Source of the DNA: Phallusia mammillata
Taxonomy: Eukaryota
DNA length: 64,000 nt
Reading direction: 5' to 3'
Assembly (NCBI GenBank): GCA_965637545.1
Contig: OZ281494.1
Span: 2,170,001 to 2,234,000 of the forward strand
Every line of letters begins with the position of its first letter. Position 1 is the stretch's first letter. The notes under the pieces were generated by a model, which was not told the origin of the DNA, did not search any database, and saw only the letters and a program-made list of their open reading frames with translations. Made by a program: the position numbers and the translations under genes. Of this stretch, positions 1 through 64,000 are shown piece by piece.

Positions 1-434
1 TATTAGTTTGCCGCGGTTAGAACTTTGATTGCCACATAATGGTTATCATGAGCAAACATTAACTCAGAAAGAAAGTAACTCACTCAACAAAAATCACTCA
101 AGTTATTTTATTTTCGACATGCCTTTTCCCTGAAATATTGGACGTTGCTGTTTGCATCATTGATTCTGATCAGACTTGAACTTAAATTAAATTGGAGCTT
201 TAACTTGAGTGGTTGCCTCACTTATGAATGTTTTGTAAAATTACTTATTCTCGTCGTACAACGCGTTATGGACCTTATTATGTTTGGGAACATTTATAAA
301 GGCATAAACTAGTTTGTGAAAGGTAAATTGTATTTACCAAACCCAGAAACTTTGCAGAAAGTATGTAACTGTCGGTGCTAAGTAACGGTCTGCATGACAA
401 AAAATCCAAATTCCTCATTTTGTAAGCAAGAACT

Positions 435-519
435 TGGCAGAATGGTCCGGCGCGCCTGACCCATAATAAAAAACTTTGATCGGGATTCGTCTCCGGGTGT
501 GTCCTGGGTTTGAACCCCG
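435..519 (+). repeat. Possible tRNA-derived SINE head (Pol III A/B boxes)
   Basis: A-box-like TGGCAGAATGG (435-445) is followed by GCGCCTGAC and then a B-box-like GGGTTTGAACCCC near 506-519. It resembles a tRNA-Leu/Ser-type 5' half and T-arm, but I could not fold a clean cloverleaf. Confidence 0.3.
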
Positions 520-791
520 TGAAACTTAACTTACATTGTAACAAACACCATTCAAGGGTAAAGACATTTAGCCAGCAATAGCAATTTTTCTCGTGCCTTC
601 TACGCCTCTTAACAGGTTGTGGCTAACTAGAAATAACCCAGCATACAAAACTACAAGCTAACTAAAGCACTTGAGCTTTGGTTTGTTTGTGTTTTGGTTG
701 CATGTTAAACAAAGTTTCTCCGAAATAAGTAAATTATTATCTATTATATGGTAAATTATTGCCAGAGTCGGGTTAGGCACCCTTAGGTGCC

Positions 792-2029
792 TTAACCCTT
801 TAACTGCTGAATTCTTTTTGACAAAAATTATGGTTTAGACATGCTCTTGCTCTTTAAGGTTTTATGCAAAATCGATAGAAGATAGGCAAAAACTTTCTTT
901 GGGAAAGTTGTTGGGTATAAAATTTTCTACAATTTAAAGATAAAAAAATTTTCGATGACGTCATCACTTACGAAATTACGTCATTTCAATTCTATTTTTT
1001 CATAAAATTGCAGTTTATTTATGTTTTTCGTTACAATTATTAGTTCCAAGTTGTTTTACAAACAATTCCTTAAAAAAATATTGATGTGTGTTTTTTCGAT
1101 GACGTCATTAATTAGTCCATGACGTCATAATGAACAATTTTAGTTTCTTGTTTTACTGTAGTAAAGGACAAAATTAATGTTTTTGAGGGTATAAAACTTG
1201 TTTTTAATAACAATTATTGGCAGTCTTTCCAATTTACTGACTTATTCTAATGTTTACCAAATACCTGTACACATAATGCATTCACAAGTGGTTGTACATG
1301 GGATGTTTATTATGCATCATTACACCACAACATGTAAAATTTTGAAACACAGTTCACAGAAGTTAGCAGAAAAACCACAATTCCAAGCATTCCAAAGGAA
1401 CTTTGCACTGATTCTTCTGTATTTGTTGTCAATTTATGAGGCCAAATCCTCCCAACATTTGACAAATATAAATACAGTTGATGACCAAATACAATCAAAA
1501 TATAGGTCAGCAACCATAAACTTCTCGAGTCAAAAGGCTTCTACAACAGTAGTTTTCGTGATAAATATCTGCTGTCACCACTAATAGGAGCTAAACTGAC
1601 TGATACAGCACTATATTCAAGCAAACCCAGGCAAATTCACTGTCCCCAACTACCCACTTCCAAGCCCAATTCAGCTGCACACATATCAAATTGTAAACAA
1701 AGATCGCTGCAACACGCACGCAAAGCCCTGAAATCAACTCCAAACAGCTGTCTGTGAATCAACCAAGCGTAAAATAACAAAAAACGGCTCAAAAACAAAA
1801 ATTAGGAAAAAACATGTTTTTTTCCGAATTTTTCCTTTCTCCTTACTGTAATTAATTTTTTTTAAATACTGACATATCATTTTTTTCGAATAAATTGAAT
1901 CCAATATGCATAAGCTTTCAAACGCAACCCAGTTGGAAAAAATATTCGCACTGATATGATTTTTATCGCTGTTTACAACGAGGCAGGTCTCGGGGCGCAT
2001 TTATGTGCCCCCCGCAGCTAAAGGGTTAA
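792..2029. mobile_element. piggyBac-family non-autonomous element (1230 bp, 796-2025) with TTAA target-site duplication
   Basis: TTAA (792-795) + CCCTTTAACTGC at the left end; GCAGCTAAAGGG + TTAA (2026-2029) at the right end. The TIRs match 11/12. A subterminal hairpin GGGGCGCAT-TT-ATGTGCCCC lies near the right end. There is no transposase ORF. Confidence 0.8.
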
Positions 2030-2343
2030 AAGCAGTTCCCCCCTCCCACACATAGATGGCACAAATTCATTGCAAATGTTGTAGGTGGACGTTTTAAAAA
2101 TTGCATGAATATTTTTTTTTGATGAAGAAACAACCAAAGGCAAGACACAATAACGTAATGATTAACTGAGTCATAACTTGTCCTCCAATTAAAGAGTTAG
2201 GACCATTTTTTTAAAATGCCAGCAAATTCCAGGAAAAAAAAACAAAGTATGGTGGTTCATTCATATACTGAGGAGCCATGAATATCTATATTTAAAGCAA
2301 AGATAAAAATCCGACATGCTTCCTTCATGCTTTTAATTCTAAG

Positions 2344-2710
2344 TAGTGATGTGCCGAATACTCGGTTTGTCGAATTGTTTTGATTGATCAGCCATTTTGC
2401 AAAGATTCGGTTTCGGCCGAATAATTTGTTATATACGTTTCGGCCGAAACCTGGTCTTTTACGAACACAGTTTAGTAAAGTACCACGCAATCTTTCAAAC
2501 TAAACCACAACTAAAATCGCGTAAATTCTTATAATTTTAAAAAGATTATCTATTTTAACTATTCTGCACTAATTGCCTGGTAGACAAACTTATGTTTTCA
2601 CGTCAAACGCGTAACGTACGCCCTCGTATGATGTCATAAATGATTCGGTCGAATTTATTCGGCTAAGCTAAACTGTCGAATATTCGGTTTCGGACGAACC
2701 GAAATACACC
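2344..2710. repeat. MITE-like repeat built from TTCGGTTTCGGCCGAA quasi-palindromic motifs
   Basis: Starts TAGTGATGTGCCGAATA. Several (T)TCGG(T/C)..CCGAA motifs occur in both orientations. The right end is degenerate and no TSD was confirmed. Confidence 0.45.
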
Positions 2711-3333
2711 AGAACAATTGCTATTTCTAAACAGGTTCTTACTGTGCGTAGTGCTCAATCTAGCCCTGGCCATTGTGTGTGAAAAAGTGACATTTTAAAG
2801 GCAGCGATAAATCTCCACATGCTTGAACCGGACATTTTATCCATTTTCATACTACTGCGGTTCAGCATACTACTGAACAACATGCAACCTCTGTTTTCTT
2901 GTTATAAAACCGGGAAGGCGCTGCTCCTATCACGTCACACGGTTACATCTGGATTAAAATCATCTTATTACAAGGTTTGTTATTCACGTTAAACGTCTGC
3001 CTTTCCTATCAGCACATTCAGCCAGTAAATTTAGATTTGAGTCTAGTACTGAATATAAACTGAATAATTCATGTCCAGAGATAAGCCATGAAATTGGCTA
3101 AGCTTGGATCAAAGCTTTTAAGTTGTTTGTGGTAAAAAGATTTTAAGCTAATTTTGCTTCAGCTAAAAATCATGTCATCTATATTTTGTGCAAGATTTGA
3201 AAGGAATGGCTGCAACGAGAAAATATTTACACAATATAAAAAAGATTGTAGTTTAGTTGAAATTTTGTTCAACTGAACGGTTTCAACGAGCATGTCAGTG
3301 CAGTGCAAAAAAGAAAACAACAATAACAAGATT

Positions 3334-6300
3334 ATGACAAGCATATACAGTACAATAACATTGTGGGTTTTCTTTCTGTTAGCGAACGTCATCCAAAGTA
3401 CGTAATCGCCTGCTAAAAGTAACAAGTAACTTAAAAGCTAAAAATTCAAACGATATATTAAAGCAAACTGTAAGAAGTTTTGACAAACTTTAATAAAATT
3501 AAATCATTTATTGTACTACAGTATATTCACAAACAACAGACGAGCCATGTATGAACGTCAACGATCGCCGAGAATGCTTCGGTGAGCTAAATCCAAATAT
3601 AATATAAATGAATTAATACTTTAATATTTTGTCCAATAGTGTGTAATGCTGATGGATACAAAAACAGTAGTTGTACAAACGGAGGTACAATGCGGAGAAT
3701 TCGTGTCGACTTTTGTGAAATAAAAAGTGACGTGAAGTAAGTAATTTTTGATAAACATTTTCTTGTGTAAATATAATTCTCGGCTGCTGAAACAGAAACC
3801 AGAAAAAATTTAATTGTTGCTTTTGAAAGCTGGTATAACTCACTAAATAATTCTATTTTTTCAAATAAAATTTTAAATGATGAAATTGTAAGCGTATGTA
3901 AAAGTTCCTAAATGATAAATCCTCAACGCCATATTTTTCTGCTCAATTATCTTTCAGTGCAAAAAAATCCGAACAAAATGAGGTTAACAACAGAAAGTGT
4001 CAATGACTGAAATTTCAATAAAGCCAAAATAAACGGTGTTAATGTTTATCAAATCCTAAATGATTGCATTCTGCAACGGCATTAATGTTGCATACTTGCA
4101 TGTCACTTGATATTTGAACATACCACACAGTTTGTAGGTCATATGGTTTCGTATATTTATTGTGTTTTTTGTAAAGCAACGAATACACATGCGACGTCAC
4201 ACCAAACTGCAACAAACAAAAGAAACATAAGCAAAGGGAGCGACTGATACGAAGAACTTGTCGCAAGAAAGCTGAATGTGAAATTCCATCTGGAGCGTGG
4301 AGAAATAAACATTACATGTTAATAACATTCAAATGCAAAGGATGTGGTGGTAAATACGTTTGAAATTCGAAGCTCATTTTTATTTAAATCTTCTTAAATT
4401 TTGTCCGTTTTTGTTTTCCATGTATCGAAAAACACTTTTACTTTGAAGATTTTTGACAAAATGGATTAAAATACTTAATAGTTAAAAATAACATACATTG
4501 ATTATATTATACCAGCGTATTTTTTATACTAACTTCGACCCAAATTAGCATCATAATTGTTATGTTTGGATACGCAGTGAAAGATATTATACTACTTTCA
4601 ATGCTCCATTCTTCACTTAGTAAATTTTGATATTATCTAGGTAAAAATGTTTTACAGAAAGCTGTGGAAACGAAGACATTGAATTTAAAGGGGAAACTAA
4701 TTCGTATCAAGCTCTGAACATGCTCACCGAAACATTCACGATCTACCAAGATGAAAAATCTGAGGCAAGAAAGTTTGACATAACAATACCCAACTCTGGT
4801 CCATACTTGTCGGTTGATGATGTTCATCTCAATAACATTTCCACCAGTTCATCTTTGCCATTTGTCGCTGCTTTGTCGGTCATCAACATCAATTCTTCTA
4901 GTAAAGAGCTTTTCAACAACCTGACAACCGAACTGACAACTACAAGAGTAGCTGATGTTCTCGCAATAGACGACCTGCCCTTAATCTCCATAGTCGTCGA
5001 TCAAGAAGATGATTCGGAAGAATCGGAAGAATCGGAAGAATCGGAAGAGTCGGAAGATTCGGAAGATTTATTTCAAACCGAAGTTACGTTTTCTTTGTCG
5101 GTTCCAGGCACCACAAACTTTAAAACAGAAATAGAGCCAAAGTTAATGAAGAAAGCTGGTGATAGAGATGTTTTTGTCAAATCAGTCAATTGGATTTGCG
5201 TTTTCATTGACCCTGAAACGTATGTGTTTTCAAGGAATGGCTGCGCACTGACCACTAGTGTGAATAGATCACAAGTTTCATGTGCTTGCAATCACACCAC
5301 CATATTTAGTGTGCTTCTTGCCGTGGACGCTGTCATTTTACCAGCTTACATTAAGGTAAATCAAATGCATGGGTATACTGACATGAACGTTAATGCAGCT
5401 ATATCATCAGTGTATAAACACGTACATATTACATCTTACTTCAAAAGCAATAATGTTACTAGTTAATCAAATTTAGTTTGTACCAGTATCTTAGGAACTT
5501 GGAGTCATTGCTTAAATTGTTGAGAAAAACATGAACTTTTTATCAGATCCTGTCTTACATCACTGAAGGCACAACGGTTTTGTTTCTCATCATTACTGTC
5601 ATCACAATCTTCAACGTCCGCCATGCGATCGTAAACGACCGAATCTTTGTTCAAATCAACTTGTCACTGGTTCTCATGATCTTCCACGCACTCAATTTAA
5701 TCCATGACGTCGCTATGACGTATCCGCAGCTGTGCGAGGCTCTGGCGGTTGCCATACACTACTTCCTGCTGTCTTCAGGTAATTTTCTGTTTCAATCACA
5801 CGCAACAGGGTTTACCTACAGTTTAATCAAAGGAATCAACGCATTTTACCACCAAGACATGGTTTGAATGAAATAGGCGCCACGGTTATTTTCGATGCTA
5901 TCTAATTCAGTGTCAATTTCTTCATTGTTAGTAATTTAACTTAGGTTATTTTCCAAAATTAAATTAAACTGTTCACCAAAATAAGAATCTAAAAGGTGCA
6001 AACTTTGTTTGACTCATGGTACTTGGTTTCTAAAATCACATAAACCGAATGGATGATAATTAAACTCTGTGTAACATTAGTTGATAATTTTAACTAAACT
6101 TACATTAAATATTGTTCAACAGTGTTCTGGATGTTGGTGGAGGGAATCACACTTGCCATGAAAACTTCGTCCAAGTCTCTTCAATTCAACGCGATCAACC
6201 CGACCAAGCTGAACGTCATCAGAGCTCTCGTCGGATGGGGAATCCCCTCAATCATTACAGCAGCAGCAGCAGTTGTTGGTTTCGTCTTCACAGAGAATTA

Positions 6301-7351
6301 CCTCACTCCAAGTGCGGTGTATGAAGCAGGTTTTAACACTTCCATGTACGACAATACCCTGCGTTGTTTCCTCGACCATCAATCCCATCTCTTCTACTGG
6401 TCGGTGATTGGTCCGATCTGTCTCTGCATTCTCATCAACCTTCTCATTCTCGGCCACGTGGTCGTCTTTATTTCCCGCCTAAACGCCAACCAACCGCGAC
6501 GAGGCCGCGTCCGTCGCCCAAACGCGCATGAGAAAATCACAAGGAAGGTCAAGATTCTTGTGGTGGGCGACATCGCAAAGAAGTTGCTGCTCCTCACTCC
6601 TGTCATGGGATTTCCACTGGTGCTGGGAATATTTGTAGGTAAGGATCTTTCTGTCACTGCTGCGCGCTACTGACGAGTTCCAGTCCCTATATGCTTAACA
6701 ATAAAACAGGATGAGACCATAGTGGGCACATCTAAGGATTCTTCCGAAAGATTAAGTGTATGCATAATCACCTAAAAACACACAAATTGGTGTACGGCCA
6801 CAGCGTGCACATCTCTTGTTACCCACAGTCGTCCTTCGTGTACTGAGAGTGTTCGTGTGTGTGCTCAAACACATGAAAAACTTTGCTGGACATAAACTGG
6901 TGTGTGGCCACAGCGCGCACATCTAATATTGCTCACAGTGGTCCTTAGGGCACTAAGGGAGCTTGCGTGTATGTCCAGATACATGAAAAACTTTGCTCAT
7001 AAACTGGTGTAAATAGCAGCGTGGTTATTTAATGTTACTCTGGTGGTTCGCAGTGTACTCAGTGCGCCTATGTGTGTGTCCAGATCCCACAAGTCAAGTT
7101 TTTATTGGTTGGCGGTCATTAACTTTTTGCCTCACCAGCAATTTGCCCCCAAATTCTCAAAAAATCGTTTCCATCCTTTTGTTGTTGCAGGAATAGGTTC
7201 AACTGAGAGCAACGATTTCTTCATGTACATCAATGTGATAGTGAACGGATTGCAAGGTTTATTTATCTTCATCATCTACTGTGTGATGCAAGAAGAAGTG
7301 AGAGAAGCCGTGAAGAGAGCTTGGTCGAGGTTTCAGTGCGGATATTGCTAG
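3334..7351 (+). CDS. Adhesion GPCR with N-terminal SUEL/Gal-lectin-like domain, GAIN/GPS and 7TM (666 aa, 8 exons)
   Basis: Exons 3334-3397, 3522-3581, 3640-3736, 4177-4349, 4658-5355, 5547-5778, 6123-6638, 7191-7351. All introns are GT-AG, phases match, total 2001 nt. Signal peptide MTSIYSTITLWVFFLLANVIQ. Lectin-like ...RTCRKKAECEIP...KHYMLITFKC. GPS CVFID...NGC...CACNHTTIFSVLL. Family-B/adhesion 7TM motifs FWMLVEG, GWGIP, IGPI and NGLQGLFIF. Confidence 0.9.
5014..5067 (+). repeat. Coding 9-bp tandem repeat (TCGGAAGAN x6) encoding SEE/SED in the adhesion GPCR GAIN region
   Basis: Six consecutive units tcggaagaa x3, tcggaagag, tcggaagat x2, read directly from the sequence. Confidence 0.95.
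6784..7090. repeat. Intronic minisatellite, about 108-bp unit x ~3
   Basis: Units start AAA(T/C)TGGTGT at 6784, 6894 and 7001. They share CCACAGCG.GCACATCT and ACATGAAAAACTTTGCT blocks. The repeat lies in intron 7 of the adhesion GPCR. Confidence 0.75.
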
Positions 7352-8475
7352 AAAACTTAATTTACCATTTGCATCACGTCGCAAAACACGATGTGTATAA
7401 TGACAAAAGTGACAGGGAGCTTACTTACAAGCACATTGTCAAATAAAGAATGTTTTGTTGCAAATGTGAAGCAGAAATAATTACATCTCTGGAATAAAAA
7501 ACAAAACAAAACTAAAAGCTGAAAAACCTTGATTCCTTTGCTGTAACTAACCAATGCCTATTTATGCTGTTACATGGTCTCGTGTAAAAATCTCGTGTAA
7601 AATCTTTTGATATTGACCACTAAAATACTGTGACAGATATCTTCAAAGTCTTTGTTTAAACCTACAAATGCAGCCTGGATCTTCGTGGAATCCAGGCAAT
7701 ATTTTTGGTCCAAACGAGTCGGGAGTAACCGAAGTTTACTGCAGCTAAGCGCAGCTGACGTATATATGTAAATATCTGATCAAAGCATGTTTATTGTGCC
7801 TTTTTCATTGGTGTATTTGATTAACAACTACACGTTGAAAGCCAAAAAAGGCGGAATTGTCACAACCAATCATTTGCACATTTGTTTCACAATCTCTTTT
7901 CCGATTTAAACCCAAATTCGGAAAGCGCTATTTGGCGGCTACAAACTCCTAGTTACTTTGCTTTTGATTCTTTCATCTTTAACGGTTGCACACGTGTTTC
8001 TACATTTATTCTCATAAAAAATGTGAATGCTAAACACAAACTGCTAAACTTTGGGCTTCGTGTTATCGAGGGTTTCTTTTTTGTAATATTTGCGACATAT
8101 TTTTCTTATACGCTGTACTTTTATTCACATTTACACACAAAACAAACCTAAACAACAATTGCTGCATGATTGACATCTACTGAAGCAACATTTAACACAA
8201 ATACATCAACTTATATTTTCTAGGCCATGCTTTCTCCCAGTGCTAGAAAATTTGTACAGATGAATAAAGTAGTTTATTTTTACCTCGCCGTCATTGTGCA
8301 AGAACTTTGCCGCCATTGTGCAAGAGTGCACCTTGCAAACCAAATTCTAAACTAGAGCATAATGACAAAGTCTTAAAGCTCTAAAACAGACACATTGATC
8401 ACAGTGTAAAGATAAAATGTTTGGGAAACACTGGAACAAAACAACAAGTTATGGACAAGGATTAAGCATGAAGAT

Positions 8476-8663
8476 TCAGGTAGTAACCATTTCTGTACTG
8501 GTCCGCACCTCAGAAACAAATCGAATTTTTTTGCATTTATCCACTGCGCTGTCAATTACAGAAGAATAAAGCAAGGGATTGAGGGCGCTGTTGATTGGAA
8601 GCAAAACCGCAGCTGCAAGCACATAAACGATATCAGACAATACTACACCACCAAGCGACAAAA
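8476..8663 (-). pseudogene. 3' fragment (TM7 + C-tail) of the LDLa-GPCR family, inverted and 36 kb from the array
   Basis: Encodes LSLGGVVLSDIVYVLAAAVLLPINSALNPLLYSSVIDSAVDKCKK, identical over this stretch to the C-terminus of the 44068-47505 gene. Confidence 0.92.
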
Positions 8664-9694
8664 CAATTGCTTTAAAAATGTAAAGGGGCTGATGGGAGGT
8701 ACCGCGTAAAAAAAATCCGATTTGATGTAGAAGGTTTTTTGTAGTCTCTAAGAATAAAACCATACAGAGACTGCATGGACGATGAATGTAAAACATCCAG
8801 AAACTCGACATCTCCTTCATCTTTTGAAAAATTCCTAAACGTCAGGCGAAGCCCAAACTTCACTGCATTGTTTAGTGCAACCTCGATGCATCTGTTTACC
8901 GCTGGTCCAGTTGCGATCCATACGATGTCGTCTATAAATCGTTTGATGATCTCGCATTTTTTAAGTGTTTTTGCTATCGGTTTCAAGACAAAGTGCAAAG
9001 CTATGTTTGCTAAAGAGACAGAGTGATTATCTCCGGCAACAATACCTTCGGTTTGTTGATAATAATCCTCACCATACTTAGTTGTAACACTTTTTATAGT
9101 TACCATGACCAATTCCACCCAATGTTTTCTTCCCTCAGCATTAAACTTCGTGTGTTCTTGTAGCGCTGTACCAAGCGCTTTTTTTATTGAACCCCTGGGC
9201 AGATTTGGATACAGGGCAACTATATATGCAGCTGTAATGCAGAGGCGTCCCCTGAGCATTTGTGCTTTGTGGACGTTTTCTCGCTTCCACTTTTTTACCT
9301 CCTCCACATAGTGCATACTATCACGATAGAATTCGTCAATGCCCGACTGGCAGTATTTGATTGCCACAGGATGCAATATACGTTCAATAAGTGCCGTCAT
9401 ACGCGAAGTTGTGATGTGCCAGCAGCTTGAAAGAGTCTCACAGGAATGTCGCGTATGTTGATAACATTCAGTTCTTCCTCCATCAATTTATGGGTTTTAA
9501 AAAGTGGATAAGCGTATGCCGGGCTACTATTTTCAAAGTTTTTTGCCGTCGGTCCGGAAACTCGGTGGAACCTGTTTCCCGTCACCTTGGAGCGTAATAG
9601 TAGGTGTTCCGATATCACCGATGTGTGGTATAGTGCCTTGACGATTTTTTCACATTTCGGTCTGGTTAACTTACATTGTTTTTCAAATGTCTTT
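8664..9694 (-). mobile_element. Degenerate Penelope-like retroelement reverse transcriptase fragment
   Basis: Motifs AYPLFKTHK..IPVR, ALYPNLP, YYQQTEGIVAG..SVSLAN, RFIDD, FLDV, YKKP and SHQP..KAI. Frameshifts near 9400 and about 8730. The first catalytic-region Asp is replaced by Tyr (YIVALY). No GIY-YIG endonuclease remains. Confidence 0.85.
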
Positions 9695-9696
9695 TC

Positions 9697-9756
9697 GAAT
9701 TTTCTGGGCAAACCACCTACAGCGTTTCCACTGAGTGTCCGATTATTTCGCAATAA
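9697..9756 (+). pseudogene. Pentraxin class B terminal fragment (B0)
   Basis: Encodes EFSGQTTYSVSTECPIISQ*, matching the end of the intact minus-strand gene B4 (EFSGETTYIVSNECPIISQ*). The downstream UTR also matches. Confidence 0.85.
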
Positions 9757-9829
9757 ACCAAATGTTGGTGGTTTTGGTTTGCAAGCAATGCTAAAGAAAT
9801 ATATATGTGCACTCTTGCATCAAAATATT

Positions 9830-11080
9830 CTTATTTTGCAGCATTATTCTCGGGTTCAGCGTAAAATATGTGCAAGTTATGATACCAGTAATTGGATGAA
9901 ACTGAGTAGTCAGAGTTTGGACGAAACCAAATTTATATCACTGCCTTATTTTTACGATTCTGCTTCTGGAAGAAAAACGAAATACAGAAAATTTCATTGG
10001 GTGCATTCTTCTGCTTCGGCAGACCAAAATGGGAAAAGTTTTAATTGCACTAGTTTTAAAATTTTGCTTTTACAGTCTATGTAATGTTTCCACTCCCACT
10101 TCGCATAGAAAACGTTTGTACGCTGTTTGCCAATGACAAACCACTTAGAACCGCAATGACGTTCTCAGCGACGGTGGCAACAATATGAACAAATATATTG
10201 GAAACCTCAAGACCTTCTAATTCAGTAACGTTTCGACACCTCTGTTTATCCATGTGACATATGTGATCTCTCCCTTACGGTTGGGGTTAAGGTGAAATCT
10301 ATTTTCTATCGTGCTAAATGTAGGCCTAAAGTCAGTTGTAGGGCATTATGAATACCAACACAATAACATGTTGGTAAATGTCTTGTGTAATGCAAAAAGC
10401 AGTTGCAGAACAAAATTCAAACAACAACATTTCACATTACCAACTTCATCTTTATTGTTGAAAATCACAAAGTCCAAAAATCATTGATTTCACCTTTTTT
10501 CTGCATGGTATAAACAAAAAAGTAAGTTTTAAACAGGTCGATAAAACAACCAGACTTAAGCCAAAAACTTTCTTGTTGATTTAATGAAAAAACTGCAAAG
10601 TTAACGAACATTTAAAGCGTCTATTTTAGCAACCAAAGCTTCTTGTTGACGTGGATTTTTAAGTACATTACGCACAATGCAACATAAACATTCTCTTTCG
10701 GAGTGTAAAGACATCAAGGAAAGCAAAAGCACATTCTCAAGGCAATGTATGCAGAACAATTTCATCATCGTTGCGAAATGAATGTTTGCTTATGACCCTT
10801 TGTTGGTACGTTTGTTTTTCAAGTCAGCTTTTAATTTAGCTCTTAAGTGCAGTCGGACGTCACTTGGCAAACATCATTTGTGTTTATTATGTGTCAAGAA
10901 TAAACATGATAGAACCATACTTCAGTCACATGATAAACGATGTCGCAATAGTTCGTGTATAAAGAGTCTAAAAAGGAACGTGACAGGAGTATAAATAAGG
11001 AAGTATTTTTTATACCGTATTTTGTCGTTACAACTTACCAAGGTTGTCGGTTACAACTATGATACTGTAGTGATCGATTT
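9830..11080. repeat. Duplicated intergenic spacer S1 (downstream of B, upstream of A)
   Basis: Recognisable copies at about 12674-13745, 19620-20215 (partial) and inverted at about 35100-35900. Confidence 0.75.
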
Positions 11081-11084
11081 TTAT

Positions 11085-11715
11085 GTTAATGTTCGCTGAT
11101 GAGTCTCAAGGATATAATCGTGTCACTACAAATTAAAGAAGTATACCACCGTCCTTAACCTCCCAAGCTCCTGGGCTTGTCAGGACAGAGTCCTGGAAAC
11201 TCCACACACGTGTCTTGCACTTCGGTTCGTTTGTTTATTACTTATTCAAATAAAATGCTTATTCAAATAGAATGTTTGAGAAACAAAACAAGTCGTTAGA
11301 AATTAATAGTAATAACGTTTACATATAAATTCAAGTTTAACTAGCAACCAACACATTACTTCAATGCAAGTAATTGAACAGTAACCAAAGAGTTAACTGC
11401 GGTAGGAGTAAAACTGTTATGAGCCATTACATCAGCGGTGCGTTTTATAAATTCATAACACGTGACATTAAACTGTACAACTATGCTCTTGCCGTTGGCG
11501 CTTGCACATTTTCTCACACACAAAACAGCGCCAAATTTACCGCACAATACAAAACATACGATTAAAGCGGGTAAACACCAGATAGCAAAGTCGACCAACC
11601 TCCTAATTTAACTGTAACATGGAATATTATCAACTCGAGCATTTTAGCAAGTAAAACGAGCTAATTTGGTAAACAACTATTGCAAAGTTTGCACAAATTA
11701 TGACGTAATCGCTAC
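11085..11715. repeat. Duplicated spacer segment S2, here inserted into the A1 upstream region
   Basis: Homologous to about 16345-16960 and 23185-23800 (shared TATGTTAATGTT.GCT.ATGAGTCT..AGG and AAAACGAGCT blocks). It is absent from the equivalent position upstream of A2 and A3. Confidence 0.7.
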
Positions 11716-11896
11716 AATACTGCCGAAGTACCAACCACTTTCAGTACAAGGAAACGTGGTAAAGAAAAGTGATGTACATGCAAAATCTTGTTTTTCTACC
11801 CAGTTTTGTTTGTTTGCTATTGTTTTTTTGAAAATGTAAAAGTTCAGAATATAGGTTTATCATTGTTTTGTATTTGTCAAGACATACAAAGTCAAT

Positions 11897-12184
11897 ATGC
11901 ATCTAATTTATACTCTGTCTATTTTGCTTGCTCTTGTTTCTACCAGTGTTGGTGATGTTGAAGGAAGTTGTGCAAGTAAGATTTGTTATTGATTTACCAC
12001 AACATATGCGGTTGGTTTAATTGGCAAAACATCAGGTTTAAAAGCTTCATATTGATATGTGATAAATGCAAAGTTTTCCTATTTAACTTATTTTCAGGTG
12101 AAGTTTTCCAACTTCAACAAAATGTTACTCATTTAAACAAACAAGTTTCTTTGGCGTATTCCAAACCAACTGTACCAACAACAA
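11897..12184 (+). pseudogene. Pentraxin class A 5' fragment (A1; exons 1-2 only)
   Basis: Exons 11897-11975 (MHLIYTLSILLALVSTSVGDVEGSCA) and 12098-12184 (coiled-coil-like EVFQLQQNVTHLNKQVSLAYSKPTVPTT). Intron 2 runs into an adhesion-GPCR exon copy, and there is no pentraxin domain. Confidence 0.85.
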
Positions 12185-12270
12185 GTAAGTTGTACTAACA
12201 ACATAAGTTACCATAACGTAAAGGTGAAGTTACATTATGCTAAAGAATTGCTCAACGGAACTGCGTGTTA

Positions 12271-12673
12271 TTGCTTAAATAATTGAGACTTAAAAACAAA
12301 AACTTTTTAATCAGATCCTGCCTTACATCACTGAAAGCACAGCGGTTTCGTTTCTCCTCATTACTGTCATCACAATCTTCAACGTCCACCATGCGATCGT
12401 AAACGACCGAATCTTTGTTTAAATCAACTTGTCACTGGCTCTCATGAACTTCCACACACTCAATTTAGTCCATGACGTCGCTATGACGTATCCACAACTG
12501 TGCAAGGCTCTGGCGGTTGCCATACACTACTTCCTGCTGTCTTCAGGTAATATTCTGTCTCAATAACACGCAACAGGGTTTACCTATAGTTTAATCAAAG
12601 GACAATGAACACATTTTACCACCTAAACATGGTTTGAATAAAATAGGCCCGACGGTTATTTTCGATGCTATCT
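12271..12673 (+). pseudogene. Duplicated, disabled copy of adhesion GPCR exon 6 (TM1-TM3) with flanking intron
   Basis: Near-identical to 5508-5903. The exon copy is 12315-12546 and carries an in-frame stop (GTT TAA where the parent has GTT CAA). Confidence 0.92.
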
Positions 12674-13951
12674 TATTTTGCAGCCTTATTCTCGTGTCCA
12701 GCGTAAAATATGTGCAAGTAAACATATCAGTAATTGGATGAAACTTAGTAGTCAGAGTTTGGAAGAAACCAAGATTATATCACTTCCGTATTTTTACGAT
12801 TGTGCTACTGGGCGAAAAAACGAAACACGGAGCATTTTATTGGGTGAATGTTTCTGCTAAGGCGGACAAAACTGGATGATTTTTTAACTGTGCTAGTTTT
12901 AAAATTTTGCTTTTACAGTTTTACATGTTTCTACCGCCGCTTAGAAACGTTTGTACGCTGTTTGCCAATGACAAACCATTTGGAACCACAGTGACGTTCG
13001 CAGCGACTGTGGTAACAATGTGTGCAAATATATTAAAAACCTCAACAGCTTCTAATTCAGTCACTTTTCAACACTTCTGTTTATCCATGTGACATATGTA
13101 ATCTCTACCTTACGGTTGGGAGTTTAGGGTGAAGTCTATTTTTCTATCGTGCTAAATGCAGGCCGAAGGTCAGTTGTAGGTCAATTCAACAAGCTGTTGA
13201 GAATTATCTTGCGTAATGTAAAATCCAGATGCAAAACTAAATTCAAAGCAACAACATTATAGATCAATAATTGATAAATATCACAGAGTCCAAAAAACTA
13301 TAATTTCACTTTGTTTTCTGCGTGGCACAAACAAAAAATAATAAGATTCAAACAACACTAGGCAATATTTGAAACGTCGAAAAAATGTTAAAATGTTCGG
13401 AATGTAAAGATATAAGGGAAATCTAAAGCACATTCTTAAGACAATGTAAGCACAGCTATTTCAACAACGTTTCGAAATGAATGTTAGCTTTTTTCCCTAC
13501 TTTGGTACGTTTGCCTTTCAAGGTGGCTTTTTATTTGGCTTTCAAGTGCAGTCGGACGTCACTTGGCAAACATCATTTGTGTTCATTGTGTTAAGAACAA
13601 ACATAAATGATATCGCAATATTTCGTGTGTATAGACACAAAAAGGTACGTGACAGGTGTGTCAATAGAGATTCTTTTTTTCTGCCGTATTTTGTCGTTAC
13701 AACAACTAAGGTTGTCGGTTATAACTATCGTATTGCCAAAGTACTTACTTTACAACTTACAGTTACTTACAACTACTTACTAAACTTACTACTTACAGTG
13801 CAAGGAAACGTGGTAAAGGAACTGGTGTACATGCAAACCTTGTTTTCTACTTAGTTTTTATTTAGTTTTTGTTTGCTATTGTTTTATTAGAAGATGTAAA
13901 AGACTAAAATATAGTTGTATCATTGTTTTTTGTCCAGATATACAAGTCAAA

Positions 13952-15462
13952 ATGCATCTAATTTATACTCTGTCTATTTTGCTTGCTCCTGTGTCTCTCA
14001 TTGCTGGTGATGTTGAAGAAAGTTGTGCAAGTAAGAATTGTTTTTATTCACCACAACCTATGCGTTTGGTTTAATTGGCAAAGCAACAAATTTAATAGCT
14101 TCATATTGATATGTGATAGATGCAAAGTTTTCCTTATTTAACTGATTTGCAGGTGAAGTTTCGCAACTCCAACAAAAAGTTACTCATTTGAACAAACAAG
14201 TTTCATTGGCGTATTCCAAACCAACTGTACCAACAACAAGTATGTTGTATTAATAACATACCATAACGTAAAAGTGAAGTTACATTATGCCAGTGGTTCC
14301 CAACCTTTCGTGGACCATGGCCCCCTTAAAGTAACGTTTTGGCCTCGTGGCCCCCTTCAAGTTACCTTTTAGGACCTGTGGCCCCCTTAAAGTGTAGATA
14401 GCAATCTCGCGTTAGCATGTTGTATTAATTTTGACCTTAAACAGGTCTAATGGAGTAAATGAGAGTGATAAACCTCACTATAAACAAATAGTATGTGAAA
14501 TCGTCGATTAAATTCGGGAATAAAGTTAAAGTGAAAATGACTTTTAGTGGGTGTTTCTTGTGAATCTACGCCCGTGTTCTTCTTGTGAATCTACGCCCGT
14601 GTTCTTGCATACTAAGAGACCCCGAAAGCAACAGGCGTGCGCGATGTCTTGGCGTAGAGCTTCAACCCGATTGATGTTCGATGACTTCAACCCGGTTTAT
14701 TTTCTTTGTTCACGTCCCAAAAACATTTCATGCCATTGAATCGAAATCCCCCTCACCTGTACTGATCCTGATTTTTACCCTCTTTCACATTGATGTATAT
14801 GGGTACCAATCTGCCATTTGCGCGATTCTCCCGTACTTTTTACTGGCATTAAATACTTGCTGCCTGGTTTACACCTCATTGAGGAATGACATAAAATTTT
14901 CAAAACGTCATGTTTTTTTTACAAATAAAATGGCTTGTCTTGTTTTTGTTAATTTCTATAATGATGTTGGAAATGGAAAATGTCACATATTTTTAGAATC
15001 ATGTTTGCGTCTGGTTTGATTCCGAGCTAGAGACGATTGGAGCTTACATCAATGGTGAAGAATTACCTGCACGAGGTTATGGAGGTGAAATTGTCCATGG
15101 AGGAGGAAGTTTAATACTTGGACAGGAGCAGGATGCGGTTAACGCGGGAGGTTTAGATCCCGATCAAAGCTTCAGGCAAATTAAAAACTTACCATTTGTT
15201 TGAAACTTAAACTCTATTTTTTGGTAGGTCTCATCATTGAAACAATCAACATAATTTGTACTGCGTGTTTTCTTTATTCAGTGGAACAATCGACAACTTC
15301 ATGATCTGGCCTCGAGTTCTCTCCCAAGTCGAAGTGCTAAGGATCGGAGCGTTGGGTCAATGTCCAGTCGACCACGCTGTTGTCATGACAACCGATCGCG
15401 TCGAGATGTGGGGAAAGAGTCGCTACTCTGTTCCGATCGAGTGCCCTCTTTTGGTGGTTTAA
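13952..15462 (+). pseudogene. Pentraxin class A pseudogene (A2), exon 3 missing
   Basis: Exons 13952-14030, 14153-14239, 14997-15175 and 15282-15462. Motifs NHVCVWFDS, GGSLILGQEQD and GTIDNFMIWPRVL. The exon-3 region is replaced by a hAT remnant, so exon 2 (phase 1) to exon 4 (phase 0) is out of frame. Confidence 0.85.
14291..14980 (-). mobile_element. Truncated hAT (Buster/Charlie-like) element remnant
   Basis: TIR-like CAGTGGTTCCCAACC at 14291, exactly where the A2 intron diverges from A1. Subterminal GTGGCCCCCTT repeats follow. A decayed minus-strand segment loosely resembles the hAT C-terminal dimerisation motif (KKINRVEVIEH..STPR). The other end was not found. Confidence 0.55.
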
Positions 15463-18048
15463 TATTGTGGTAGCATTTAAGAAAATAAAATTTTAAAATC
15501 TAAATGCCTAAAATTGATACTAAATACTCATAATTGTGGTGAATGTGGTGAATAAAAACTTGTTGTGATCATATTACTTGGTGAGACAAATCAACAGTTG
15601 TAGCCTCATAACCGCTTGGTGGCACTCGTAAGTCAGACTACAAAAGTACATCTGCTAATGTGCCACATTTTGTATGTGACAAGTTTAAATCAAAATTATT
15701 TGGTTTAAATCTAACATGCAAATATTAAAATTGATGCAGTTAAAAAAGTCTGCAAATTTACAAGTTCAAATAATGGGACTTAAACACGTTCATGACTGCC
15801 TCAGAAAAGGTGTAAATGAAAGCTATGCGACACAAATGAGGACCTTATTTGAATCAATACAAATCAATACAACCGTTTCCGTTTGAGTTTACTGAAAATT
15901 TTAACCGCAAAATGTTTAACAGGCAATCCCTTGGTTCACACGATGGGGGCGTCAACCATTTTGCTAAAACAACACAGTAAGCTTGTAAAACAAACTACAT
16001 ACTGACATAAGCGTAGATTGGTGTCAGACCGTTGTATTTTTGATAAAAAAAAACGTTATAATATGATGGTGTTATTAGAAACGTGTGAAACCCTTCATCA
16101 ATAACGTCATTACAAGATTCTGCAACAAACAACAAATAAGATATCAATGTTCTACCCTAAACGAGTCTTTAATTGAAACCAATGCAAAACTGTTGTGTTG
16201 CTTTATTCAAATCTGTCAGTCAAAGCGTGTTTGAACTTTTCAACTCAGGATGTTGACGAAGTAATAAAATGTGAAAATGTCGTTTTCTGGATCCACGTAA
16301 ATACTCAAAGGAAAAACAACACCTTGTTGACTCGAATCCTGTACACTGCAGTGAGCGCGATTGTGATAGGTTTATGTTAATGTTTGCTAATGAGTCTTAA
16401 GGTCAAACGTCTCACCACAAATTAAACAGATACCACCGTCTTTAACCTCCCAAGCGTCTGAGTTTGCCAGTACAAATAATCTTCACACCGGTGTCGTGCA
16501 CTTTGGTTCGTTTGTTTACTAAAAGAATACGACACACTGATGTTTAGCAGAATTGGAACAGAAGGAAAAGTCAAACAGACTTCAACAAAAAGGGCTGAAA
16601 TAAACCAGTGCGGTTTTACAACTTATATACTCGGAATAAAAACGTCAATGTGTGCACATGTGCTCGTGCGATTGGTTTGTGCACAATTCCTACTCAAAGC
16701 AGCGTTCAATCACAGCACAGTACAAGGCACACAGCTATAGCATGTAAACACGAGATCACAGAGTCACATCCACATTCTTTTAGCTGCGACAGGAAATATT
16801 GGAAACTTCATGGCATGATTTTACAATACAGTTGAACTAGGTTGCTACACATTTTGACTTCTAAGCAAGCTTCCCGCCAGCGAGTCGAAACGAGCTGTTG
16901 CAAAACAAGTATTGTATTATTTCCAAATTTTAAATTAAATTATTGCATTTGCTAAAAGAGTGTGATCACTTTCTAAATATTACCTATGGATACAAACTGG
17001 CTCTAACCACCAGACAATCTGCTGTTGTCTGTCCCACACGGTGCATATCGTCGCCAGGGTATGTCAACTTGGTAGTTTATCACACAACTTCTAAAGCTGC
17101 ATCGGCACCGTTGTCAGACTTAACCAGTATATTTTATGTTCCGATACAAATGATCAAACAAGTTCATGGCTATTATCCATTGAAGGATGTTCAAATTATT
17201 AAAATTTTTGGTGATTGCGCTGGTATGATCGGTGTAATAAAACATACCAGTTAATAAACCTATGCAAACAGCTTGGTAATCCTTTTTTAACAAACCAAGG
17301 AATTTCACTGTACCACTTGTTATGGATCAAATAAAACACAAACATTCATTAGGTTTGTAGTTGGGTCAACAAAACTGTCATAATATGATATGTATGCTTC
17401 CACGTAATTTTTCCTATGATACATCGCCTATAAACGATTTGTCGGCTTTTTGATAAGGATAAACAATTCAGAATCGTGCTTCTAATTTAGTAACCTTTCA
17501 ACATTTCTGTTTAATCACTTGGCATTTATGATCTATCCCACGCATAATAAGACTAAAACTGATCTTGTGTATTAAAGTGGTTGCTACGTTTCTTTAGTTG
17601 TTAGAGAATAAAATAAACCGCGATACGCCCTTAGGAAAGCCAGTGTTAGGTAGATCCAGTTACGTGGTGGGCCGTCATAACAAAGATCGGGACCGATTAC
17701 AGAAATGGATCGACAGATTCAATAATATTTTACATCTCACTTGAATATCAAACACGTCTTCAGGCATCTACAAGCGTTTAACGTTTCCAATCACCTTTGT
17801 ACATTTAAATTTCGGCGCCATTTGTAAATAAAAAAGGTAAATTTGTTCTGGCCTACACAAAGCCGTGAAATTTCCAACGTTTCAATTTTGATAAAACACG
17901 ATGTCATTTTCAAATATATATTTGCAATGAAAAGTCGACAATACTGCGAATGCGCATTTCGCCACAGTTGGCTGCTCCCTCTAGTTCTCGAATTGAATTA
18001 TACCAGACATTAGGCAAATAACTTACTAGCAACAATCATTACCTGGAA

Positions 18049-19290
18049 ATAGAATTTAAAGTAAATCTATTATTCCTGATGCTTGTGGCTTCCGCTTCTT
18101 CCGACGGTGTTACAGACAGAAGCACAATGAAGCCAAATACTTCAGACAACACGACATGCGAAGTAAATTCATGTTATGCAGGTATCATAAATATTTCATA
18201 CTGTTTGCAAAATTAGTTTCAGTAAAACTAAAAAAATGTAAACAGATAAACTTCAAGAAATGGAGAAAAAGTTTGTAAATCTGCAAATGCAAGTTAGGGC
18301 GATGCAGATACCGCCACAGACACCGAATGAAAGTAAGTAGAAAAGATGATGTCCATTGTATAGTATCTGAAGTAATTTACATTTCTACAAATGTGTTTGT
18401 AATGTTTCTTTGCTATGAAGCAAAGAACATGTCAGGCCACGTAAAACAATTATGATTCTGATATCTTAAGCCATAGCCTGCTTTAAATCGACCGGTAGGT
18501 TTGTGGAATTATGTTTTGATCTGTCTTTTTCAAAAATCGCCTTGCGTACGTTTATCCATAGTGCCATGTTGACTAATAATTTCTAACTGTTGCAAAATGC
18601 TCGTACTGATTGCACTAATTTTAGTGAACCAAAATAAAAAAAAAAATTTTCCTCTCAGGCTGTCCCCGAACTCACTTCATTTTACCACGTGACAACCAAC
18701 AGGAAGATAACATCCGGTACAGGAGATACTTTTCCACGCTCAAGGCTGCCACCATGTGTGCTTTTATATTTCTGGAGGATTTGACGTACCGTGTTCCGGT
18801 TGCAAGTTATCAAACATCCAATAACCCTAACGAGTTTCTCATTGAAATTATACCTGACGAAGGGGCATTACGTTTTATTATGAATTACGATTCGTATAAC
18901 GACTTCTACTATACCTTCAAGACGGGAACACAGGTAAAAAAATACGACACAAATTCTATTGCGTCAATTTTTTGTTTGATAAATAGGTTACTGTCATACA
19001 TTTTCAAAAATTGGTTTCTTTTGTTTTACATACAACTTGAGTAAACACTTAATGTCGTGTAACATTTTTGTGCTATTCTAAAATACAAAAATTGATTTAT
19101 TTGCATTCCAGTATCACATCTGTGCATGGTTTGATTCAACGAACAAAATCATGGGCGTATATGTCAACGGAGAAGATATTGGCACACAAGGGTATGACGG
19201 ATCGATCATTGAAGGGGGTGGAAGCTTTTTGGTTGGTCAAGACGAAGATTACCGAAAAAGTACAGGATTTTTCAACGAAAGAAGTTTTCG
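18049..19290 (+). pseudogene. Pentraxin class B probable pseudogene (B1)
   Basis: Exons 18049-18181, 18246-18332, 18659-18933 and 19112-19290 (YHICAWFDS..GGSFLVGQDED). ATA stands where paralog B4 has its ATG, and an in-frame stop lies upstream. No terminal exon was found before the next spacer. Confidence 0.75.
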
Positions 19291-20383
19291 GTATATATAC
19301 ATTTCAAACGAATTCTTGCACAATTGACCGAAAAGATAGACATTAGTTTCTGTTTTCTTAGCAATTGCATTATACACAGCATGGGTGGCCAAACGTTTTT
19401 TAATCGTGGCGATTTTTTCAGGCGAAGGGCGGTTATTTATATAAAGTTTTAACTATAGAATTAGATCTGAAGTATTTGATCACTTCAGAAATGTGTTTTG
19501 TATTGTTAGAACTTTGCATTATTTTTATCGTTCTGTTCCGGTATGAAACACTGATTACATTTGCGACTGTAGTCGGTCTTAACTTGATGTTCTAGCAATA
19601 AAAGCATATTAAAAGCATATAGAAGCATAATGAAAATCACACAGTCCAAAATCGTTGTTTTTACCTTGCTTTCTGCATGGTACAAACTAAAAAAAGAGTA
19701 AGTTTCAAACTACTCCAAGCATTTATTAAGGTCGAAAAAACAAATAGGATTTAGACAAAAACTGTCCCTAAATAAAACAGCAAAGTTAATGAACATTTTA
19801 AGCGTCCATTGCAGCCAAAGCTTATTGTTGGCATGGATTTTTGAGTACATTAAGCACAATATAACATAATCATTCTCTTTCGGAAAGATATAAGGGAAAG
19901 CAAAATCACATTATCAAGACAATGTAGGCACAATAATTTGAACATCATTACGAAATGAATGTTTGCTTTTATCTCTTGGTACGTTTGCTTTTCAAGGCGG
20001 CTTTTTATTTAGCTCTCAAGTGCAGTCGGACGTCAATTGGCAAACATCACTTGTGTTCATTATTTGTTAAGAATAAACGTGGTAGAAGCATACTTCAGTC
20101 ACATGATAAAATATGTCGCAATATTTCGTGTGTATAGAGCCTAAAAAGGTAAGTGGGAGGTGTATAAATAAGGACCAAGGTTGTCGATTACAACTATCAT
20201 ATTGCTAAAATACCCAACGAGACAGTGCAAGGAAACGTGGTAAAGGAACATGTGTACATGGAAACCTTGTGTTCAACTTAGTTTTTATTCAGTTTTTGTT
20301 TGCTATTGTTTTATTCTAAGATTTAAAAGTTTATAATATAGGTTTATCATTGTTTTGTCTTTCTCCAGACATACAACGTCAAT

Positions 20384-22379
20384 ATGCATCTAATTTATAC
20401 TCTGTCTATTTTGCTTGCTCTTGTTTCTATCAGTGTTGGTGATGTTGAAGAAAATTGTGCAAGTAAGATATGTTTTTGATTCACCATAACACATGCGTTG
20501 GGTTTGATTGGCAAAACATCAGGTTTAAATGCTGCATATTGATATGTAATAAATGCGAAGTTTTGCTGCAGGTGAAGTTTTTCAACTTCAACAAAAAGTT
20601 AATCATTTGAACACACAAGTGTCTTTGGCATATTCCAAACCAACTGTACCGACAACAAGTAAGTTGTATAAACAACAGACAAAAGTAAAATCACAGTATA
20701 CCAAAAAAATGATCAACGAATCTGCATATAATTTGTCAGGAATCTACAAATATTTACATTATTTACAGATTTGTAAATATCTACAGATTGTACCTTGACA
20801 CATTTTGAGTTTCCACGTCAGCAGCAAAAGGAAGATTTCGTCTGGTACCGCATGCACTTTCCCAGGCTTACGAGTGCCACCATGTGTGCTTGGGTCAAAA
20901 CAACACCGACCGCTGATCGCAGTTTCATGAGTTATGCAACTAACAAACATGACAACCAGTTCCTTATTTTCCTTGACAATCCAACAACACTGCAAGTTTA
21001 CATACAGGATAGTGTTGTTGAGTTTAAATTTCCTGATGCAGAAAAAATGGTAAGTTTGCAAGAATTAGTACATGTCTGTGCGGACTGATTGACCTTTGAT
21101 TGAGATGTGGACTTGACGTGAGACGCAACTAACACGTTATGTTTGTAAGACTCTCTGACGAAAAATAACAAATATAAACACAAAGTGTTTGTCCCATTGC
21201 GCACGGAGATGTTCTGCTAACCTCTACACCTTTTCATTTTTATAACGATTCGAAATAGTTGTTTTTCATGAATAATTTTGATCTTGGAATTCGAATATAA
21301 ATGTTCTAAATCAGTGGTTCTAGACCTTTTATGCGCCGGAGCCCCCTAAAAGTAACTTTATAGCTTATAATAGCTTACTGATTTTTGGTGGATGCTTACA
21401 CCTGCATACGGATCGTCAAACCGTCATATTTTTTACAAATTAATTGATTGAGTGTGTTTTGTCAAATTGTATATTGACGCCGGAAAGAGGAAATGCATCC
21501 TAACGAGTTTAGTGAATAACAACTATTTTTAGAATCATGTATGCGTCTGGTTTGATTCCAAACGAGCGGTGATTGGAGCTTACATAAATGGTGAAGAATT
21601 GCTTCCACAAGGTTATAAAGCAGGGGTTCCCAACCTGTGGTACGCGTACCACTAGTGGTACGCGAAGGTTTTTCAGGTGGTACGCGAGTAGCTTCCTTTT
21701 TTTCACAAAGATTCCCGGAAATGACTTTCGATGCGCTGTTAGCAAATTTACACCGCGCATCGACCAATAGGTGGACAGTAAACAAACACCGAAATCTCGT
21801 TAAATTTAGTTGTGGTGCTTTAGTTGGCCAATATAATTCTTCTGAATAAAATTTATTTCGATCAAATTAGTCGTTCTGTACGAAGTGGTACGCGTGGCAG
21901 TACAGAGCGTCCAAGTGGTACGAGATCGTAAAAAGGTTGGGAACCCCTGTTATAAAGGATATATAATCCCAGGTAGAGGAAGTTTGATCCTTGGACAGGA
22001 TCAGGATTCTCTTAACGCTGGAGGTTTAGATCCTGGCCAACGCTTCAGGCAAGATAACCGATACTTTAGAAACTTTTCACCATTTCTTTAACTAAAACTC
22101 TAATTTTTGGCATGTTTCATCAGTGAAACAATCAACATAATTTTTACTGCGCGAGGGAACATTTATTTTAACTACTGCCATTGGTTTTCTTTATACAGTG
22201 GAACAATCGACAACTTTATGATCTGGCCTCGTGTTCTCTCCCAAGTCGAAGTGCTGAGGATCGGGGCGCTTGGGCAATGTCCGGTCGACCACGCTGTTGT
22301 CATGACAACCGACCGCATCGAGATGTGGGGGGAGAGCCTGTACTCTGTTCCGACCGAATGCCCTCTGATGGTCATTTAG
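20384..22379 (+). pseudogene. Pentraxin class A gene (A3) disrupted by a MITE in exon 4
   Basis: Exons 20384-20462, 20572-20658, 20787-21049, 21533-22048 (interrupted) and 22199-22379. Removing the element plus one TSD restores a 789-nt, 262-aa ORF. Intron 4 has a GC donor. Confidence 0.88.
21621..21949. mobile_element. hAT/Buster-type MITE, 329 bp, perfect 16-bp TIRs and 8-bp TSD
   Basis: CAGGGGTTCCCAACCT...AGGTTGGGAACCCCTG. TSD TTATAAAG at 21613-21620 and 21950-21957. Internal GTGGTACGCG repeats. Confidence 0.95.
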
Positions 22380-24947
22380 TCTTGTGCCAGCATTGATGAA
22401 TATACAATTGTAAACGCAAAATGCCTAAAATTAATACTAGATAATCGTAATTGTGGTGAATGTGGAGAATAAAAAAATTTTGCAGTCATGGTGAGACGTG
22501 AGACGAATCAAAAGTTATAGCCTCATAACTGCTTGGTGGCACTCGTAAGTCACGTTACAAAAGTACATCGGCCAATGTGCCACATTTTGTATGTGACATA
22601 AAGTTTAAATCAAAATTAGTTGGTTTAAATCTAACATGAAGTTGACAACAAAAAAGTCAGCCTATGTCCAACTTCAGATAATGATTGTTAGTAGGCTTAA
22701 AGTGACTCGGATATGAGATTGCATCGTTGCACTTAAACACGTTCATGACAGCCAAAGAAAAGGTCTAAATGAAAGCTATGCGACCTAAATGAGGGCATTA
22801 TTTAAATCAATACAATTTTCAGTGTTAGTTTACTGCAAAGTTTAACCGTAAAATGTATAACCGTGAATCCCTTGGTTCACACAATAGGGGCGTCAATCAT
22901 TTCGCTGAAACAACATGAGCTTAAAACAACGCTACGTACTAAGATAGACGTAGATTGGTTTATACCGTTGCATTATTACAAAAACATCAAAAATGGTAAA
23001 AAAAACAATGGTCTTTAAATTGGACTCAATGCAAAACTGTTGTGTGACTTTTTCCATTTTGTCAGTCAAATCGTGTTTAAACTTTTTAACTGTGTTTCCG
23101 AGGGAACAATGTGTTGAAATGCCGTTATCCGGATCCAGACAAACACAGCATGGGAAAACAACATCTTGTCGATTTGAACCCTGTACACTGTAGTGTGCGC
23201 GATCGTGATGGGTGTATGTTAATGTTTGCTAATGAGTCTCAAGGTTAACCGCCTCACCACAAATTAAACACATACCACCGTTCCTATCCTACCAAGCTCC
23301 TGGGTTGCCACGATCGTGGTATCTCCACACGGGTCTCTTGTACTTCAGTTCGTTTGTTTATTACTTCTTTTAAAAAATACGACACGCTAATGTGTAGCAG
23401 AATTTCAACAGAAGAAAAGCGAACTACAACAAAAAGGGCTGAATTGAACCAGTGCAGTTTTCTATATACTCGTGATAAAAGCATTAAATTGTGCACATGT
23501 ACTCGTGCGATTGGTTTATGCACAATTCCTGCTCAAAGCAGCTTCTAATCACAGCACAGTACAAAGCACATTGTTAAAGCATGTTAAAGCTCCTGAACAC
23601 CAGATGATAAAGTCACATTAACATCGTAATTAACTGTGACAGGAAATTTTAGCACATTTTATGGCATGATTTCACAACACAATTGAATTAGGTTGCTACA
23701 CATTTAGTCTTTCTCGCAGTTGATGAGCATGTCAAAACGAGCTGTTTTGCTGAACAACTATTGCAATATTTCTATATGTTATTATTGCAATCGCTAAAAC
23801 AGTTTGATCACGTTGTAAACGTTATTGATGGCGACTAACTAGGTCTAACGTTCAGACAAACTGTTCTTGTTTCCCGGACGCAACTTGGTAGTTTATAACA
23901 CAACTCCCATGACGTTCCAATTAATAAACTATGTGGTAATTGCGCTTTTTATCTTTTAATGCAGGCGTATTCTTTTCTCTATCTCTATATTTTAAGTGAC
24001 AAATTAGTAGAAACTTACTGCAATTGTCGTGATAAATAGATTTGCATATTACTAGGAAATCGTCATTATTGTTGACCAAAAAAATTTTCAGAAATTTAAT
24101 TTAAATCTTATCTTCAACAACTTCACAGTGACACAAAATTGCTTAACTAAATTTTGGTCTACAATATTGTAACATCATTGTTAAAGGAAGTAAAGATGAA
24201 TCGTCATGTCAAGTGTCCAATGCTTTTTTATTGTTCGAAGCGCCAGGACAGAAAGACATGTCGCTTTTTACATCTTTTTGTTACACCAATGTCAATAATT
24301 TGTTTTGTCAGGTAAAATTTCTTTGATAAATTTTAAATGCTTTTCTGTTTGGTAAAAGTCCCAAATTAATACATTTTAAGTGACGGTATGTTTAGGAATT
24401 AGTACTGCCACATAAACAGATCATGGGAAAACAACATATTGTCGGCTTGAACCCTGCACACAATGATATCATTTGTTAACATTGTTCATGGCGACACATT
24501 GGTGGTCACTTGTACTCTAGCTGCTGTTGTTTTTCTCACATAGCGTATTACGTCGTCTGGGTATGTTGTTCCAATAAACTTTGTATCACACGAAGTCTGG
24601 AAATGTCGACAATTTGTGGACTATGATAACTTTGTAAACATAATTCATGGCGACATACTGGTTGTCACTTCTTTTTAAGCTGCTGTTGTTTTTCCCACAT
24701 GGTTTGTCACATACACTTTAGTCTGTTATTTTAAAACCGACTGGAACAGTTCTCACACAATGTGTAGGGAATATAAGACAAGTCAGGACTGCCTTCAAGC
24801 ACATTTACATATCAGAGGCCGGAAAGAACATTTCAACCATAGTTCTGTGAAATTTGTAAAGTTGATAAGTAATACTGGTTGATCTGTTTCTGAAAATAGA
24901 AAATATAAACAGAGAATTTCGTAACATAGTTTGAGTTGTCGCGCAAA

Positions 24948-25937
24948 ATGAATTTGTGGTTGATTAATCTTGTTGTATTGTTGGCATTTTTACTGCTGTC
25001 AGCTCACTCCAAACCACCTAAGGAACTTTCAGATCTATCACAAAACCAAGAAGTTCGTTGTCCAACGGTTCAATGTAAGCTTTTGACAGAGCTTGTGGAA
25101 AAAAAATCTGATAACAAATGTTGCGTTTTACAGTTGAAAGAATCATGTAATCAAATTTACAAACTTATGTTTTTAGATTGTCCTTTATCGCACTACATAT
25201 TTAAACGTGCAAGGGAACCGGAAGATTACATCACTTACAGAAGATACTTTCCCACGCTCAAAGTCGCCACCATGTGTATGTTTATCAATCTTGAAGATTT
25301 TTCGAGAATTATACCCGTGGTTAGCTACCAACACGTGAACTACTCTCACAATGAGATTACGTTGGAAGTTCGTTCATCATCAATACGTTTTTACGTTGGT
25401 GGACATTTCAACGAGTGGCCGTACGATATACTTGGGTTACTTACAGTAAGTTTACTATCAGTGGTATTTTTTCCGCATTACCTATGATCGTTTGTTTTAT
25501 TTAGTATCACATTTGTGTCATGTTTGATGGTCGAAACAAATCAAGAGGTTTGTATATAAACGGTGAATATCTTGGCAACCAAACTAAAGCAGACGTGGAG
25601 GTTATACACGGAGGGGGCGATTTTATTATGGGTCAGGATATAGATTTCCAACGTCCTGGTGGCATTTATCCCGACAGAACTTTTAAGTAAGTTAATATCT
25701 GTCTTTGGTTAATTTAGAAAGGTAAACAATACCGCATTTACTTTTCACCATAGAGGTACCAATGACAATTTCGTCATCTTTCCTCGAATTCTCAGTCAAG
25801 CTGAAGTGATACAAATGGGTTATCAGTGTCTCTGTCCAGTTGATCACATGGTGACAATGACCTTGGACAAGGTCGATTTTAATGGAGAAACCGATTACGA
25901 TACTCCGACTGGTTGTCCCACAATTGATTCAACATAA
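24948..25937 (+). CDS. Secreted pentraxin-domain protein, class B, no coiled-coil exon (B2, 253 aa)
   Basis: Exons 24948-25074, 25177-25445, 25505-25686 and 25754-25937 (762 nt, phases consistent). Signal peptide MNLWLINLVVLLAFLLLSAHS. Motifs RRYFPTLKVATMC, YHICVMFDG, GGGDFIMGQDID and GTNDNFVIFPRIL. Confidence 0.85.
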
Positions 25938-27779
25938 ACGTGTAAACACCAAAGCGTGTAATTTATAGTACTTTATGTGATTCCTGTTTCATGACTAATT
26001 ATCTTCAACTTGGTTTTGGTATTGGGTGTTTAACATAATATAAAAAAATAAACGGTGCATCACAAAACCAAACAAAAAAACATTGTGCTGTAAGCTTCAC
26101 ATCAAAACAAATATGTTAATCATTTAGAGTAGATTGAGGGCAAAAATGTAATCTAATCGTATCTTTCCTGGAAATACAGATGAATAGTAAAACTGTAATA
26201 AATACTGAAAAACACTAGATTCACGATTTATAACCAGAGGATTAGAACGGTTTCACAGTTTCAGCGTTTTGCTTCTTTTAACAATTAAATTTGTAAGACC
26301 ACAATGCAAACACTTGCAAAATCATATTGGGTTATTACTTCATTACCAATATTACCATTACCAGGCACCCTTCCCTCGACAACTACACTATGTCAAACAA
26401 AATTCAACATTGCATGGGACATCGAAGTCTTGATTGATCAGAGTTTTATAGGATACTTTAAAGAGGCAATAAACTATGAACGGTTGAGAGTAAGCGCAGT
26501 GCAGTACATCGGCAAAAGATTTGAGCTTTGTCTTGCAAAAATCTACGCATGGTACCTGACCAGTCACAACCACTAGTTTTATTTCTTTCAAATCGAAAAG
26601 GTGCGTTGTTTTTAGAAAAAAAACATGAATCGCGACATTAAAGTTGTCTTTTGATTTGTTTCTAAACCAAATCACTCACGTTGCAGCACAACCTAAAAAA
26701 ACTATATAAGGTCCCTTATGAATTTTGACAAACATGCAAAGGTCTTAAAATATTTACCAAAACATTCTTAGTTTATCTTCAGACACGCATGTTAGAGATG
26801 ACCCAAGTTGGTCTTGAAATACCCAGAAGCTGGTGTGTCGCCATGAAAAACATGCACAAACAAATCTTTAACAAGGTTTGTTTTGGTTTGTCCACTCTCC
26901 AGACATTGTTACTTTTTGATTATCAAAAATATGGTAATTTAAGATAACTTACAAGTTATAAGCGATAAAAAAGATAATAAGACCTTGTACCGAGTATTTT
27001 TTGAATCAAAACAAAAGCAATCAAACCTAAGTTTCGAATTATGAACGCATTTGTGTAACTTTTTAACGTAAACTTAACAGGTTTCGTATTTAACATTGGC
27101 GTTACTTTAAATAGATTTTTGGAGTCACGATCGACAACTGAATTTATATGACGTCTTTAGTAACTGAAGCAGATGCCCACTCCTTTCTTGATTACCAGTT
27201 GGGCCAAAATGGTTTACTGTAAACATCTTGCAAACCTTTCACTTTAACGATTTATTTGTTTTTCAACGATCGTAAAAAGTTTAAAACTCGTCAAATCCTC
27301 GTTTAAGTTGGCAGTTCTCACTACAAGCTATTCGAGTAAATACATTAATCCTGTACAAACACTATTAGGAGCAATAAAAGCGTAGTAATAAACGTAGTTA
27401 ATTGTTGGTTCTGTATGGAAATGTGGCAATAAATGAGCTGATCAAACATGTGTCAAATCCCAATCTTACCAGAAAACATATTTTACTGGTTGAAGTTCAC
27501 GTTGGGGAGCTCTTAAAAGGTACAAAACATTTACAAAACATCGACTGGTCTCTTTAAACCGTGTCAAATTACAGGTATGGAGGCAATAATGACGTCAACT
27601 ACTCCATAAAAAGTCGTGAGCATTTTTTATGGGTATGTTCATGTTTGATATTTCGCTGCGTAAAATTTACCCTGTAAAACGAAGATGGTATGGCGTTCGT
27701 CGCTATAAATGCATGAAACGTCCATTGGTTCAGCAGAAGTGTTTACTGGGGCCGATGTGTTAGAAGTTTCTCATAGAAA

Positions 27780-29122
27780 ATGCATTTGGCTTCTATTCTT
27801 ATGCTATTGATCTCTGTTTCTGCCTTCAGGGCGGCAAATGTGCATCAAAATTGCACAGGTGAGTTCGAAACATACATTTGATTCTATTTTGCATCATAAA
27901 GCAAATATTTGCATAATTGGATCATATTATATTTTTAGATGAAATTTCGCAACTTCAGCGGAAAGTTTCTAAATTGAACAAACTAGTTTCTTTGACGAAA
28001 TTCAAGCCAACCGTACCTACCACAAGTAAGTTTGCTAACAACAGACAGATACAAAAACTTAATTATTTTTATTATTATTTGAACAACGACTAACGAATAA
28101 TTATTTGGACAAAATCGAAACCCTCATATTTGACTATACAGTAGACATATGCAGGCTGATCTAAGTGTGTTTAAGGTTTTAACATCGTTACTAAATATTT
28201 GTGGCTGGAATCGTTTCTACAAAGCATCCGCGGTTAGGGATGATTTCCGCACTAATACATCGTAAACCATCAACTTACATTGCACAGTTAAATTGTTCAT
28301 GCATTTTATTATAATAGTTAGCGCAAAAAAGTTTTTCTTGTGCAAAAGCAGAGTATGCTCACATTTTTTAGATTGTACTTTGACACATTTTGAGTTTCCA
28401 CGTCAACTACAAAAAGAAGATTTCGTCTGGTACCGCATGCACTTTCCCAGGCTTACGAGAGCCACCATGTGTGCATGGTTGAGAGCAACCGATCTGTCCC
28501 ACCAAAATTATTATCTAAGTTATGCTACAAACGCTCACAGCAACCAATTACTAATTTCGTTGAGAAAACCATCCACACTGGAGGTTTACATGCAAAGTTA
28601 TGTTGTCAACTTAGAAATGCCGGATCCAGGAAAGTTGGTAAGTTTGAAAATGAGTTGTTTTCATTTTTATGACTTCAACAAAACATAAAGCGCTTTGCAG
28701 AATCATGTGTGCGTCTGGATTGACTCCAAACGAGCTGTTATTGGAGCTTTTGTCAATGGTGAAGAAATTCCCTCACAAGGTTATCCTGGATATGTTGTCC
28801 AGGGAGGTGGAAGCTTAATACTTGGACAAGATCAGGATGCTGTTAATGCAGGAAATCTTGACCCTAATCAATGCTTTAGGTGAGAAAATTTTAGAGTAAT
28901 TGTATAACAAGTTTTTTTGGCGGGTACTTGTCTTTATTCAGTGGGACAATCGACAACTTTATGATCTGGCCTCGTGTTCTCTCCCACGTGGAAGTGCTGA
29001 GGATCGGAGCGTTGGGTCAATGTCCGATCGACCACGCTGTTGTCATGACAACCGACCGCGTCGAGATGTGGGGGGAGAGCCTCTACTCTGTTCCGACCGA
29101 GTCCCCTTTGATGGACGTTTAA
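27780..29122 (+). CDS. Secreted pentraxin-domain protein, class A, with short coiled-coil (A4, 263 aa)
   Basis: Exons 27780-27858, 27939-28025, 28372-28637, 28701-28879 and 28942-29122 (792 nt, all GT-AG). Signal peptide present. Motifs HFPRLTRATMCAW, NHVCVWIDS and GGSLILGQDQD. Confidence 0.88.
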
Positions 29123-29315
29123 TCTTATGGTTGTTTTACCAACTAATTTGTTAACCACCGTAGTTCTTCGATCATTAACATGTTCGTCATATATTTGAAT
29201 ACTCTAACCACCTCCTTTTTTGTTAATTTGTAAAAGTGATTTTGAATTGTAGTCGCTGGTCGTGTTTAAAGTGTTTGTACAAATTAATGTTCATTATTGC
29301 ATTGCTGTTTTGAAC

Positions 29316-29522
29316 CAGTGGTCGGCAACCACCGGTCCGCGGCCAGGTGCCGGTCCGCGAGGGGTTTGTTACCGGGCCGCAGAAAACTTTCTCAAGGTTC
29401 ACATTGAATCAAATTTGTAGTATTTGTAATTAGTTTTCAGTACTGAAGATTTGTGGTTCTTATCCGTTACAACAATTTTAGTTTCAACCGGTCCGCAGTG
29501 CAAAAAAGGTTGCCGACCCCTG
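29316..29522. mobile_element. hAT-type MITE, 207 bp
   Basis: TIRs CAGTGGTCGGCAACC / GGTTGCCGACCCCTG (14/15). TSD TTTTGAAC / TTTTAAAC (7/8). Internal CCGGTCCGC repeats. Confidence 0.85.
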
Positions 29523-31532
29523 TTTTAAACAACTCATGTTGCATATGCATGTTGTAGATTTCTTTGTTGATTTCATAAGTATAATCAAGTGTTTATGTTA
29601 CTAACAATTTTCCGGCGGTGCAATTGTTTCCCAGTAACAATTGATTTTCTAGACTTGCACAACTACGAAAACATTTAACCACCCACCCTATTTTAACCAC
29701 ATTTTGACATTCATGACTTTTCCTCTTTCAAATTGAAACCAAGACTTGTGCGTGTATTAAACTTCGTCTCGGCTTTTGAGCAAAAGCAAACAAGCTGCAT
29801 TTTCCGAAGCAAAGGTAATTGTGGTAATGATTAAAAACTGCTGCTCTAAATGAAAGATGTTTCTTGTCATAAAATGTTGTAACAGTTCCATTAAATCAAT
29901 ATTTTGCTCGTATTTTGTTAGGTTATCACAACGCCATAAAATCGATGCAAGTCGCGTTTGTGTGATTAAATTTTTTGCTTACATATAAAAAGGAAAGGTA
30001 TAACTTCGCATGACATCAAAAACAATTCGGTTTTGCCTATTTTTTTGCCGAAAATTCGATAGTTAAAATTAAAACTTGATACTATGTCGGTCGGTTTTAT
30101 GATTGCCTCGGCCGCTTTGCAAAACAATTACTGATCTTATGCCCAAAGAGGACAAACGATAATGGATTGGAAATTACACAAGCTGATGCAATTTTAGTTG
30201 TTGTGCATTTAAAACGTTCTGTTGTATGTAATTAGGCTGAAGGGACACACGTTGTGCTTTAAAGTCGTGTTCGTAAAATATTTAGTAAAAGTTTCGGTCG
30301 CCACGAATTGTTTGGAAGAATCGACTCGTTTTTAATAATGTTTTTTGGGCAAAATTTACCGGGCAAACAGACGTTTTAATTCTTCGGTTTTTTATACATC
30401 AATAAACTCATGTTAATGAAGCCCATCATGATATTAGACTACAAGACAACCTTGCTTTGTCTTACGTCATTGTAAAGTATAATCAATTTATTATAACATC
30501 AACAGTCACTTGAACTAGTATGCTAATTTTTATGGAGACAGTATTTGAGTCTTTGTTTTAGGTATATGCGTTGTTATGATTGATGAAAAATTACCCAGTC
30601 GGTCTTAAAATAACAGACCGGTCGTTCTAACCAACTGTGTGAAAAACAACAGAAGTTTCCAGCCAGCATGTCGCCATTAACAAAGTGTACAAAGTCATCA
30701 CAGTGTATAAGGTTCAAGTAGACAGAATGTCAATTTCCCATGATCTGTTTTTAAAAAGACTAGGTGTCGAGAATAATGTGGATTTATTTTTCACAATCAT
30801 TCTCACAACTGTTGACATTTCCTGAAAAGCAAAGGCTGTATGTTGCCCTGAAATTTGTTTCAACAGGTTAATTTATATTGCTATGGCGTTTTGGAAGCTT
30901 GTTACAAAACTCAAAATTTTGCTGCATACTAAACTGGGAGTCAATGCATCATCTATCTTCACGATTTTTAACGTTAAAACAGACGAAAATCCACGCATTT
31001 CATTAGGTATTTTTACATCTGTTAGGTTCTTTTTTTACATTTGTTAGTTAAACACGCACGAACAATGTGTAACTGTTATAGTGTTCTATCCGACATTGGA
31101 ATTTTCAAACGAGTTTCAACTTTTGAACTCAGGGTACGAAGTAGCAATATGTGGGAAATCCGCCCTCTGGATTCGATAAACATACCATGGAAAAACAACA
31201 TCTTATCGGCTTGCTCATTATAATCGTTTTGTACACACTGTTGATGGCGACAAACTGACTCTAAACCCCCAGTCAAGCTGCTGTTGTTTTTGACACACAG
31301 TGTATTACGTCGGCTGGGTATGTTATTCAAAGACAGTCCGGGTAATTTCTCACCAATCTTTATGGGCATATAAGACGAACAACGACTGTTGAGAATCAGT
31401 TTGGAACAATAGACGCTTGAAAGGAAATATTATGTTTTGTTACCACGCAGTTTTGTTACTAATTTTGGTTAGTTTGCAGAACAATTCAAAACTTAGCATC
31501 GTTACAAAAGTTTAGCTACAACTTTCGGCAAA

Positions 31533-32673
31533 ATGAATTTGTGGGGACTTAATGTAGTTTTTTTTTGATGGTATTCTTAGTTCCTCCGGCTTTGACTAAG
31601 CAGGCTGAAGACTTAACCAGAAATGATGGAAGCCGTTCTTCCACAATCCAAAGTAGGTTTGTGATTCGTATTTAGCAGTAGTTAATTATTGCTTGACAAT
31701 CAATTGTTGGTTTTAACGTTAAATATTATCGACACATTTTTTTCTAGTGTGTCCATTGTCCCACTACGTATTTACACGCTCCCAACAACCAGAAGATTAC
31801 ATACGGTTCAAGAGATATTTTCCCACGCTCAAGACAGCCACCATGTGTGTGTTTGTCAATCTGACAGATTTGTCGCAGATTGTTCCTCTATTTAGTTACC
31901 AGACAGATGGTGTTAACACCTACAACGAAATTCTGCTGGAAGTCCGAACTACAACATTGCGTTTCACCATTGGTGGCTATCAAAACGATTTTCTTTATAC
32001 AATAGATCCCGCAGTCATGGTAAGTTTAATCTAAATTTATTATGTAAGCAAAAAAAAATTACAAACCGTAGGCAGATACAGGCTTGCAAAATTACAAAAA
32101 CTATCCAGTCTGGCCAAAACCGTTCAGCTACTCCATATATGCATACTCCATATATAAAACATGTTTTTCGAATTTCAGTATCACATTTGTGCATGGTTTG
32201 ATTCGGCGAATCTACTGAAAGGTATGTACATCAACGGTGCAAGTATTGATGTCCAATCATATGATGGGCGCTATGTCTCCGGGGGAGGCAGTTTTCTGAT
32301 TGGCCAAGATGAAGATTACAGATATGAGGGGGGAATTTATCCAGGCAGAACTTTTGTGTACGTTAATTGTTTACACTTGTTTGAAGAATTCAAACATATA
32401 TGTAAGTATATCGTTTGTTACTCATTTGCGTATCAAGAATGCCTTCTTTGTTTAATGTAAACAATAATTACGTCATTTTTACGTTTCTATAGGGGAACTC
32501 ATGACAATTTCGTCATCTATCCTCGTGTTCTTAATCAAGGCGAAGTGATGCAAATGGGTCTCCAGTGCCTGTGTCCGGTTGATCACATGGTCGCAATGAC
32601 CTTGGACAAGGTCGACTTTAATGGGGAAGCCACCTACGGAATGACAACTTGTTGTCCAACCATCTCGGCATGA
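31533..32673 (+). CDS. Pentraxin class B (B3), no coiled-coil exon; one base short in a T9 run in the signal peptide (pseudogene or homopolymer error)
   Basis: Exons 31533-31652, 31748-32019, 32179-32357 and 32493-32673 total 752 nt. One more T at 31558-31566 gives a 753-nt ORF. The rest is uninterrupted (KRYFPTLKTATMC, YHICAWFDS, GGGSFLIGQDED). Confidence 0.75.
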
Positions 32674-34064
32674 ATAATGCGAAATAAAAATAAAAACACC
32701 AAAACACGGGTGTGTGCTTCTTGTTTTATAACCAGTATACCACATCAAATTTAACACAAATACATTTTCTAAATCTCGTTTAATTTTTACCACGAATTTG
32801 TAGGATCGAGCGATACAAATAATTAAACAAACACGCCCAAATCGCCCCGAACCCAAAACGTTTTTGAGAAGCCCGTATAGGCCTGAAACTTTGATTGACA
32901 GGCCTATACATTAAAGCCTTGGGAAACACCAAGACAACAAACACAATAGACAAAAATAACTTTCTTTTTTCAAAGAAACCTTTTTCATACAACCCGAACC
33001 CGAACGGACTTACAAACTTTAAGTGAGAGTCTATTGTTACAGGTCAATGTGTGACCACGTTCCATATCATTACGTCATAATCATATAATTTAAAGTAATG
33101 TTTCTAAACGCATACTGGAGAGGTATTAGATAAAACCTAAAGATAGAAACCACTAAAATCTATCATTTTAACTAAGGTAAAAGACGACATCGCATCAGCT
33201 TTATGCATGTGTCAATTTAATCAACATGTTGTTTGTTGTTTGAAAGTATCATTTGTTGAATAAAGGTCTACAGGTCTATGTATCAAATGTACACATGCGC
33301 TTACGTCATTGCAAAGTCTGATCAATTTCTTACACCATCCAATAGCGTCGCTTGAACTAGAATTCAAATATTTAGTAATGGAAACGTATATTTGCGCTGT
33401 TATGGTCGATGGAGAATTACGTAATTGGGTTTGACATAACAAATCCACTCGATGTAACTAACTTCGTGAGAAAAACAACAGCAGCTTGTGTGAGGTTACA
33501 TACAGTATGTCTCCATCAACAATGTGTACAACATGACCATAGCGTACAAACTGTCGACCGGAAAACTTTCCCATTATCTTTTCTAATTTGATGCAAGTAA
33601 TAACTTTTCACATATTAATACTTCGTAACAAGTAATAACGTTATTTGAACTAGGATGCAAATTTGGATGAAGTCAGTAATTGAGTGTATGTTTCACGTCT
33701 GTTCGTTGATAAGATGGAAAAGTACCCAGCTGGTTTTGAAATAACGCATCAAGTCTGTGTAACAAACTTTGTGAGAAAAACAACAGCAGCCTGTGTAGAG
33801 GTTACAGTTAGTACGTACGTCACAAAAAAGCTGAACTAGAATTGACATGTAAAGTATTTTTACACATACCCTTTTTTAATCTGACATTATGTTTAAGTGC
33901 TACTACATATTAATTTGTTTAATTTCGTACATCGTTTCACAAAAAATCAGTTTATGCCACTACATGCATACAACAACTAGGATACATTCATCACAATCGA
34001 CAATTAGTGAAATATTGAATCATTCATCATGGATAGTATTATATTTAAAAATGCGACCGCATGA

Positions 34065-34152
34065 TTAAACGACCAACAAAGGACACTCGGTCGGAACAGA
34101 GTAGAACTGCGAGGTCAACTGGACATTTTCACAACGTTCCGATCCTCAGCAC
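34065..34152 (-). pseudogene. Decayed class A pentraxin terminal-exon remnant (inverted)
   Basis: The reverse complement reads VLRIGTL*KCPVD...YSVPTECPLLVV* with an internal deletion. The 3' flank matches the flank of A5 (41144-41220). Confidence 0.75.
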
Positions 34153-35099
34153 CTTGTACCTTGTAACAAAACGGCCCCGCTTTACTTTCCAGTTGGGATT
34201 CTTTGGTTTGCAACTATCTTGTGTGGTTCACGGCCCGATATATCGTCGTATGTTTGCTGAAACATTTCGAAAGCAAACACAGCAAGAAAACACACCTCAC
34301 GTGGACAAACACAATCAATGCAATTGATTTATTACACCTGTTGTCATGAGTTTGCCAACTGCACCAAATAAGCGGGCCAACTTGTTTGTGACTCATATGT
34401 TAACCCACAATTTAGTCGCTTTCATACATTGTGTATCGTTTGCTGTTAAAACTTCTTTCGAATTTATTGCCTTTTTGGATTTGTCATCATTAATTATATC
34501 CTTTGTTTTGTCAGATGTCAAATTTAAATTGTTTAGGGTAGGTTAACGATTGTACGTTGTGTAGTTTATGTTGTTGTGTAAACCAACATTACTATGAGAA
34601 CATGCATTTCAAAGCTGAGTTTCTTGAAATGATGATATTTATTTACTCATATGTGCATGGCCGTCATTTGACTAGTTAGTTACCAAATTACAAAACAATT
34701 TGGGAGCTATAGTGTTTAAACGGAAGAGCATACTTATATTCTAGCAAGCACCGCACAGTGTTTGTGGATGAAAATAATGGCTAATTTAGGGTAAAACTAA
34801 AATCGGCAAACCAGACAAAACAGTAGTATTCCGCGGCACAGTGGTTTATAACCAATGCCATATGTGTTAATACTGTAACAATTTGGCGTGTATTTTGATA
34901 TTGTTTTATGTGTTGTGAATTTTCCTCTGTCCAACATTTGATTAGTGCTTGATAGAATGATCCACTCCAACGTTGTTTGTCCTAATGCTTATTGACTTAG
35001 AAGGGCCCTTTTACGGTTGCTTAGTCATTACCTCTTGTGTACAATAATTCTGTATTCTATTGTGCGTCAGCAAAGGGGGCGTTGAGGACAAGCAAGGCA

Positions 35100-35914
35100 A
35101 AGCCGAAATACTCACAGGTTTTAACAACCTTGGTGAAGCATCGCAACGGCAAAATACCATAAAAAAATGCTTCCTTATCAACACACCTCCCCCGCATCTC
35201 TTTTGAGCTCTATATACACGAAACACGGCGCAACATGGTTTATCATGTGGCCAAAGCATGCTGTTCTGTCATGTTAATCTTTGACACATAATGAACACAA
35301 ATCATGATTGCAAAATGATGTTCTGTAGAGGCCTCTCTTACTACCGTTATTGTGTGCTTTCATACTACAGCGAACCGGACAGATTGCCTTCTTTCTTTGA
35401 CTCTCGTCTTATGCGGCGTATTCGCACGTTGCGTTTTTCCATTAAGATGCACCTCGAATAAACTGCTCGCCACAATGAAAAGCTGAAAACCACCACGTGG
35501 AGATAAATGCAAAAGTGTTTCGTTTTAAGCTTTTGCTGTTCAGCTGTTGGCATACATGTCATACAACTTATCTTGGTAAACAATTAGCCCGATAAAATGT
35601 CCTAATGTTTGTGAGTGGCAGAGTGGGAGAGATCACATATGTCATGTGGATACATAGAGATGTTGGCAGGTTTCTAAATTAGAAACTCGTGAGGCTTCTA
35701 ATATTTACTTGTTGTGACACATCATCGTTTGCAAACAACCTATATTAAAACATTTTAATGATTTGATAAGAAATCTTAAGTGAATAGTAAAACGAAATTG
35801 TCAGAAACTTACAAAGAAAATCAAACTGTTTTCTGTGCCTATCTTTTAAAATACAACGTTACAATAATCGATTTAATCACCATAGTTTTCAAACCACGAC
35901 CACCAACATTTGGT
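35100..35914 (-). repeat. Inverted copy of spacer S1 downstream of B4
   Basis: The reverse complement matches the 9757-11050 region (for example GTGACATATGTGATCTCTCCC and CACATGATAAA.....CGC...TTCGTGTAT). Confidence 0.7.
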
Positions 35915-37680
35915 TTACTGCGAAATAATTGGACACTCATTGGAAACGATGTAGGTGGTTTCCCCAGAGAATTCGACCTTGTCCAAGGTCATGGAAATCA
36001 CGTGATCAACCGGGCATTGACACTGGAAAGCCATTCTTATGATTTCGACTTCCGTGAGAACGCGAGGATAGATGATGAAGTTTTTGTGGGTTCCCCTGTA
36101 AGTACAACAACATTTTTTTACCGAAGTATGAGTATAATAAGATGCTTATACAACTTAATAGATAAACTATAGCTCGCATAGACCAACATGGGCGCGATGT
36201 AAAGCGAGAAAAAGCAAAAGGCACAAGTGGTACGTATGGATTATTTCATTTCAATGATGTTTAAATTTTATCCAGTACATGTCTTAAATGGAAGTCAACC
36301 TTTACCGCTTTACGTAGATCTTTAACCGAAATACACGAGGGATTAAACCGTTATCATATTCCTATCACCAAGGTAAAAAGAAATAAATAGCTTGCGTTTG
36401 CTCAAAAGTACTACAAACCATTAATTAAATATTATACCTAAAACTTCGGTCTTCGATGAAGCCATCATACTTTTCGTCTTGACCAATCAAGAGGCTTCCA
36501 CCCCCTTCAACGACCGAACCGTCATACCCTTGTGTGCCAATGTCTTCTCCGTTGATATATACGCCCATAATTTTGTTCTTTGAATCAAACCATGCACAAA
36601 TGTGATACTGAAATACAAATAGAAGCGGGCTCTGTGTTCATTCTGTTGGGCTAGAACAGCGGTTCTCAAACTGGGGTCCGCAGTCCTTAGCGGTCCGCCA
36701 TGCGATTTCAAAGGGATCGCGCGGAGCTTAAAATACGTGCACAATAATATATTTAGCTTGGACCGCGTGTGTTCAAAAAATGCGAGGGAACCGTTATGAC
36801 AAAACAATAAGAAAGTTTGAGAACCGCTGGACTAGAATACATGATCTTGTTTGATTAATTTTGGTTTTTACAGTCAGCAAAATGAAACAGAATTCTCAAA
36901 GTGTAAAGTAGCTTTTTATAAGTTCATGCAACATAAGTTGTGTTATTGTTTACCTGTGTTTTACTGCAGAAAACATAATAGAAATCATTGACAGAATTTG
37001 AAACAACAAATCGTATAAACTCGCCAGGTACGATTTCAATAAGAATTGCATTTGCGGCAGTTGATGTTTTGTAACTTGCCGCTGCGGCGGCGTCCACCAG
37101 ATTCTCAAAGTAGACAAACGCACACACGGTGGCAGCCTTGAGCGTGGGAAAGTATCTCTTGTAACGGATGTAATCTTTCTGTTGGTTGTCATGTGGAAAA
37201 ATGAAATGAGTTTGGAGACAACCTACAAAGAAAGGGAAAAAATGTCTTAATATTTTGGGTTGATTTAAATTAGTTGTATCCTCACTTATATTTGACAGTT
37301 GTACAAAATGTATGGAGATGCGTATAGAACTAAATTTACTAATAAAAATTCCATCATATACAATACCATTGATATTATCGTTTCTACTCACTTTCATTCG
37401 GTGTTTGTGGTGGTATTTGCATCGCCCTCACTTGCATTTGAAGATTTTCAAACTTTTTCTCAATTCGTTGAAGTTTATCTGTTTGCATACAAATTGTTGT
37501 AAACTTAAATTTGCTGTTTCAATAAACAGTATAAATATTTGTGATACCTGCATAACATGAATTGACTTCGCATGTCGTGTTGTCCGTAATCTTTGGCACA
37601 CTTGTGTTTCTTCCCGTTACATCATCTGAATTAGCCAAAGCCACCAAAATCAGGAATATTTGATACGTTTCAAATACCAT
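35915..37680 (-). CDS. Secreted pentraxin-domain protein, class B, with coiled-coil exon (B4, 279 aa)
   Basis: Exons 37680-37548, 37478-37392, 37222-36954, 36607-36438 and 36095-35915 (840 nt, GT-AG, phases consistent). Motifs KRYFPTLKAATVC, YHICAWFDS, GGSLLIGQDEK and GTHKNFIIYPRVL. Confidence 0.88.
36657..36829. mobile_element. hAT-type MITE, 173 bp, in B4 intron 3
   Basis: Perfect 16-bp TIRs CAGCGGTTCTCAAACT / AGTTTGAGAACCGCTG. TSD GGCTAGAA / GACTAGAA (7/8). Confidence 0.9.
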
Positions 37681-39830
37681 TTCGAGATAATATTTGTAGC
37701 CAGTATTTGCCTGATATCTGGTATACATCAATACAAGAATTAAAGGAGTAGCTAACTGTGGCGAAATGTGCATATCTGAACTGTGCGAAAACTCCCATGT
37801 GCACTAGTGTCAACGTTCGTTACAAAAACATATTTTAAAATGATATCGTGCTTTATCAAAAACAAGCGCTTCATTGCTTGAAGATAAAACTTCATATGAG
37901 AGTGATGTCAGTGTTTTTCAGTCTTGTCGGTAAAGGACACACATATTACGAATGCCAGGACAATACTACTTTTAACAACGTTGAATAAAAAAGATACACC
38001 AGATAACGATTGTCTTTATACACTCAACCTATACATCATGTGTTAAAGCGAGGACTGTACTGCCTTGTTAATTACACAACAGTGACAAATTTACAAAATA
38101 AAGTTGTCAATTAAAAAAATAATCTGAAAAAAAATATCACCGTGGCTTTTTCTAGCTAAAAATCAAACTTCACAACTTTTCCGTATTTAACCTGGCGGTT
38201 CCCGATCGTAATGAAGTCGTGATGATAGGCTGTGTTAGTTTTAAAACAATGCGAGCAAACATCTTCTGATTGCGAACGCTCCAGTTCAAGTGATCCATTC
38301 CACATTTGACGCTTTACAAAGCATTATGATGTTTGTAATGTCGAATTGTGAGATGGGGTGGGTCATTAAAAGACAAACATAAGAAAAGGTTAAGTGGGCC
38401 ATTGACACACATGTTTTTTGGATCAAAATAGAAAAATAAATATACAGTATTTGTTCCATTGAATGGATAAACGTTGTGCGACCCATGACCTTTTCATGGA
38501 CCGGTAAAGATTATGACAAGGTAACACAATACCTAACCTTAACCAAAATATTTTATTTGGTAGGTTTGTGTTAGAAACGGTTTTGTTCAATAAATTATTC
38601 CTCGTTTCCTACACCGTTGTGGTATATAGCATACCAAATTCTAGTGTTTGTTCTGAGTAAACATCATGTTGAAATGATCTCTAAAAACTGACGTCTAAAA
38701 AGTGATAAGCACTTGAAGTGACACAAAGCAGAAAGTTGTTATTGTGTCCAGTGATGACGAAAATTCAACAAGTTTGAGTTTCTCGTTGGCAAATCAGTGA
38801 CGTCGCCTGGAACGTAAAAAAGTATTAAACCATGAAAACACTGTTTACTTTTCCCCATAAATGGTTTTGTAGCATTTAGTGGGTTTTTGTAGCCAGGGAG
38901 TCTATCTCGTTTACAAGTAGCAAGAAACCATAACTTCAGTTTTTCCTCCCCATCTGCACAAAATGTTCTTCATAATTTTTGTTAAAATGTGGTTTGTCCT
39001 ATTTGTTATTCAGTAACAGACATTATTCCTTTTTATGTTTGTTTGTAGGTTTTTGATTGCCACCGGATCATAGGTCTTGTAACAAATCGCTGAACTGTTT
39101 AGTTACTAAAGAGCCTGTGATCTTAATCCCAAATCTATGTGAACTTCTCGAACACATTTATTTTATAAACGAAAAAAGTTATTGGAGTTGACAAAATATT
39201 TGTAAACCACAGTTAAAGTCAGATGTCAACGTGTTTGACTATTTTAAGTATGGCTTAACCGGAGTATGACACATTTCGACAGTGTACAAAGCCACTACGC
39301 TTCATAGCTCGAAGCCGGAACGTCTGATTTCCTCAGGCAAGAAGCAACATTTGAAGATGTAGCGTGCACAGAAACATGTTAAGGCCGTTGCATCTTTATC
39401 TTTTTCGCAGACTTTTTACGAGCATAAAATGAGGTAAAGTTTCCAACCGTAAGTTTTATAACCTCTGATCTTTGTCGCAAAGCCTTTAAAAGTTTATGAA
39501 ACCATTAAACCTTGTTTACCTTCTGTCACACAATTGATTTTGCTGCTAAAACCGGGGTATTTCGGCCGAGGAGTCCTTACCGTTTACAAGTAGCACGAAA
39601 CAACAATGTCAGTTCTTCCTCCCATACACAAAAATATTTAAATAGTTTTCCGTCTGTTTGGTTTCTTACGTTTTATTGGCGATTACATTTGATCAAGCAA
39701 AGCTTTTCCGTGTTTTTTATGTTTTCGATTTGCTATAAAAGCATGAAATGTCGTTCGGATAAGCGGAAGTCTTCACTCTAGTCGAGGTATTGGAAGTTTT
39801 GATCTAAACATATTCTGTTCTTTATCGAAA

Positions 39831-41143
39831 ATGCATTTCACTTGCATTGTGGTTTTGTTTATGAGTTTGTCTTCATTTCGTTTTGTCATATCGGATTGCA
39901 TAAGTTAGTACGATACGTGTTTGTTTGACGAAATGTGCATTTCATTCTTCTTTTAACAAATTTCTGATGGATTTCATTTACAGAGGAAAATTTGCAACTA
40001 AAGCAAAAAATTACTCAGTTGAACAAGCAAGTTGCTTTGCGAAATTTCAAACCAACTGTACCAACAACAAGTGAGTTAGATAGATAGGCATGGGTTTAAA
40101 GTAAACTGTTGCTTCCAGGCATAATGTAATGATAATTATAAGGCAGTTATTGTTATTGGATCAAACGAATATCAAAGAAAATTAGCATTTTTAAGGGTAT
40201 CATCGTGGTACCTCCACGTAAATCACAAAAATACTTTTATAATTGAACTGTGCAAAACTTTAGCCAATATCGTCAGTATGCTATTGTATGTACTACCGTC
40301 TTTCTCTTTTTTATGCTAACTCGTTTCAGATTGTTCGTTGACTCATTTTGAGTTTCCACGTTATGGTCAAGCAGAAGATTTCGTCTGGTATCGGGGGTAC
40401 TTTCCCAGGCTTACCAGCGCCACCATGTGTGGATGGTTTAAAATAACTCATAATAATATGACAAACATTTTTATGGGTTATGCGAGCAAATTTTACCAAA
40501 ATCAGTTTAACATTGGCATCACAAAACCATCAAGACTAGAAATTCATATTCAGCATTATTTGGACGAGTTTGAGTTGCCTGATCCCGAAAAGTTGGTGGG
40601 TTACAAATATTTTTGTATGAATCAAGTTTTTGTTTTGTTTGGTTCCTATAGTAAGCTATAGCTGCCACAAAACAGGAATAAAAATACGTTGCATCAAACC
40701 AAATGTTATTTAGAATCATGTTTGCATCTGGTTTGACTCCGAAAACGGTATGATTGGAGCTTACATTAATGGTGAAGAAATGGGACCCAAAAGTTATCCT
40801 GGATATGTTGTCCATGGAGGGGGAAGTTTGATTCTTGGAATGGACCAGGACAGAATTAATGCTGGAGGTTTAAATCCGAATGAATGTTATAGGTAACAAA
40901 ATATATATTTTTCTCTCTAAATAAGTTATATAAGTTATGTATATTTGTTTTGTCTTTGTCAGTGGAACAATCGACAACTTTATGATCTGGCCTCGTGTTC
41001 TTACCCACGTGGAAGTACTGAGGATCGGAGCGTTTTGTGAGTGTCCGGTCGACCACGCTGTTGTCATGACAACCGACCGCGTCGAGATGTGGGGGAAGAG
41101 CAGCTACTCTGTTCCGACCGAGTGTCCTCTGATGGTCGTTTAA
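39831..41143 (+). CDS. Secreted pentraxin-domain protein, class A (A5, 261 aa)
   Basis: Exons 39831-39903, 39984-40070, 40330-40595, 40714-40892 and 40963-41143 (786 nt, GT-AG). Motifs GYFPRLTSATMCGW, NHVCIWFDS, GGSLILGMDQD and GTIDNFMIWPRVL. Confidence 0.88.
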
Positions 41144-44067
41144 TCATGCTGTCGCATTTTTAACTATAATACTATCCATGATGAATGAATCATTATATCC
41201 CTAATTGTCGATTGTAATAAATGTAATGTGATGTAACGTGATGTAATCTTCTTTACGCTGCAATAATTTAATTCAGAGAAACGCATTTTTTCTAAGATTT
41301 TGACAAACTTCTCAAAACACACAAACAGTCTCCAGCACTGGCCGGCAACATTTTAAACACGGCGTTACTTGATGTGATAATCACTCACCGTGCCATAATT
41401 TTTAAGTGCTAATAGTGGTTTGTGTCGGCTGTGGAAACAGTATGCGAAGGATTCGTATTTATAGAGCGCGTTTTAGTGTCATTGAATCATAACAAAGTGA
41501 AAACAAACGGTAATAGTGTTATTTTATCTAATTGTACTTAAATATGAGGTAAAAAATTACGCAAAGTGCCATGATAAACAACTTCGACTGCAATTTTGTC
41601 ACTTGTACAAGGGTTGCCGATTCCTGCTCTTTGTTTGCTTCATAACAATTTTGTAGTTATTTAGACAAAATAAGTAAAAAATCCATTGCAAATAAGGCTA
41701 TGGATTGTTTTGCTTGACATTTGGAGATACGTCTTTGCATGGAATTAGGTTTGGTATAAATATTGCTGTATTTAAATTACACCATAAAACATTGAAAAAA
41801 ACTTGAGATATGTCCTTATCGTCGTTGTGTCGTTTCCAGCTATATTTTTTCAAAATCCGTAAAGAACTTTTATTTTATTTTTTATTTTTACGCACAGTAT
41901 CTCATACAGAAAGTGACACAAGAGACATTGTTGGAATCATTATATCAAAAGTCTTGGAAATAGGACTGTCTGGCGCATTAATAACCATCATGACATAAAT
42001 GACAACAAAGCGTAAAACCGCTGTTTTTTTTATTTGAACTAGAGAAAAACAAACAAAGATTTTTATTATATTGTAAACCCCCAATTAGGTCATTTTAGTA
42101 CAGGTCGCTTCATTTAGTCTCGTTTTCACGTGTAAAAATGTCTGTTTTTTTATCGTTATGTCAGAATCTTTACAAGCATGGCATGAAGCCAATAGAGCTT
42201 TATGATATTCTAGCAAAAAAAAAACAACTTCCTGGGATGAACAAAAGTGTGTTTTGCGTTATTTAACGCTAATATTCGTATTACAAAGCAGTATAAAAAT
42301 CTAATGCATTGTTGTGCAAGTTCTTGAAAAATGTGACGGTCCTTTATCACGCTCTTCTACAAACTACACCATGTTCTGTTTACAAACTGCACATGCTTAT
42401 CAAGGCACTGTAGGAACCATTCAGCCAAATATAACTGATTCGTGACACTGCGCGTGAACAAATTCACAATATATCTTTTGTCTTTTTTCAATGGCAAACA
42501 AGGAAATTTGACACATCAAAGTATGATGCATCAAACTTTGATAATTGCTTAATGAAAACAGTACGTGCTCATGTAGGGGGAACTTTTGCAAAACAACTTC
42601 ATTAAATAGTAAATTTTGACATCAGTGTATTCACGTTTAGGCAACACACTTCATTACACATAAGGTTAGGTACTTTTGCTGTGATTCCGAATTAACCAGC
42701 TCACGTAACAAATCTGTCCGATTAAGTCAGTTTCCTTGTCAACGCTGTCAATCAACCCGAATAAACTCTTGATGCGGGAACAGGATACTCTAGGGCTAAC
42801 TTCCTCATAATTTCCAAAGATATTTCATGACAAAAAGTTTAACTTCTCGTGACCACGGGGCGATGCTGATTATTTTTATTATAGAAGCGGGTTAATTACC
42901 AATATGCTGCAGTTATACTTTACACTGCAGATTTTCCATTCGCTGCTTGCTTGAAACTGCAGTGAAGCTCCTTTTTCTTGATGTATTGCTTTATTTTACT
43001 GGACGTTAAAAAGTTGAGTTATAGGTGAGTTGTATTAACGGTGAGTGGTGCAGTTAAAAAGATTATGATCTAAACATAAATGTTGAGAGATTTTTTAACT
43101 TCTAGTGCTTCGCTGATACAAAGGGAAAAAACTTGTTTTTAAAACGTCACAAGAGCTGTCAAGAAGGCATAAAGCAACACCACCTAATGTATAAACGCTA
43201 ACGGTTTAAGTTAAGGTAACTTGTTATCGTTGCTTTTCAGTGAAATTTACTTCAGTGCAGCGATTGACACAACCTCGAGCAGTGAGACACTTCCTTATTC
43301 CCTCACTCGTATTTGGATGACAGTGTCGGTTACGTTGTTGTAAGCTAGATCCGAATTGCAGCTTTCAAATGTTTGGTACAATAAGCAACCTTTTAGTTCA
43401 CAAAAATATTATCATAACAATACAGTGGCATGCAGTGCTGGTTATTACATGGAAATGAATAGTTACGTAGATTAATAAGTAGAAATGTTTAAAATTTGTA
43501 ATTGTTAGTTTATGGTTATCGTTAAAATGAGTTTGTTGGCGTTAGTTTGACGAAAAATAAAAATAGGCAAACCCAAATATTTTAAATTACGAATCCGTAT
43601 ACATTTCACTTTAGAAGGCTAGTTATAAGACAGACATTATTTCGCAAGCCAGCCTTAGTGTCATATTTCGTGCATGCAACAGTCATCATAACTCTATAAC
43701 TATCATGGCGCTAATTTAATTTTAACATGTATAGTTGTTTTGTCGCTATTGCGCGTTTTTACCTAATGATTTATAGTTGTCAACGACGTCCATATTTTGT
43801 CACATACATTAATTAAACTGAACAAACTGTTGTTTACGCGTTGCTCACTAAGTCTGGCATTCATTTTGTCGAAGCCATGACATCAATAGGTGGGTATCCA
43901 TATCCATGTCCATGTCCATGTCGATCTAAAACCATATGGAACTTTCATTAAAGTTTCCAAAAATATCACAAGCATAAATATTTTGGAAACGGATTTATCC
44001 AGATTTGCATACACATTGTCCTTGTTGTCTGTGTACCAGGTCAATAAAAATATTTTGCAGGGTAAAA

Positions 44068-47000
44068 ATGGTCAGGTTTGTGCTGCTGTTAACTCTTATA
44101 ATGTTAATCAACAATCTACAGTCAAACAGCTTCTTTACTTATGGTAAGCAAATTGTCGTTGACATGCAATTAAGCCTTTTCATTTTAAATTAGTAATTCT
44201 AGGCGTGTTCTGGAGCCGGTGGTAGCATAATGTGAAAACATATCATTTATATGTTCTAAGTTTAAAAAAATGCTCAATAATTCGCTGGTTTTACATTTAA
44301 GTCCAACGTTAATTCATTGCTGATATTTATTAACTACAACCATTATAATTATATTGTAAGAAAAACTTTAATGCAACCGATAATGATTTTGAAGAACTCT
44401 AAGCCTGTTCAAACCACCGCAACAAGCTGGTGTTAACCAAAAACATAAACACCGCAACTGCTGTTTTAATGCATTACTAAACATGGTTGCTTTCAATCTA
44501 AATATTATACATATGGTTTCGGGTTTATTTTTGGAACTGTGACGTTTAGTTACCTTCTTCAAGAACCGATATTTTTTGCAGAACAATGTCGATTTAAGCA
44601 GCAAAGTTGCAACGCTGGAGATTCCATGTGTGGATGCCCAGCATCAAGACCTGACAACAATTCAACTACATTTAATGCATCTCAATGTGCGCCAGTCGGC
44701 GGATGCGAAGACAATAACGTAACTGCGACTTGCAGTGCAAACCAATACAAATGCGGCTGTTTTCCAAGAGACAGTAATTGCATGCATGGGCTGGGATGTT
44801 ATGAAAAGACACAAATGTGTGATGGCATCTACGACTGTTTAGATGGAACAGACGAAGTGAATTGTACTTGCCAAGTTGATAAGTTTCAATGTGCATGTTA
44901 TGAAAGTAACACATGTGTTGGATTGCGTGGCTGTCTGACAAGCACGAAGGTATGCAATAGGATTGATGATTGTAAAGATTACAGCGATGAAGTCAACTGC
45001 CCTTGCTTGGAAGATGAATTTAAGTGCAAGTCTAAACAGTGCATCCCTTTATCTTTAAAATGCAACGGAAATTTTGACTGCGATGACAGCAGCGACGAAA
45101 CGAATTGCACATGTAGTGGTGATCAAGTAATGTGCGGGTGCATCTATGGTGAAAGGATTTGCCCACCAACTGGACAATGCATACCTAACACATCAGTGGC
45201 CGATGGTACATCAAACTGCATGGACGTAAGCGATGAACCTTGCGACTATTTTTCCCGAACGTCTGAATTAAATTGTTATTACAGTTTAATAAACTGCACC
45301 AGTAAAATATCCATGAAGAGATTTATGAAGCACCATGCAAACAATTTTACACATTGCTTTCAGCATCACCGAGCGTGTGAAGGGCACAAAGACAAAATGT
45401 GTACTGATGACTACTGGATTTGCAACAAGCCTCAATGCCATTCAAAGAATTCACCATCCACACCTTCCGTATATTATCAGGATTATAACAACAACATTCA
45501 ATTTGCATTGTTTGCTTTTTGTCCTTTTGTAACTCCAGCCGATTACTACATTCATGCATACCCGAGTTTTAAATGTCTTGGATATTGGTTAACATTTCCA
45601 TGTAGCTTGCCTCAAATCAATCTCTACGATCAAGATGCCCAGTGCGCTGACAAATCTGATCTGTGTTTCGTCAACGGAGAATTCCGATGCTTCCTTTGCT
45701 TGGACAAGAGACTGGTGATCTCAAAGAATCAGGTGTGCGACGGCGTGATTGATTGCTACGACCTGTCAGATGAATGCTTGTGCGAGAATCAGAGCGTGTG
45801 CAAAGCTTTGCTTGGCGATTCCCAGTCAACTTGTCCACCAGGTCATCTGCACTGCTACAACCAAACAGATTGTCTTCCAATAGACTCTGTCATGTGCAAC
45901 CAATCTGTGAACTGCTTGAACGCGTATAACATTAAATATTGCTATCCACAAATTAACTTGACTTTATGCACTGAGAGGGGGACATTTGTTGTAGCATGCG
46001 ATGAAAGACCTGAATGTTTAAATGCCACCGATGAATGCCGTAATTGCCCAAATAAGCCAGCGTTTTGCAACGACATCCAATTTATGTCAGATGCGGCTCA
46101 GTATTGGGTGTGTGATGGAATACAGCGTGGCTCCCACAACGAATCAGTTTGTCCGAATCGCTATGTTTGCAGCAGTGGCACTTTCATGAGCATTGACGTC
46201 ATGAAAGTTTGCGATGGAAACTACGACTGTGACGATAAATCGGATGAGGCAATGGTCCGTTGTAAGGACAAGAGATTTTATTGTCTCAATGGGAATCCAC
46301 TGTCAGTGCCCATTGCTGACAAAGAAGACGGAATCAAAGACTGCTCGGACGGCAGTGACGAATGCCCACATGTCAGCTCTCGTAACACAGTTTTCTCCAA
46401 TCAGAAAGAAATGATTGCCAACCCTATTTTAAACGCGTTTATATGGATCATGGGTATCCTTGCATTGATTGGGAATTTCATAGTAGCTACAACCGTCTTC
46501 AGAAAGTCATATATGAACCGGATAACAGATAGTTGTGTAAATAAATGCACTCAAATATTCATTGTCAATCTATCAGTTTCCGACATGTTAATGGGAATCT
46601 ATTTACTTGCTGTTGCTGTCAAAAGTGTCCATTTCTCTGGGAATTATTGTTATTTCGATTCTGAGTGGCGTTCAAGCACACAATGCTCAATCCTAGGTGC
46701 ACTGTGTGTCATTTCATCACAGACTTCGGCATTAACCATGGCACTAATATCAGTCTATAGACTTGTGTCTGTGTGGAAACCATTTTACACTGTGTCACTT
46801 ACACCGATGTGGATTTTGTTGGCCTGTTTTGTTGCTTGGTGTGTTGCTTTTGTCTTTGCCATCATTCCCACAGTTGATTTTGCATCTGGTTACTTTGTAA
46901 CAACAATCTGGTTTCCTAATTTCGTTCACAAACGTGATTTTGTTTCTTTTGAAGCTGCAATGCTTTTGGCACAACGTATATCACCCACCAACACCACCGT

Positions 47001-47505
47001 GCTATCTTGGCATGACGCTAAACGAGTCATCGACATTAACATGTCAGGGCAATCCATCAAAGGAGAGTTTGGTTACTACGCCAAAACAAGCGTGTGTTTG
47101 CCGAGACTCTTTGCTTCAGAAAGCCATTCAGCTTGGGGATATTCACTGTTTATTATCACAGTCGATTTTGTCTTGTTTATTTTCATGGTAGCCGCTTATG
47201 TCCTTATTTATCGAAGGAGCAATCGCATGGCCAAGTCAAGAAACAATGATACCAGCTCCAAAATGCAAAAGCGAATATCCAGATTGCTTTTGACCGACTT
47301 CTGTTGCTGGATTCCGATTTGCATGCTTAGTTTTTTGTCGCTTGGTGGTGTAGTATTGTCGGACATCGTATATGTGCTTGCAGCTGCGGTGTTGCTTCCG
47401 ATCAACAGCGCCCTCAATCCCTTGCTTTATTCATCTGTGATTGACAGCGCAGTAGATAAATGTAAGAAATTACGTGTGGCTTCTGTGGGCCGAAATTCTG
47501 GTTAA
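44068..47505 (+). CDS. Multi-LDLa rhodopsin-family GPCR, GRL101/RXFP-like 7TM, no LRRs (G1, 999 aa, 2 exons)
   Basis: Exon 1 44068-44143 is the signal peptide MVRFVLLLTLIMLINNLQS. Exon 2 is 44582-47505; total 3000 nt. There are eight LDLa acidic D/N-x-[S/T]-D-E motifs plus degenerate modules. LGR-type 7TM: IWIMGILALIGNF, NLSVSDMLMGIYL, TDFCCWIPIC and LPINSALNPLLY. Confidence 0.93.
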
Positions 47506-49369
47506 GTCGTAACCATGTGACTCATCGTGAATTTTTTTTACAGTGTCCGACTAGTGTCTAAGATTTAACGATATATTAAAAATGCCTTTCTGTTTTGCCT
47601 TCAACCAACGAAGTGCTCCCTTTGTGTATACTTGTTTGTTATTTTTTTTACGTTATGTTGCTGTAACTAATTTTGTTGCTTCTAATCAATACATATTTTG
47701 AATCATAAACACCATTAGTTTTAGCAAAGAAATAACAGAACGTACCATATAGAAAATACCATAATACCAGTATTTGCTTTACGCTCCGATCTTTTGCAGT
47801 GCTCTCTGTGCTTTGCAAAAGTGGCCAGTTTGTAATTTAGTTCATCACTGAACAGAGGCACTTGCTAATTTGATTTAAGCAGCTGCTCGCCGTATTGGCT
47901 AATTAGTTCAGAATATTTGATCCTTTACTGCTGAATTAAAAAGGGCGAGCTTTTTGCCTCTACTTAAATCGCTAGAACAAAATTGCAGTAAGACAAACTT
48001 GTAAAAGTAAGTGGTGTCTTGTATTTTATTTCTATGTCGCATGTTCAATGGGCCAAAAGTTGGTATATAAGGTGATGGTCTGGATATAACGATGTGGTCC
48101 TTTATGACATACGACTGGTTGATGTGGTAGTTCATGACTTTTAGAAGTAACCAGCGTTGGTATAACGCAAATTCGACAATCATACTTTTCACATGATGAT
48201 TAGTTCATCGGATTATGTATCCATCTGCACTCGCTGTGTGTGAAAATGAGACAATAGAGATAGAGAGATGAGTTTATTTCGCTTGGTGAACATAGCGGCA
48301 CAGTAGCACCAAAACAATCACCAATGAAAAAGCTGCGCAACGTTAAAACGTTATTGAACGCAAAACAGTGAATGGCACAATTGCTTGATAGTGGCTGAAC
48401 GCGCTGAAGCTACACCGTATTAAAAGGCGTTATGTGACTGGGGCTCTCAAGAATATAAGGTCCGCGCATTGTGGTAAACACAACTTGGTGGTAATGTTGG
48501 TGGAACAAGTCGATGGGCTCCATAAACTAAGCCCGGGGTGGGGAAATAGGGTAGAATTGGACAGGAAAAGAAACCACCCAAAGAAACCCTGTCGGATAGT
48601 TTCGAGCGCCGGAAGAAAGGACACACAAAATTGCTTACAATTTATTATTACACTTTGGAGTTATTGTGCTATCAGTTATGGTGTTATCAATGACGTTGAT
48701 TAATAAGATCACCAAAATAAATGAAAATACACATTTAAATAAACAAAAATAATAATAGTAACAAATAATGCAAGTTTAAACAAGACATGGCATAGAGATT
48801 GATTAATTAGATTCTTCGCAAAGCTTGGTTGAAGGACGCTTCAATCATAAGAACGATAAAGACAAACAGCAGCAGTTTACCACTTACACGTACAATATTT
48901 ATCTAGAAGCTCAAGACTATATTACAAAACAATATACGGTGTTGTTAAAAAAATTGTGTGTCGTTAATATTTTAAGTAAAAATAAACACATCAAACTTAC
49001 ACGTAAAAATGTTATTGTTATAGCATGTGCACTACTAATCCCACTACTAATAAAACCTTGTGATTTGCATGTCTATTTGCGTGTGTCATTGCTCAAGCGA
49101 AATATAATTTCGGAGTTTAGTCCTCGATGTAAACACACAAGACCATTGGGACACTTAGTTCCAAACAACTTAAAATTATTTAAAACCCAGTGATTTGGCC
49201 TGAACCATTCGGTGCAAACAATTACAGTCAGCGTAATTTGCGTCAAATTCTATACTCCCCATAAACTGCAAATTCCAATGCTTATGTGATGGGGAATTTT
49301 CGCTGCACAAATCAAACTTATGTTAATTTGGTGGGTGGTCGTTTATTGTTCATTGTGCAAGCAATGCGC

Positions 49370-49520
49370 ATAACAAAACAGTCTTCAATGAAAGCCAATA
49401 CAAATGCGGTTGTTTTTCAAGAAACAGTAATTTCACGTATGGGCTGGGATGTTATGAAAAGGCTGCCTAGATGGAACAGACGGAGTGCGTTGTACTTGCC
49501 CAGTAAATGAGTTTCAAGGT
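49370..49520 (+). pseudogene. Decayed LDLa-GPCR exon-2 5' remnant
   Basis: Matches G1 about 44740-44890 (CCAATACAAATGCGG, GGGCTGGGATGTTATGAAAAG, GATGGAACAGACG) with deletions. Confidence 0.75.
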
Positions 49521-50335
49521 CAGGTACTAATACTGTAACTGTAACCTTAAATGATCCGGTTCTGGTGACAAGTGTTGAGTTTTCTTTGTCAACGTGATCA
49601 ACGCGAATAAGCTGCTGTTGGGAAGAAAGGACGACCTGGTTCTGACTTCTTCAAAATTTCAGTATTTCATGACAAAAATTTAACTTCCTGCGACCACGCG
49701 GCGATGTCGATTTTGTTCTTGAGGAACCATTTACTTTACATAATTTTTACGTCGATACGTTATCACCTTGCAGACTTCGAGAACTATATTTTTTTCGGTA
49801 ATTCAAATTAGATTTTAGATTACATTTAAAATTAGAGCTTCTCATTTTTTACAAATTAGATTAAAATTAGAATTACCACTTTCTCATCAACTAGAAATTA
49901 AACTAGAATTCAAACTAGAATTAGATTTAAGCCAACCACCTTTCATTTGTTTCAAGTTTGAAGATTTGCATGTTTCACACTGATTTAAACGCGTTCAAAC
50001 GGAGCTGATGCGCCGTCATGACAAGTGGTTCTCAAGCAACATCAATTCGAAAATAGTTCGTTATTTTGACTCAAAAGTTTCGTAATTCTCGATTTTTTTA
50101 CGTCGGCGGACAGTTGCAATTGTACTCGCCCTTTGCGATTTACGCAGCTACCTCAGTTAACGCATTCCTGTATGTTTATGGAAACTATTGGTTTTCATAT
50201 CTGATGATGTTAAGTGAGTAAACTTTTACGCATTATCCTCTTGCAATCTGCCATACAAACTGAATCACCATTTTTTTACCAGGTTATATTATGCCGCAAC
50301 AGCCATCGAGGTAGTGCTTATAATGTAGGGACTGT

Positions 50336-50580
50336 TCGAAGACTTCGTCGGGTATCGGGTGTACTTTCCAAGTCTTACCAGCGCCACCTTGTGTATATAT
50401 TTTAAAATAACGGATCTAGAAATTAGCTACCAATGTTAACGTCCGATTTTACACCGAAAGTGCTATAACTCGAGCTTTGACAATGGTGAAGAAATATCTG
50501 CACAAGGTTATTCTGGATATATTGTCTCTGGAGGAGGAAGTTAATACTAAAACAGGATCAGGACGCTAGAAATCTGGATC
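50336..50580 (+). pseudogene. Decayed class A pentraxin remnant inside the GPCR array
   Basis: Exon-3-like EDFVGYRVYFPSLTSATLC followed by exon-4-like NGEEISAQGYSGYIVSGGG..QDQD, with indels. Confidence 0.8.
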
Positions 50581-52023
50581 CAAAACACGGACATCAGTGG
50601 TATTCATGTTTAAGTCATACACTTCAGTACACAGAAGGTTAAGTATTTTTGCTGTGACTTCGTGCGAACCGCCTCACGTAACATATAAGTCAGTTTCCTT
50701 GTGAACGTGGTCAATCAACGCAAATAAACTCTTGATGCGGGGACAGGATACTTTGTACTGACTTCCTCGCAATTTCAGGGGATATTTTATGACAAAAAGT
50801 TTAACTTCTCGTGATCACGGAACGATAGAAGCGGACTAGTTACCAATATGCTGCAGTTATACCTTACACTGCACGTTTTCCATCCTCCGATTGCTTGGCA
50901 GCTGCAGTGAAGCTTCTTTTTCTTGGTGTATTTTTTTATTTTACTGGGCGTTAAAGAGTTAAGTTAAAGCAACAAATGAAACTAGTAGCAGGCGAGTTGC
51001 ATTAACAGTGAGTGCGGCACTTGAGTAGATGCGCCTCGCTAATGAAAACTTTTTGTTTTGATACGTCACAAGAGCTGTCAATCAATTCAAATGTGACGCA
51101 AGTATAGAAAGTTTTTGTGTTGTGATCAATGGGAGTAGAGAAAAGCATCAAGCAACAGCAACAAATGCAAAAAGTGCAAACACTAACGACTTAAGTTAAG
51201 GTAATTTGTTGTCGTCGCATTTTAGGAAGCAGTACAGCGATTACCGTAATTTACAGTAGAAACACATTTCCAGGATGGCTGTCCTGACACGTCCTTAATT
51301 GCTCACTGGTATTTAGCTGACAGTGTCGGTTATGTTGTTGTGAGCTAGAAATTGCTGCTTAAAATGAGTGGTTCAATAAGGAGCCTCTTTGTTCACAAAA
51401 ATATAATTATAACAAGGGTGTGAAGTCGTTAATACATCGAAATACATAGTTACTTGGACTAATATGTAAGAATGTTTAAAATTGGCAACTGTGAGTTTAT
51501 TTGTTATCGTTAAAATGAGTTATTTTGGCATTTGTTGGGCAAACATAAAATAGTACCTTAGTTTAAAGAGAAATAAGCAAAAGTCTGTATTCAATCTGTA
51601 AACGCTTCACCCCCAGAAGGATAGTTGAAATTCAGACATTATTTCGTATGCCATTCCTAATATAGATGTAGTGCTTGCAAACGTCATCATAATTCTATAA
51701 GTGTCATTGCGCTAAGTAGGTTGCAAAAATGCAGTTGTTTGATCGCTATTGTGAGTTTCCCTCCAATGAGTTATAGTTGTCAACCTCGCACATATATTGC
51801 CACACACGTCAAATTGACAAATGCTCGCTTAGTCTGGTATTCATTTTGTCGAGCCTCAGTATCATTAGGTTGCCATATGGATTCAAACCATATAGAACTA
51901 GGAAAAAACAAGTATAAAATATTTTTGGTAACGGATTTACCCAGATTTGCACATACATTGTCCTATTTAGAAAAGCGTTTTTGTATGTATACTAAATCTA
52001 TGTAACCATTTAGAAGAGTAAAA

Positions 52024-54621
52024 ATGGTTAGGTTTGTGCTGATGTTATCTGTAATAGTGTCAATCCACAATCTACAGTCAGAGGGACTCGAATTTGAGTG
52101 CAAGTCAAAACAGAACGAATTTGAGTGCAAGTCAAAACAATGCATCCCTTTATCTTCAAAGTGCAATGGGAAGTTCGACTGCGATGACACCAGCGACGAA
52201 ACCAACTGCACATGTAGTGGTGATAAAGTAATGTGCGGATGCATCTATGCCGATCAGATCTGTCCGACTACTGGGCAATGCATACCTAACACAACAGTGG
52301 CCGATGGTAAGCCGAACTGCATTGATCAAAGCGATGAACCATGTCAGACGTTGAGCCAACAATACAGCATATACTGCCAACATCGTTTATTTAACTGCAC
52401 CAGTAAAAAATCGATGGAGAGATTTCTGAAGTATCAAGGACACAATTCTGCGAACTGTGTTCAGCATCACAGCCCGTGTAAAGGGCACAAGGATAAAATG
52501 TGCACAGATGATTACTGGATTTGCAACATTCCAAAATGCCAAACACAGAATAAATCACCATCGAAACAGAATACACCGCCGGTTTACTATCAAGATCTTT
52601 ACAACAACATGAAGTTTGCTTTGTTTTCTTTTTGTCCTTTTATAACACCAGCTGATTACCACATCAACACATACCCGAGTTTCAAATGTCTTGGATACTG
52701 GTTAACATTTCCATGTAGCTTGCCTCAGATTAATCTCTATCGACCAAGACGCCCAGTGCGCTGACAAATCCGATCTGTGTTTCGTCAACCGAGAATTTCG
52801 ATGCTTCCTTTGCCTGGACAAGAGACTGGTTATCTCAAAGAATCAGGTGTGCGATGGTGTGATTGATTGCTACGACCTGTCAGATGAATGCTTGTGCGAG
52901 AATCAGACGGTGTGCAAAGCCGTGCTTGGCGATTCTCAGTCAACTTGTCCACCAGGTCATATGCACTGCTACAACCAAACAGATTGCCTTCCAATAGATT
53001 CTGTCATGTGCAACCAATCTGTGAACTGCTTGCACGCGCATAACATTAACTATTGCTACCCGCAAATTAACTTGACCTTATGCAGCAGAAGCCCTATATA
53101 TGGTGTAGCATGCGATGGAAGACCTGAATGTTCCGATGTCAGTGATGAGTGTTCTAACTGCCCAAATCCACCAGCGTTTTGCTATGACAGCCAATTTATG
53201 TCAGATGCCACAAGTATTGGATGTGTGATGGAATAAAGCGTGGCAGTTCCTACAACGAATCACTTTGTCCCAAACGCTATATTTGTAACAGTGGCACTTT
53301 TACAAGCATTGACGTCAGGAAAGTTTGCGATGGAAACTACGACTGTGACGATAAATCGGATGAGGCAAAGGATCGTTGTAAGAACAAGAGATTTTATTGT
53401 CTAAGTGGTAATCCACTCTCAGTGCCCATTGCAGAAAAGGAAGACGGAATCAAAGACTGCTCGGACGGCAGTGACGAATGTCCACCAGTGAGCTCACGTA
53501 ACACTGTTTTCTCCAATCAGAAGGAAATGATCGCCAACCCGATTTTGAATGCGTTGATATGGATAATGGGTATCGTTGCATTGATTGGGAATTTCATAGT
53601 TGCTGCAACCACTGTTAAAAAGACATATCTAAACTGGAATACCAACAATCGTGTAAATACATGCACTCAAATATTCATTGTTAACCTATCAGTTTCCGAC
53701 ATGTTAATGGGAATCTATTTACTTGCTGTTGCAGTCAAAAGTGCTCAGTATTCAGGAAGGTATTGTTATTTTGATTCTGAATGGCGATCGAGCACACAAT
53801 GCTCGATCCTAGGCGCACTATGTGTCATTTCATCGCAGACTTCAGCTTTAACCATGGCACTGATATCTGCTTATAGACTTGTGTCTGTCTACAAACCATT
53901 TCTCACTATATCACTAGGGCCTAAGTGGATTGTTTTGGGGTGTTTCGTTACTTGGTGTGTTTCTTTGTTCATTGCCATCATTCCCACAATTGATTTTGCA
54001 TCCGGTTACTTTGTAACAACAATCTGGTTTCCCAATTTCGTTTACAAACGCGATTTTTTTTCTTTTGGGGCTGCAATGCTTTTGGCACAACGCATGTCAC
54101 CTACCAACAGCACCGTGTTATCATGGCACGACGCTAAACGAGTCATCGACATTAACATGTCTGGTCAATTAGTCAAAGAAGAGTTTGGTTACTACGCCAA
54201 AACAAGCGTGTGTTTGCCAAGACTATTTGCTTCGGAAAGTCATACAGCCTGGGGATACTCACTGTTTATAATCACAGTCGATTTTGTCTTTTTTATTTTC
54301 ATGGTAATCGCTTATGTCCTCATTTATCGACGCAGCAATCACATGGCTGAGGCAAGAAACAATGATATCTGCGCCAAAATGCAGAAGCGAATATTAAGAT
54401 TGCTTCTGACCGATTTCTGTTGCTGGATTCCGATTTGCATACTTGGTTATCTGTCGCTGGGTGGCGTACCGTTGTCTGATATCGTTTATGTGCTTGCAGC
54501 TGCGGTTTTGCTTCCGATCAACAGCGCCCTCAACCCGTTGCTTTATTCAACTGTGATTGACAACGCACTAGACAAATGTAAGAAATGTCGCGTGGCATCT
54601 GCTGAACTCATTATTATGTGA
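52024..54621 (+). pseudogene. LDLa-GPCR copy G2: intronless through an internal deletion, with two frameshifts
   Basis: The signal peptide is fused in frame to the third LDLa module. A +1 base near 52740 and a -1 base near 53210 are seen relative to G1, and the shifted frame stops at 52764. The 7TM region 53221-54621 is open. Confidence 0.88.
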
Positions 54622-56519
54622 CTCATCATGATTTCTTTGACAGTGTCGTATGTTTACCGATGCATTGAAAATACCCTTTCTGTTTGCACCCAACCAAACA
54701 AATCTCCCACTTCTGTATATTAGTTTCTGATGAATTTTTGCGCCTAAAACTGATGTTTTTGCAACTGTTCAATATATATTTAAATCATTCCCACCATACG
54801 TTAGCAAACATATTACATAACGTACTTTGGGGGTTTCTGCAAGACGGTTTTGCGTTAATTGAAACCAAATTTTTAAAACTGGGGCTGTACCACATACAAA
54901 GTATCCTAATACTGCTATTTGCCTTATTGCGTTTCGATCTGCGCTTTTCAAATTTCGAAATGTTGTAATTTATCACTGCACAATGGTACATGATAATATA
55001 ATTTAAGTATCTGCTCGCAGCTTCGGCTAATTAGGTCAACATATTTGATCCTTTGTTGTTAAATTGAAATAGGACGTCTTTGCTATGCCTCTACCTAAAT
55101 CGCTACATCAAAATTCCAGCAGCAAATATACCACTTGTGAAGGTAATTGGTGTCTTGTACTATATTTCTATGCATGTTGACTTAGCTGAATGATTGCTAG
55201 ATAAGGTTAAGGTGTGGTTCCCTTTGAAATGCGTCTGGTTGATGTGGGCGTTCATGATTTTAAGAAGTTTAAGAAACTGGCGATGGTTGGACGCCTAGTC
55301 GACAACCATGCTTTTGCCTGATGATTAGTCTCACCGGTTGATGTATCCATCCACACTCGCTGTACATGAAAAGGAGACGACAGAAAGAAAAAGAATTAAG
55401 TTTATTTCGTTTGGTGAACATAGAGACACAATAGCACTAAAACAATTACCAGGCCGAAAAATGATGCACGAGGTTAAAACGTTATGGAGCGCGAAACAGT
55501 AAAGGGCACAATTGGTGGATAACGGTTGAACGCTCTCCAGCTACACCATATTAAAAGCTGTTTTGTGACCGGGGCTCTCAAGAAAATGAGGTTGGCGAAT
55601 TGTTGGTAAACACGACTGGGAGGTAACGGTCGTGGCCCCAGTCGAGGGGTCTTATAAACTGTGTTAGGTAAAAAGAGGGTTCGACAGGAAAGGAAACCAC
55701 CACCGATAGAAACCTGTCAGATAGTTTTGAGCTCCGGAAGAAAGGACACACAAAATTGCTTACAGTTTAACATTACGCTTTGGATGGTGTTTCAAGTTAT
55801 TTGAGTAATGAAATCATTCACTTTGAATGACGTTGAATTTGATATAGGGTCAGGAATAAATAGATAACTAGAACACCAATATAAATTAAAATACACAAAT
55901 TAATAAACAAAAAATAATAATAACAAACAATGCAAGAAAAAAAACAAGGCATGTTACAGAGATTGAATGATTTGATTCTTCACAAAGCTTGGTTGAAGGA
56001 CGCTTTAATCATAAGAACGATAAAGACAAATAGCAGCAGTTGACCACTTCCACGATATTTACAATATTTACCTAGGAGCTCAAGACAATGTTACAAAACA
56101 ATATACGGTGTTGGAAAAATAAATGTGTGTCGTTAATATTTTAAGTAAAAATAAACACAGCAAACTTACACGTGAAAATGTTAGTGTTATAGTTAATACT
56201 AAAAAAACGTTGTGATTTGCATGTTATTTTGCGTGTGTCATTGCTCTTCGTGCGAAATACACTTTCGGACTTTAGTTATCGATGTAAACACACGACACCG
56301 TTGGGACACTTAATTCCAAACAACTTAAAATTATTTAAATCCCAGTGATTTGGCCTGAACCAATCGGTGTAAACAATTCCAGTAAGCGAACTATTTGTCA
56401 AATTCTATACTCCCCATAAACTGCAAATTACAATGCTTATGTGATGGGGAATTTTTGCAGCACAAATCAAACTTACGTTAATTTCGTAGGCGGTCGTTTA
56501 TTGTGCAAGCAATACACAT

Positions 56520-56670
56520 AACAAAACAGTCTTCAATGAAAGCCAATACCTTTGCGGTTGTTTTTCAAACGACAGTAATTGCACGTATGGTCTGGAATGT
56601 TATTAAAAGACTGCTTAAAAGGAACAGACGAAGTGCGTTGTATTTGCCCAGTAAATAAATTTCAAGATAA
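56520..56670 (+). pseudogene. Second copy of the decayed LDLa remnant
   Basis: Near-identical to 49370-49520 in the same flanking context. Confidence 0.72.
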
Positions 56671-58056
56671 ATTGCTAATACTGTAACTATAACCTTCAAT
56701 GATCCGGTTCTGGTAACAAGTGTTGAGTTTTCTTTGTCAACGTGATCAACGCGAATAAGCTGTTGTTGGGAAGAAAGGACGACCTGGTTTCTAAATTCCT
56801 CACAATTTCAAGAAATATTTCATAAGTTATAAAAAGTTTACATTCCTGTGCCACGAGGCGGTGTCGATTTTGTTCTTTAGAAGTCATTTACATGGCAGAG
56901 TTGGTTACCAATATTCTGCTGTTATACTTTACACTGCTGGTCGAAATTATTGCTTCACAAACTTATCAAACCCGACAAGCAAGTAAAAGTGTGATTGTAC
57001 TTTGTGATGTTATAAGGTTAACATTTTCCACCTGCTTTCCATCTGCTTGGCAACAGCAGTTAAGCTTCTTTTTCTAGATGCCATTTTATTTTGTACTGGG
57101 CTATAAAATAGTTACACTGTTAACTGTTAGTTGTGATAAACACAAAACGTTACTACATGAAAGAATGGTGCGTATGGCAGATTCTGATATAAAAATACAT
57201 ATTTTGTTTTTTTTACAGCACGTGCTCTGTTGATAAAACTAAAAGAACGTATTCTTGGTACATCACAAGAGCCTTCAATCAATTTGTATGCGTCGGAAGC
57301 ATAGAAAGTCTTGTGAACCACTGTGGTAAACCGATAAAGAATGGGAAAGCATCAATCAACAAAATGCAAATTAATTCAGATTAAAACTTACACAAAGTGC
57401 AACGTTGCTTTTCAATGAACGTGTTAGTTTAGTGCAGCGATTGACGTAAATGCAAAACGGGAGACACAGATCGGATGTGCTGACACTTCCGTATTTCGTC
57501 ACTCATATTTAGCTGACAGTGGTGATTATGTTGTTGTGTGGAAGATCCGAAATGCTGGTTTAGGAATGAGTTGTGTAAGTGGAAACGTACTTTGCAATAT
57601 TATTATCATGGCATGTAGTGGTTATTATTAAGAAATAAATAGTAACGTAGAATAAAAAGTAAAGCGAGTTTATTGGTTGTCATTAAAATGAGTTATGTTG
57701 TAGCTTAATTTGTTGGGACAACGTAAAATATAGGTTGACGAGAAATAGGAAAAACAGAAAAAACATTTAATTTCAAATTATCCGTAAAAGTTTTACCTAA
57801 GAGGGATTTAGTAGAAAGAAGACATTATTTCGCAAGCTTAGTGTGGAACTCGTTTTCTGTCGAGTCCTTATAGCATCAATAGGTGAGCATTTATCCATAC
57901 CCGTAACACAAAGAACCTACATTTAAGTTGATAAAAATATCAGAATTATAAAATATGTTTGGAAACGGATTGATCCAGGTTTGCACATACGTTTTACTAT
58001 TTAACAAAGTGTTTTTGTCTCTGTACTAGATCAAAACATATTTTAGCAGGTTAAAA

Positions 58057-61000
58057 ATGGTTAGGTTTGTGGTTCTGTCATCTCTTATAATGTTAATCAA
58101 CAGTCTACTGACAGACGGGCTCTTCACTTATGGTAAGCAAACCGTTTCTTTAAATTAGTAGTCCTAAGTCTTTGTCAGTGCCTTTGTAGAAACTTAGTTT
58201 GGGCTTTAATAGGTGTGAAAGCATTAAGTAAAACTTGTCATTGGTTAAATTCCTATTTAATGCTCAAAACTCAATATTGTTTTATTTAAAGACTAAAGCT
58301 AATTAATTACTGCTATATAATAACTAATTTATCATTAGTGTCACAGCGAAATTTAGGATACATTGCAAAAAAAAACGATAATGAATTATGAAAAAGTTTA
58401 AGCCTGTTCAAAGCACCTCAAAATGCTGATGTAAACAAAAACATCTTAACTGTTTTAATGCGTAACATTGCGTTTTACGTTCATTCATTCTCTGGAAGTG
58501 TAATTTTTGATCACGCTTATTGTAGTAATCGATATTTTTTACAGAACAATGTCGGTTTAAGCAGCAAAGTTGCAACGTTGGACAGTTCGTGTGTGGATGC
58601 CCAGCATCAAGGCCGGATAACAATTTAATAACATTTAGGGCTTCTCAATGTCTCCCTATCGAATTATGTACTATATACAACAAAACGGTCTGCACTGAGA
58701 CCCAATACCAATGCAGTTGTTTTCCAAGAGACAGTAAATGCACATATGGGTTGGGATGTTATGAAAAGACACAAATATGTGATGGCATCTACGACTGCAT
58801 AGATGGAACAGACGAAGAAAATTGTACTTGCCTATTTTATGAGTTTCAATGTGCATGTTATGAAAGTTCCTCATGTGTTGGTTTGCGTGGCTGTCTATCA
58901 ATTTTCAAGTTGTGTGATAGGATTAATGATTGTAAAGAAAACAGCGATGAAAACATCTGCCCTTGCTGGGAAGATCAATTTGAGTGCAATTCTAAACAGT
59001 GCATCCCTTTATCTTGGAAATGCAACGGAAAATCTGACTGCGATGACAGCAGCGACGAAACCAATTCCACATGTAGTGGTGATCAAGTAATGTGCGGATG
59101 CATCTATGAAAAACATATCTGTCCGACTACTGGGAAATGCATACCTGACACATCTGTGGCCGATGGTAAGGCGGACTGCATTGACCATAGCGATGAACCT
59201 TGTGACTATTTTTCTAAAACTTTACGGCTATTGTGTTATTACCATCTCATAAACTGCACCAACAAAAAATCCATGAGATTTTTGAAGTACCAAGCAAATA
59301 ATTCTGCAAATTGTATTCAGCATCACAGACCGTGTAAAGGGCACAAGGAAAAAATGTGTCCGGATGAATACTGGATTTGCAACAAGCCTCAATGCGAAGG
59401 AGAGAATACAACCCCATCGACACCTCCGGTTTACTATCAGGATCACAATAACAACATCAAATTTGCTTTGTTCGCTTTTTGTCCTTTTATAACTCCAGCT
59501 GATTACCACATACACGTATACCCGAGTTTCAAATGTCTTGGATATTGGTTAACATTTCCATGCAGCTTGCCTCAGATCAATCTTTACGACCATTCTCGAC
59601 AGTGCGCTGACAAATCCGATCTGTGTTTCGTCAACGGAGAATTCCGATGCTTCCTTTGCTTGGACAAGAGACTGGTTATCTCAAGGAAGCAGGTGTGCGA
59701 TGGCGTGATTGATTGCTACGACCTGTCAGATGAATGCTTGTGCGAGAATCAGACGGTGTGCAAAGCCGTCCTTGGCGATTCTCAATCAACTTGTCCACCA
59801 GGTCATATGCACTGCTACAACCAAACAGATTGCCTTCCAATAGATTTTGTGTTGTGCAATGGCTTTGTAAAATGCATGAACGCGAGTAACACCCAATATT
59901 GCTATCAACAAATTGACTTGATTTTATGCACCGAAAGGAATGCATATGGTGTAGCGTGCGATGGAAGACCTGAATGTCTAAATTCCACTGATGAGTGTCG
60001 TAACTGCCCAAATCCACAAGCGTTTTGCAACGACATCCAATTTATGGCAAATGCCATAGAACTTTGGGTGTGCGATGGAATACAGCCTGGATCCCATAAC
60101 GAATCACTTTGTCCCAAACGCTATATATGCAGCAGTGGCACTTTTATCAGCATTGACGTCAAGAAACTTTGCGATGGAAACTACGACTGTGACGATAAAT
60201 CGGATCAGTCAATGGTCTGTTGTAAGGACAAGCGGTTTTATTGTCTTGATGGGAATCCATTATCAGTCCCCATTTCTGACAAGGAAGACGGAATCAACGA
60301 CTGCTCGGACGGCAGTGACGAATGCCCACCTGTCAGCTCTCGTAACACTGTTTTCTCCAATCAGAAACAAATGATTGCCAACCCTATTTTGAACGCGTTT
60401 GTATGGATAATGGGTATCATTGCATTGATCGGGAATTTCATTGTAGCTGCAACCACTGGTAAAAAGACATATCTAAAGTGGAATACTGACAATTGTGTAA
60501 ACAAATGCACTTAAATATTCATTGTTAACCTGTCAGTTTCCGACATGTTAATGGGAATCTATTTACTTGCTGTTGCAGCTAACCTTGCCCAGTTTTCAGG
60601 AAGTTATTGTTACTTTGATTCTGAATGGCGTTCAAGCACACAATGCCCGATCCTAGGTGCACTGTGTGTCATTTTATCTCAATCTTCGGCTTTAACCATG
60701 ACATTGATATCTGCTTATAGACTTGTATCTGTCTACAAACTATTTCTCACTATATTACTGGGACCTAAATGGACTATTTTGGGGTGTTTTGTTACTTGGT
60801 GTGTTTCTTTGTTCATTGCCATTATTCCAACCCTTAATTTTTCCTCTGGTTAGTTTGTGACGACAATCTGGTTTCCTAATTTCGTTCACAAACGTGATTT
60901 TGTTTCTTTTGAAGCTGCAATGGTTTTGGCACAACGTATATCACCCAGCAACAGCACCGTGTTATCATGGCACGAGGCTAAACGAGTTACAGACATTAAC

Positions 61001-61465
61001 ATGTCAGGCCAATCAATCAAAGGAGAGTTTGGTTACTACGCCAAAACAAGCGTGTGTTTGCCAAGACTTTTTGCTTCAAGTGGCCATGCTGCTTGGGGAT
61101 ATTCACTGTTTATCATCACAGTCGATTTTGTCTTGTTTATTTTCATGGTAATCGCCTATGTTCTCATTTATCGACGCAGCAATCGCATGGCGGAGGCAAA
61201 GAGCAATGATACGAGCGCCAAAATGCAAAAGCGAATATCCAGATTGCTTCTAACCGATTTCTGTTGCTGGATTCTGATTTGCATCCTCAGTTCTTTATCG
61301 CTTAGTGGTGTAGTAATGTCAGACATCGTATATGTGCTTGCAGCTGCGGTTTTGCTTCCTATCAACAGCGCCCGCAACCCGTTGCTTTATTCAACTGTGA
61401 TTGACAACGCACTAGACAAATGTAAGAAATGTCGCGTGGCTTCTGCTGAATTCGTTATTATGTGA
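58057..61465 (+). pseudogene. LDLa-GPCR copy G3, full-length with two nonsense codons
   Basis: Exons 58057-58132 and 58545-61465 stay in one frame. TAA at 60512-60514 (CAA in G1) and TAG at 60851-60853 (TAC in G1). TM7 reads NSARNP instead of NSALNP. Confidence 0.9.
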
Positions 61466-63539
61466 CTCATCGTGAATTTCTTTAACAGTATCCTACTGGT
61501 GTCTAAAAAACACCGATATATTGAATATACCCTTTCTATTTTGCACTTAATCAACCTGTGTTCTATTTGTGTAAACGTTTTCCTTTTGCTTTAACGTGAT
61601 GCGCTTGTACCTGATGTTTGTGCTACGGTTTTGTACAGGTTTGATTTGTTCAAAATCAATACATATCTTGGATCATCAAAAAAAAGTTTACCAAAACTAT
61701 TTGATCCCAGATTGTTGAATACTAATAAAACGTGATTGTTTTCCATCAGTCAGACTCAACGCTTTTCAACGATCTGTTCGCGGTTCATGGGTCAAACGCC
61801 TGCCTCGCGGGTTCATGGGTCAAAACAAATTAGAAAAATGCGCCGCAACAATCTGTTGCCTGCTTAGTGGGGTTTTAAAATGTTAAGGAACATTCTAAAC
61901 TTGCCTTAAAATGTAATAAAAAATCTAAGATCTTAAGCAAACAATATGTGATTTTAAAAGATAACATTTTGTGACTGACAAGTTATTTTGGTGCAACGTT
62001 AAATGTTTGTATCACAAAAAAGAGTTTCAAGATTGTAACAAACTAGTGTCCCAAGATTTGTTACACCCTCAAAACCCCGCTGGGCCGGCAAAAATCGTTG
62101 CATCACGTTGCGCTTAATTGTGCTGGCGACAAGAAAACATGACCTGTTGTTGGCTCTCAAATTGGAACATAAACTAGATTTTGGCAGGTCCACTAGCAAA
62201 ATAGAAACATGGTAATAGTGTTAGTGTTGCAGCTGCATAATACATTTAATAGGAAGCCATTGACTTCAACAAACCACCTTAACCGCAACTGAGTAAACCC
62301 GCTTTCCCTCGCCGGTAGTTATTAATCATTACTGATCAGCTGTTGATGTTGAGACAGGATGTACGTGCAATAGCTGCTTTCTCTCATGTATCAAGCTAAG
62401 GTATAAATAGTTAAAATTCTTTGGGCATACATGACTTTGATGCTGTTTAAAACACTTAGCAAGCAGCGTCACTAAAAAGTGTGCTGTCACTTACCTTCCT
62501 ACTAATTCCCGGCGGCGGGCAAGTCCATATGCTAGTTTTTTTGCGCAGAAATTTATGTGATCTATGATACAATAAACGCATTTGATCTGGATTCAGGTCA
62601 CATTATTCATACTTTAATTTTGTGCCGTCGCTTCTAAACCTTGCAAAATTGAAAAATAACTTTGCAAATTACTTTTGTTGACGTTTTCACACAACACAAG
62701 CGTTTGCTGCCTTACCTCGGCATCTTTGCCACGAACATCAAGAACAATATTTTGTCTGGTACTCAGTTGTGCAGGAATGTAAAAAACAAACAAAAGAGTT
62801 CTTTGTGACACAACGTATCTGCCAACTGTTCAATAACAGAAAATAAAACCGTATTGGAAGGGTGAACTATTTTGATTACTTGTCGCTTGGTTGCTCTACT
62901 TTGGACTCTTATTAACAGCTTTCTTCTAATCGAGGCAGTTATTTGTGGAAACGCGATAAGAAGGCAGGATATTTGTGATGTCTCTTCCCAACTTTCTACC
63001 CGTATTTAGTGGGAAATTGCCGAATCTGTCATTCAGAGGTAAAACCGTGGTTGCTGTGATGTATAAAGAAAAATTCTGACCAAAAGCTTTAAACCTGTCT
63101 GCTAAACTAACAGTAGAGGAATATAATTGTGATTGTAAATGCGGTATTCAATCAGGAAAAGCCCATCTTCAAGACTAATATACTTTTTACGTGATCTAGA
63201 CAAAACTAGTGTTTTCTGAAAGAGCACACAAGACAGTTGGAAGTATAAGTAACTTGCGAACATACAGGAGCACTGATAAACCCGAGAAAAGATTAAACGC
63301 AAATTACGGGATTTTATCAGAGTTTTTCGACAAAAATCATTTCGTTGGCAATAATTGATCAATTAAACAACTTTACCTGCTATGTGTTGCAAATTGGTTA
63401 GAGTATTCTCCACAAGCTTGATTGATTTGACGGCAATAACATTTGGTCAGCGACTTCCTCCCGCTCGTGCCAAGCATTAGATGGTTTAGTATATTGTTGT
63501 GGCTCACAATCGGGACAGTTTGTAAAGTTTGTAAAGCGA

Positions 63540-64000
63540 CTTCGGCTTTAACCATGACATTGATATCTGCTTATAGACTTGTATCTGTCTACAAACTATT
63601 TCTCACTATATTACTGGGGCCTAAATGGACTATTTTGGGGTGTTTTGTTACTTGGTGTGTTTCTTTGTTCATTGCCATTATTCCAATCCTTAATTTTTCC
63701 TCTGGTTAGTTTGTGACAACAATCTGGTTTCCTAATTTCGTTCACAAACGTGATTTTGTTTCTTTTGAAGCTGCAATGCTTTTGGCACAACAAATGTCAC
63801 CCACCAACAGCACCGTGTTATCATGACACGACGCTAAACGAGTCATCGACATCAACATGTCCGTGCAATTAATCAAAGGAGAGTTTGGTTACTACGCCAA
63901 AACCAGCGTGTGTTTGCCAAGACTGTTTTCTTCAAGTGGCAATTCAGCTTGGGGATACTCACTGTTTGTAATCACAGTAGATTTTGTCTTGTTTATTTTA
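63540..64000 (+). pseudogene. 5'-truncated LDLa-GPCR 7TM fragment G4 (runs off the window)
   Basis: Homology begins abruptly at TTCGGCTTTAACCATG (TM3). It shares G3's TAG (63707-63709) and G3-specific residues (YKLFLTILLGPKWTIL), and has an extra TGA near 63824. Confidence 0.88.

Follow-up and report, generated by a model that had tools for sequence, protein, structure and literature searches.

Why should genes for secreted pentraxins lie interleaved with genes for LDLa-bearing receptors in an ascidian chromosome? The question is raised by a stretch of 64,000 nucleotides, referred to here as the window (C1:2,170,001-2,234,000), from the 240-Mb genome of Phallusia mammillata, for which the initial annotation proposed three linked and rapidly turning-over families of extracellular recognition proteins, the pentraxins and receptors possibly forming an opsonin/receptor system. 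As the left arm of a ~175-kb region rich in duplications (C1:2.137-2.313 Mb), the window contains one adhesion GPCR (GPS plus 7tm_2), pentraxins in eight three-exon units and three remnants, and four copies of an LDLa-rhodopsin GPCR (one intact), with fragments besides. All three families are real, as are their extracellular character and the cluster's pattern of birth and death, and two known gene families have expanded side by side in this region.

The adhesion GPCR was delineated as follows:

3334-7348, plus strand: adhesion GPCR gene (Pfam GPS and 7tm_2, ORF reading)
~3334-3402, plus strand: signal-peptide exon
4645-5463, plus strand: GAIN/GPS exon (Pfam GPS, E 3e-8)
5535-5864, 6098-6670 and 7013-7348, plus strand: 7TM exons (7tm_2, E 4e-16 for 6098-6670, and 5e-3)

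The GPS lies directly 5' of a secretin-like 7TM by Pfam, the arrangement that defines an adhesion GPCR, and its cleavage motif is C-N-H-T-T in place of the usual H-L-[ST]. The gene had been called lectin-bearing, and this part of the description was not sustained: the candidate N-terminal exons (3503-3604, 3612-3737 and 4175-4360) gave no Pfam match at E<=1, a PDB search yielded nothing meaningful, and none of the 84 matches in a genome-wide SUEL_Lectin search fell inside the window. Past the right-hand pentraxin, the minus strand contains another adhesion-GPCR copy, which is partial.

Pentraxin units were located using HMMs made from paralogous exons, and the resulting eight units and three remnants agree with the earlier count of about a dozen genes and fragments. 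Units U1-U8 span 14.9-41.1 kb, and two old types (1 and 2) alternate along the array:

9697-9753, plus strand: exon-C remnant, type 1-like (exon-C HMM, E 2.5e-6)
11734-12240, plus strand: orphan type-2 5' exons (signal peptide plus next exon; signal-peptide ORF)
13788-15456, plus strand: U1, type 2, truncated, without exon A (5' exons, exon B 14997-15179, exon C 15274-15456)
18649-19294, plus strand: U2, type 1, without exon C (exon A 18649-18939, exon B 19112-19294)
20222-22373, plus strand: U3, type 2 (exon A 20783-21055, exon B interrupted, exon C 22191-22373)
24948-25928, plus strand: U4, type 1 (exon A to 25451, exon B 25505-25687, exon C 25746-25928)
28362-29119, plus strand: U5, type 2, with open domain exons A, B and C
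31738-32667, plus strand: U6, type 1, with open domain exons A, B and C
34068-34128, minus strand: decayed exon-C remnant with stops and frameshifts (exon-C HMM, E 3e-4)
35918-37232, minus strand: U7, inverted, type 1, with open domain exons A, B and C
40323-41140, plus strand: U8, type 2, with its own stop codon (upstream of G1, forming the pentraxin part of that cassette)

U4 looks complete, its Met and signal peptide sharing an exon with exon A and its introns being GT-AG, and the 5' exons of U5 were traced in part only (27937-28047). Exon B of U3 is interrupted by a ~330-bp MITE (21621-21949) with terminal inverted repeats of 16-21 nt and an 8-bp target duplication, TTATAAAG. The orphan 5' exons share 84-85% identity with 13788-14290 and 20223-20677.

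The array pentraxins are secreted, three-exon, CRP/SAP-like proteins. A six-frame genome search with Pfam Pentaxin (PF00354; cut-off 25) scored U5 at 43.6 bits, obtained by reading across an intron, and U3 at 40.2 bits, while lone exons score under the cut-off. Searches of the PDB with exon profiles matched CRP 5-97 for exon A (E 3e-5), CRP/SAP 91-154 for exon B (E 5e-8) and, weakly, NPTX2 146-174 for exon C (E 0.5). These matches are colinear and are all to pentraxins (CRP, SAP, PTX3 and neuronal), bar two trivial exon-B matches at E 0.3-0.9. Like CRP and SAP, the array proteins have exons colinear with the fold, and a signal peptide. The exon-A profile also finds pentraxins of Clavelina, Ciona and Styela, which, among short pentraxins and annotated tunicate CRP-like, SAP-like or neuronal pentraxin-like genes, are the closest named relatives of the array.

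An exon A cysteine (A4 column C37) is invariant and aligned with a CRP cysteine, and the H-x-C cysteine of exon B is present in seven of the eight array copies; we take the two to match the CRP disulfide pair. The PROSITE pentraxin pattern is H-x-C-x-[ST]-W-x-[ST]. Array copies do not follow it and read H-[IV]-C-x-W-[FI]-D-S; when aligned by HMMER with SAP HICVSWES, their Trp comes one residue earlier, which is a variant of the motif and no loss. In the calcium loop (DNE-type), an Asn aligned with CRP Asn61 is invariant and the residue aligned with Asp60 varies; further on, GQDQD of type 2 is aligned with GQEQD of SAP/CRP, the type-1 sequence being GQDED or GQDID. The array differs from CRP and SAP in its variant signature, in some calcium ligands that vary among copies, and in comprising two deeply diverged types in alternation. 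Calcium-dependent recognition in body fluids is the probable role of its members.

The LDLa receptors comprise the following copies and pieces:

44068-47505, plus strand: G1, intact rhodopsin-class GPCR with LDLa repeats (a 988-codon exon preceded by a small signal-peptide exon)
49386-49520, plus strand: GPCR 5' coding fragment in the G1-G2 spacer (72% identity with 44733-44892)
52024-54621, plus strand: G2, GPCR pseudogene by Pfam (two frameshifts, first ~150 residues absent)
56534-56665: GPCR fragment
58057-61465, plus strand: G3, GPCR copy (in-frame stops at 60512-60514 and 60851-60853)
63440-64000 and past the window edge, plus strand: G4, 5'-truncated GPCR copy, starting at G1 residue ~709

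A further piece lies on the minus strand at 8497-8663. The single 988-codon frame of G1 contains Ldl_recept_a in four stretches (E 1e-26) and 7tm_1 (E 2e-17) by Pfam, and no leucine-rich repeat family was detected in G1, G2 or G3 (E<=0.01). The tblastn frames of G2 (1/2/1) run contiguously in G1 coordinates. Database matches of G1 are LDLa plus 7tm_1 proteins of Ciona, Clavelina and Styela (E 1e-100 to 1e-200, 30-45% identity), and the window receptors are members of the LDLRR-GPCR family of tunicates, in which many LDLa repeats are set on a rhodopsin-class core. This family was described in Ciona (Kamesh et al. 2008, PMC2396169), where the 7TM core is of the relaxin/INSL3-receptor type, ESTs come chiefly from blood/haemocytes, and large protein complexes were proposed as ligands (PMC2396169). 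The Ciona receptors have the same architecture, with LDLa repeats directly on the rhodopsin-class 7TM and without leucine-rich repeats, and are likewise in tandem (three within 13 kb at one locus, L036); G1 shares 35-41% identity with the Ciona, Clavelina and Styela LDLRR-GPCRs over ~90% of its length, and up to 45% in the 7TM alone. The family is much bigger in P. mammillata, with 532 first-look candidates, of which 103 were scored (all 103 at E<1e-116), compared to 14 confirmed members in Ciona. The LDLa receptors of the window are orphans and, by analogy with Ciona, are probably expressed in blood cells.

The reported interleaving of the families at 8.5, 12.3 and 50.3 kb was upheld by sequence identity. 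The pieces concerned, with the spacer discussed below, are:

8497-8663, minus strand: LDLa-GPCR TM7/C-terminus remnant (89% identity, DNA and protein, with G1 residues 933-987)
8675-9487, minus strand: reverse-transcriptase fragment of a retroelement (Pfam RVT_1, E 4e-5, under the curated cut-off)
12257-12677, plus strand: adhesion-GPCR TM1-2 exon copy with flank (90% identity over 421 nt with 5494-5907)
41141-44067, plus strand: cassette spacer, U8 to G1 (colinear 70-76% homology)
50338-50541, plus strand: decayed type-2 pentraxin, parts of exons A and B (HMM E 1e-10 and 2e-7)

The TM7 piece (8508-8663 against G1 47333-47488, 89% identity) is abutted by the retroelement fragment, and the adhesion-GPCR exon copy directly follows the copied pentraxin 5' exons at 11734-12240. 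The decayed pentraxin, with a stop and deletions, is 86% identical to U8 exon A and occupies the cassette position upstream of G2. Mobile-element insertion, the retroelement and small segmental copies together gave rise to such "interleaved" fragments.

The spacer between U8 and G1 has two homologues: the spacer of a pair at C3:8.64 Mb, and 50590-52080, situated immediately between the 50.3-kb pentraxin remnant and G2. The same order (pentraxin, then GPCR) and the same relative strand recur on the minus strand at C1:2.304 to 2.296 Mb, C3:8.645 to 8.635 Mb, C1:5.4954 to 5.4896 Mb and C1:5.6742 to 5.6690 Mb, and those C1-cluster pentraxins that adjoin a GPCR and could be placed in the tree all fall in the type-2 clade (support 99/99). 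Because the spacers are homologous and order and strand are shared, all adjacencies except one convergent pair on C3 trace to one ancestral pentraxin-GPCR cassette. The exception, at C3:18.67 Mb, is not homologous to the cassette in its non-coding sequence and has a pentraxin outside both window clades; it is a copy of great age or else arose independently.

The two genes are adjacent because they were copied as a unit, an ancestral block of type-2 pentraxin, ~3.5-kb spacer and LDLa-GPCR in which both genes have one orientation. The cassette was duplicated in tandem with a period of ~7 kb, the whole adhesion-GPCR/pentraxin/GPCR block was mirrored as an inverted copy 60-140 kb downstream, and further copies reached C1:5.49 Mb, C1:5.67 Mb and C3:8.64 Mb. 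In the copies the pentraxin has usually decayed and the receptor survived. The two are separate genes, U8 having its own stop codon and G1, G2 and G3 each their own Met and signal peptide. Joint retention of both partners was not found at the G2 and G3 units, C1:5.49 Mb, C1:5.67 Mb or C3:8.64 Mb: the pentraxin is decayed or absent at the first four, and at C3:8.64 Mb the broken half is the receptor. A pentraxin or remnant nevertheless lies within ~6 kb of four of the five dispersed G1-subfamily copies, which could also reflect selection for linkage.

Beyond this subfamily the association was not encountered. A pentraxin gene accompanies the G1 subfamily (~18 copies), a pairing not seen at the sampled Ciona loci, and none of the >85 scored LDLa-GPCRs outside it is paired with a pentraxin. 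Around nine further pentraxin sites of the P. mammillata genome, 20 kb of flanking sequence per site, taken from 1-2.5 kb beyond the match outwards, contained no LDLa-GPCR. Conserved synteny in other ascidians, raised in the initial annotation, was likewise not observed: in a partial sampling of species, with best matches only 35-45% identical, none of 11 loci (six GPCR and five pentraxin, from Ciona, Clavelina, Styela and one metagenome contig) showed the two within 10 kb, and the pentraxin HMMs worked at these loci as a positive control. Among database proteins, none of 107 relatives of G1 contains a pentraxin domain, and none of 17 long pentraxin-bearing proteins contains LDLa plus 7tm_1.

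As a whole, we consider this account probable: cassette copying explains the linkage, the families work separately and their proximity is functionally uninformative. As a product of copying, linkage is no evidence that the pentraxin and receptor proteins pair; with all adjacencies but one descending from one copied cassette, it lends the opsonin/receptor idea nothing, and each family would work alone, the linkage presumably carrying no functional information. An immune setting for the cluster is plausible, because pentraxins are humoral pattern-recognition proteins and the ESTs of the Ciona receptor family are mostly from haemocytes. Thus the earlier immune-recognition reading holds for the families, their extracellular nature, their birth and death and the plausible setting, and its opsonin/receptor proposal draws no support from linkage.

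Rather than copying alone, clustering may have been favoured for co-regulation, the region being a shared regulatory neighbourhood, a "defence island" of blood cells or pharynx whose genes are switched together with no mutual binding; we find this unlikely. It would fit the presence of three extracellular recognition-type families within ~175 kb, the haemocyte ESTs of the Ciona receptor family (PMC2396169) and the classing of pentraxins among tunicate humoral immune factors (PMC5465252). However, the families are unclustered at the sampled Ciona, Clavelina and Styela loci, and tandem duplication by itself yields such islands.

It is rather improbable that the cassette pentraxin and LDLa-GPCR are a working ligand-receptor or co-receptor pair, a two-component sensor in which the secreted pentraxin, once it has captured its target, would be bound by the LDLa repeats and trigger signalling of the receptor in blood cells, joint copying of both genes diversifying the recognition system. 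LDLa repeats are calcium-dependent binders of basic residues. Ciona has a comparable case in the s-Themis/v-Themis self-sterility loci, linked pairs that are highly polymorphic and co-segregate; there, too, genes for a secreted or extracellular recognition protein and a multi-pass receptor are adjacent, whereas the cassettes usually lose one partner after duplication. The recurrent order and strand, the four of five dispersed copies with a pentraxin or remnant, the partly conserved calcium-site motifs (the Asn61-aligned Asn, and GQDQD for GQEQD), the haemocyte ESTs from the compartment where pentraxins are expected to act and the proposal of large protein complexes as ligands (PMC2396169) are all consistent with pairing. 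However, shared descent, evident in the homologous spacers, explains the recurrence; most cassettes keep the receptor open with the pentraxin decayed or absent (G2, G3 and C1:5.49 Mb), the receptor is the broken half at C3:8.64 Mb, and the counts given above for other LDLa-GPCRs, other ascidians and database proteins argue against it. If true, pairing would be the first pointer to a ligand of the tunicate LDLRR-GPCRs, of which this genome has hundreds, and a second ascidian case of co-inherited ligand-receptor genes.

That the mirrored and repeated layout is an assembly artefact, for example of haplotypes collapsed or set side by side, is very improbable: C1:2.137-2.313 Mb is strongly repetitive, and two small unplaced contigs (C49 and C174) have pentraxin exon-C matches with scores identical to that at C1:1.842 Mb, but the copies are 12-30% different in DNA with dS of 0.4-0.5, far above allelic divergence, their lesions differ from copy to copy, and the window contains zero N.

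The GPCR copies have a dN/dS of 0.27 (dS 0.41-0.48), about equal in the ectodomain (0.28) and 7TM (0.25), and the pentraxin copies mostly 0.2-0.5. Surviving copies are old (dS 0.4 to >2, saturated) and under purifying selection, at odds with rapid diversification; of the "rapidly turning-over" description, the frequency of broken copies stands, while the survivors are old and constrained. Compared to the birth-and-death arrays of vertebrate chemosensory and immune receptors, the window differs in the age of its copies and in a GPCR ectodomain without an excess of amino-acid change, and resembles them in its tandem units, many pseudogenes and fragments, and inverted segmental copies.

Ascidians are the closest invertebrate relatives of vertebrates, and a cluster in which pentraxins stand beside LDLa-repeat receptors reads, at face value, as an immune locus with 'opsonin plus receptor' already in place. 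This is how the initial annotation had read the region, as a candidate linked recognition complex; what it had observed is largely correct, apart from a lectin domain and the label 'rapid'. Both families are known; only a two-gene cassette and how far the receptors have expanded are new.

The window (C1:2,170,001-2,234,000; 37% G+C, 0 N) contains tunicate-type genes with short GT-AG introns. An all-against-all comparison of its open frames revealed three exon families repeating every ~3.4 kb, and HMMs built from these paralogous families were used to map eight pentraxin units (U1–U8, with domain exons A, B and C) and three remnants. Pentraxin searches, trees and dN/dS counts were all carried out exon by exon.

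Pentraxin units and remnants in the window
15.0-15.5 kb, U1, without exon A
18.6-19.3 kb, U2, type 1, without exon C
20.8-22.4 kb, U3, MITE inside exon B
24.9-25.9 kb, U4, type 1, the only pentraxin unit that could be followed over its whole length, Met with signal peptide through stop
28.4-29.1 kb, U5, open domain exons
31.7-32.7 kb, U6, type 1, open domain exons
35.9-37.2 kb, U7, inverted, type 1, open domain exons
40.3-41.1 kb, U8, open domain exons and its own stop
9.7, 34.1 and 50.3 kb, remnants found with the exon HMMs

In U4 to U8 the domain exons are open and the splice sites canonical. Exon B of U3 is interrupted at 21621-21949 by a ~330-bp MITE, whose terminal inverted repeats start CAGGGGTTCCCAACCT and whose target duplication of 8 bp is TTATAAAG. 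The A-B intron of U7 holds a repeat-like element of another kind, likewise ending in inverted repeats. Along 15-41 kb the two old pentraxin types alternate (2, 1, 2, 1, 2, 1, 1 inverted, 2) with a pair period of ~7 kb; the array therefore grew through duplication of a type-2/type-1 pair.

Single pentraxin exons score under the Pfam cut-off. When the genome was read across the short introns, Pfam Pentaxin was matched with 43.6 and 40.2 bits (cut-off 25). Compared with solved structures, the paralogous-exon profiles match CRP, SAP, PTX3 and neuronal pentraxins in colinear order, and the two non-pentraxin matches are trivial (E 0.3-0.9). When the first pentraxin exon (185 residues) was used in a word-based protein search, no match came up; an exhaustive profile search took its place, in which the exon-A profile retrieved 117 proteins among 1.84 billion. 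The best named matches are tunicate "CRP-like/SAP-like/neuronal pentraxin-like" proteins, and Pfam Pentaxin is present in all 17 of the long matches tested. The window copies keep the DNE-loop Asn and the cysteines aligned with the CRP disulfide pair; the loop corresponding to GQ[DE]QD reads GQDQD in type 2 and GQDED or GQDID in type 1. They show the classical pentraxin signature with a one-residue shift. The nearest public relatives of the window proteins come from Clavelina, Ciona and Styela at an identity of merely 35-45%, and a near relative is thus absent among named public proteins. Within the 240-Mb assembly (312 contigs), exon-C matches on two small contigs (C49:22596-22769 and C174:2982-3155) have a score identical to that of C1:1842163-1842336, on the contig of the window, and the small contigs probably represent unplaced haplotypes or duplicates.

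The receptors belong to the LDLa-repeat rhodopsin-class GPCRs, defined as the LDLRR-GPCR family in a 2008 Ciona GPCR survey and counting 14 confirmed members in Ciona (PMC2396169).

LDLa-GPCR copies in the window
G1, small signal-peptide exon followed by an open exon of 988 codons that encodes LDLa repeats and 7tm_1
G2, two frameshifts, first ~150 residues missing
G3, two in-frame stops
G4, 5'-truncated, continuing past the window edge

In G2 (52024-52200) signal peptide and LDLa region are continuous, where G1 and G3 have an intron, and the same stretch carries a short internal duplication (ECKSKQNEF-ECKSKQ). A first look across the genome with the 7TM region of G1 gave 532 candidates, and 103 of the 103 scored lie at E<1e-116; the scored loci are mostly open frames of 1,000-1,450 residues, concentrated on contigs C3 and C5. 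These matches suggest at least a hundred LDLa-GPCR loci in the genome, perhaps about five hundred.

Among the GPCR copies dS is 0.41-0.48 and dN/dS 0.27 (0.28 in the ectodomain, 0.25 in the 7TM part). Pentraxin dS is 0.44-0.63 within type 2, 0.6-1.8 within type 1 and saturated between types, with dN/dS mostly 0.2-0.5. The old dS and the dN/dS of 0.2-0.5 contradict the description of the families as rapidly turning over: both consist of old, constrained genes with a high copy death rate, and not of fast diversification.

The association of the two families centres on a cassette of type-2 pentraxin, spacer and LDLa-GPCR on one strand, as in U8 and G1. A single U8-G1 fusion gene was considered and rejected: U8 is stop-terminated, and G1 has its own Met and signal-peptide exon. 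G1, G2 and G3 each have their own Met and signal peptide, so the genes of the cassette are separate. The 3.4-kb U8-G1 spacer is colinear with, and 70-76% identical to, both the pentraxin-GPCR spacer at C3:8.64 Mb, on another chromosome-scale contig, and positions 50590-52080, downstream of the 50.3-kb pentraxin remnant and upstream of G2. Whole-genome searches found about 18 copies of the G1 subfamily (≥80% identity in the 7TM part).

G1-subfamily copies
C1:2.137-2.154 Mb, minus strand, three copies
window, plus strand, four copies
C1:2.245-2.299 Mb, minus strand, eight copies
C1:3.51, 5.49 and 5.67 Mb and C3:18.67 and 8.64 Mb, single copies

At C1:2.304, C3:8.645, C1:5.4954 and C1:5.6742 Mb the GPCR is preceded, at a distance of a few kb and on the same strand, by a whole or partial pentraxin; the neighbourhoods at C1:1.842, 6.60, 10.54-10.58, 3.51, 5.49 and 5.67 Mb were judged from coordinates only. 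Upstream of the window, a type-2 pentraxin (C1:2157701-2158930; exons A and B seen, exon A near-identical to that of U3) stands head-to-head with a minus-strand GPCR, and at C3:18.67 Mb the arrangement is tail-to-tail. Past the right-hand pentraxin, C1:2.311-2.313 Mb holds a second, partial adhesion GPCR in minus orientation, which gives a mirror image of the series adhesion GPCR - pentraxin - GPCR. In the exon-A tree every placeable GPCR-adjacent pentraxin of the C1 cluster groups with type 2 (clade support 99/99); U2, U4, U6 and U7 make up a separate type-1 clade, and the C3:18.67 copy lies outside both. Apart from the convergent pair at C3:18.67 Mb, the adjacencies are copies of one ancestral adjacency and not independent events, and linkage copied many times in this way does not count as repeated evidence for function.

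The reported physical interleaving of the families was borne out by sequence matches for all three pieces. The TM7 remnant (8508-8663) shares 89% identity with G1, and a minus-strand reverse-transcriptase fragment (8675-9487) directly adjoins it. Positions 12257-12677 are a 90% copy of adhesion-GPCR exon 5494-5907, directly 3' of a pentraxin 5'-exon copy, and 50338-50541 is a decayed type-2 pentraxin. The best explanation, which we hold to be the probable one, is a duplication-prone region in which the cassette and, separately, an array of pentraxins would have expanded, while mobile elements and small segmental copies would have given the interleaved fragments; linkage would then carry nothing on function.

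A functional tie between the partners would be in keeping with Ciona LDLRR-GPCR EST matches, which are mostly from blood and haemocytes, with the speculation that large protein complexes are ligands of these receptors (PMC2396169), and with the place of pentraxins among candidate humoral factors in a review of tunicate immunity (PMC5465252). Putative co-regulation without binding is an unlikely form of such a tie. In the G2 and G3 units, and also at C1:5.49 and C1:5.67 Mb, the pentraxin has decayed or is absent; the receptors of the last two loci still have frames of 985 and 661 residues. At C3:8.64 Mb the broken half is the receptor. No LDLa-GPCR was found beside nine other pentraxin sites of the same genome (10 kb of flank per side, beginning 1-2.5 kb outside the exon-C match), and no pentraxin matches near scored GPCRs outside the G1 subfamily. 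The synteny check in other ascidians proposed by the initial annotation spoke against conserved linkage: at none of the six LDLa-GPCR and five pentraxin loci sampled in Ciona, Clavelina, Styela and one metagenome contig does a member of the other family occur within 10 kb. These negatives are meaningful, as the pentraxin HMMs pick up foreign pentraxin exons with E-values of 1e-13 to 1e-24. One Ciona chromosome carries both families, with 1.9 Mb between them. A candidate true pentraxin-receptor pair is quite improbable; no pentraxin + LDLa + 7tm_1 fusion was present in 17 long pentraxin-bearing public matches or 107 G1 relatives. To our knowledge the LDLRR-GPCR family is an orphan, with no ligand since 2008, and it would be de-orphanised if the cassette partners bind. 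Of lasting use are the precise map of two growing families and a defined two-gene cassette that is open to direct cloning and testing.

The adhesion GPCR at the left of the window does exist, with its GPS and 7tm_2 exons matched in Pfam.

Adhesion GPCR exons
start 3334, plausible signal peptide
4645-5463, GPS exon (Pfam GPS, E 3e-8)
5535-5864 and 6098-6670 (E 4e-16), 7TM exons (Pfam 7tm_2)
7013-7348, final 7TM exon

The cleavage motif in the GPS exon (5330-5370) reads C-A-C-N-H-T-T-I-F in place of the usual H-L-[ST], and autoproteolysis may therefore be impaired. In Ciona an HRM + 7tm_2 GPCR gene lies 6 kb downstream of a SAP-like pentraxin (AP043568.1:4.36-4.39 Mb). Microsynteny with this arrangement was rejected: tblastn gave no similarity of the Ciona gene to the window's adhesion GPCR, and the proximity thus looks coincidental.

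The lectin assigned to this receptor found no support in Pfam, in the PDB or in a genome-wide SUEL_Lectin search. Three short Cys-rich candidate exons had 0 Pfam matches at E≤1 and nothing of significance in the PDB, and none of the 84 genome-wide SUEL_Lectin matches falls inside the window. By eye, the Cys pattern of exon 4175-4360 loosely resembles the SUEL C-terminal half, and this was not counted as lectin support. Elsewhere in the genome, SUEL-type (rhamnose-binding) lectin domains form dense tandem arrays at C4:5.77-5.81 Mb and C3:28.09-28.13 Mb, with dozens of matches above the Pfam cut-off at a spacing of ~1 kb.

Follow-up and report, generated by a model that had tools for sequence, protein, structure and literature searches.

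An LRR-less LDLRR-GPCR gene with about 11 LDLa-derived modules and a clade-specific ECL2 insertion in the tunicate Phallusia mammillata

We report that a two-exon gene on the forward strand of a 64,000-nucleotide stretch of Phallusia mammillata DNA (contig OZ281494.1; the whole stretch is referred to as "the window") encodes a relaxin-receptor-like G protein-coupled receptor (GPCR) in which an array of LDLa modules runs into the seven-helix (7TM) domain, with no leucine-rich repeats (LRRs) detected in between. Taken whole, i.e. the observed architecture together with the mechanism proposed below, an intact and selectively maintained orphan LDLRR-GPCR gene is the best explanation, with a probability of roughly 0.85. 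The single gene is ordinary, and the interest lies in the orphan family to which it belongs, which is still unexplained. To our knowledge, the LDLRR-GPCRs are the only known natural case of an RXFP-type seven-helix core that works without an LRR domain.

The gene starts with the ATG at 44068, has a GT donor directly 3' of position 44143 and an AG acceptor at 44580-44581, and ends with the stop codon at 47503-47505; joining 44068-44143 to 44582-47505 gives a product of 999 amino acids (aa) in which the only stop is the terminal one. The span 44068-47505 in the original prediction proved exact when the open reading frame and the splice sites were checked. The parts of the gene are:

44068-44143, forward strand: exon 1, start codon and signal peptide (25 codons and base 1 of codon 26; hydrophobic MVRFVLLLTLIML, GT donor at 44144-44145).
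44144-44581, forward strand: intron of 438 nt, GT..AG, phase 1, predicted splice (GTAAGC donor, TTTTTTGCAG acceptor).
44582-47505, forward strand: exon 2, the entire mature receptor (residues 26-999) and the stop codon, as a single open frame with Pfam LDLa and 7tm_1 matches.

The exon-2 product was used as the query in the public-database and family searches, and the joined 999-aa model for residue numbering and for comparison with copies in the same genome. The host genome is that of a tunicate, and the P. mammillata protein P0128 is 100% identical to it over residues 77-1371. Two presumed P. mammillata RNA runs gave no RNA coverage of the locus, and none of the sequencing runs recorded as RNA contained it; in the two runs that did contain the locus the contig runs across the intron, and these are therefore genomic DNA.

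The ectodomain is composed of about 11 LDLa-derived modules, of which roughly five are well preserved and the others weak or decayed. Pfam matched Ldl_recept_a to six stretches of the exon-2 product (E 1.2e-26), and the piecewise scan, together with the AlphaFold model of the ectodomain, gave the following layout:

44584-44730, forward strand: N-terminal Cys-rich stretch, residues 27-75 (no Pfam match; pLDDT <50 in the ectodomain model).
44731-45246, forward strand: LDLa modules M1-M4, residues 76-247 (Pfam E 3.7e-7, 2.6e-7, 4.4e-13 and 2e-4; pLDDT mostly 64-82).
45247-45660, forward strand: the supposed inserted domain, residues 248-385 (no Pfam match; in order, a small beta-rich and Cys-rich part, a decayed LDLa and a conserved LDLa-variant module).
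45661-46149, forward strand: M5, M6, M7 and M7b, weak or decayed LDLa, residues 386-548 (Pfam E 1.7e-4 for M5 and 6.9e-4 for M6-M7, two stretches).
46150-46365, forward strand: membrane-proximal LDLa pair M8-M9, residues 549-620 (Pfam E 2.9e-12, two stretches; pLDDT 91-96 in the model that includes the hinge and 7TM).

Scanned module by module, M1, M2, M3 and M8 each gave a strong individual match, and M9 is the second matched stretch of the M8-M9 fragment, for which the E-value applies to the pair and M9 has no score of its own. The matches of M4, M5 and the M6-M7 fragment were weak (E 2e-4 to 7e-4, under the Pfam cut-off), M6 and M7 being scanned jointly as one 89-aa piece. Residues 27-75, 248-385 and 516-548 had no match in the piecewise Pfam scan; M7b, at the last of these, keeps a CDG core. 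Nine modules are thus detectable piecewise, and with this tally about 10 LDLa-type modules, as originally predicted, is a fair number. The acidic DCxDxSDE cluster is retained in five modules, and in several modules cysteines or this cluster are missing. The ectodomain model resembles beads on a string, and its top 50 Foldseek matches are mostly LDLa arrays (megalin/LRP2, VLDLR, LDLR, ApoER2 and CD320).

Residues 248-385 had been taken for an inserted domain. As a foreign module this reading did not survive: in two distant relatives (P0006 and P0196) ordinary LDLa repeats are the aligned counterpart of its C-terminal half, and judging by these alignments decayed LDLa makes up at least part of the "inserted domain". 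Its last 33 residues constitute a conserved LDLa-variant module (FKCLGYW..QCADKSDLC). A foreign origin of the 138-aa insert is countered by the alignment, as decayed LDLa, with the distant relatives and by its language-model look-alikes, which are LDLa proteins only (score 0.92, a lead only). AlphaFold reached moderate confidence in the first ~65 residues alone (beta hairpins and a helix). The region is present at about 19 loci of the subfamily (20 matched places, two of which are one locus).

No LRR family was detected by Pfam on the exon-2 product at E 0.1 or piecewise at E 10, the LxxLxLxxN motif had zero matches in the full 999-aa protein, and no LRR protein was among the top 50 Foldseek matches of the ectodomain model. 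The positive controls behaved as such, i.e. oyster GRL101 gave seven LxxLxLxxN matches and an LRR-bearing LGR from the same genome gave LRR_8 at E 1.6e-16. The predicted lack of LxxLxLxxN repeats is hence borne out by motif scan, Pfam and fold search; the Pfam outcome was the expected one (LDLa and 7tm_1, no LRR), and the predicted structure of the ectodomain was that of an LDLa array.

The last LDLa module (..KDCSDGSDEC, residues 611-620) passes into PHVSSRNTVFSNQKEMIANPIL and then into TM1 from about residue 641; the protein sequence agrees here with the direct passage from module to hinge to TM1 that was originally described. The membrane-proximal features are:

46366-46425, forward strand: hinge peptide of 20 aa, residues 621-640 (..VFSNQKEMIANPIL), homologous to the type C LGR hinge.
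46426-47460, forward strand: seven-helix domain, LGR-type, residues 641-985 (Pfam 7tm_1, E 2.3e-17).
46897-47070, forward strand: ECL2 insertion of ~57 aa, residues ~798-855, specific to the LRR-less clade (sequence alignment, AlphaFold).

The PDB sequence search of the receptor gave RXFP1 as the best match among solved structures (E 3.4e-23; RXFP1/RXFP2, structure 7TMW), with the LDLa module type, CWIP and NPxxY in common. LGR-family receptors were at the top of the fold search of the 7TM, and in the VIA alignment the Z values were 32 for FSHR, 31.5 for LGR4 and 28.7 for RXFP1 (28% identity). The AlphaFold model of the 7TM had a pLDDT of 93.7 and a pTM of 0.90, and pLDDT was 86-97 for M8-M9, the hinge and the ECL2 insertion. 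The predicted architecture (many LDLa, no LRR and a relaxin-receptor-like 7TM) is accordingly what Pfam, the solved-structure match to RXFP1 and the LGR fold matches show.

In the hinge, FSNQKEMI is aligned with ISSLEDLL in the hinges of RXFP1 and GRL101, such that I396, S397, L402 and L403 of RXFP1 correspond to F630, S631, M636 and I637; F630, S631 and I637 are near-invariant among 128 sequences. These four RXFP1 residues are functionally important according to Erlandson et al., and ECL2 residues likewise have reported roles. In ECL2, YYG..VCFP of RXFP1 corresponds to YYA..VCLP, with Y556, Y557, C563, F564 and P565 matched by Y857, Y858, C864, L865 and P866. Since R867 stands for L566 of RXFP1, only part of the agonist motif in ECL2 is retained. 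Upstream within ECL2 sits the ~57-aa insertion, which is present in 35/35 LRR-less receptors vs 0/24 LRR-bearing ones and which AlphaFold models as three short strands and two helices (pLDDT 90-96). D2.50, R3.50, CWIP and NPLLY are present in the receptor, and R3.50, D2.50, CWxP and NPxxY are kept across the 128 sequences. Position 3.49, the acidic residue of E/DRY, is Tyr here and the acidic residue is lost clade-wide in LRR-less receptors; this could mean altered or constitutive coupling. The receptor thus differs from RXFP1, whose ectodomain combines a single LDLa with a 32-residue linker and LRRs (relaxin binding, autoinhibition), in having no LRR, about 11 LDLa with the last one abutting the hinge, the ECL2 insertion, Tyr at 3.49 and Arg at the position of L566.

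There is no novelty at the family level. A cluster of LRR-less LDLa-GPCRs, "LDLRR-GPCR", was described in Ciona by Kamesh, Aradhyam & Manoj (2008, BMC Evol Biol 8:129; PMC2396169), with 14 confirmed members (14-30 reported) and ESTs mainly from blood and haemocytes, and the window gene joins this orphan family; beyond that paper we found nothing in the later literature on LDLRR-GPCRs. The expansions of multi-LDLa GPCRs in Ciona that the original prediction mentioned match this 2008 description. Placement in a characterised LRR-less clade with a known ligand would have spoken against the original prediction; the clade was indeed on record (Ciona, 2008) but is orphan, so that only half of this applies. 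Relatives of the exon-2 product are LDLa and 7tm_1 proteins of Ciona, Clavelina, Styela and Phallusia (E down to 1e-234), and many more stand in ENA and JGI records (P0139, P0095, P0108 and others). The 7TM domains of 59 sequences (35 LRR-less and 24 LRR-bearing of RXFP/GRL101 type) were used for an ML tree, and in this unrooted tree, which includes no type A or B LGR outgroup, one branch (support 100/100, length 1.19) parts all LRR-less from all LRR-bearing receptors. The window gene falls inside a Phallusia clade (100/100), which together with two JGI proteins is sister to a Ciona clade (98/90); it therefore groups with the Ciona LDLa-GPCRs and apart from LRR-bearing RXFP/GRL101.

Like the window gene, the Ciona LDLRR-GPCRs have tandem LDLa modules (1 to 10 in Ciona) leading straight into an INSL3/relaxin-receptor-like 7TM without LRR, and are orphans of an expansion described as tunicate-specific. 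The window gene differs in belonging to a Phallusia-specific subfamily of about 17 genes, which is 35-45% identical to the Ciona proteins and carries the decayed LDLa modules at residues 248-385, and in that Phallusia has at least 110 loci, many more than the 14-30 of the Ciona reports. The best-scoring LRR-bearing match to the 7TM was oyster GRL101 (E 1.9e-74). Receptors of GRL101 type share LDLa on a type C LGR 7TM in some of the listed relatives, and Lymnaea GRL101 is described in the literature as having many LDLa modules; they differ in keeping the LRR block and E/DRY, in having no ECL2 insertion and in being separated from the window gene by the 100/100 branch.

Among 527 candidates in the P. 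mammillata genome, at least 110 LRR-less LDLa-GPCR 7TM loci were scored; they form tandem arrays in which pseudogenes occur. The window gene is under purifying selection: compared with 12 paralogues, dN/dS was 0.27 overall and 0.16-0.32 across regions, with 0.18 for M8-M9 and the hinge, 0.16 for ECL2 and 0.21 for the 7TM. The dN values were 0.13-0.20 in the ectodomain vs 0.02-0.06 in the proximal unit. The ECL2 insertion had the lowest dN of any region (0.023), and its low dS (0.14 vs ~0.40 elsewhere) suggests that gene conversion adds to the apparent conservation of ECL2.

In the mechanism that we propose, the LDLa array would capture a large protein or lipoprotein ligand in a calcium-dependent manner, as LDLR and LRP modules do. 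The signal would be routed through a conserved unit made up of M8-M9, hinge and ECL2. This unit would control an internal agonist like that of RXFP1, namely GYY..SVC-L-P in ECL2, anchored by M636 and I637 of the hinge, upon which the 7TM would activate a G protein, assumed to be Gs as in RXFP1. In RXFP1, activation needs the LDLa module and the linker, and in the human receptor the LRR domain has the double task of binding the hormone and keeping the receptor inactive. Since LRR-deleted RXFP1 is constitutively active (Erlandson et al.), the likely stand-in for the LRR autoinhibitor would be the ECL2 insertion together with M8-M9; judged from AlphaFold confidence values only, M9 may contact the insertion. 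The ligand is probably not relaxin-like, as originally predicted, which is a reasonable view and the one that Kamesh et al. arrived at when they argued against a relaxin receptor and for a large protein or lipoprotein as the probable ligand. Tentatively, the LRR-less clade might be a natural counterpart of LRR-deleted RXFP1, in which the RXFP-type ECL2 agonist and hinge were kept, autoinhibition passed from the LRRs to a new ECL2 insertion acting with the last LDLa pair, and the distal LDLa modules were free to diversify into at least 110 large-protein/lipoprotein sensors. The clade-wide ECL2 insertion, the conserved activation residues of hinge and ECL2 and the constrained last two LDLa modules offer handles on how such receptors are silenced and switched, and an expansion as large as that of Phallusia gives the question of the ligands more weight.

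Several other explanations were weighed. The large number of loci in tandem arrays with pseudogenes, the higher dN of the ectodomain relative to the proximal unit and the predominance of blood and haemocyte ESTs in the Ciona family would all suit one of many diversifying surface sensors of haemocytes, of an immune or chemosensory type, which would recognise non-self or environmental molecules by means of the variable LDLa array. However, dN/dS stayed <0.4 in each ectodomain region and each pairwise comparison, hence this crude pairwise test shows no diversifying selection, and we consider such a role rather unlikely. It is improbable that the protein is mainly an endocytic or scavenger receptor with the seven-helix bundle as a membrane anchor without G-protein signalling. 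Its ectodomain is indeed like the ligand-binding arrays of LDLR, LRP and megalin (LDLR, VLDLR and LRP2 arrays being the best match to the model), and the clade-wide loss of the E/DRY acidic residue would fit; yet Pfam found only LDLa and 7tm_1, with neither EGF nor YWTD propeller, the single-pass anchor of LDLR/LRP is missing, the core 7TM motifs are kept across the 128 sequences and the 7TM is under purifying selection. We consider it very improbable that this receptor still responds to relaxin- or insulin-like peptides, bound via LDLa, hinge and extracellular loops instead of LRRs, even though no solved structure is nearer in sequence than RXFP1, the hinge and, in part, the activation core of ECL2 are retained, and RXFP1 itself requires LDLa and linker. 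The LRRs that bind relaxin in RXFP1 are missing here, a long and fully supported branch separates the clade from RXFP/GRL101-type receptors, at least 110 loci per genome are hard to square with few hormone ligands, and this genome also retains a separate LRR-bearing RXFP1-like gene at C4:25.77 Mb; the conclusion of Kamesh et al. points the same way.

It is quite improbable that birth and death within the array has left this copy recently dead or silent, with no working receptor as its product, although both other copies in the window are pseudogenes, the locus was in no RNA run and the N-terminal part of the paralogue L001 contains a stop. Against this, the frame of 999 codons is intact with canonical splice sites, dN/dS is low in each region and the family-conserved signalling motifs are all present, and a maintained LDLRR-GPCR gene remains our preferred reading. 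The other two copies are:

52024-54621, forward strand: tandem copy 2, pseudogene (85% DNA identity to 45016-47485; frame changes near 52741 and 53212).
58057-61465, forward strand: tandem copy 3, pseudogene (84% DNA identity, full length; in-frame stops in the 7TM near 60512 and 60854).

In copy 2 the signal peptide is joined to M3, because the intron and the modules up to M2 are deleted. Upstream of copy 2 as well as of copy 3 there is an exon-1 homologue.

The LDLa-GPCR gene at window 44068-47505 (+) (hereafter the window gene) is a further member of the published LDLRR-GPCR family, and the window DNA is AT-rich and eukaryotic in character (GC 34-42%). A two-exon gene is predicted, and this model reproduces the length of 999 aa and the coordinates of the original prediction:

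44068-44143 (+): exon 1, ATG and hydrophobic signal peptide, then a GTAAGC donor
between 44143 and 44582 (+): intron of 438 nt, with the GTAAGC donor and the 3' end TTTTTTGCAG
44582-47505 (+): exon 2, closing with a stop codon

Public collections were searched using exon 2 as query, and the joined model was used for numbering and for comparison with the genome's own copies. In the exon 2 product Pfam detected Ldl_recept_a over six stretches (E 1.2e-26) along with 7tm_1 (E 2.3e-17) but no LRR family, exactly the domain content anticipated. When the LDLa-derived modules (M1 to M9) were scanned piecewise, M1, M2, M3 and M8 each gave a clear match, while M4, M5 and the M6-M7 fragment (scanned as one, two stretches matched) matched weakly, under the Pfam cut-off; M9 was matched as the second stretch when M8 and M9 were scanned as one piece, the E value of 2.9e-12 applying to the two together, and residues 27-75, 248-385 and 516-548 gave no LDLa match. 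Residue 620 closes the last module (..KDCSDGSDEC), which, as originally described, runs directly into the hinge, PHVSSRNTVFSNQKEMIANPIL, and then TM1 (from about residue 641). The claim that the ectodomain lacks LxxLxLxxN repeats was borne out for the entire protein (zero motifs, vs seven in oyster GRL101).

From a 34-sequence alignment AlphaFold modelled the entire ectodomain, at low pTM, as small modules strung together. The top 50 Foldseek matches of this model include no LRR protein and are mostly megalin/LRP2, VLDLR, LDLR, ApoER2 and CD320. Pfam, motif scan and fold search all find no LRR, and the initial observation of many LDLa modules and a 7TM domain without LRRs is confirmed. An inserted domain had also been proposed. 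The 138-aa stretch in question (residues 248-385), which is found at about 19 loci of the window-gene subfamily (20 matched places), does lack an LDLa match, but an imported domain is rejected: because ordinary LDLa repeats of distant relatives align where it stands, and a conserved LDLa variant makes up its final 33 residues, it is, judged from the alignment, at least partly decayed LDLa.

The genome is assigned to Phallusia mammillata by a database protein of that species to which it is 100% identical. It has at least 110 scored 7TM matches (from 527 first-look candidates), most of them in open frames of 1,000-1,400 codons, and the window-gene subfamily comprises about 17 loci, chiefly at C1:2.137-2.298 Mb. 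Family copies and fragments in the window are:

52024..54621 (+): copy 2, a pseudogene with the intron and the modules through M2 deleted and two frame changes
58057..61465 (+): copy 3, a pseudogene with two in-frame stops in the 7TM
63538-63999 (+): a further family copy that begins here and is cut by the window end, with 85% identity to 46722-47183 in the 7TM of the window gene
49383-49461 and 56531-56611 (+): pieces of about 80 nt between the tandem copies, 80-88% identical to M1 (44729-44810), probably duplication/deletion debris
8527-8663 (-): fragment of 137 nt that matches the TM7 end of the window gene (47333-47469) at 92.7% identity
8675-9400 (-): reverse-transcriptase ORF (RVT_1, E 4e-5) adjoining the 137-nt fragment

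At 8527-9400 (-) it looks as if a retroelement captured, or went into, a fragment of the LDLa-GPCR family.

Among solved structures the 7TM sequence is closest to RXFP1 (E 3.4e-23), next to TSHR, LHCGR and FSHR, and then to LGR4. M8-M9, hinge and 7TM together were modelled very confidently (128-sequence alignment; pLDDT 93.7, pTM 0.90), and Foldseek and VIA-align ranked LGR-family receptors top for the 7TM (VIA-align Z: FSHR 32.1, LGR4 31.5, TSHR 31.1, RXFP1 28.7), the highest identity among the aligned structures being that of RXFP1 (28%). In an unrooted ML tree of 59 7TM domains, which contains no type A or B outgroup, one branch (100/100, length 1.19) parts all 35 LRR-less receptors from all 24 LRR-bearing ones (GRL101-like, RXFP-like, LGR3 and vertebrate RXFP1). 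The window gene falls on the LRR-less side, apart from the RXFP/GRL101 types with which the original prediction had suggested comparing it, inside a Phallusia clade (100/100); two JGI proteins are the sister of this clade, and a Ciona clade is the sister of both together. The branch that carries two LRR-less relatives, P0095 and P0097, is very long.

A word-indexed protein search gave 107 relatives. Those with a species name come from Ciona intestinalis, Clavelina lepadiformis, Styela clava and Phallusia mammillata, and they have LDLa and 7tm_1 without LRR at 30-48% identity. This family is the "LDLRR-GPCR" cluster described from Ciona (Kamesh et al. 2008, PMC2396169), whose 14 confirmed members have between 1 and 10 LDLa repeats, lack LRRs and resemble INSL3/relaxin receptors in their TM regions, with ESTs chiefly from blood and haemocytes. 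The Ciona multi-LDLa expansion named in the original prediction is thus on record and the family is not new; the literature library searched yielded no later paper on it. The ENA assemblies ERZ25067582 and ERZ25073835 also encode LRR-less LDLa-GPCRs, each in a single exon, and these share an insertion in ECL2 with the window gene.

This insertion of about 57 residues (residues ~798-855; three short strands and two helices in the AlphaFold prediction, pLDDT 90-96) is present in all 35 LRR-less receptors compared and in none of the 24 LRR-bearing ones. Across the LRR-less clade the acidic residue of E/DRY is substituted (Y/F/T/L-R-L/M), D2.50, R3.50, CWxP and NPxxY are retained, and the hinge immediately preceding TM1 shares its origin with the type C LGR hinge. 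Its residues F630, S631, M636 and I637 are the equivalents, in this order, of I396, S397, L402 and L403 in RXFP1, and F630, S631 and I637 are almost invariant (128-sequence alignment). The internal-agonist segment of RXFP1 ECL2, Y556 Y557 ... C563 F564 P565 L566, corresponds to Y857 Y858 ... C864 L865 P866 R867 and is partly retained, the last position being changed. In RXFP1, signalling requires F564, L566, L402 and L403, the LRRs are autoinhibitory, and the 7TM without ectodomain signals at ~70% of maximum (Erlandson et al.). What is new here is modest, namely an ECL2 insertion common to the whole clade and a partly conserved activation core of the RXFP1 type, which make the activation mechanism of the family testable.

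RNA evidence was not obtained, two presumed RNA runs of the species being without coverage, and overall dN/dS is 0.27 against 12 same-subfamily paralogues (73-84% protein identity), with 0.27-0.32 in the distal ectodomain, 0.21 in the 7TM, 0.18 in M8-M9 plus hinge and 0.16 in ECL2. In ECL2 (46876-47133) dS is about a third of that elsewhere in the gene (0.14 vs ~0.40), a sign of gene conversion in this region or of constraint on the nucleotide sequence itself; gene conversion therefore probably contributes to the ECL2 conservation.

Four rival readings are considered: the gene could be a silent copy, or its product could be a receptor of the relaxin type, one of a diversified set of sensors with an immune or chemosensory role, or a scavenger without signalling. 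For the Ciona members, lipoproteins or large protein complexes were proposed as ligands, with no functional relation to relaxin receptors (Kamesh et al. 2008), and the original interpretation of a putative non-relaxin ligand captured by the LDLa array is reasonable. Building on the architecture, kinship, selective constraint and conserved motifs demonstrated here, we infer that the array would capture a large protein or lipoprotein ligand, that M8-M9, hinge and ECL2, as a unit under constraint, may gate an RXFP1-like internal ECL2 agonist, and that the ECL2 insertion and proximal LDLa modules may have replaced the lost LRR autoinhibitor.

One LRR-bearing LGR is retained in the same genome (C4:25770886-25772472; L016:874-2460 +), a single exon of 529 aa with LRR_8 (E 1.6e-16) and 7tm_1 (E 2.9e-23). 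Among solved structures it is closest to RXFP1 (E 3.3e-49, colinear across LRRs and 7TM); unlike the LRR-less clade it has no ECL2 insertion, and its Ciona counterpart is probably the 'candidate INSL3/relaxin receptor-like' gene. Elsewhere in the window we observed:

4720-6670 (+): adhesion-type GPCR exons, one open frame with a GPS motif (E 3.2e-8) and another with 7tm_2 (E 1.5e-15)
24936-25484 (+) and 36927-37397 (-): related open frames with the common motif ..YI(T/R)Y(R/K)RYFPTLK(V/A)AT(M/V)C..

One of the two related frames matches Pentaxin weakly (E 0.006, under the cut-off), and they may be exons of oppositely oriented pentraxin-like genes.
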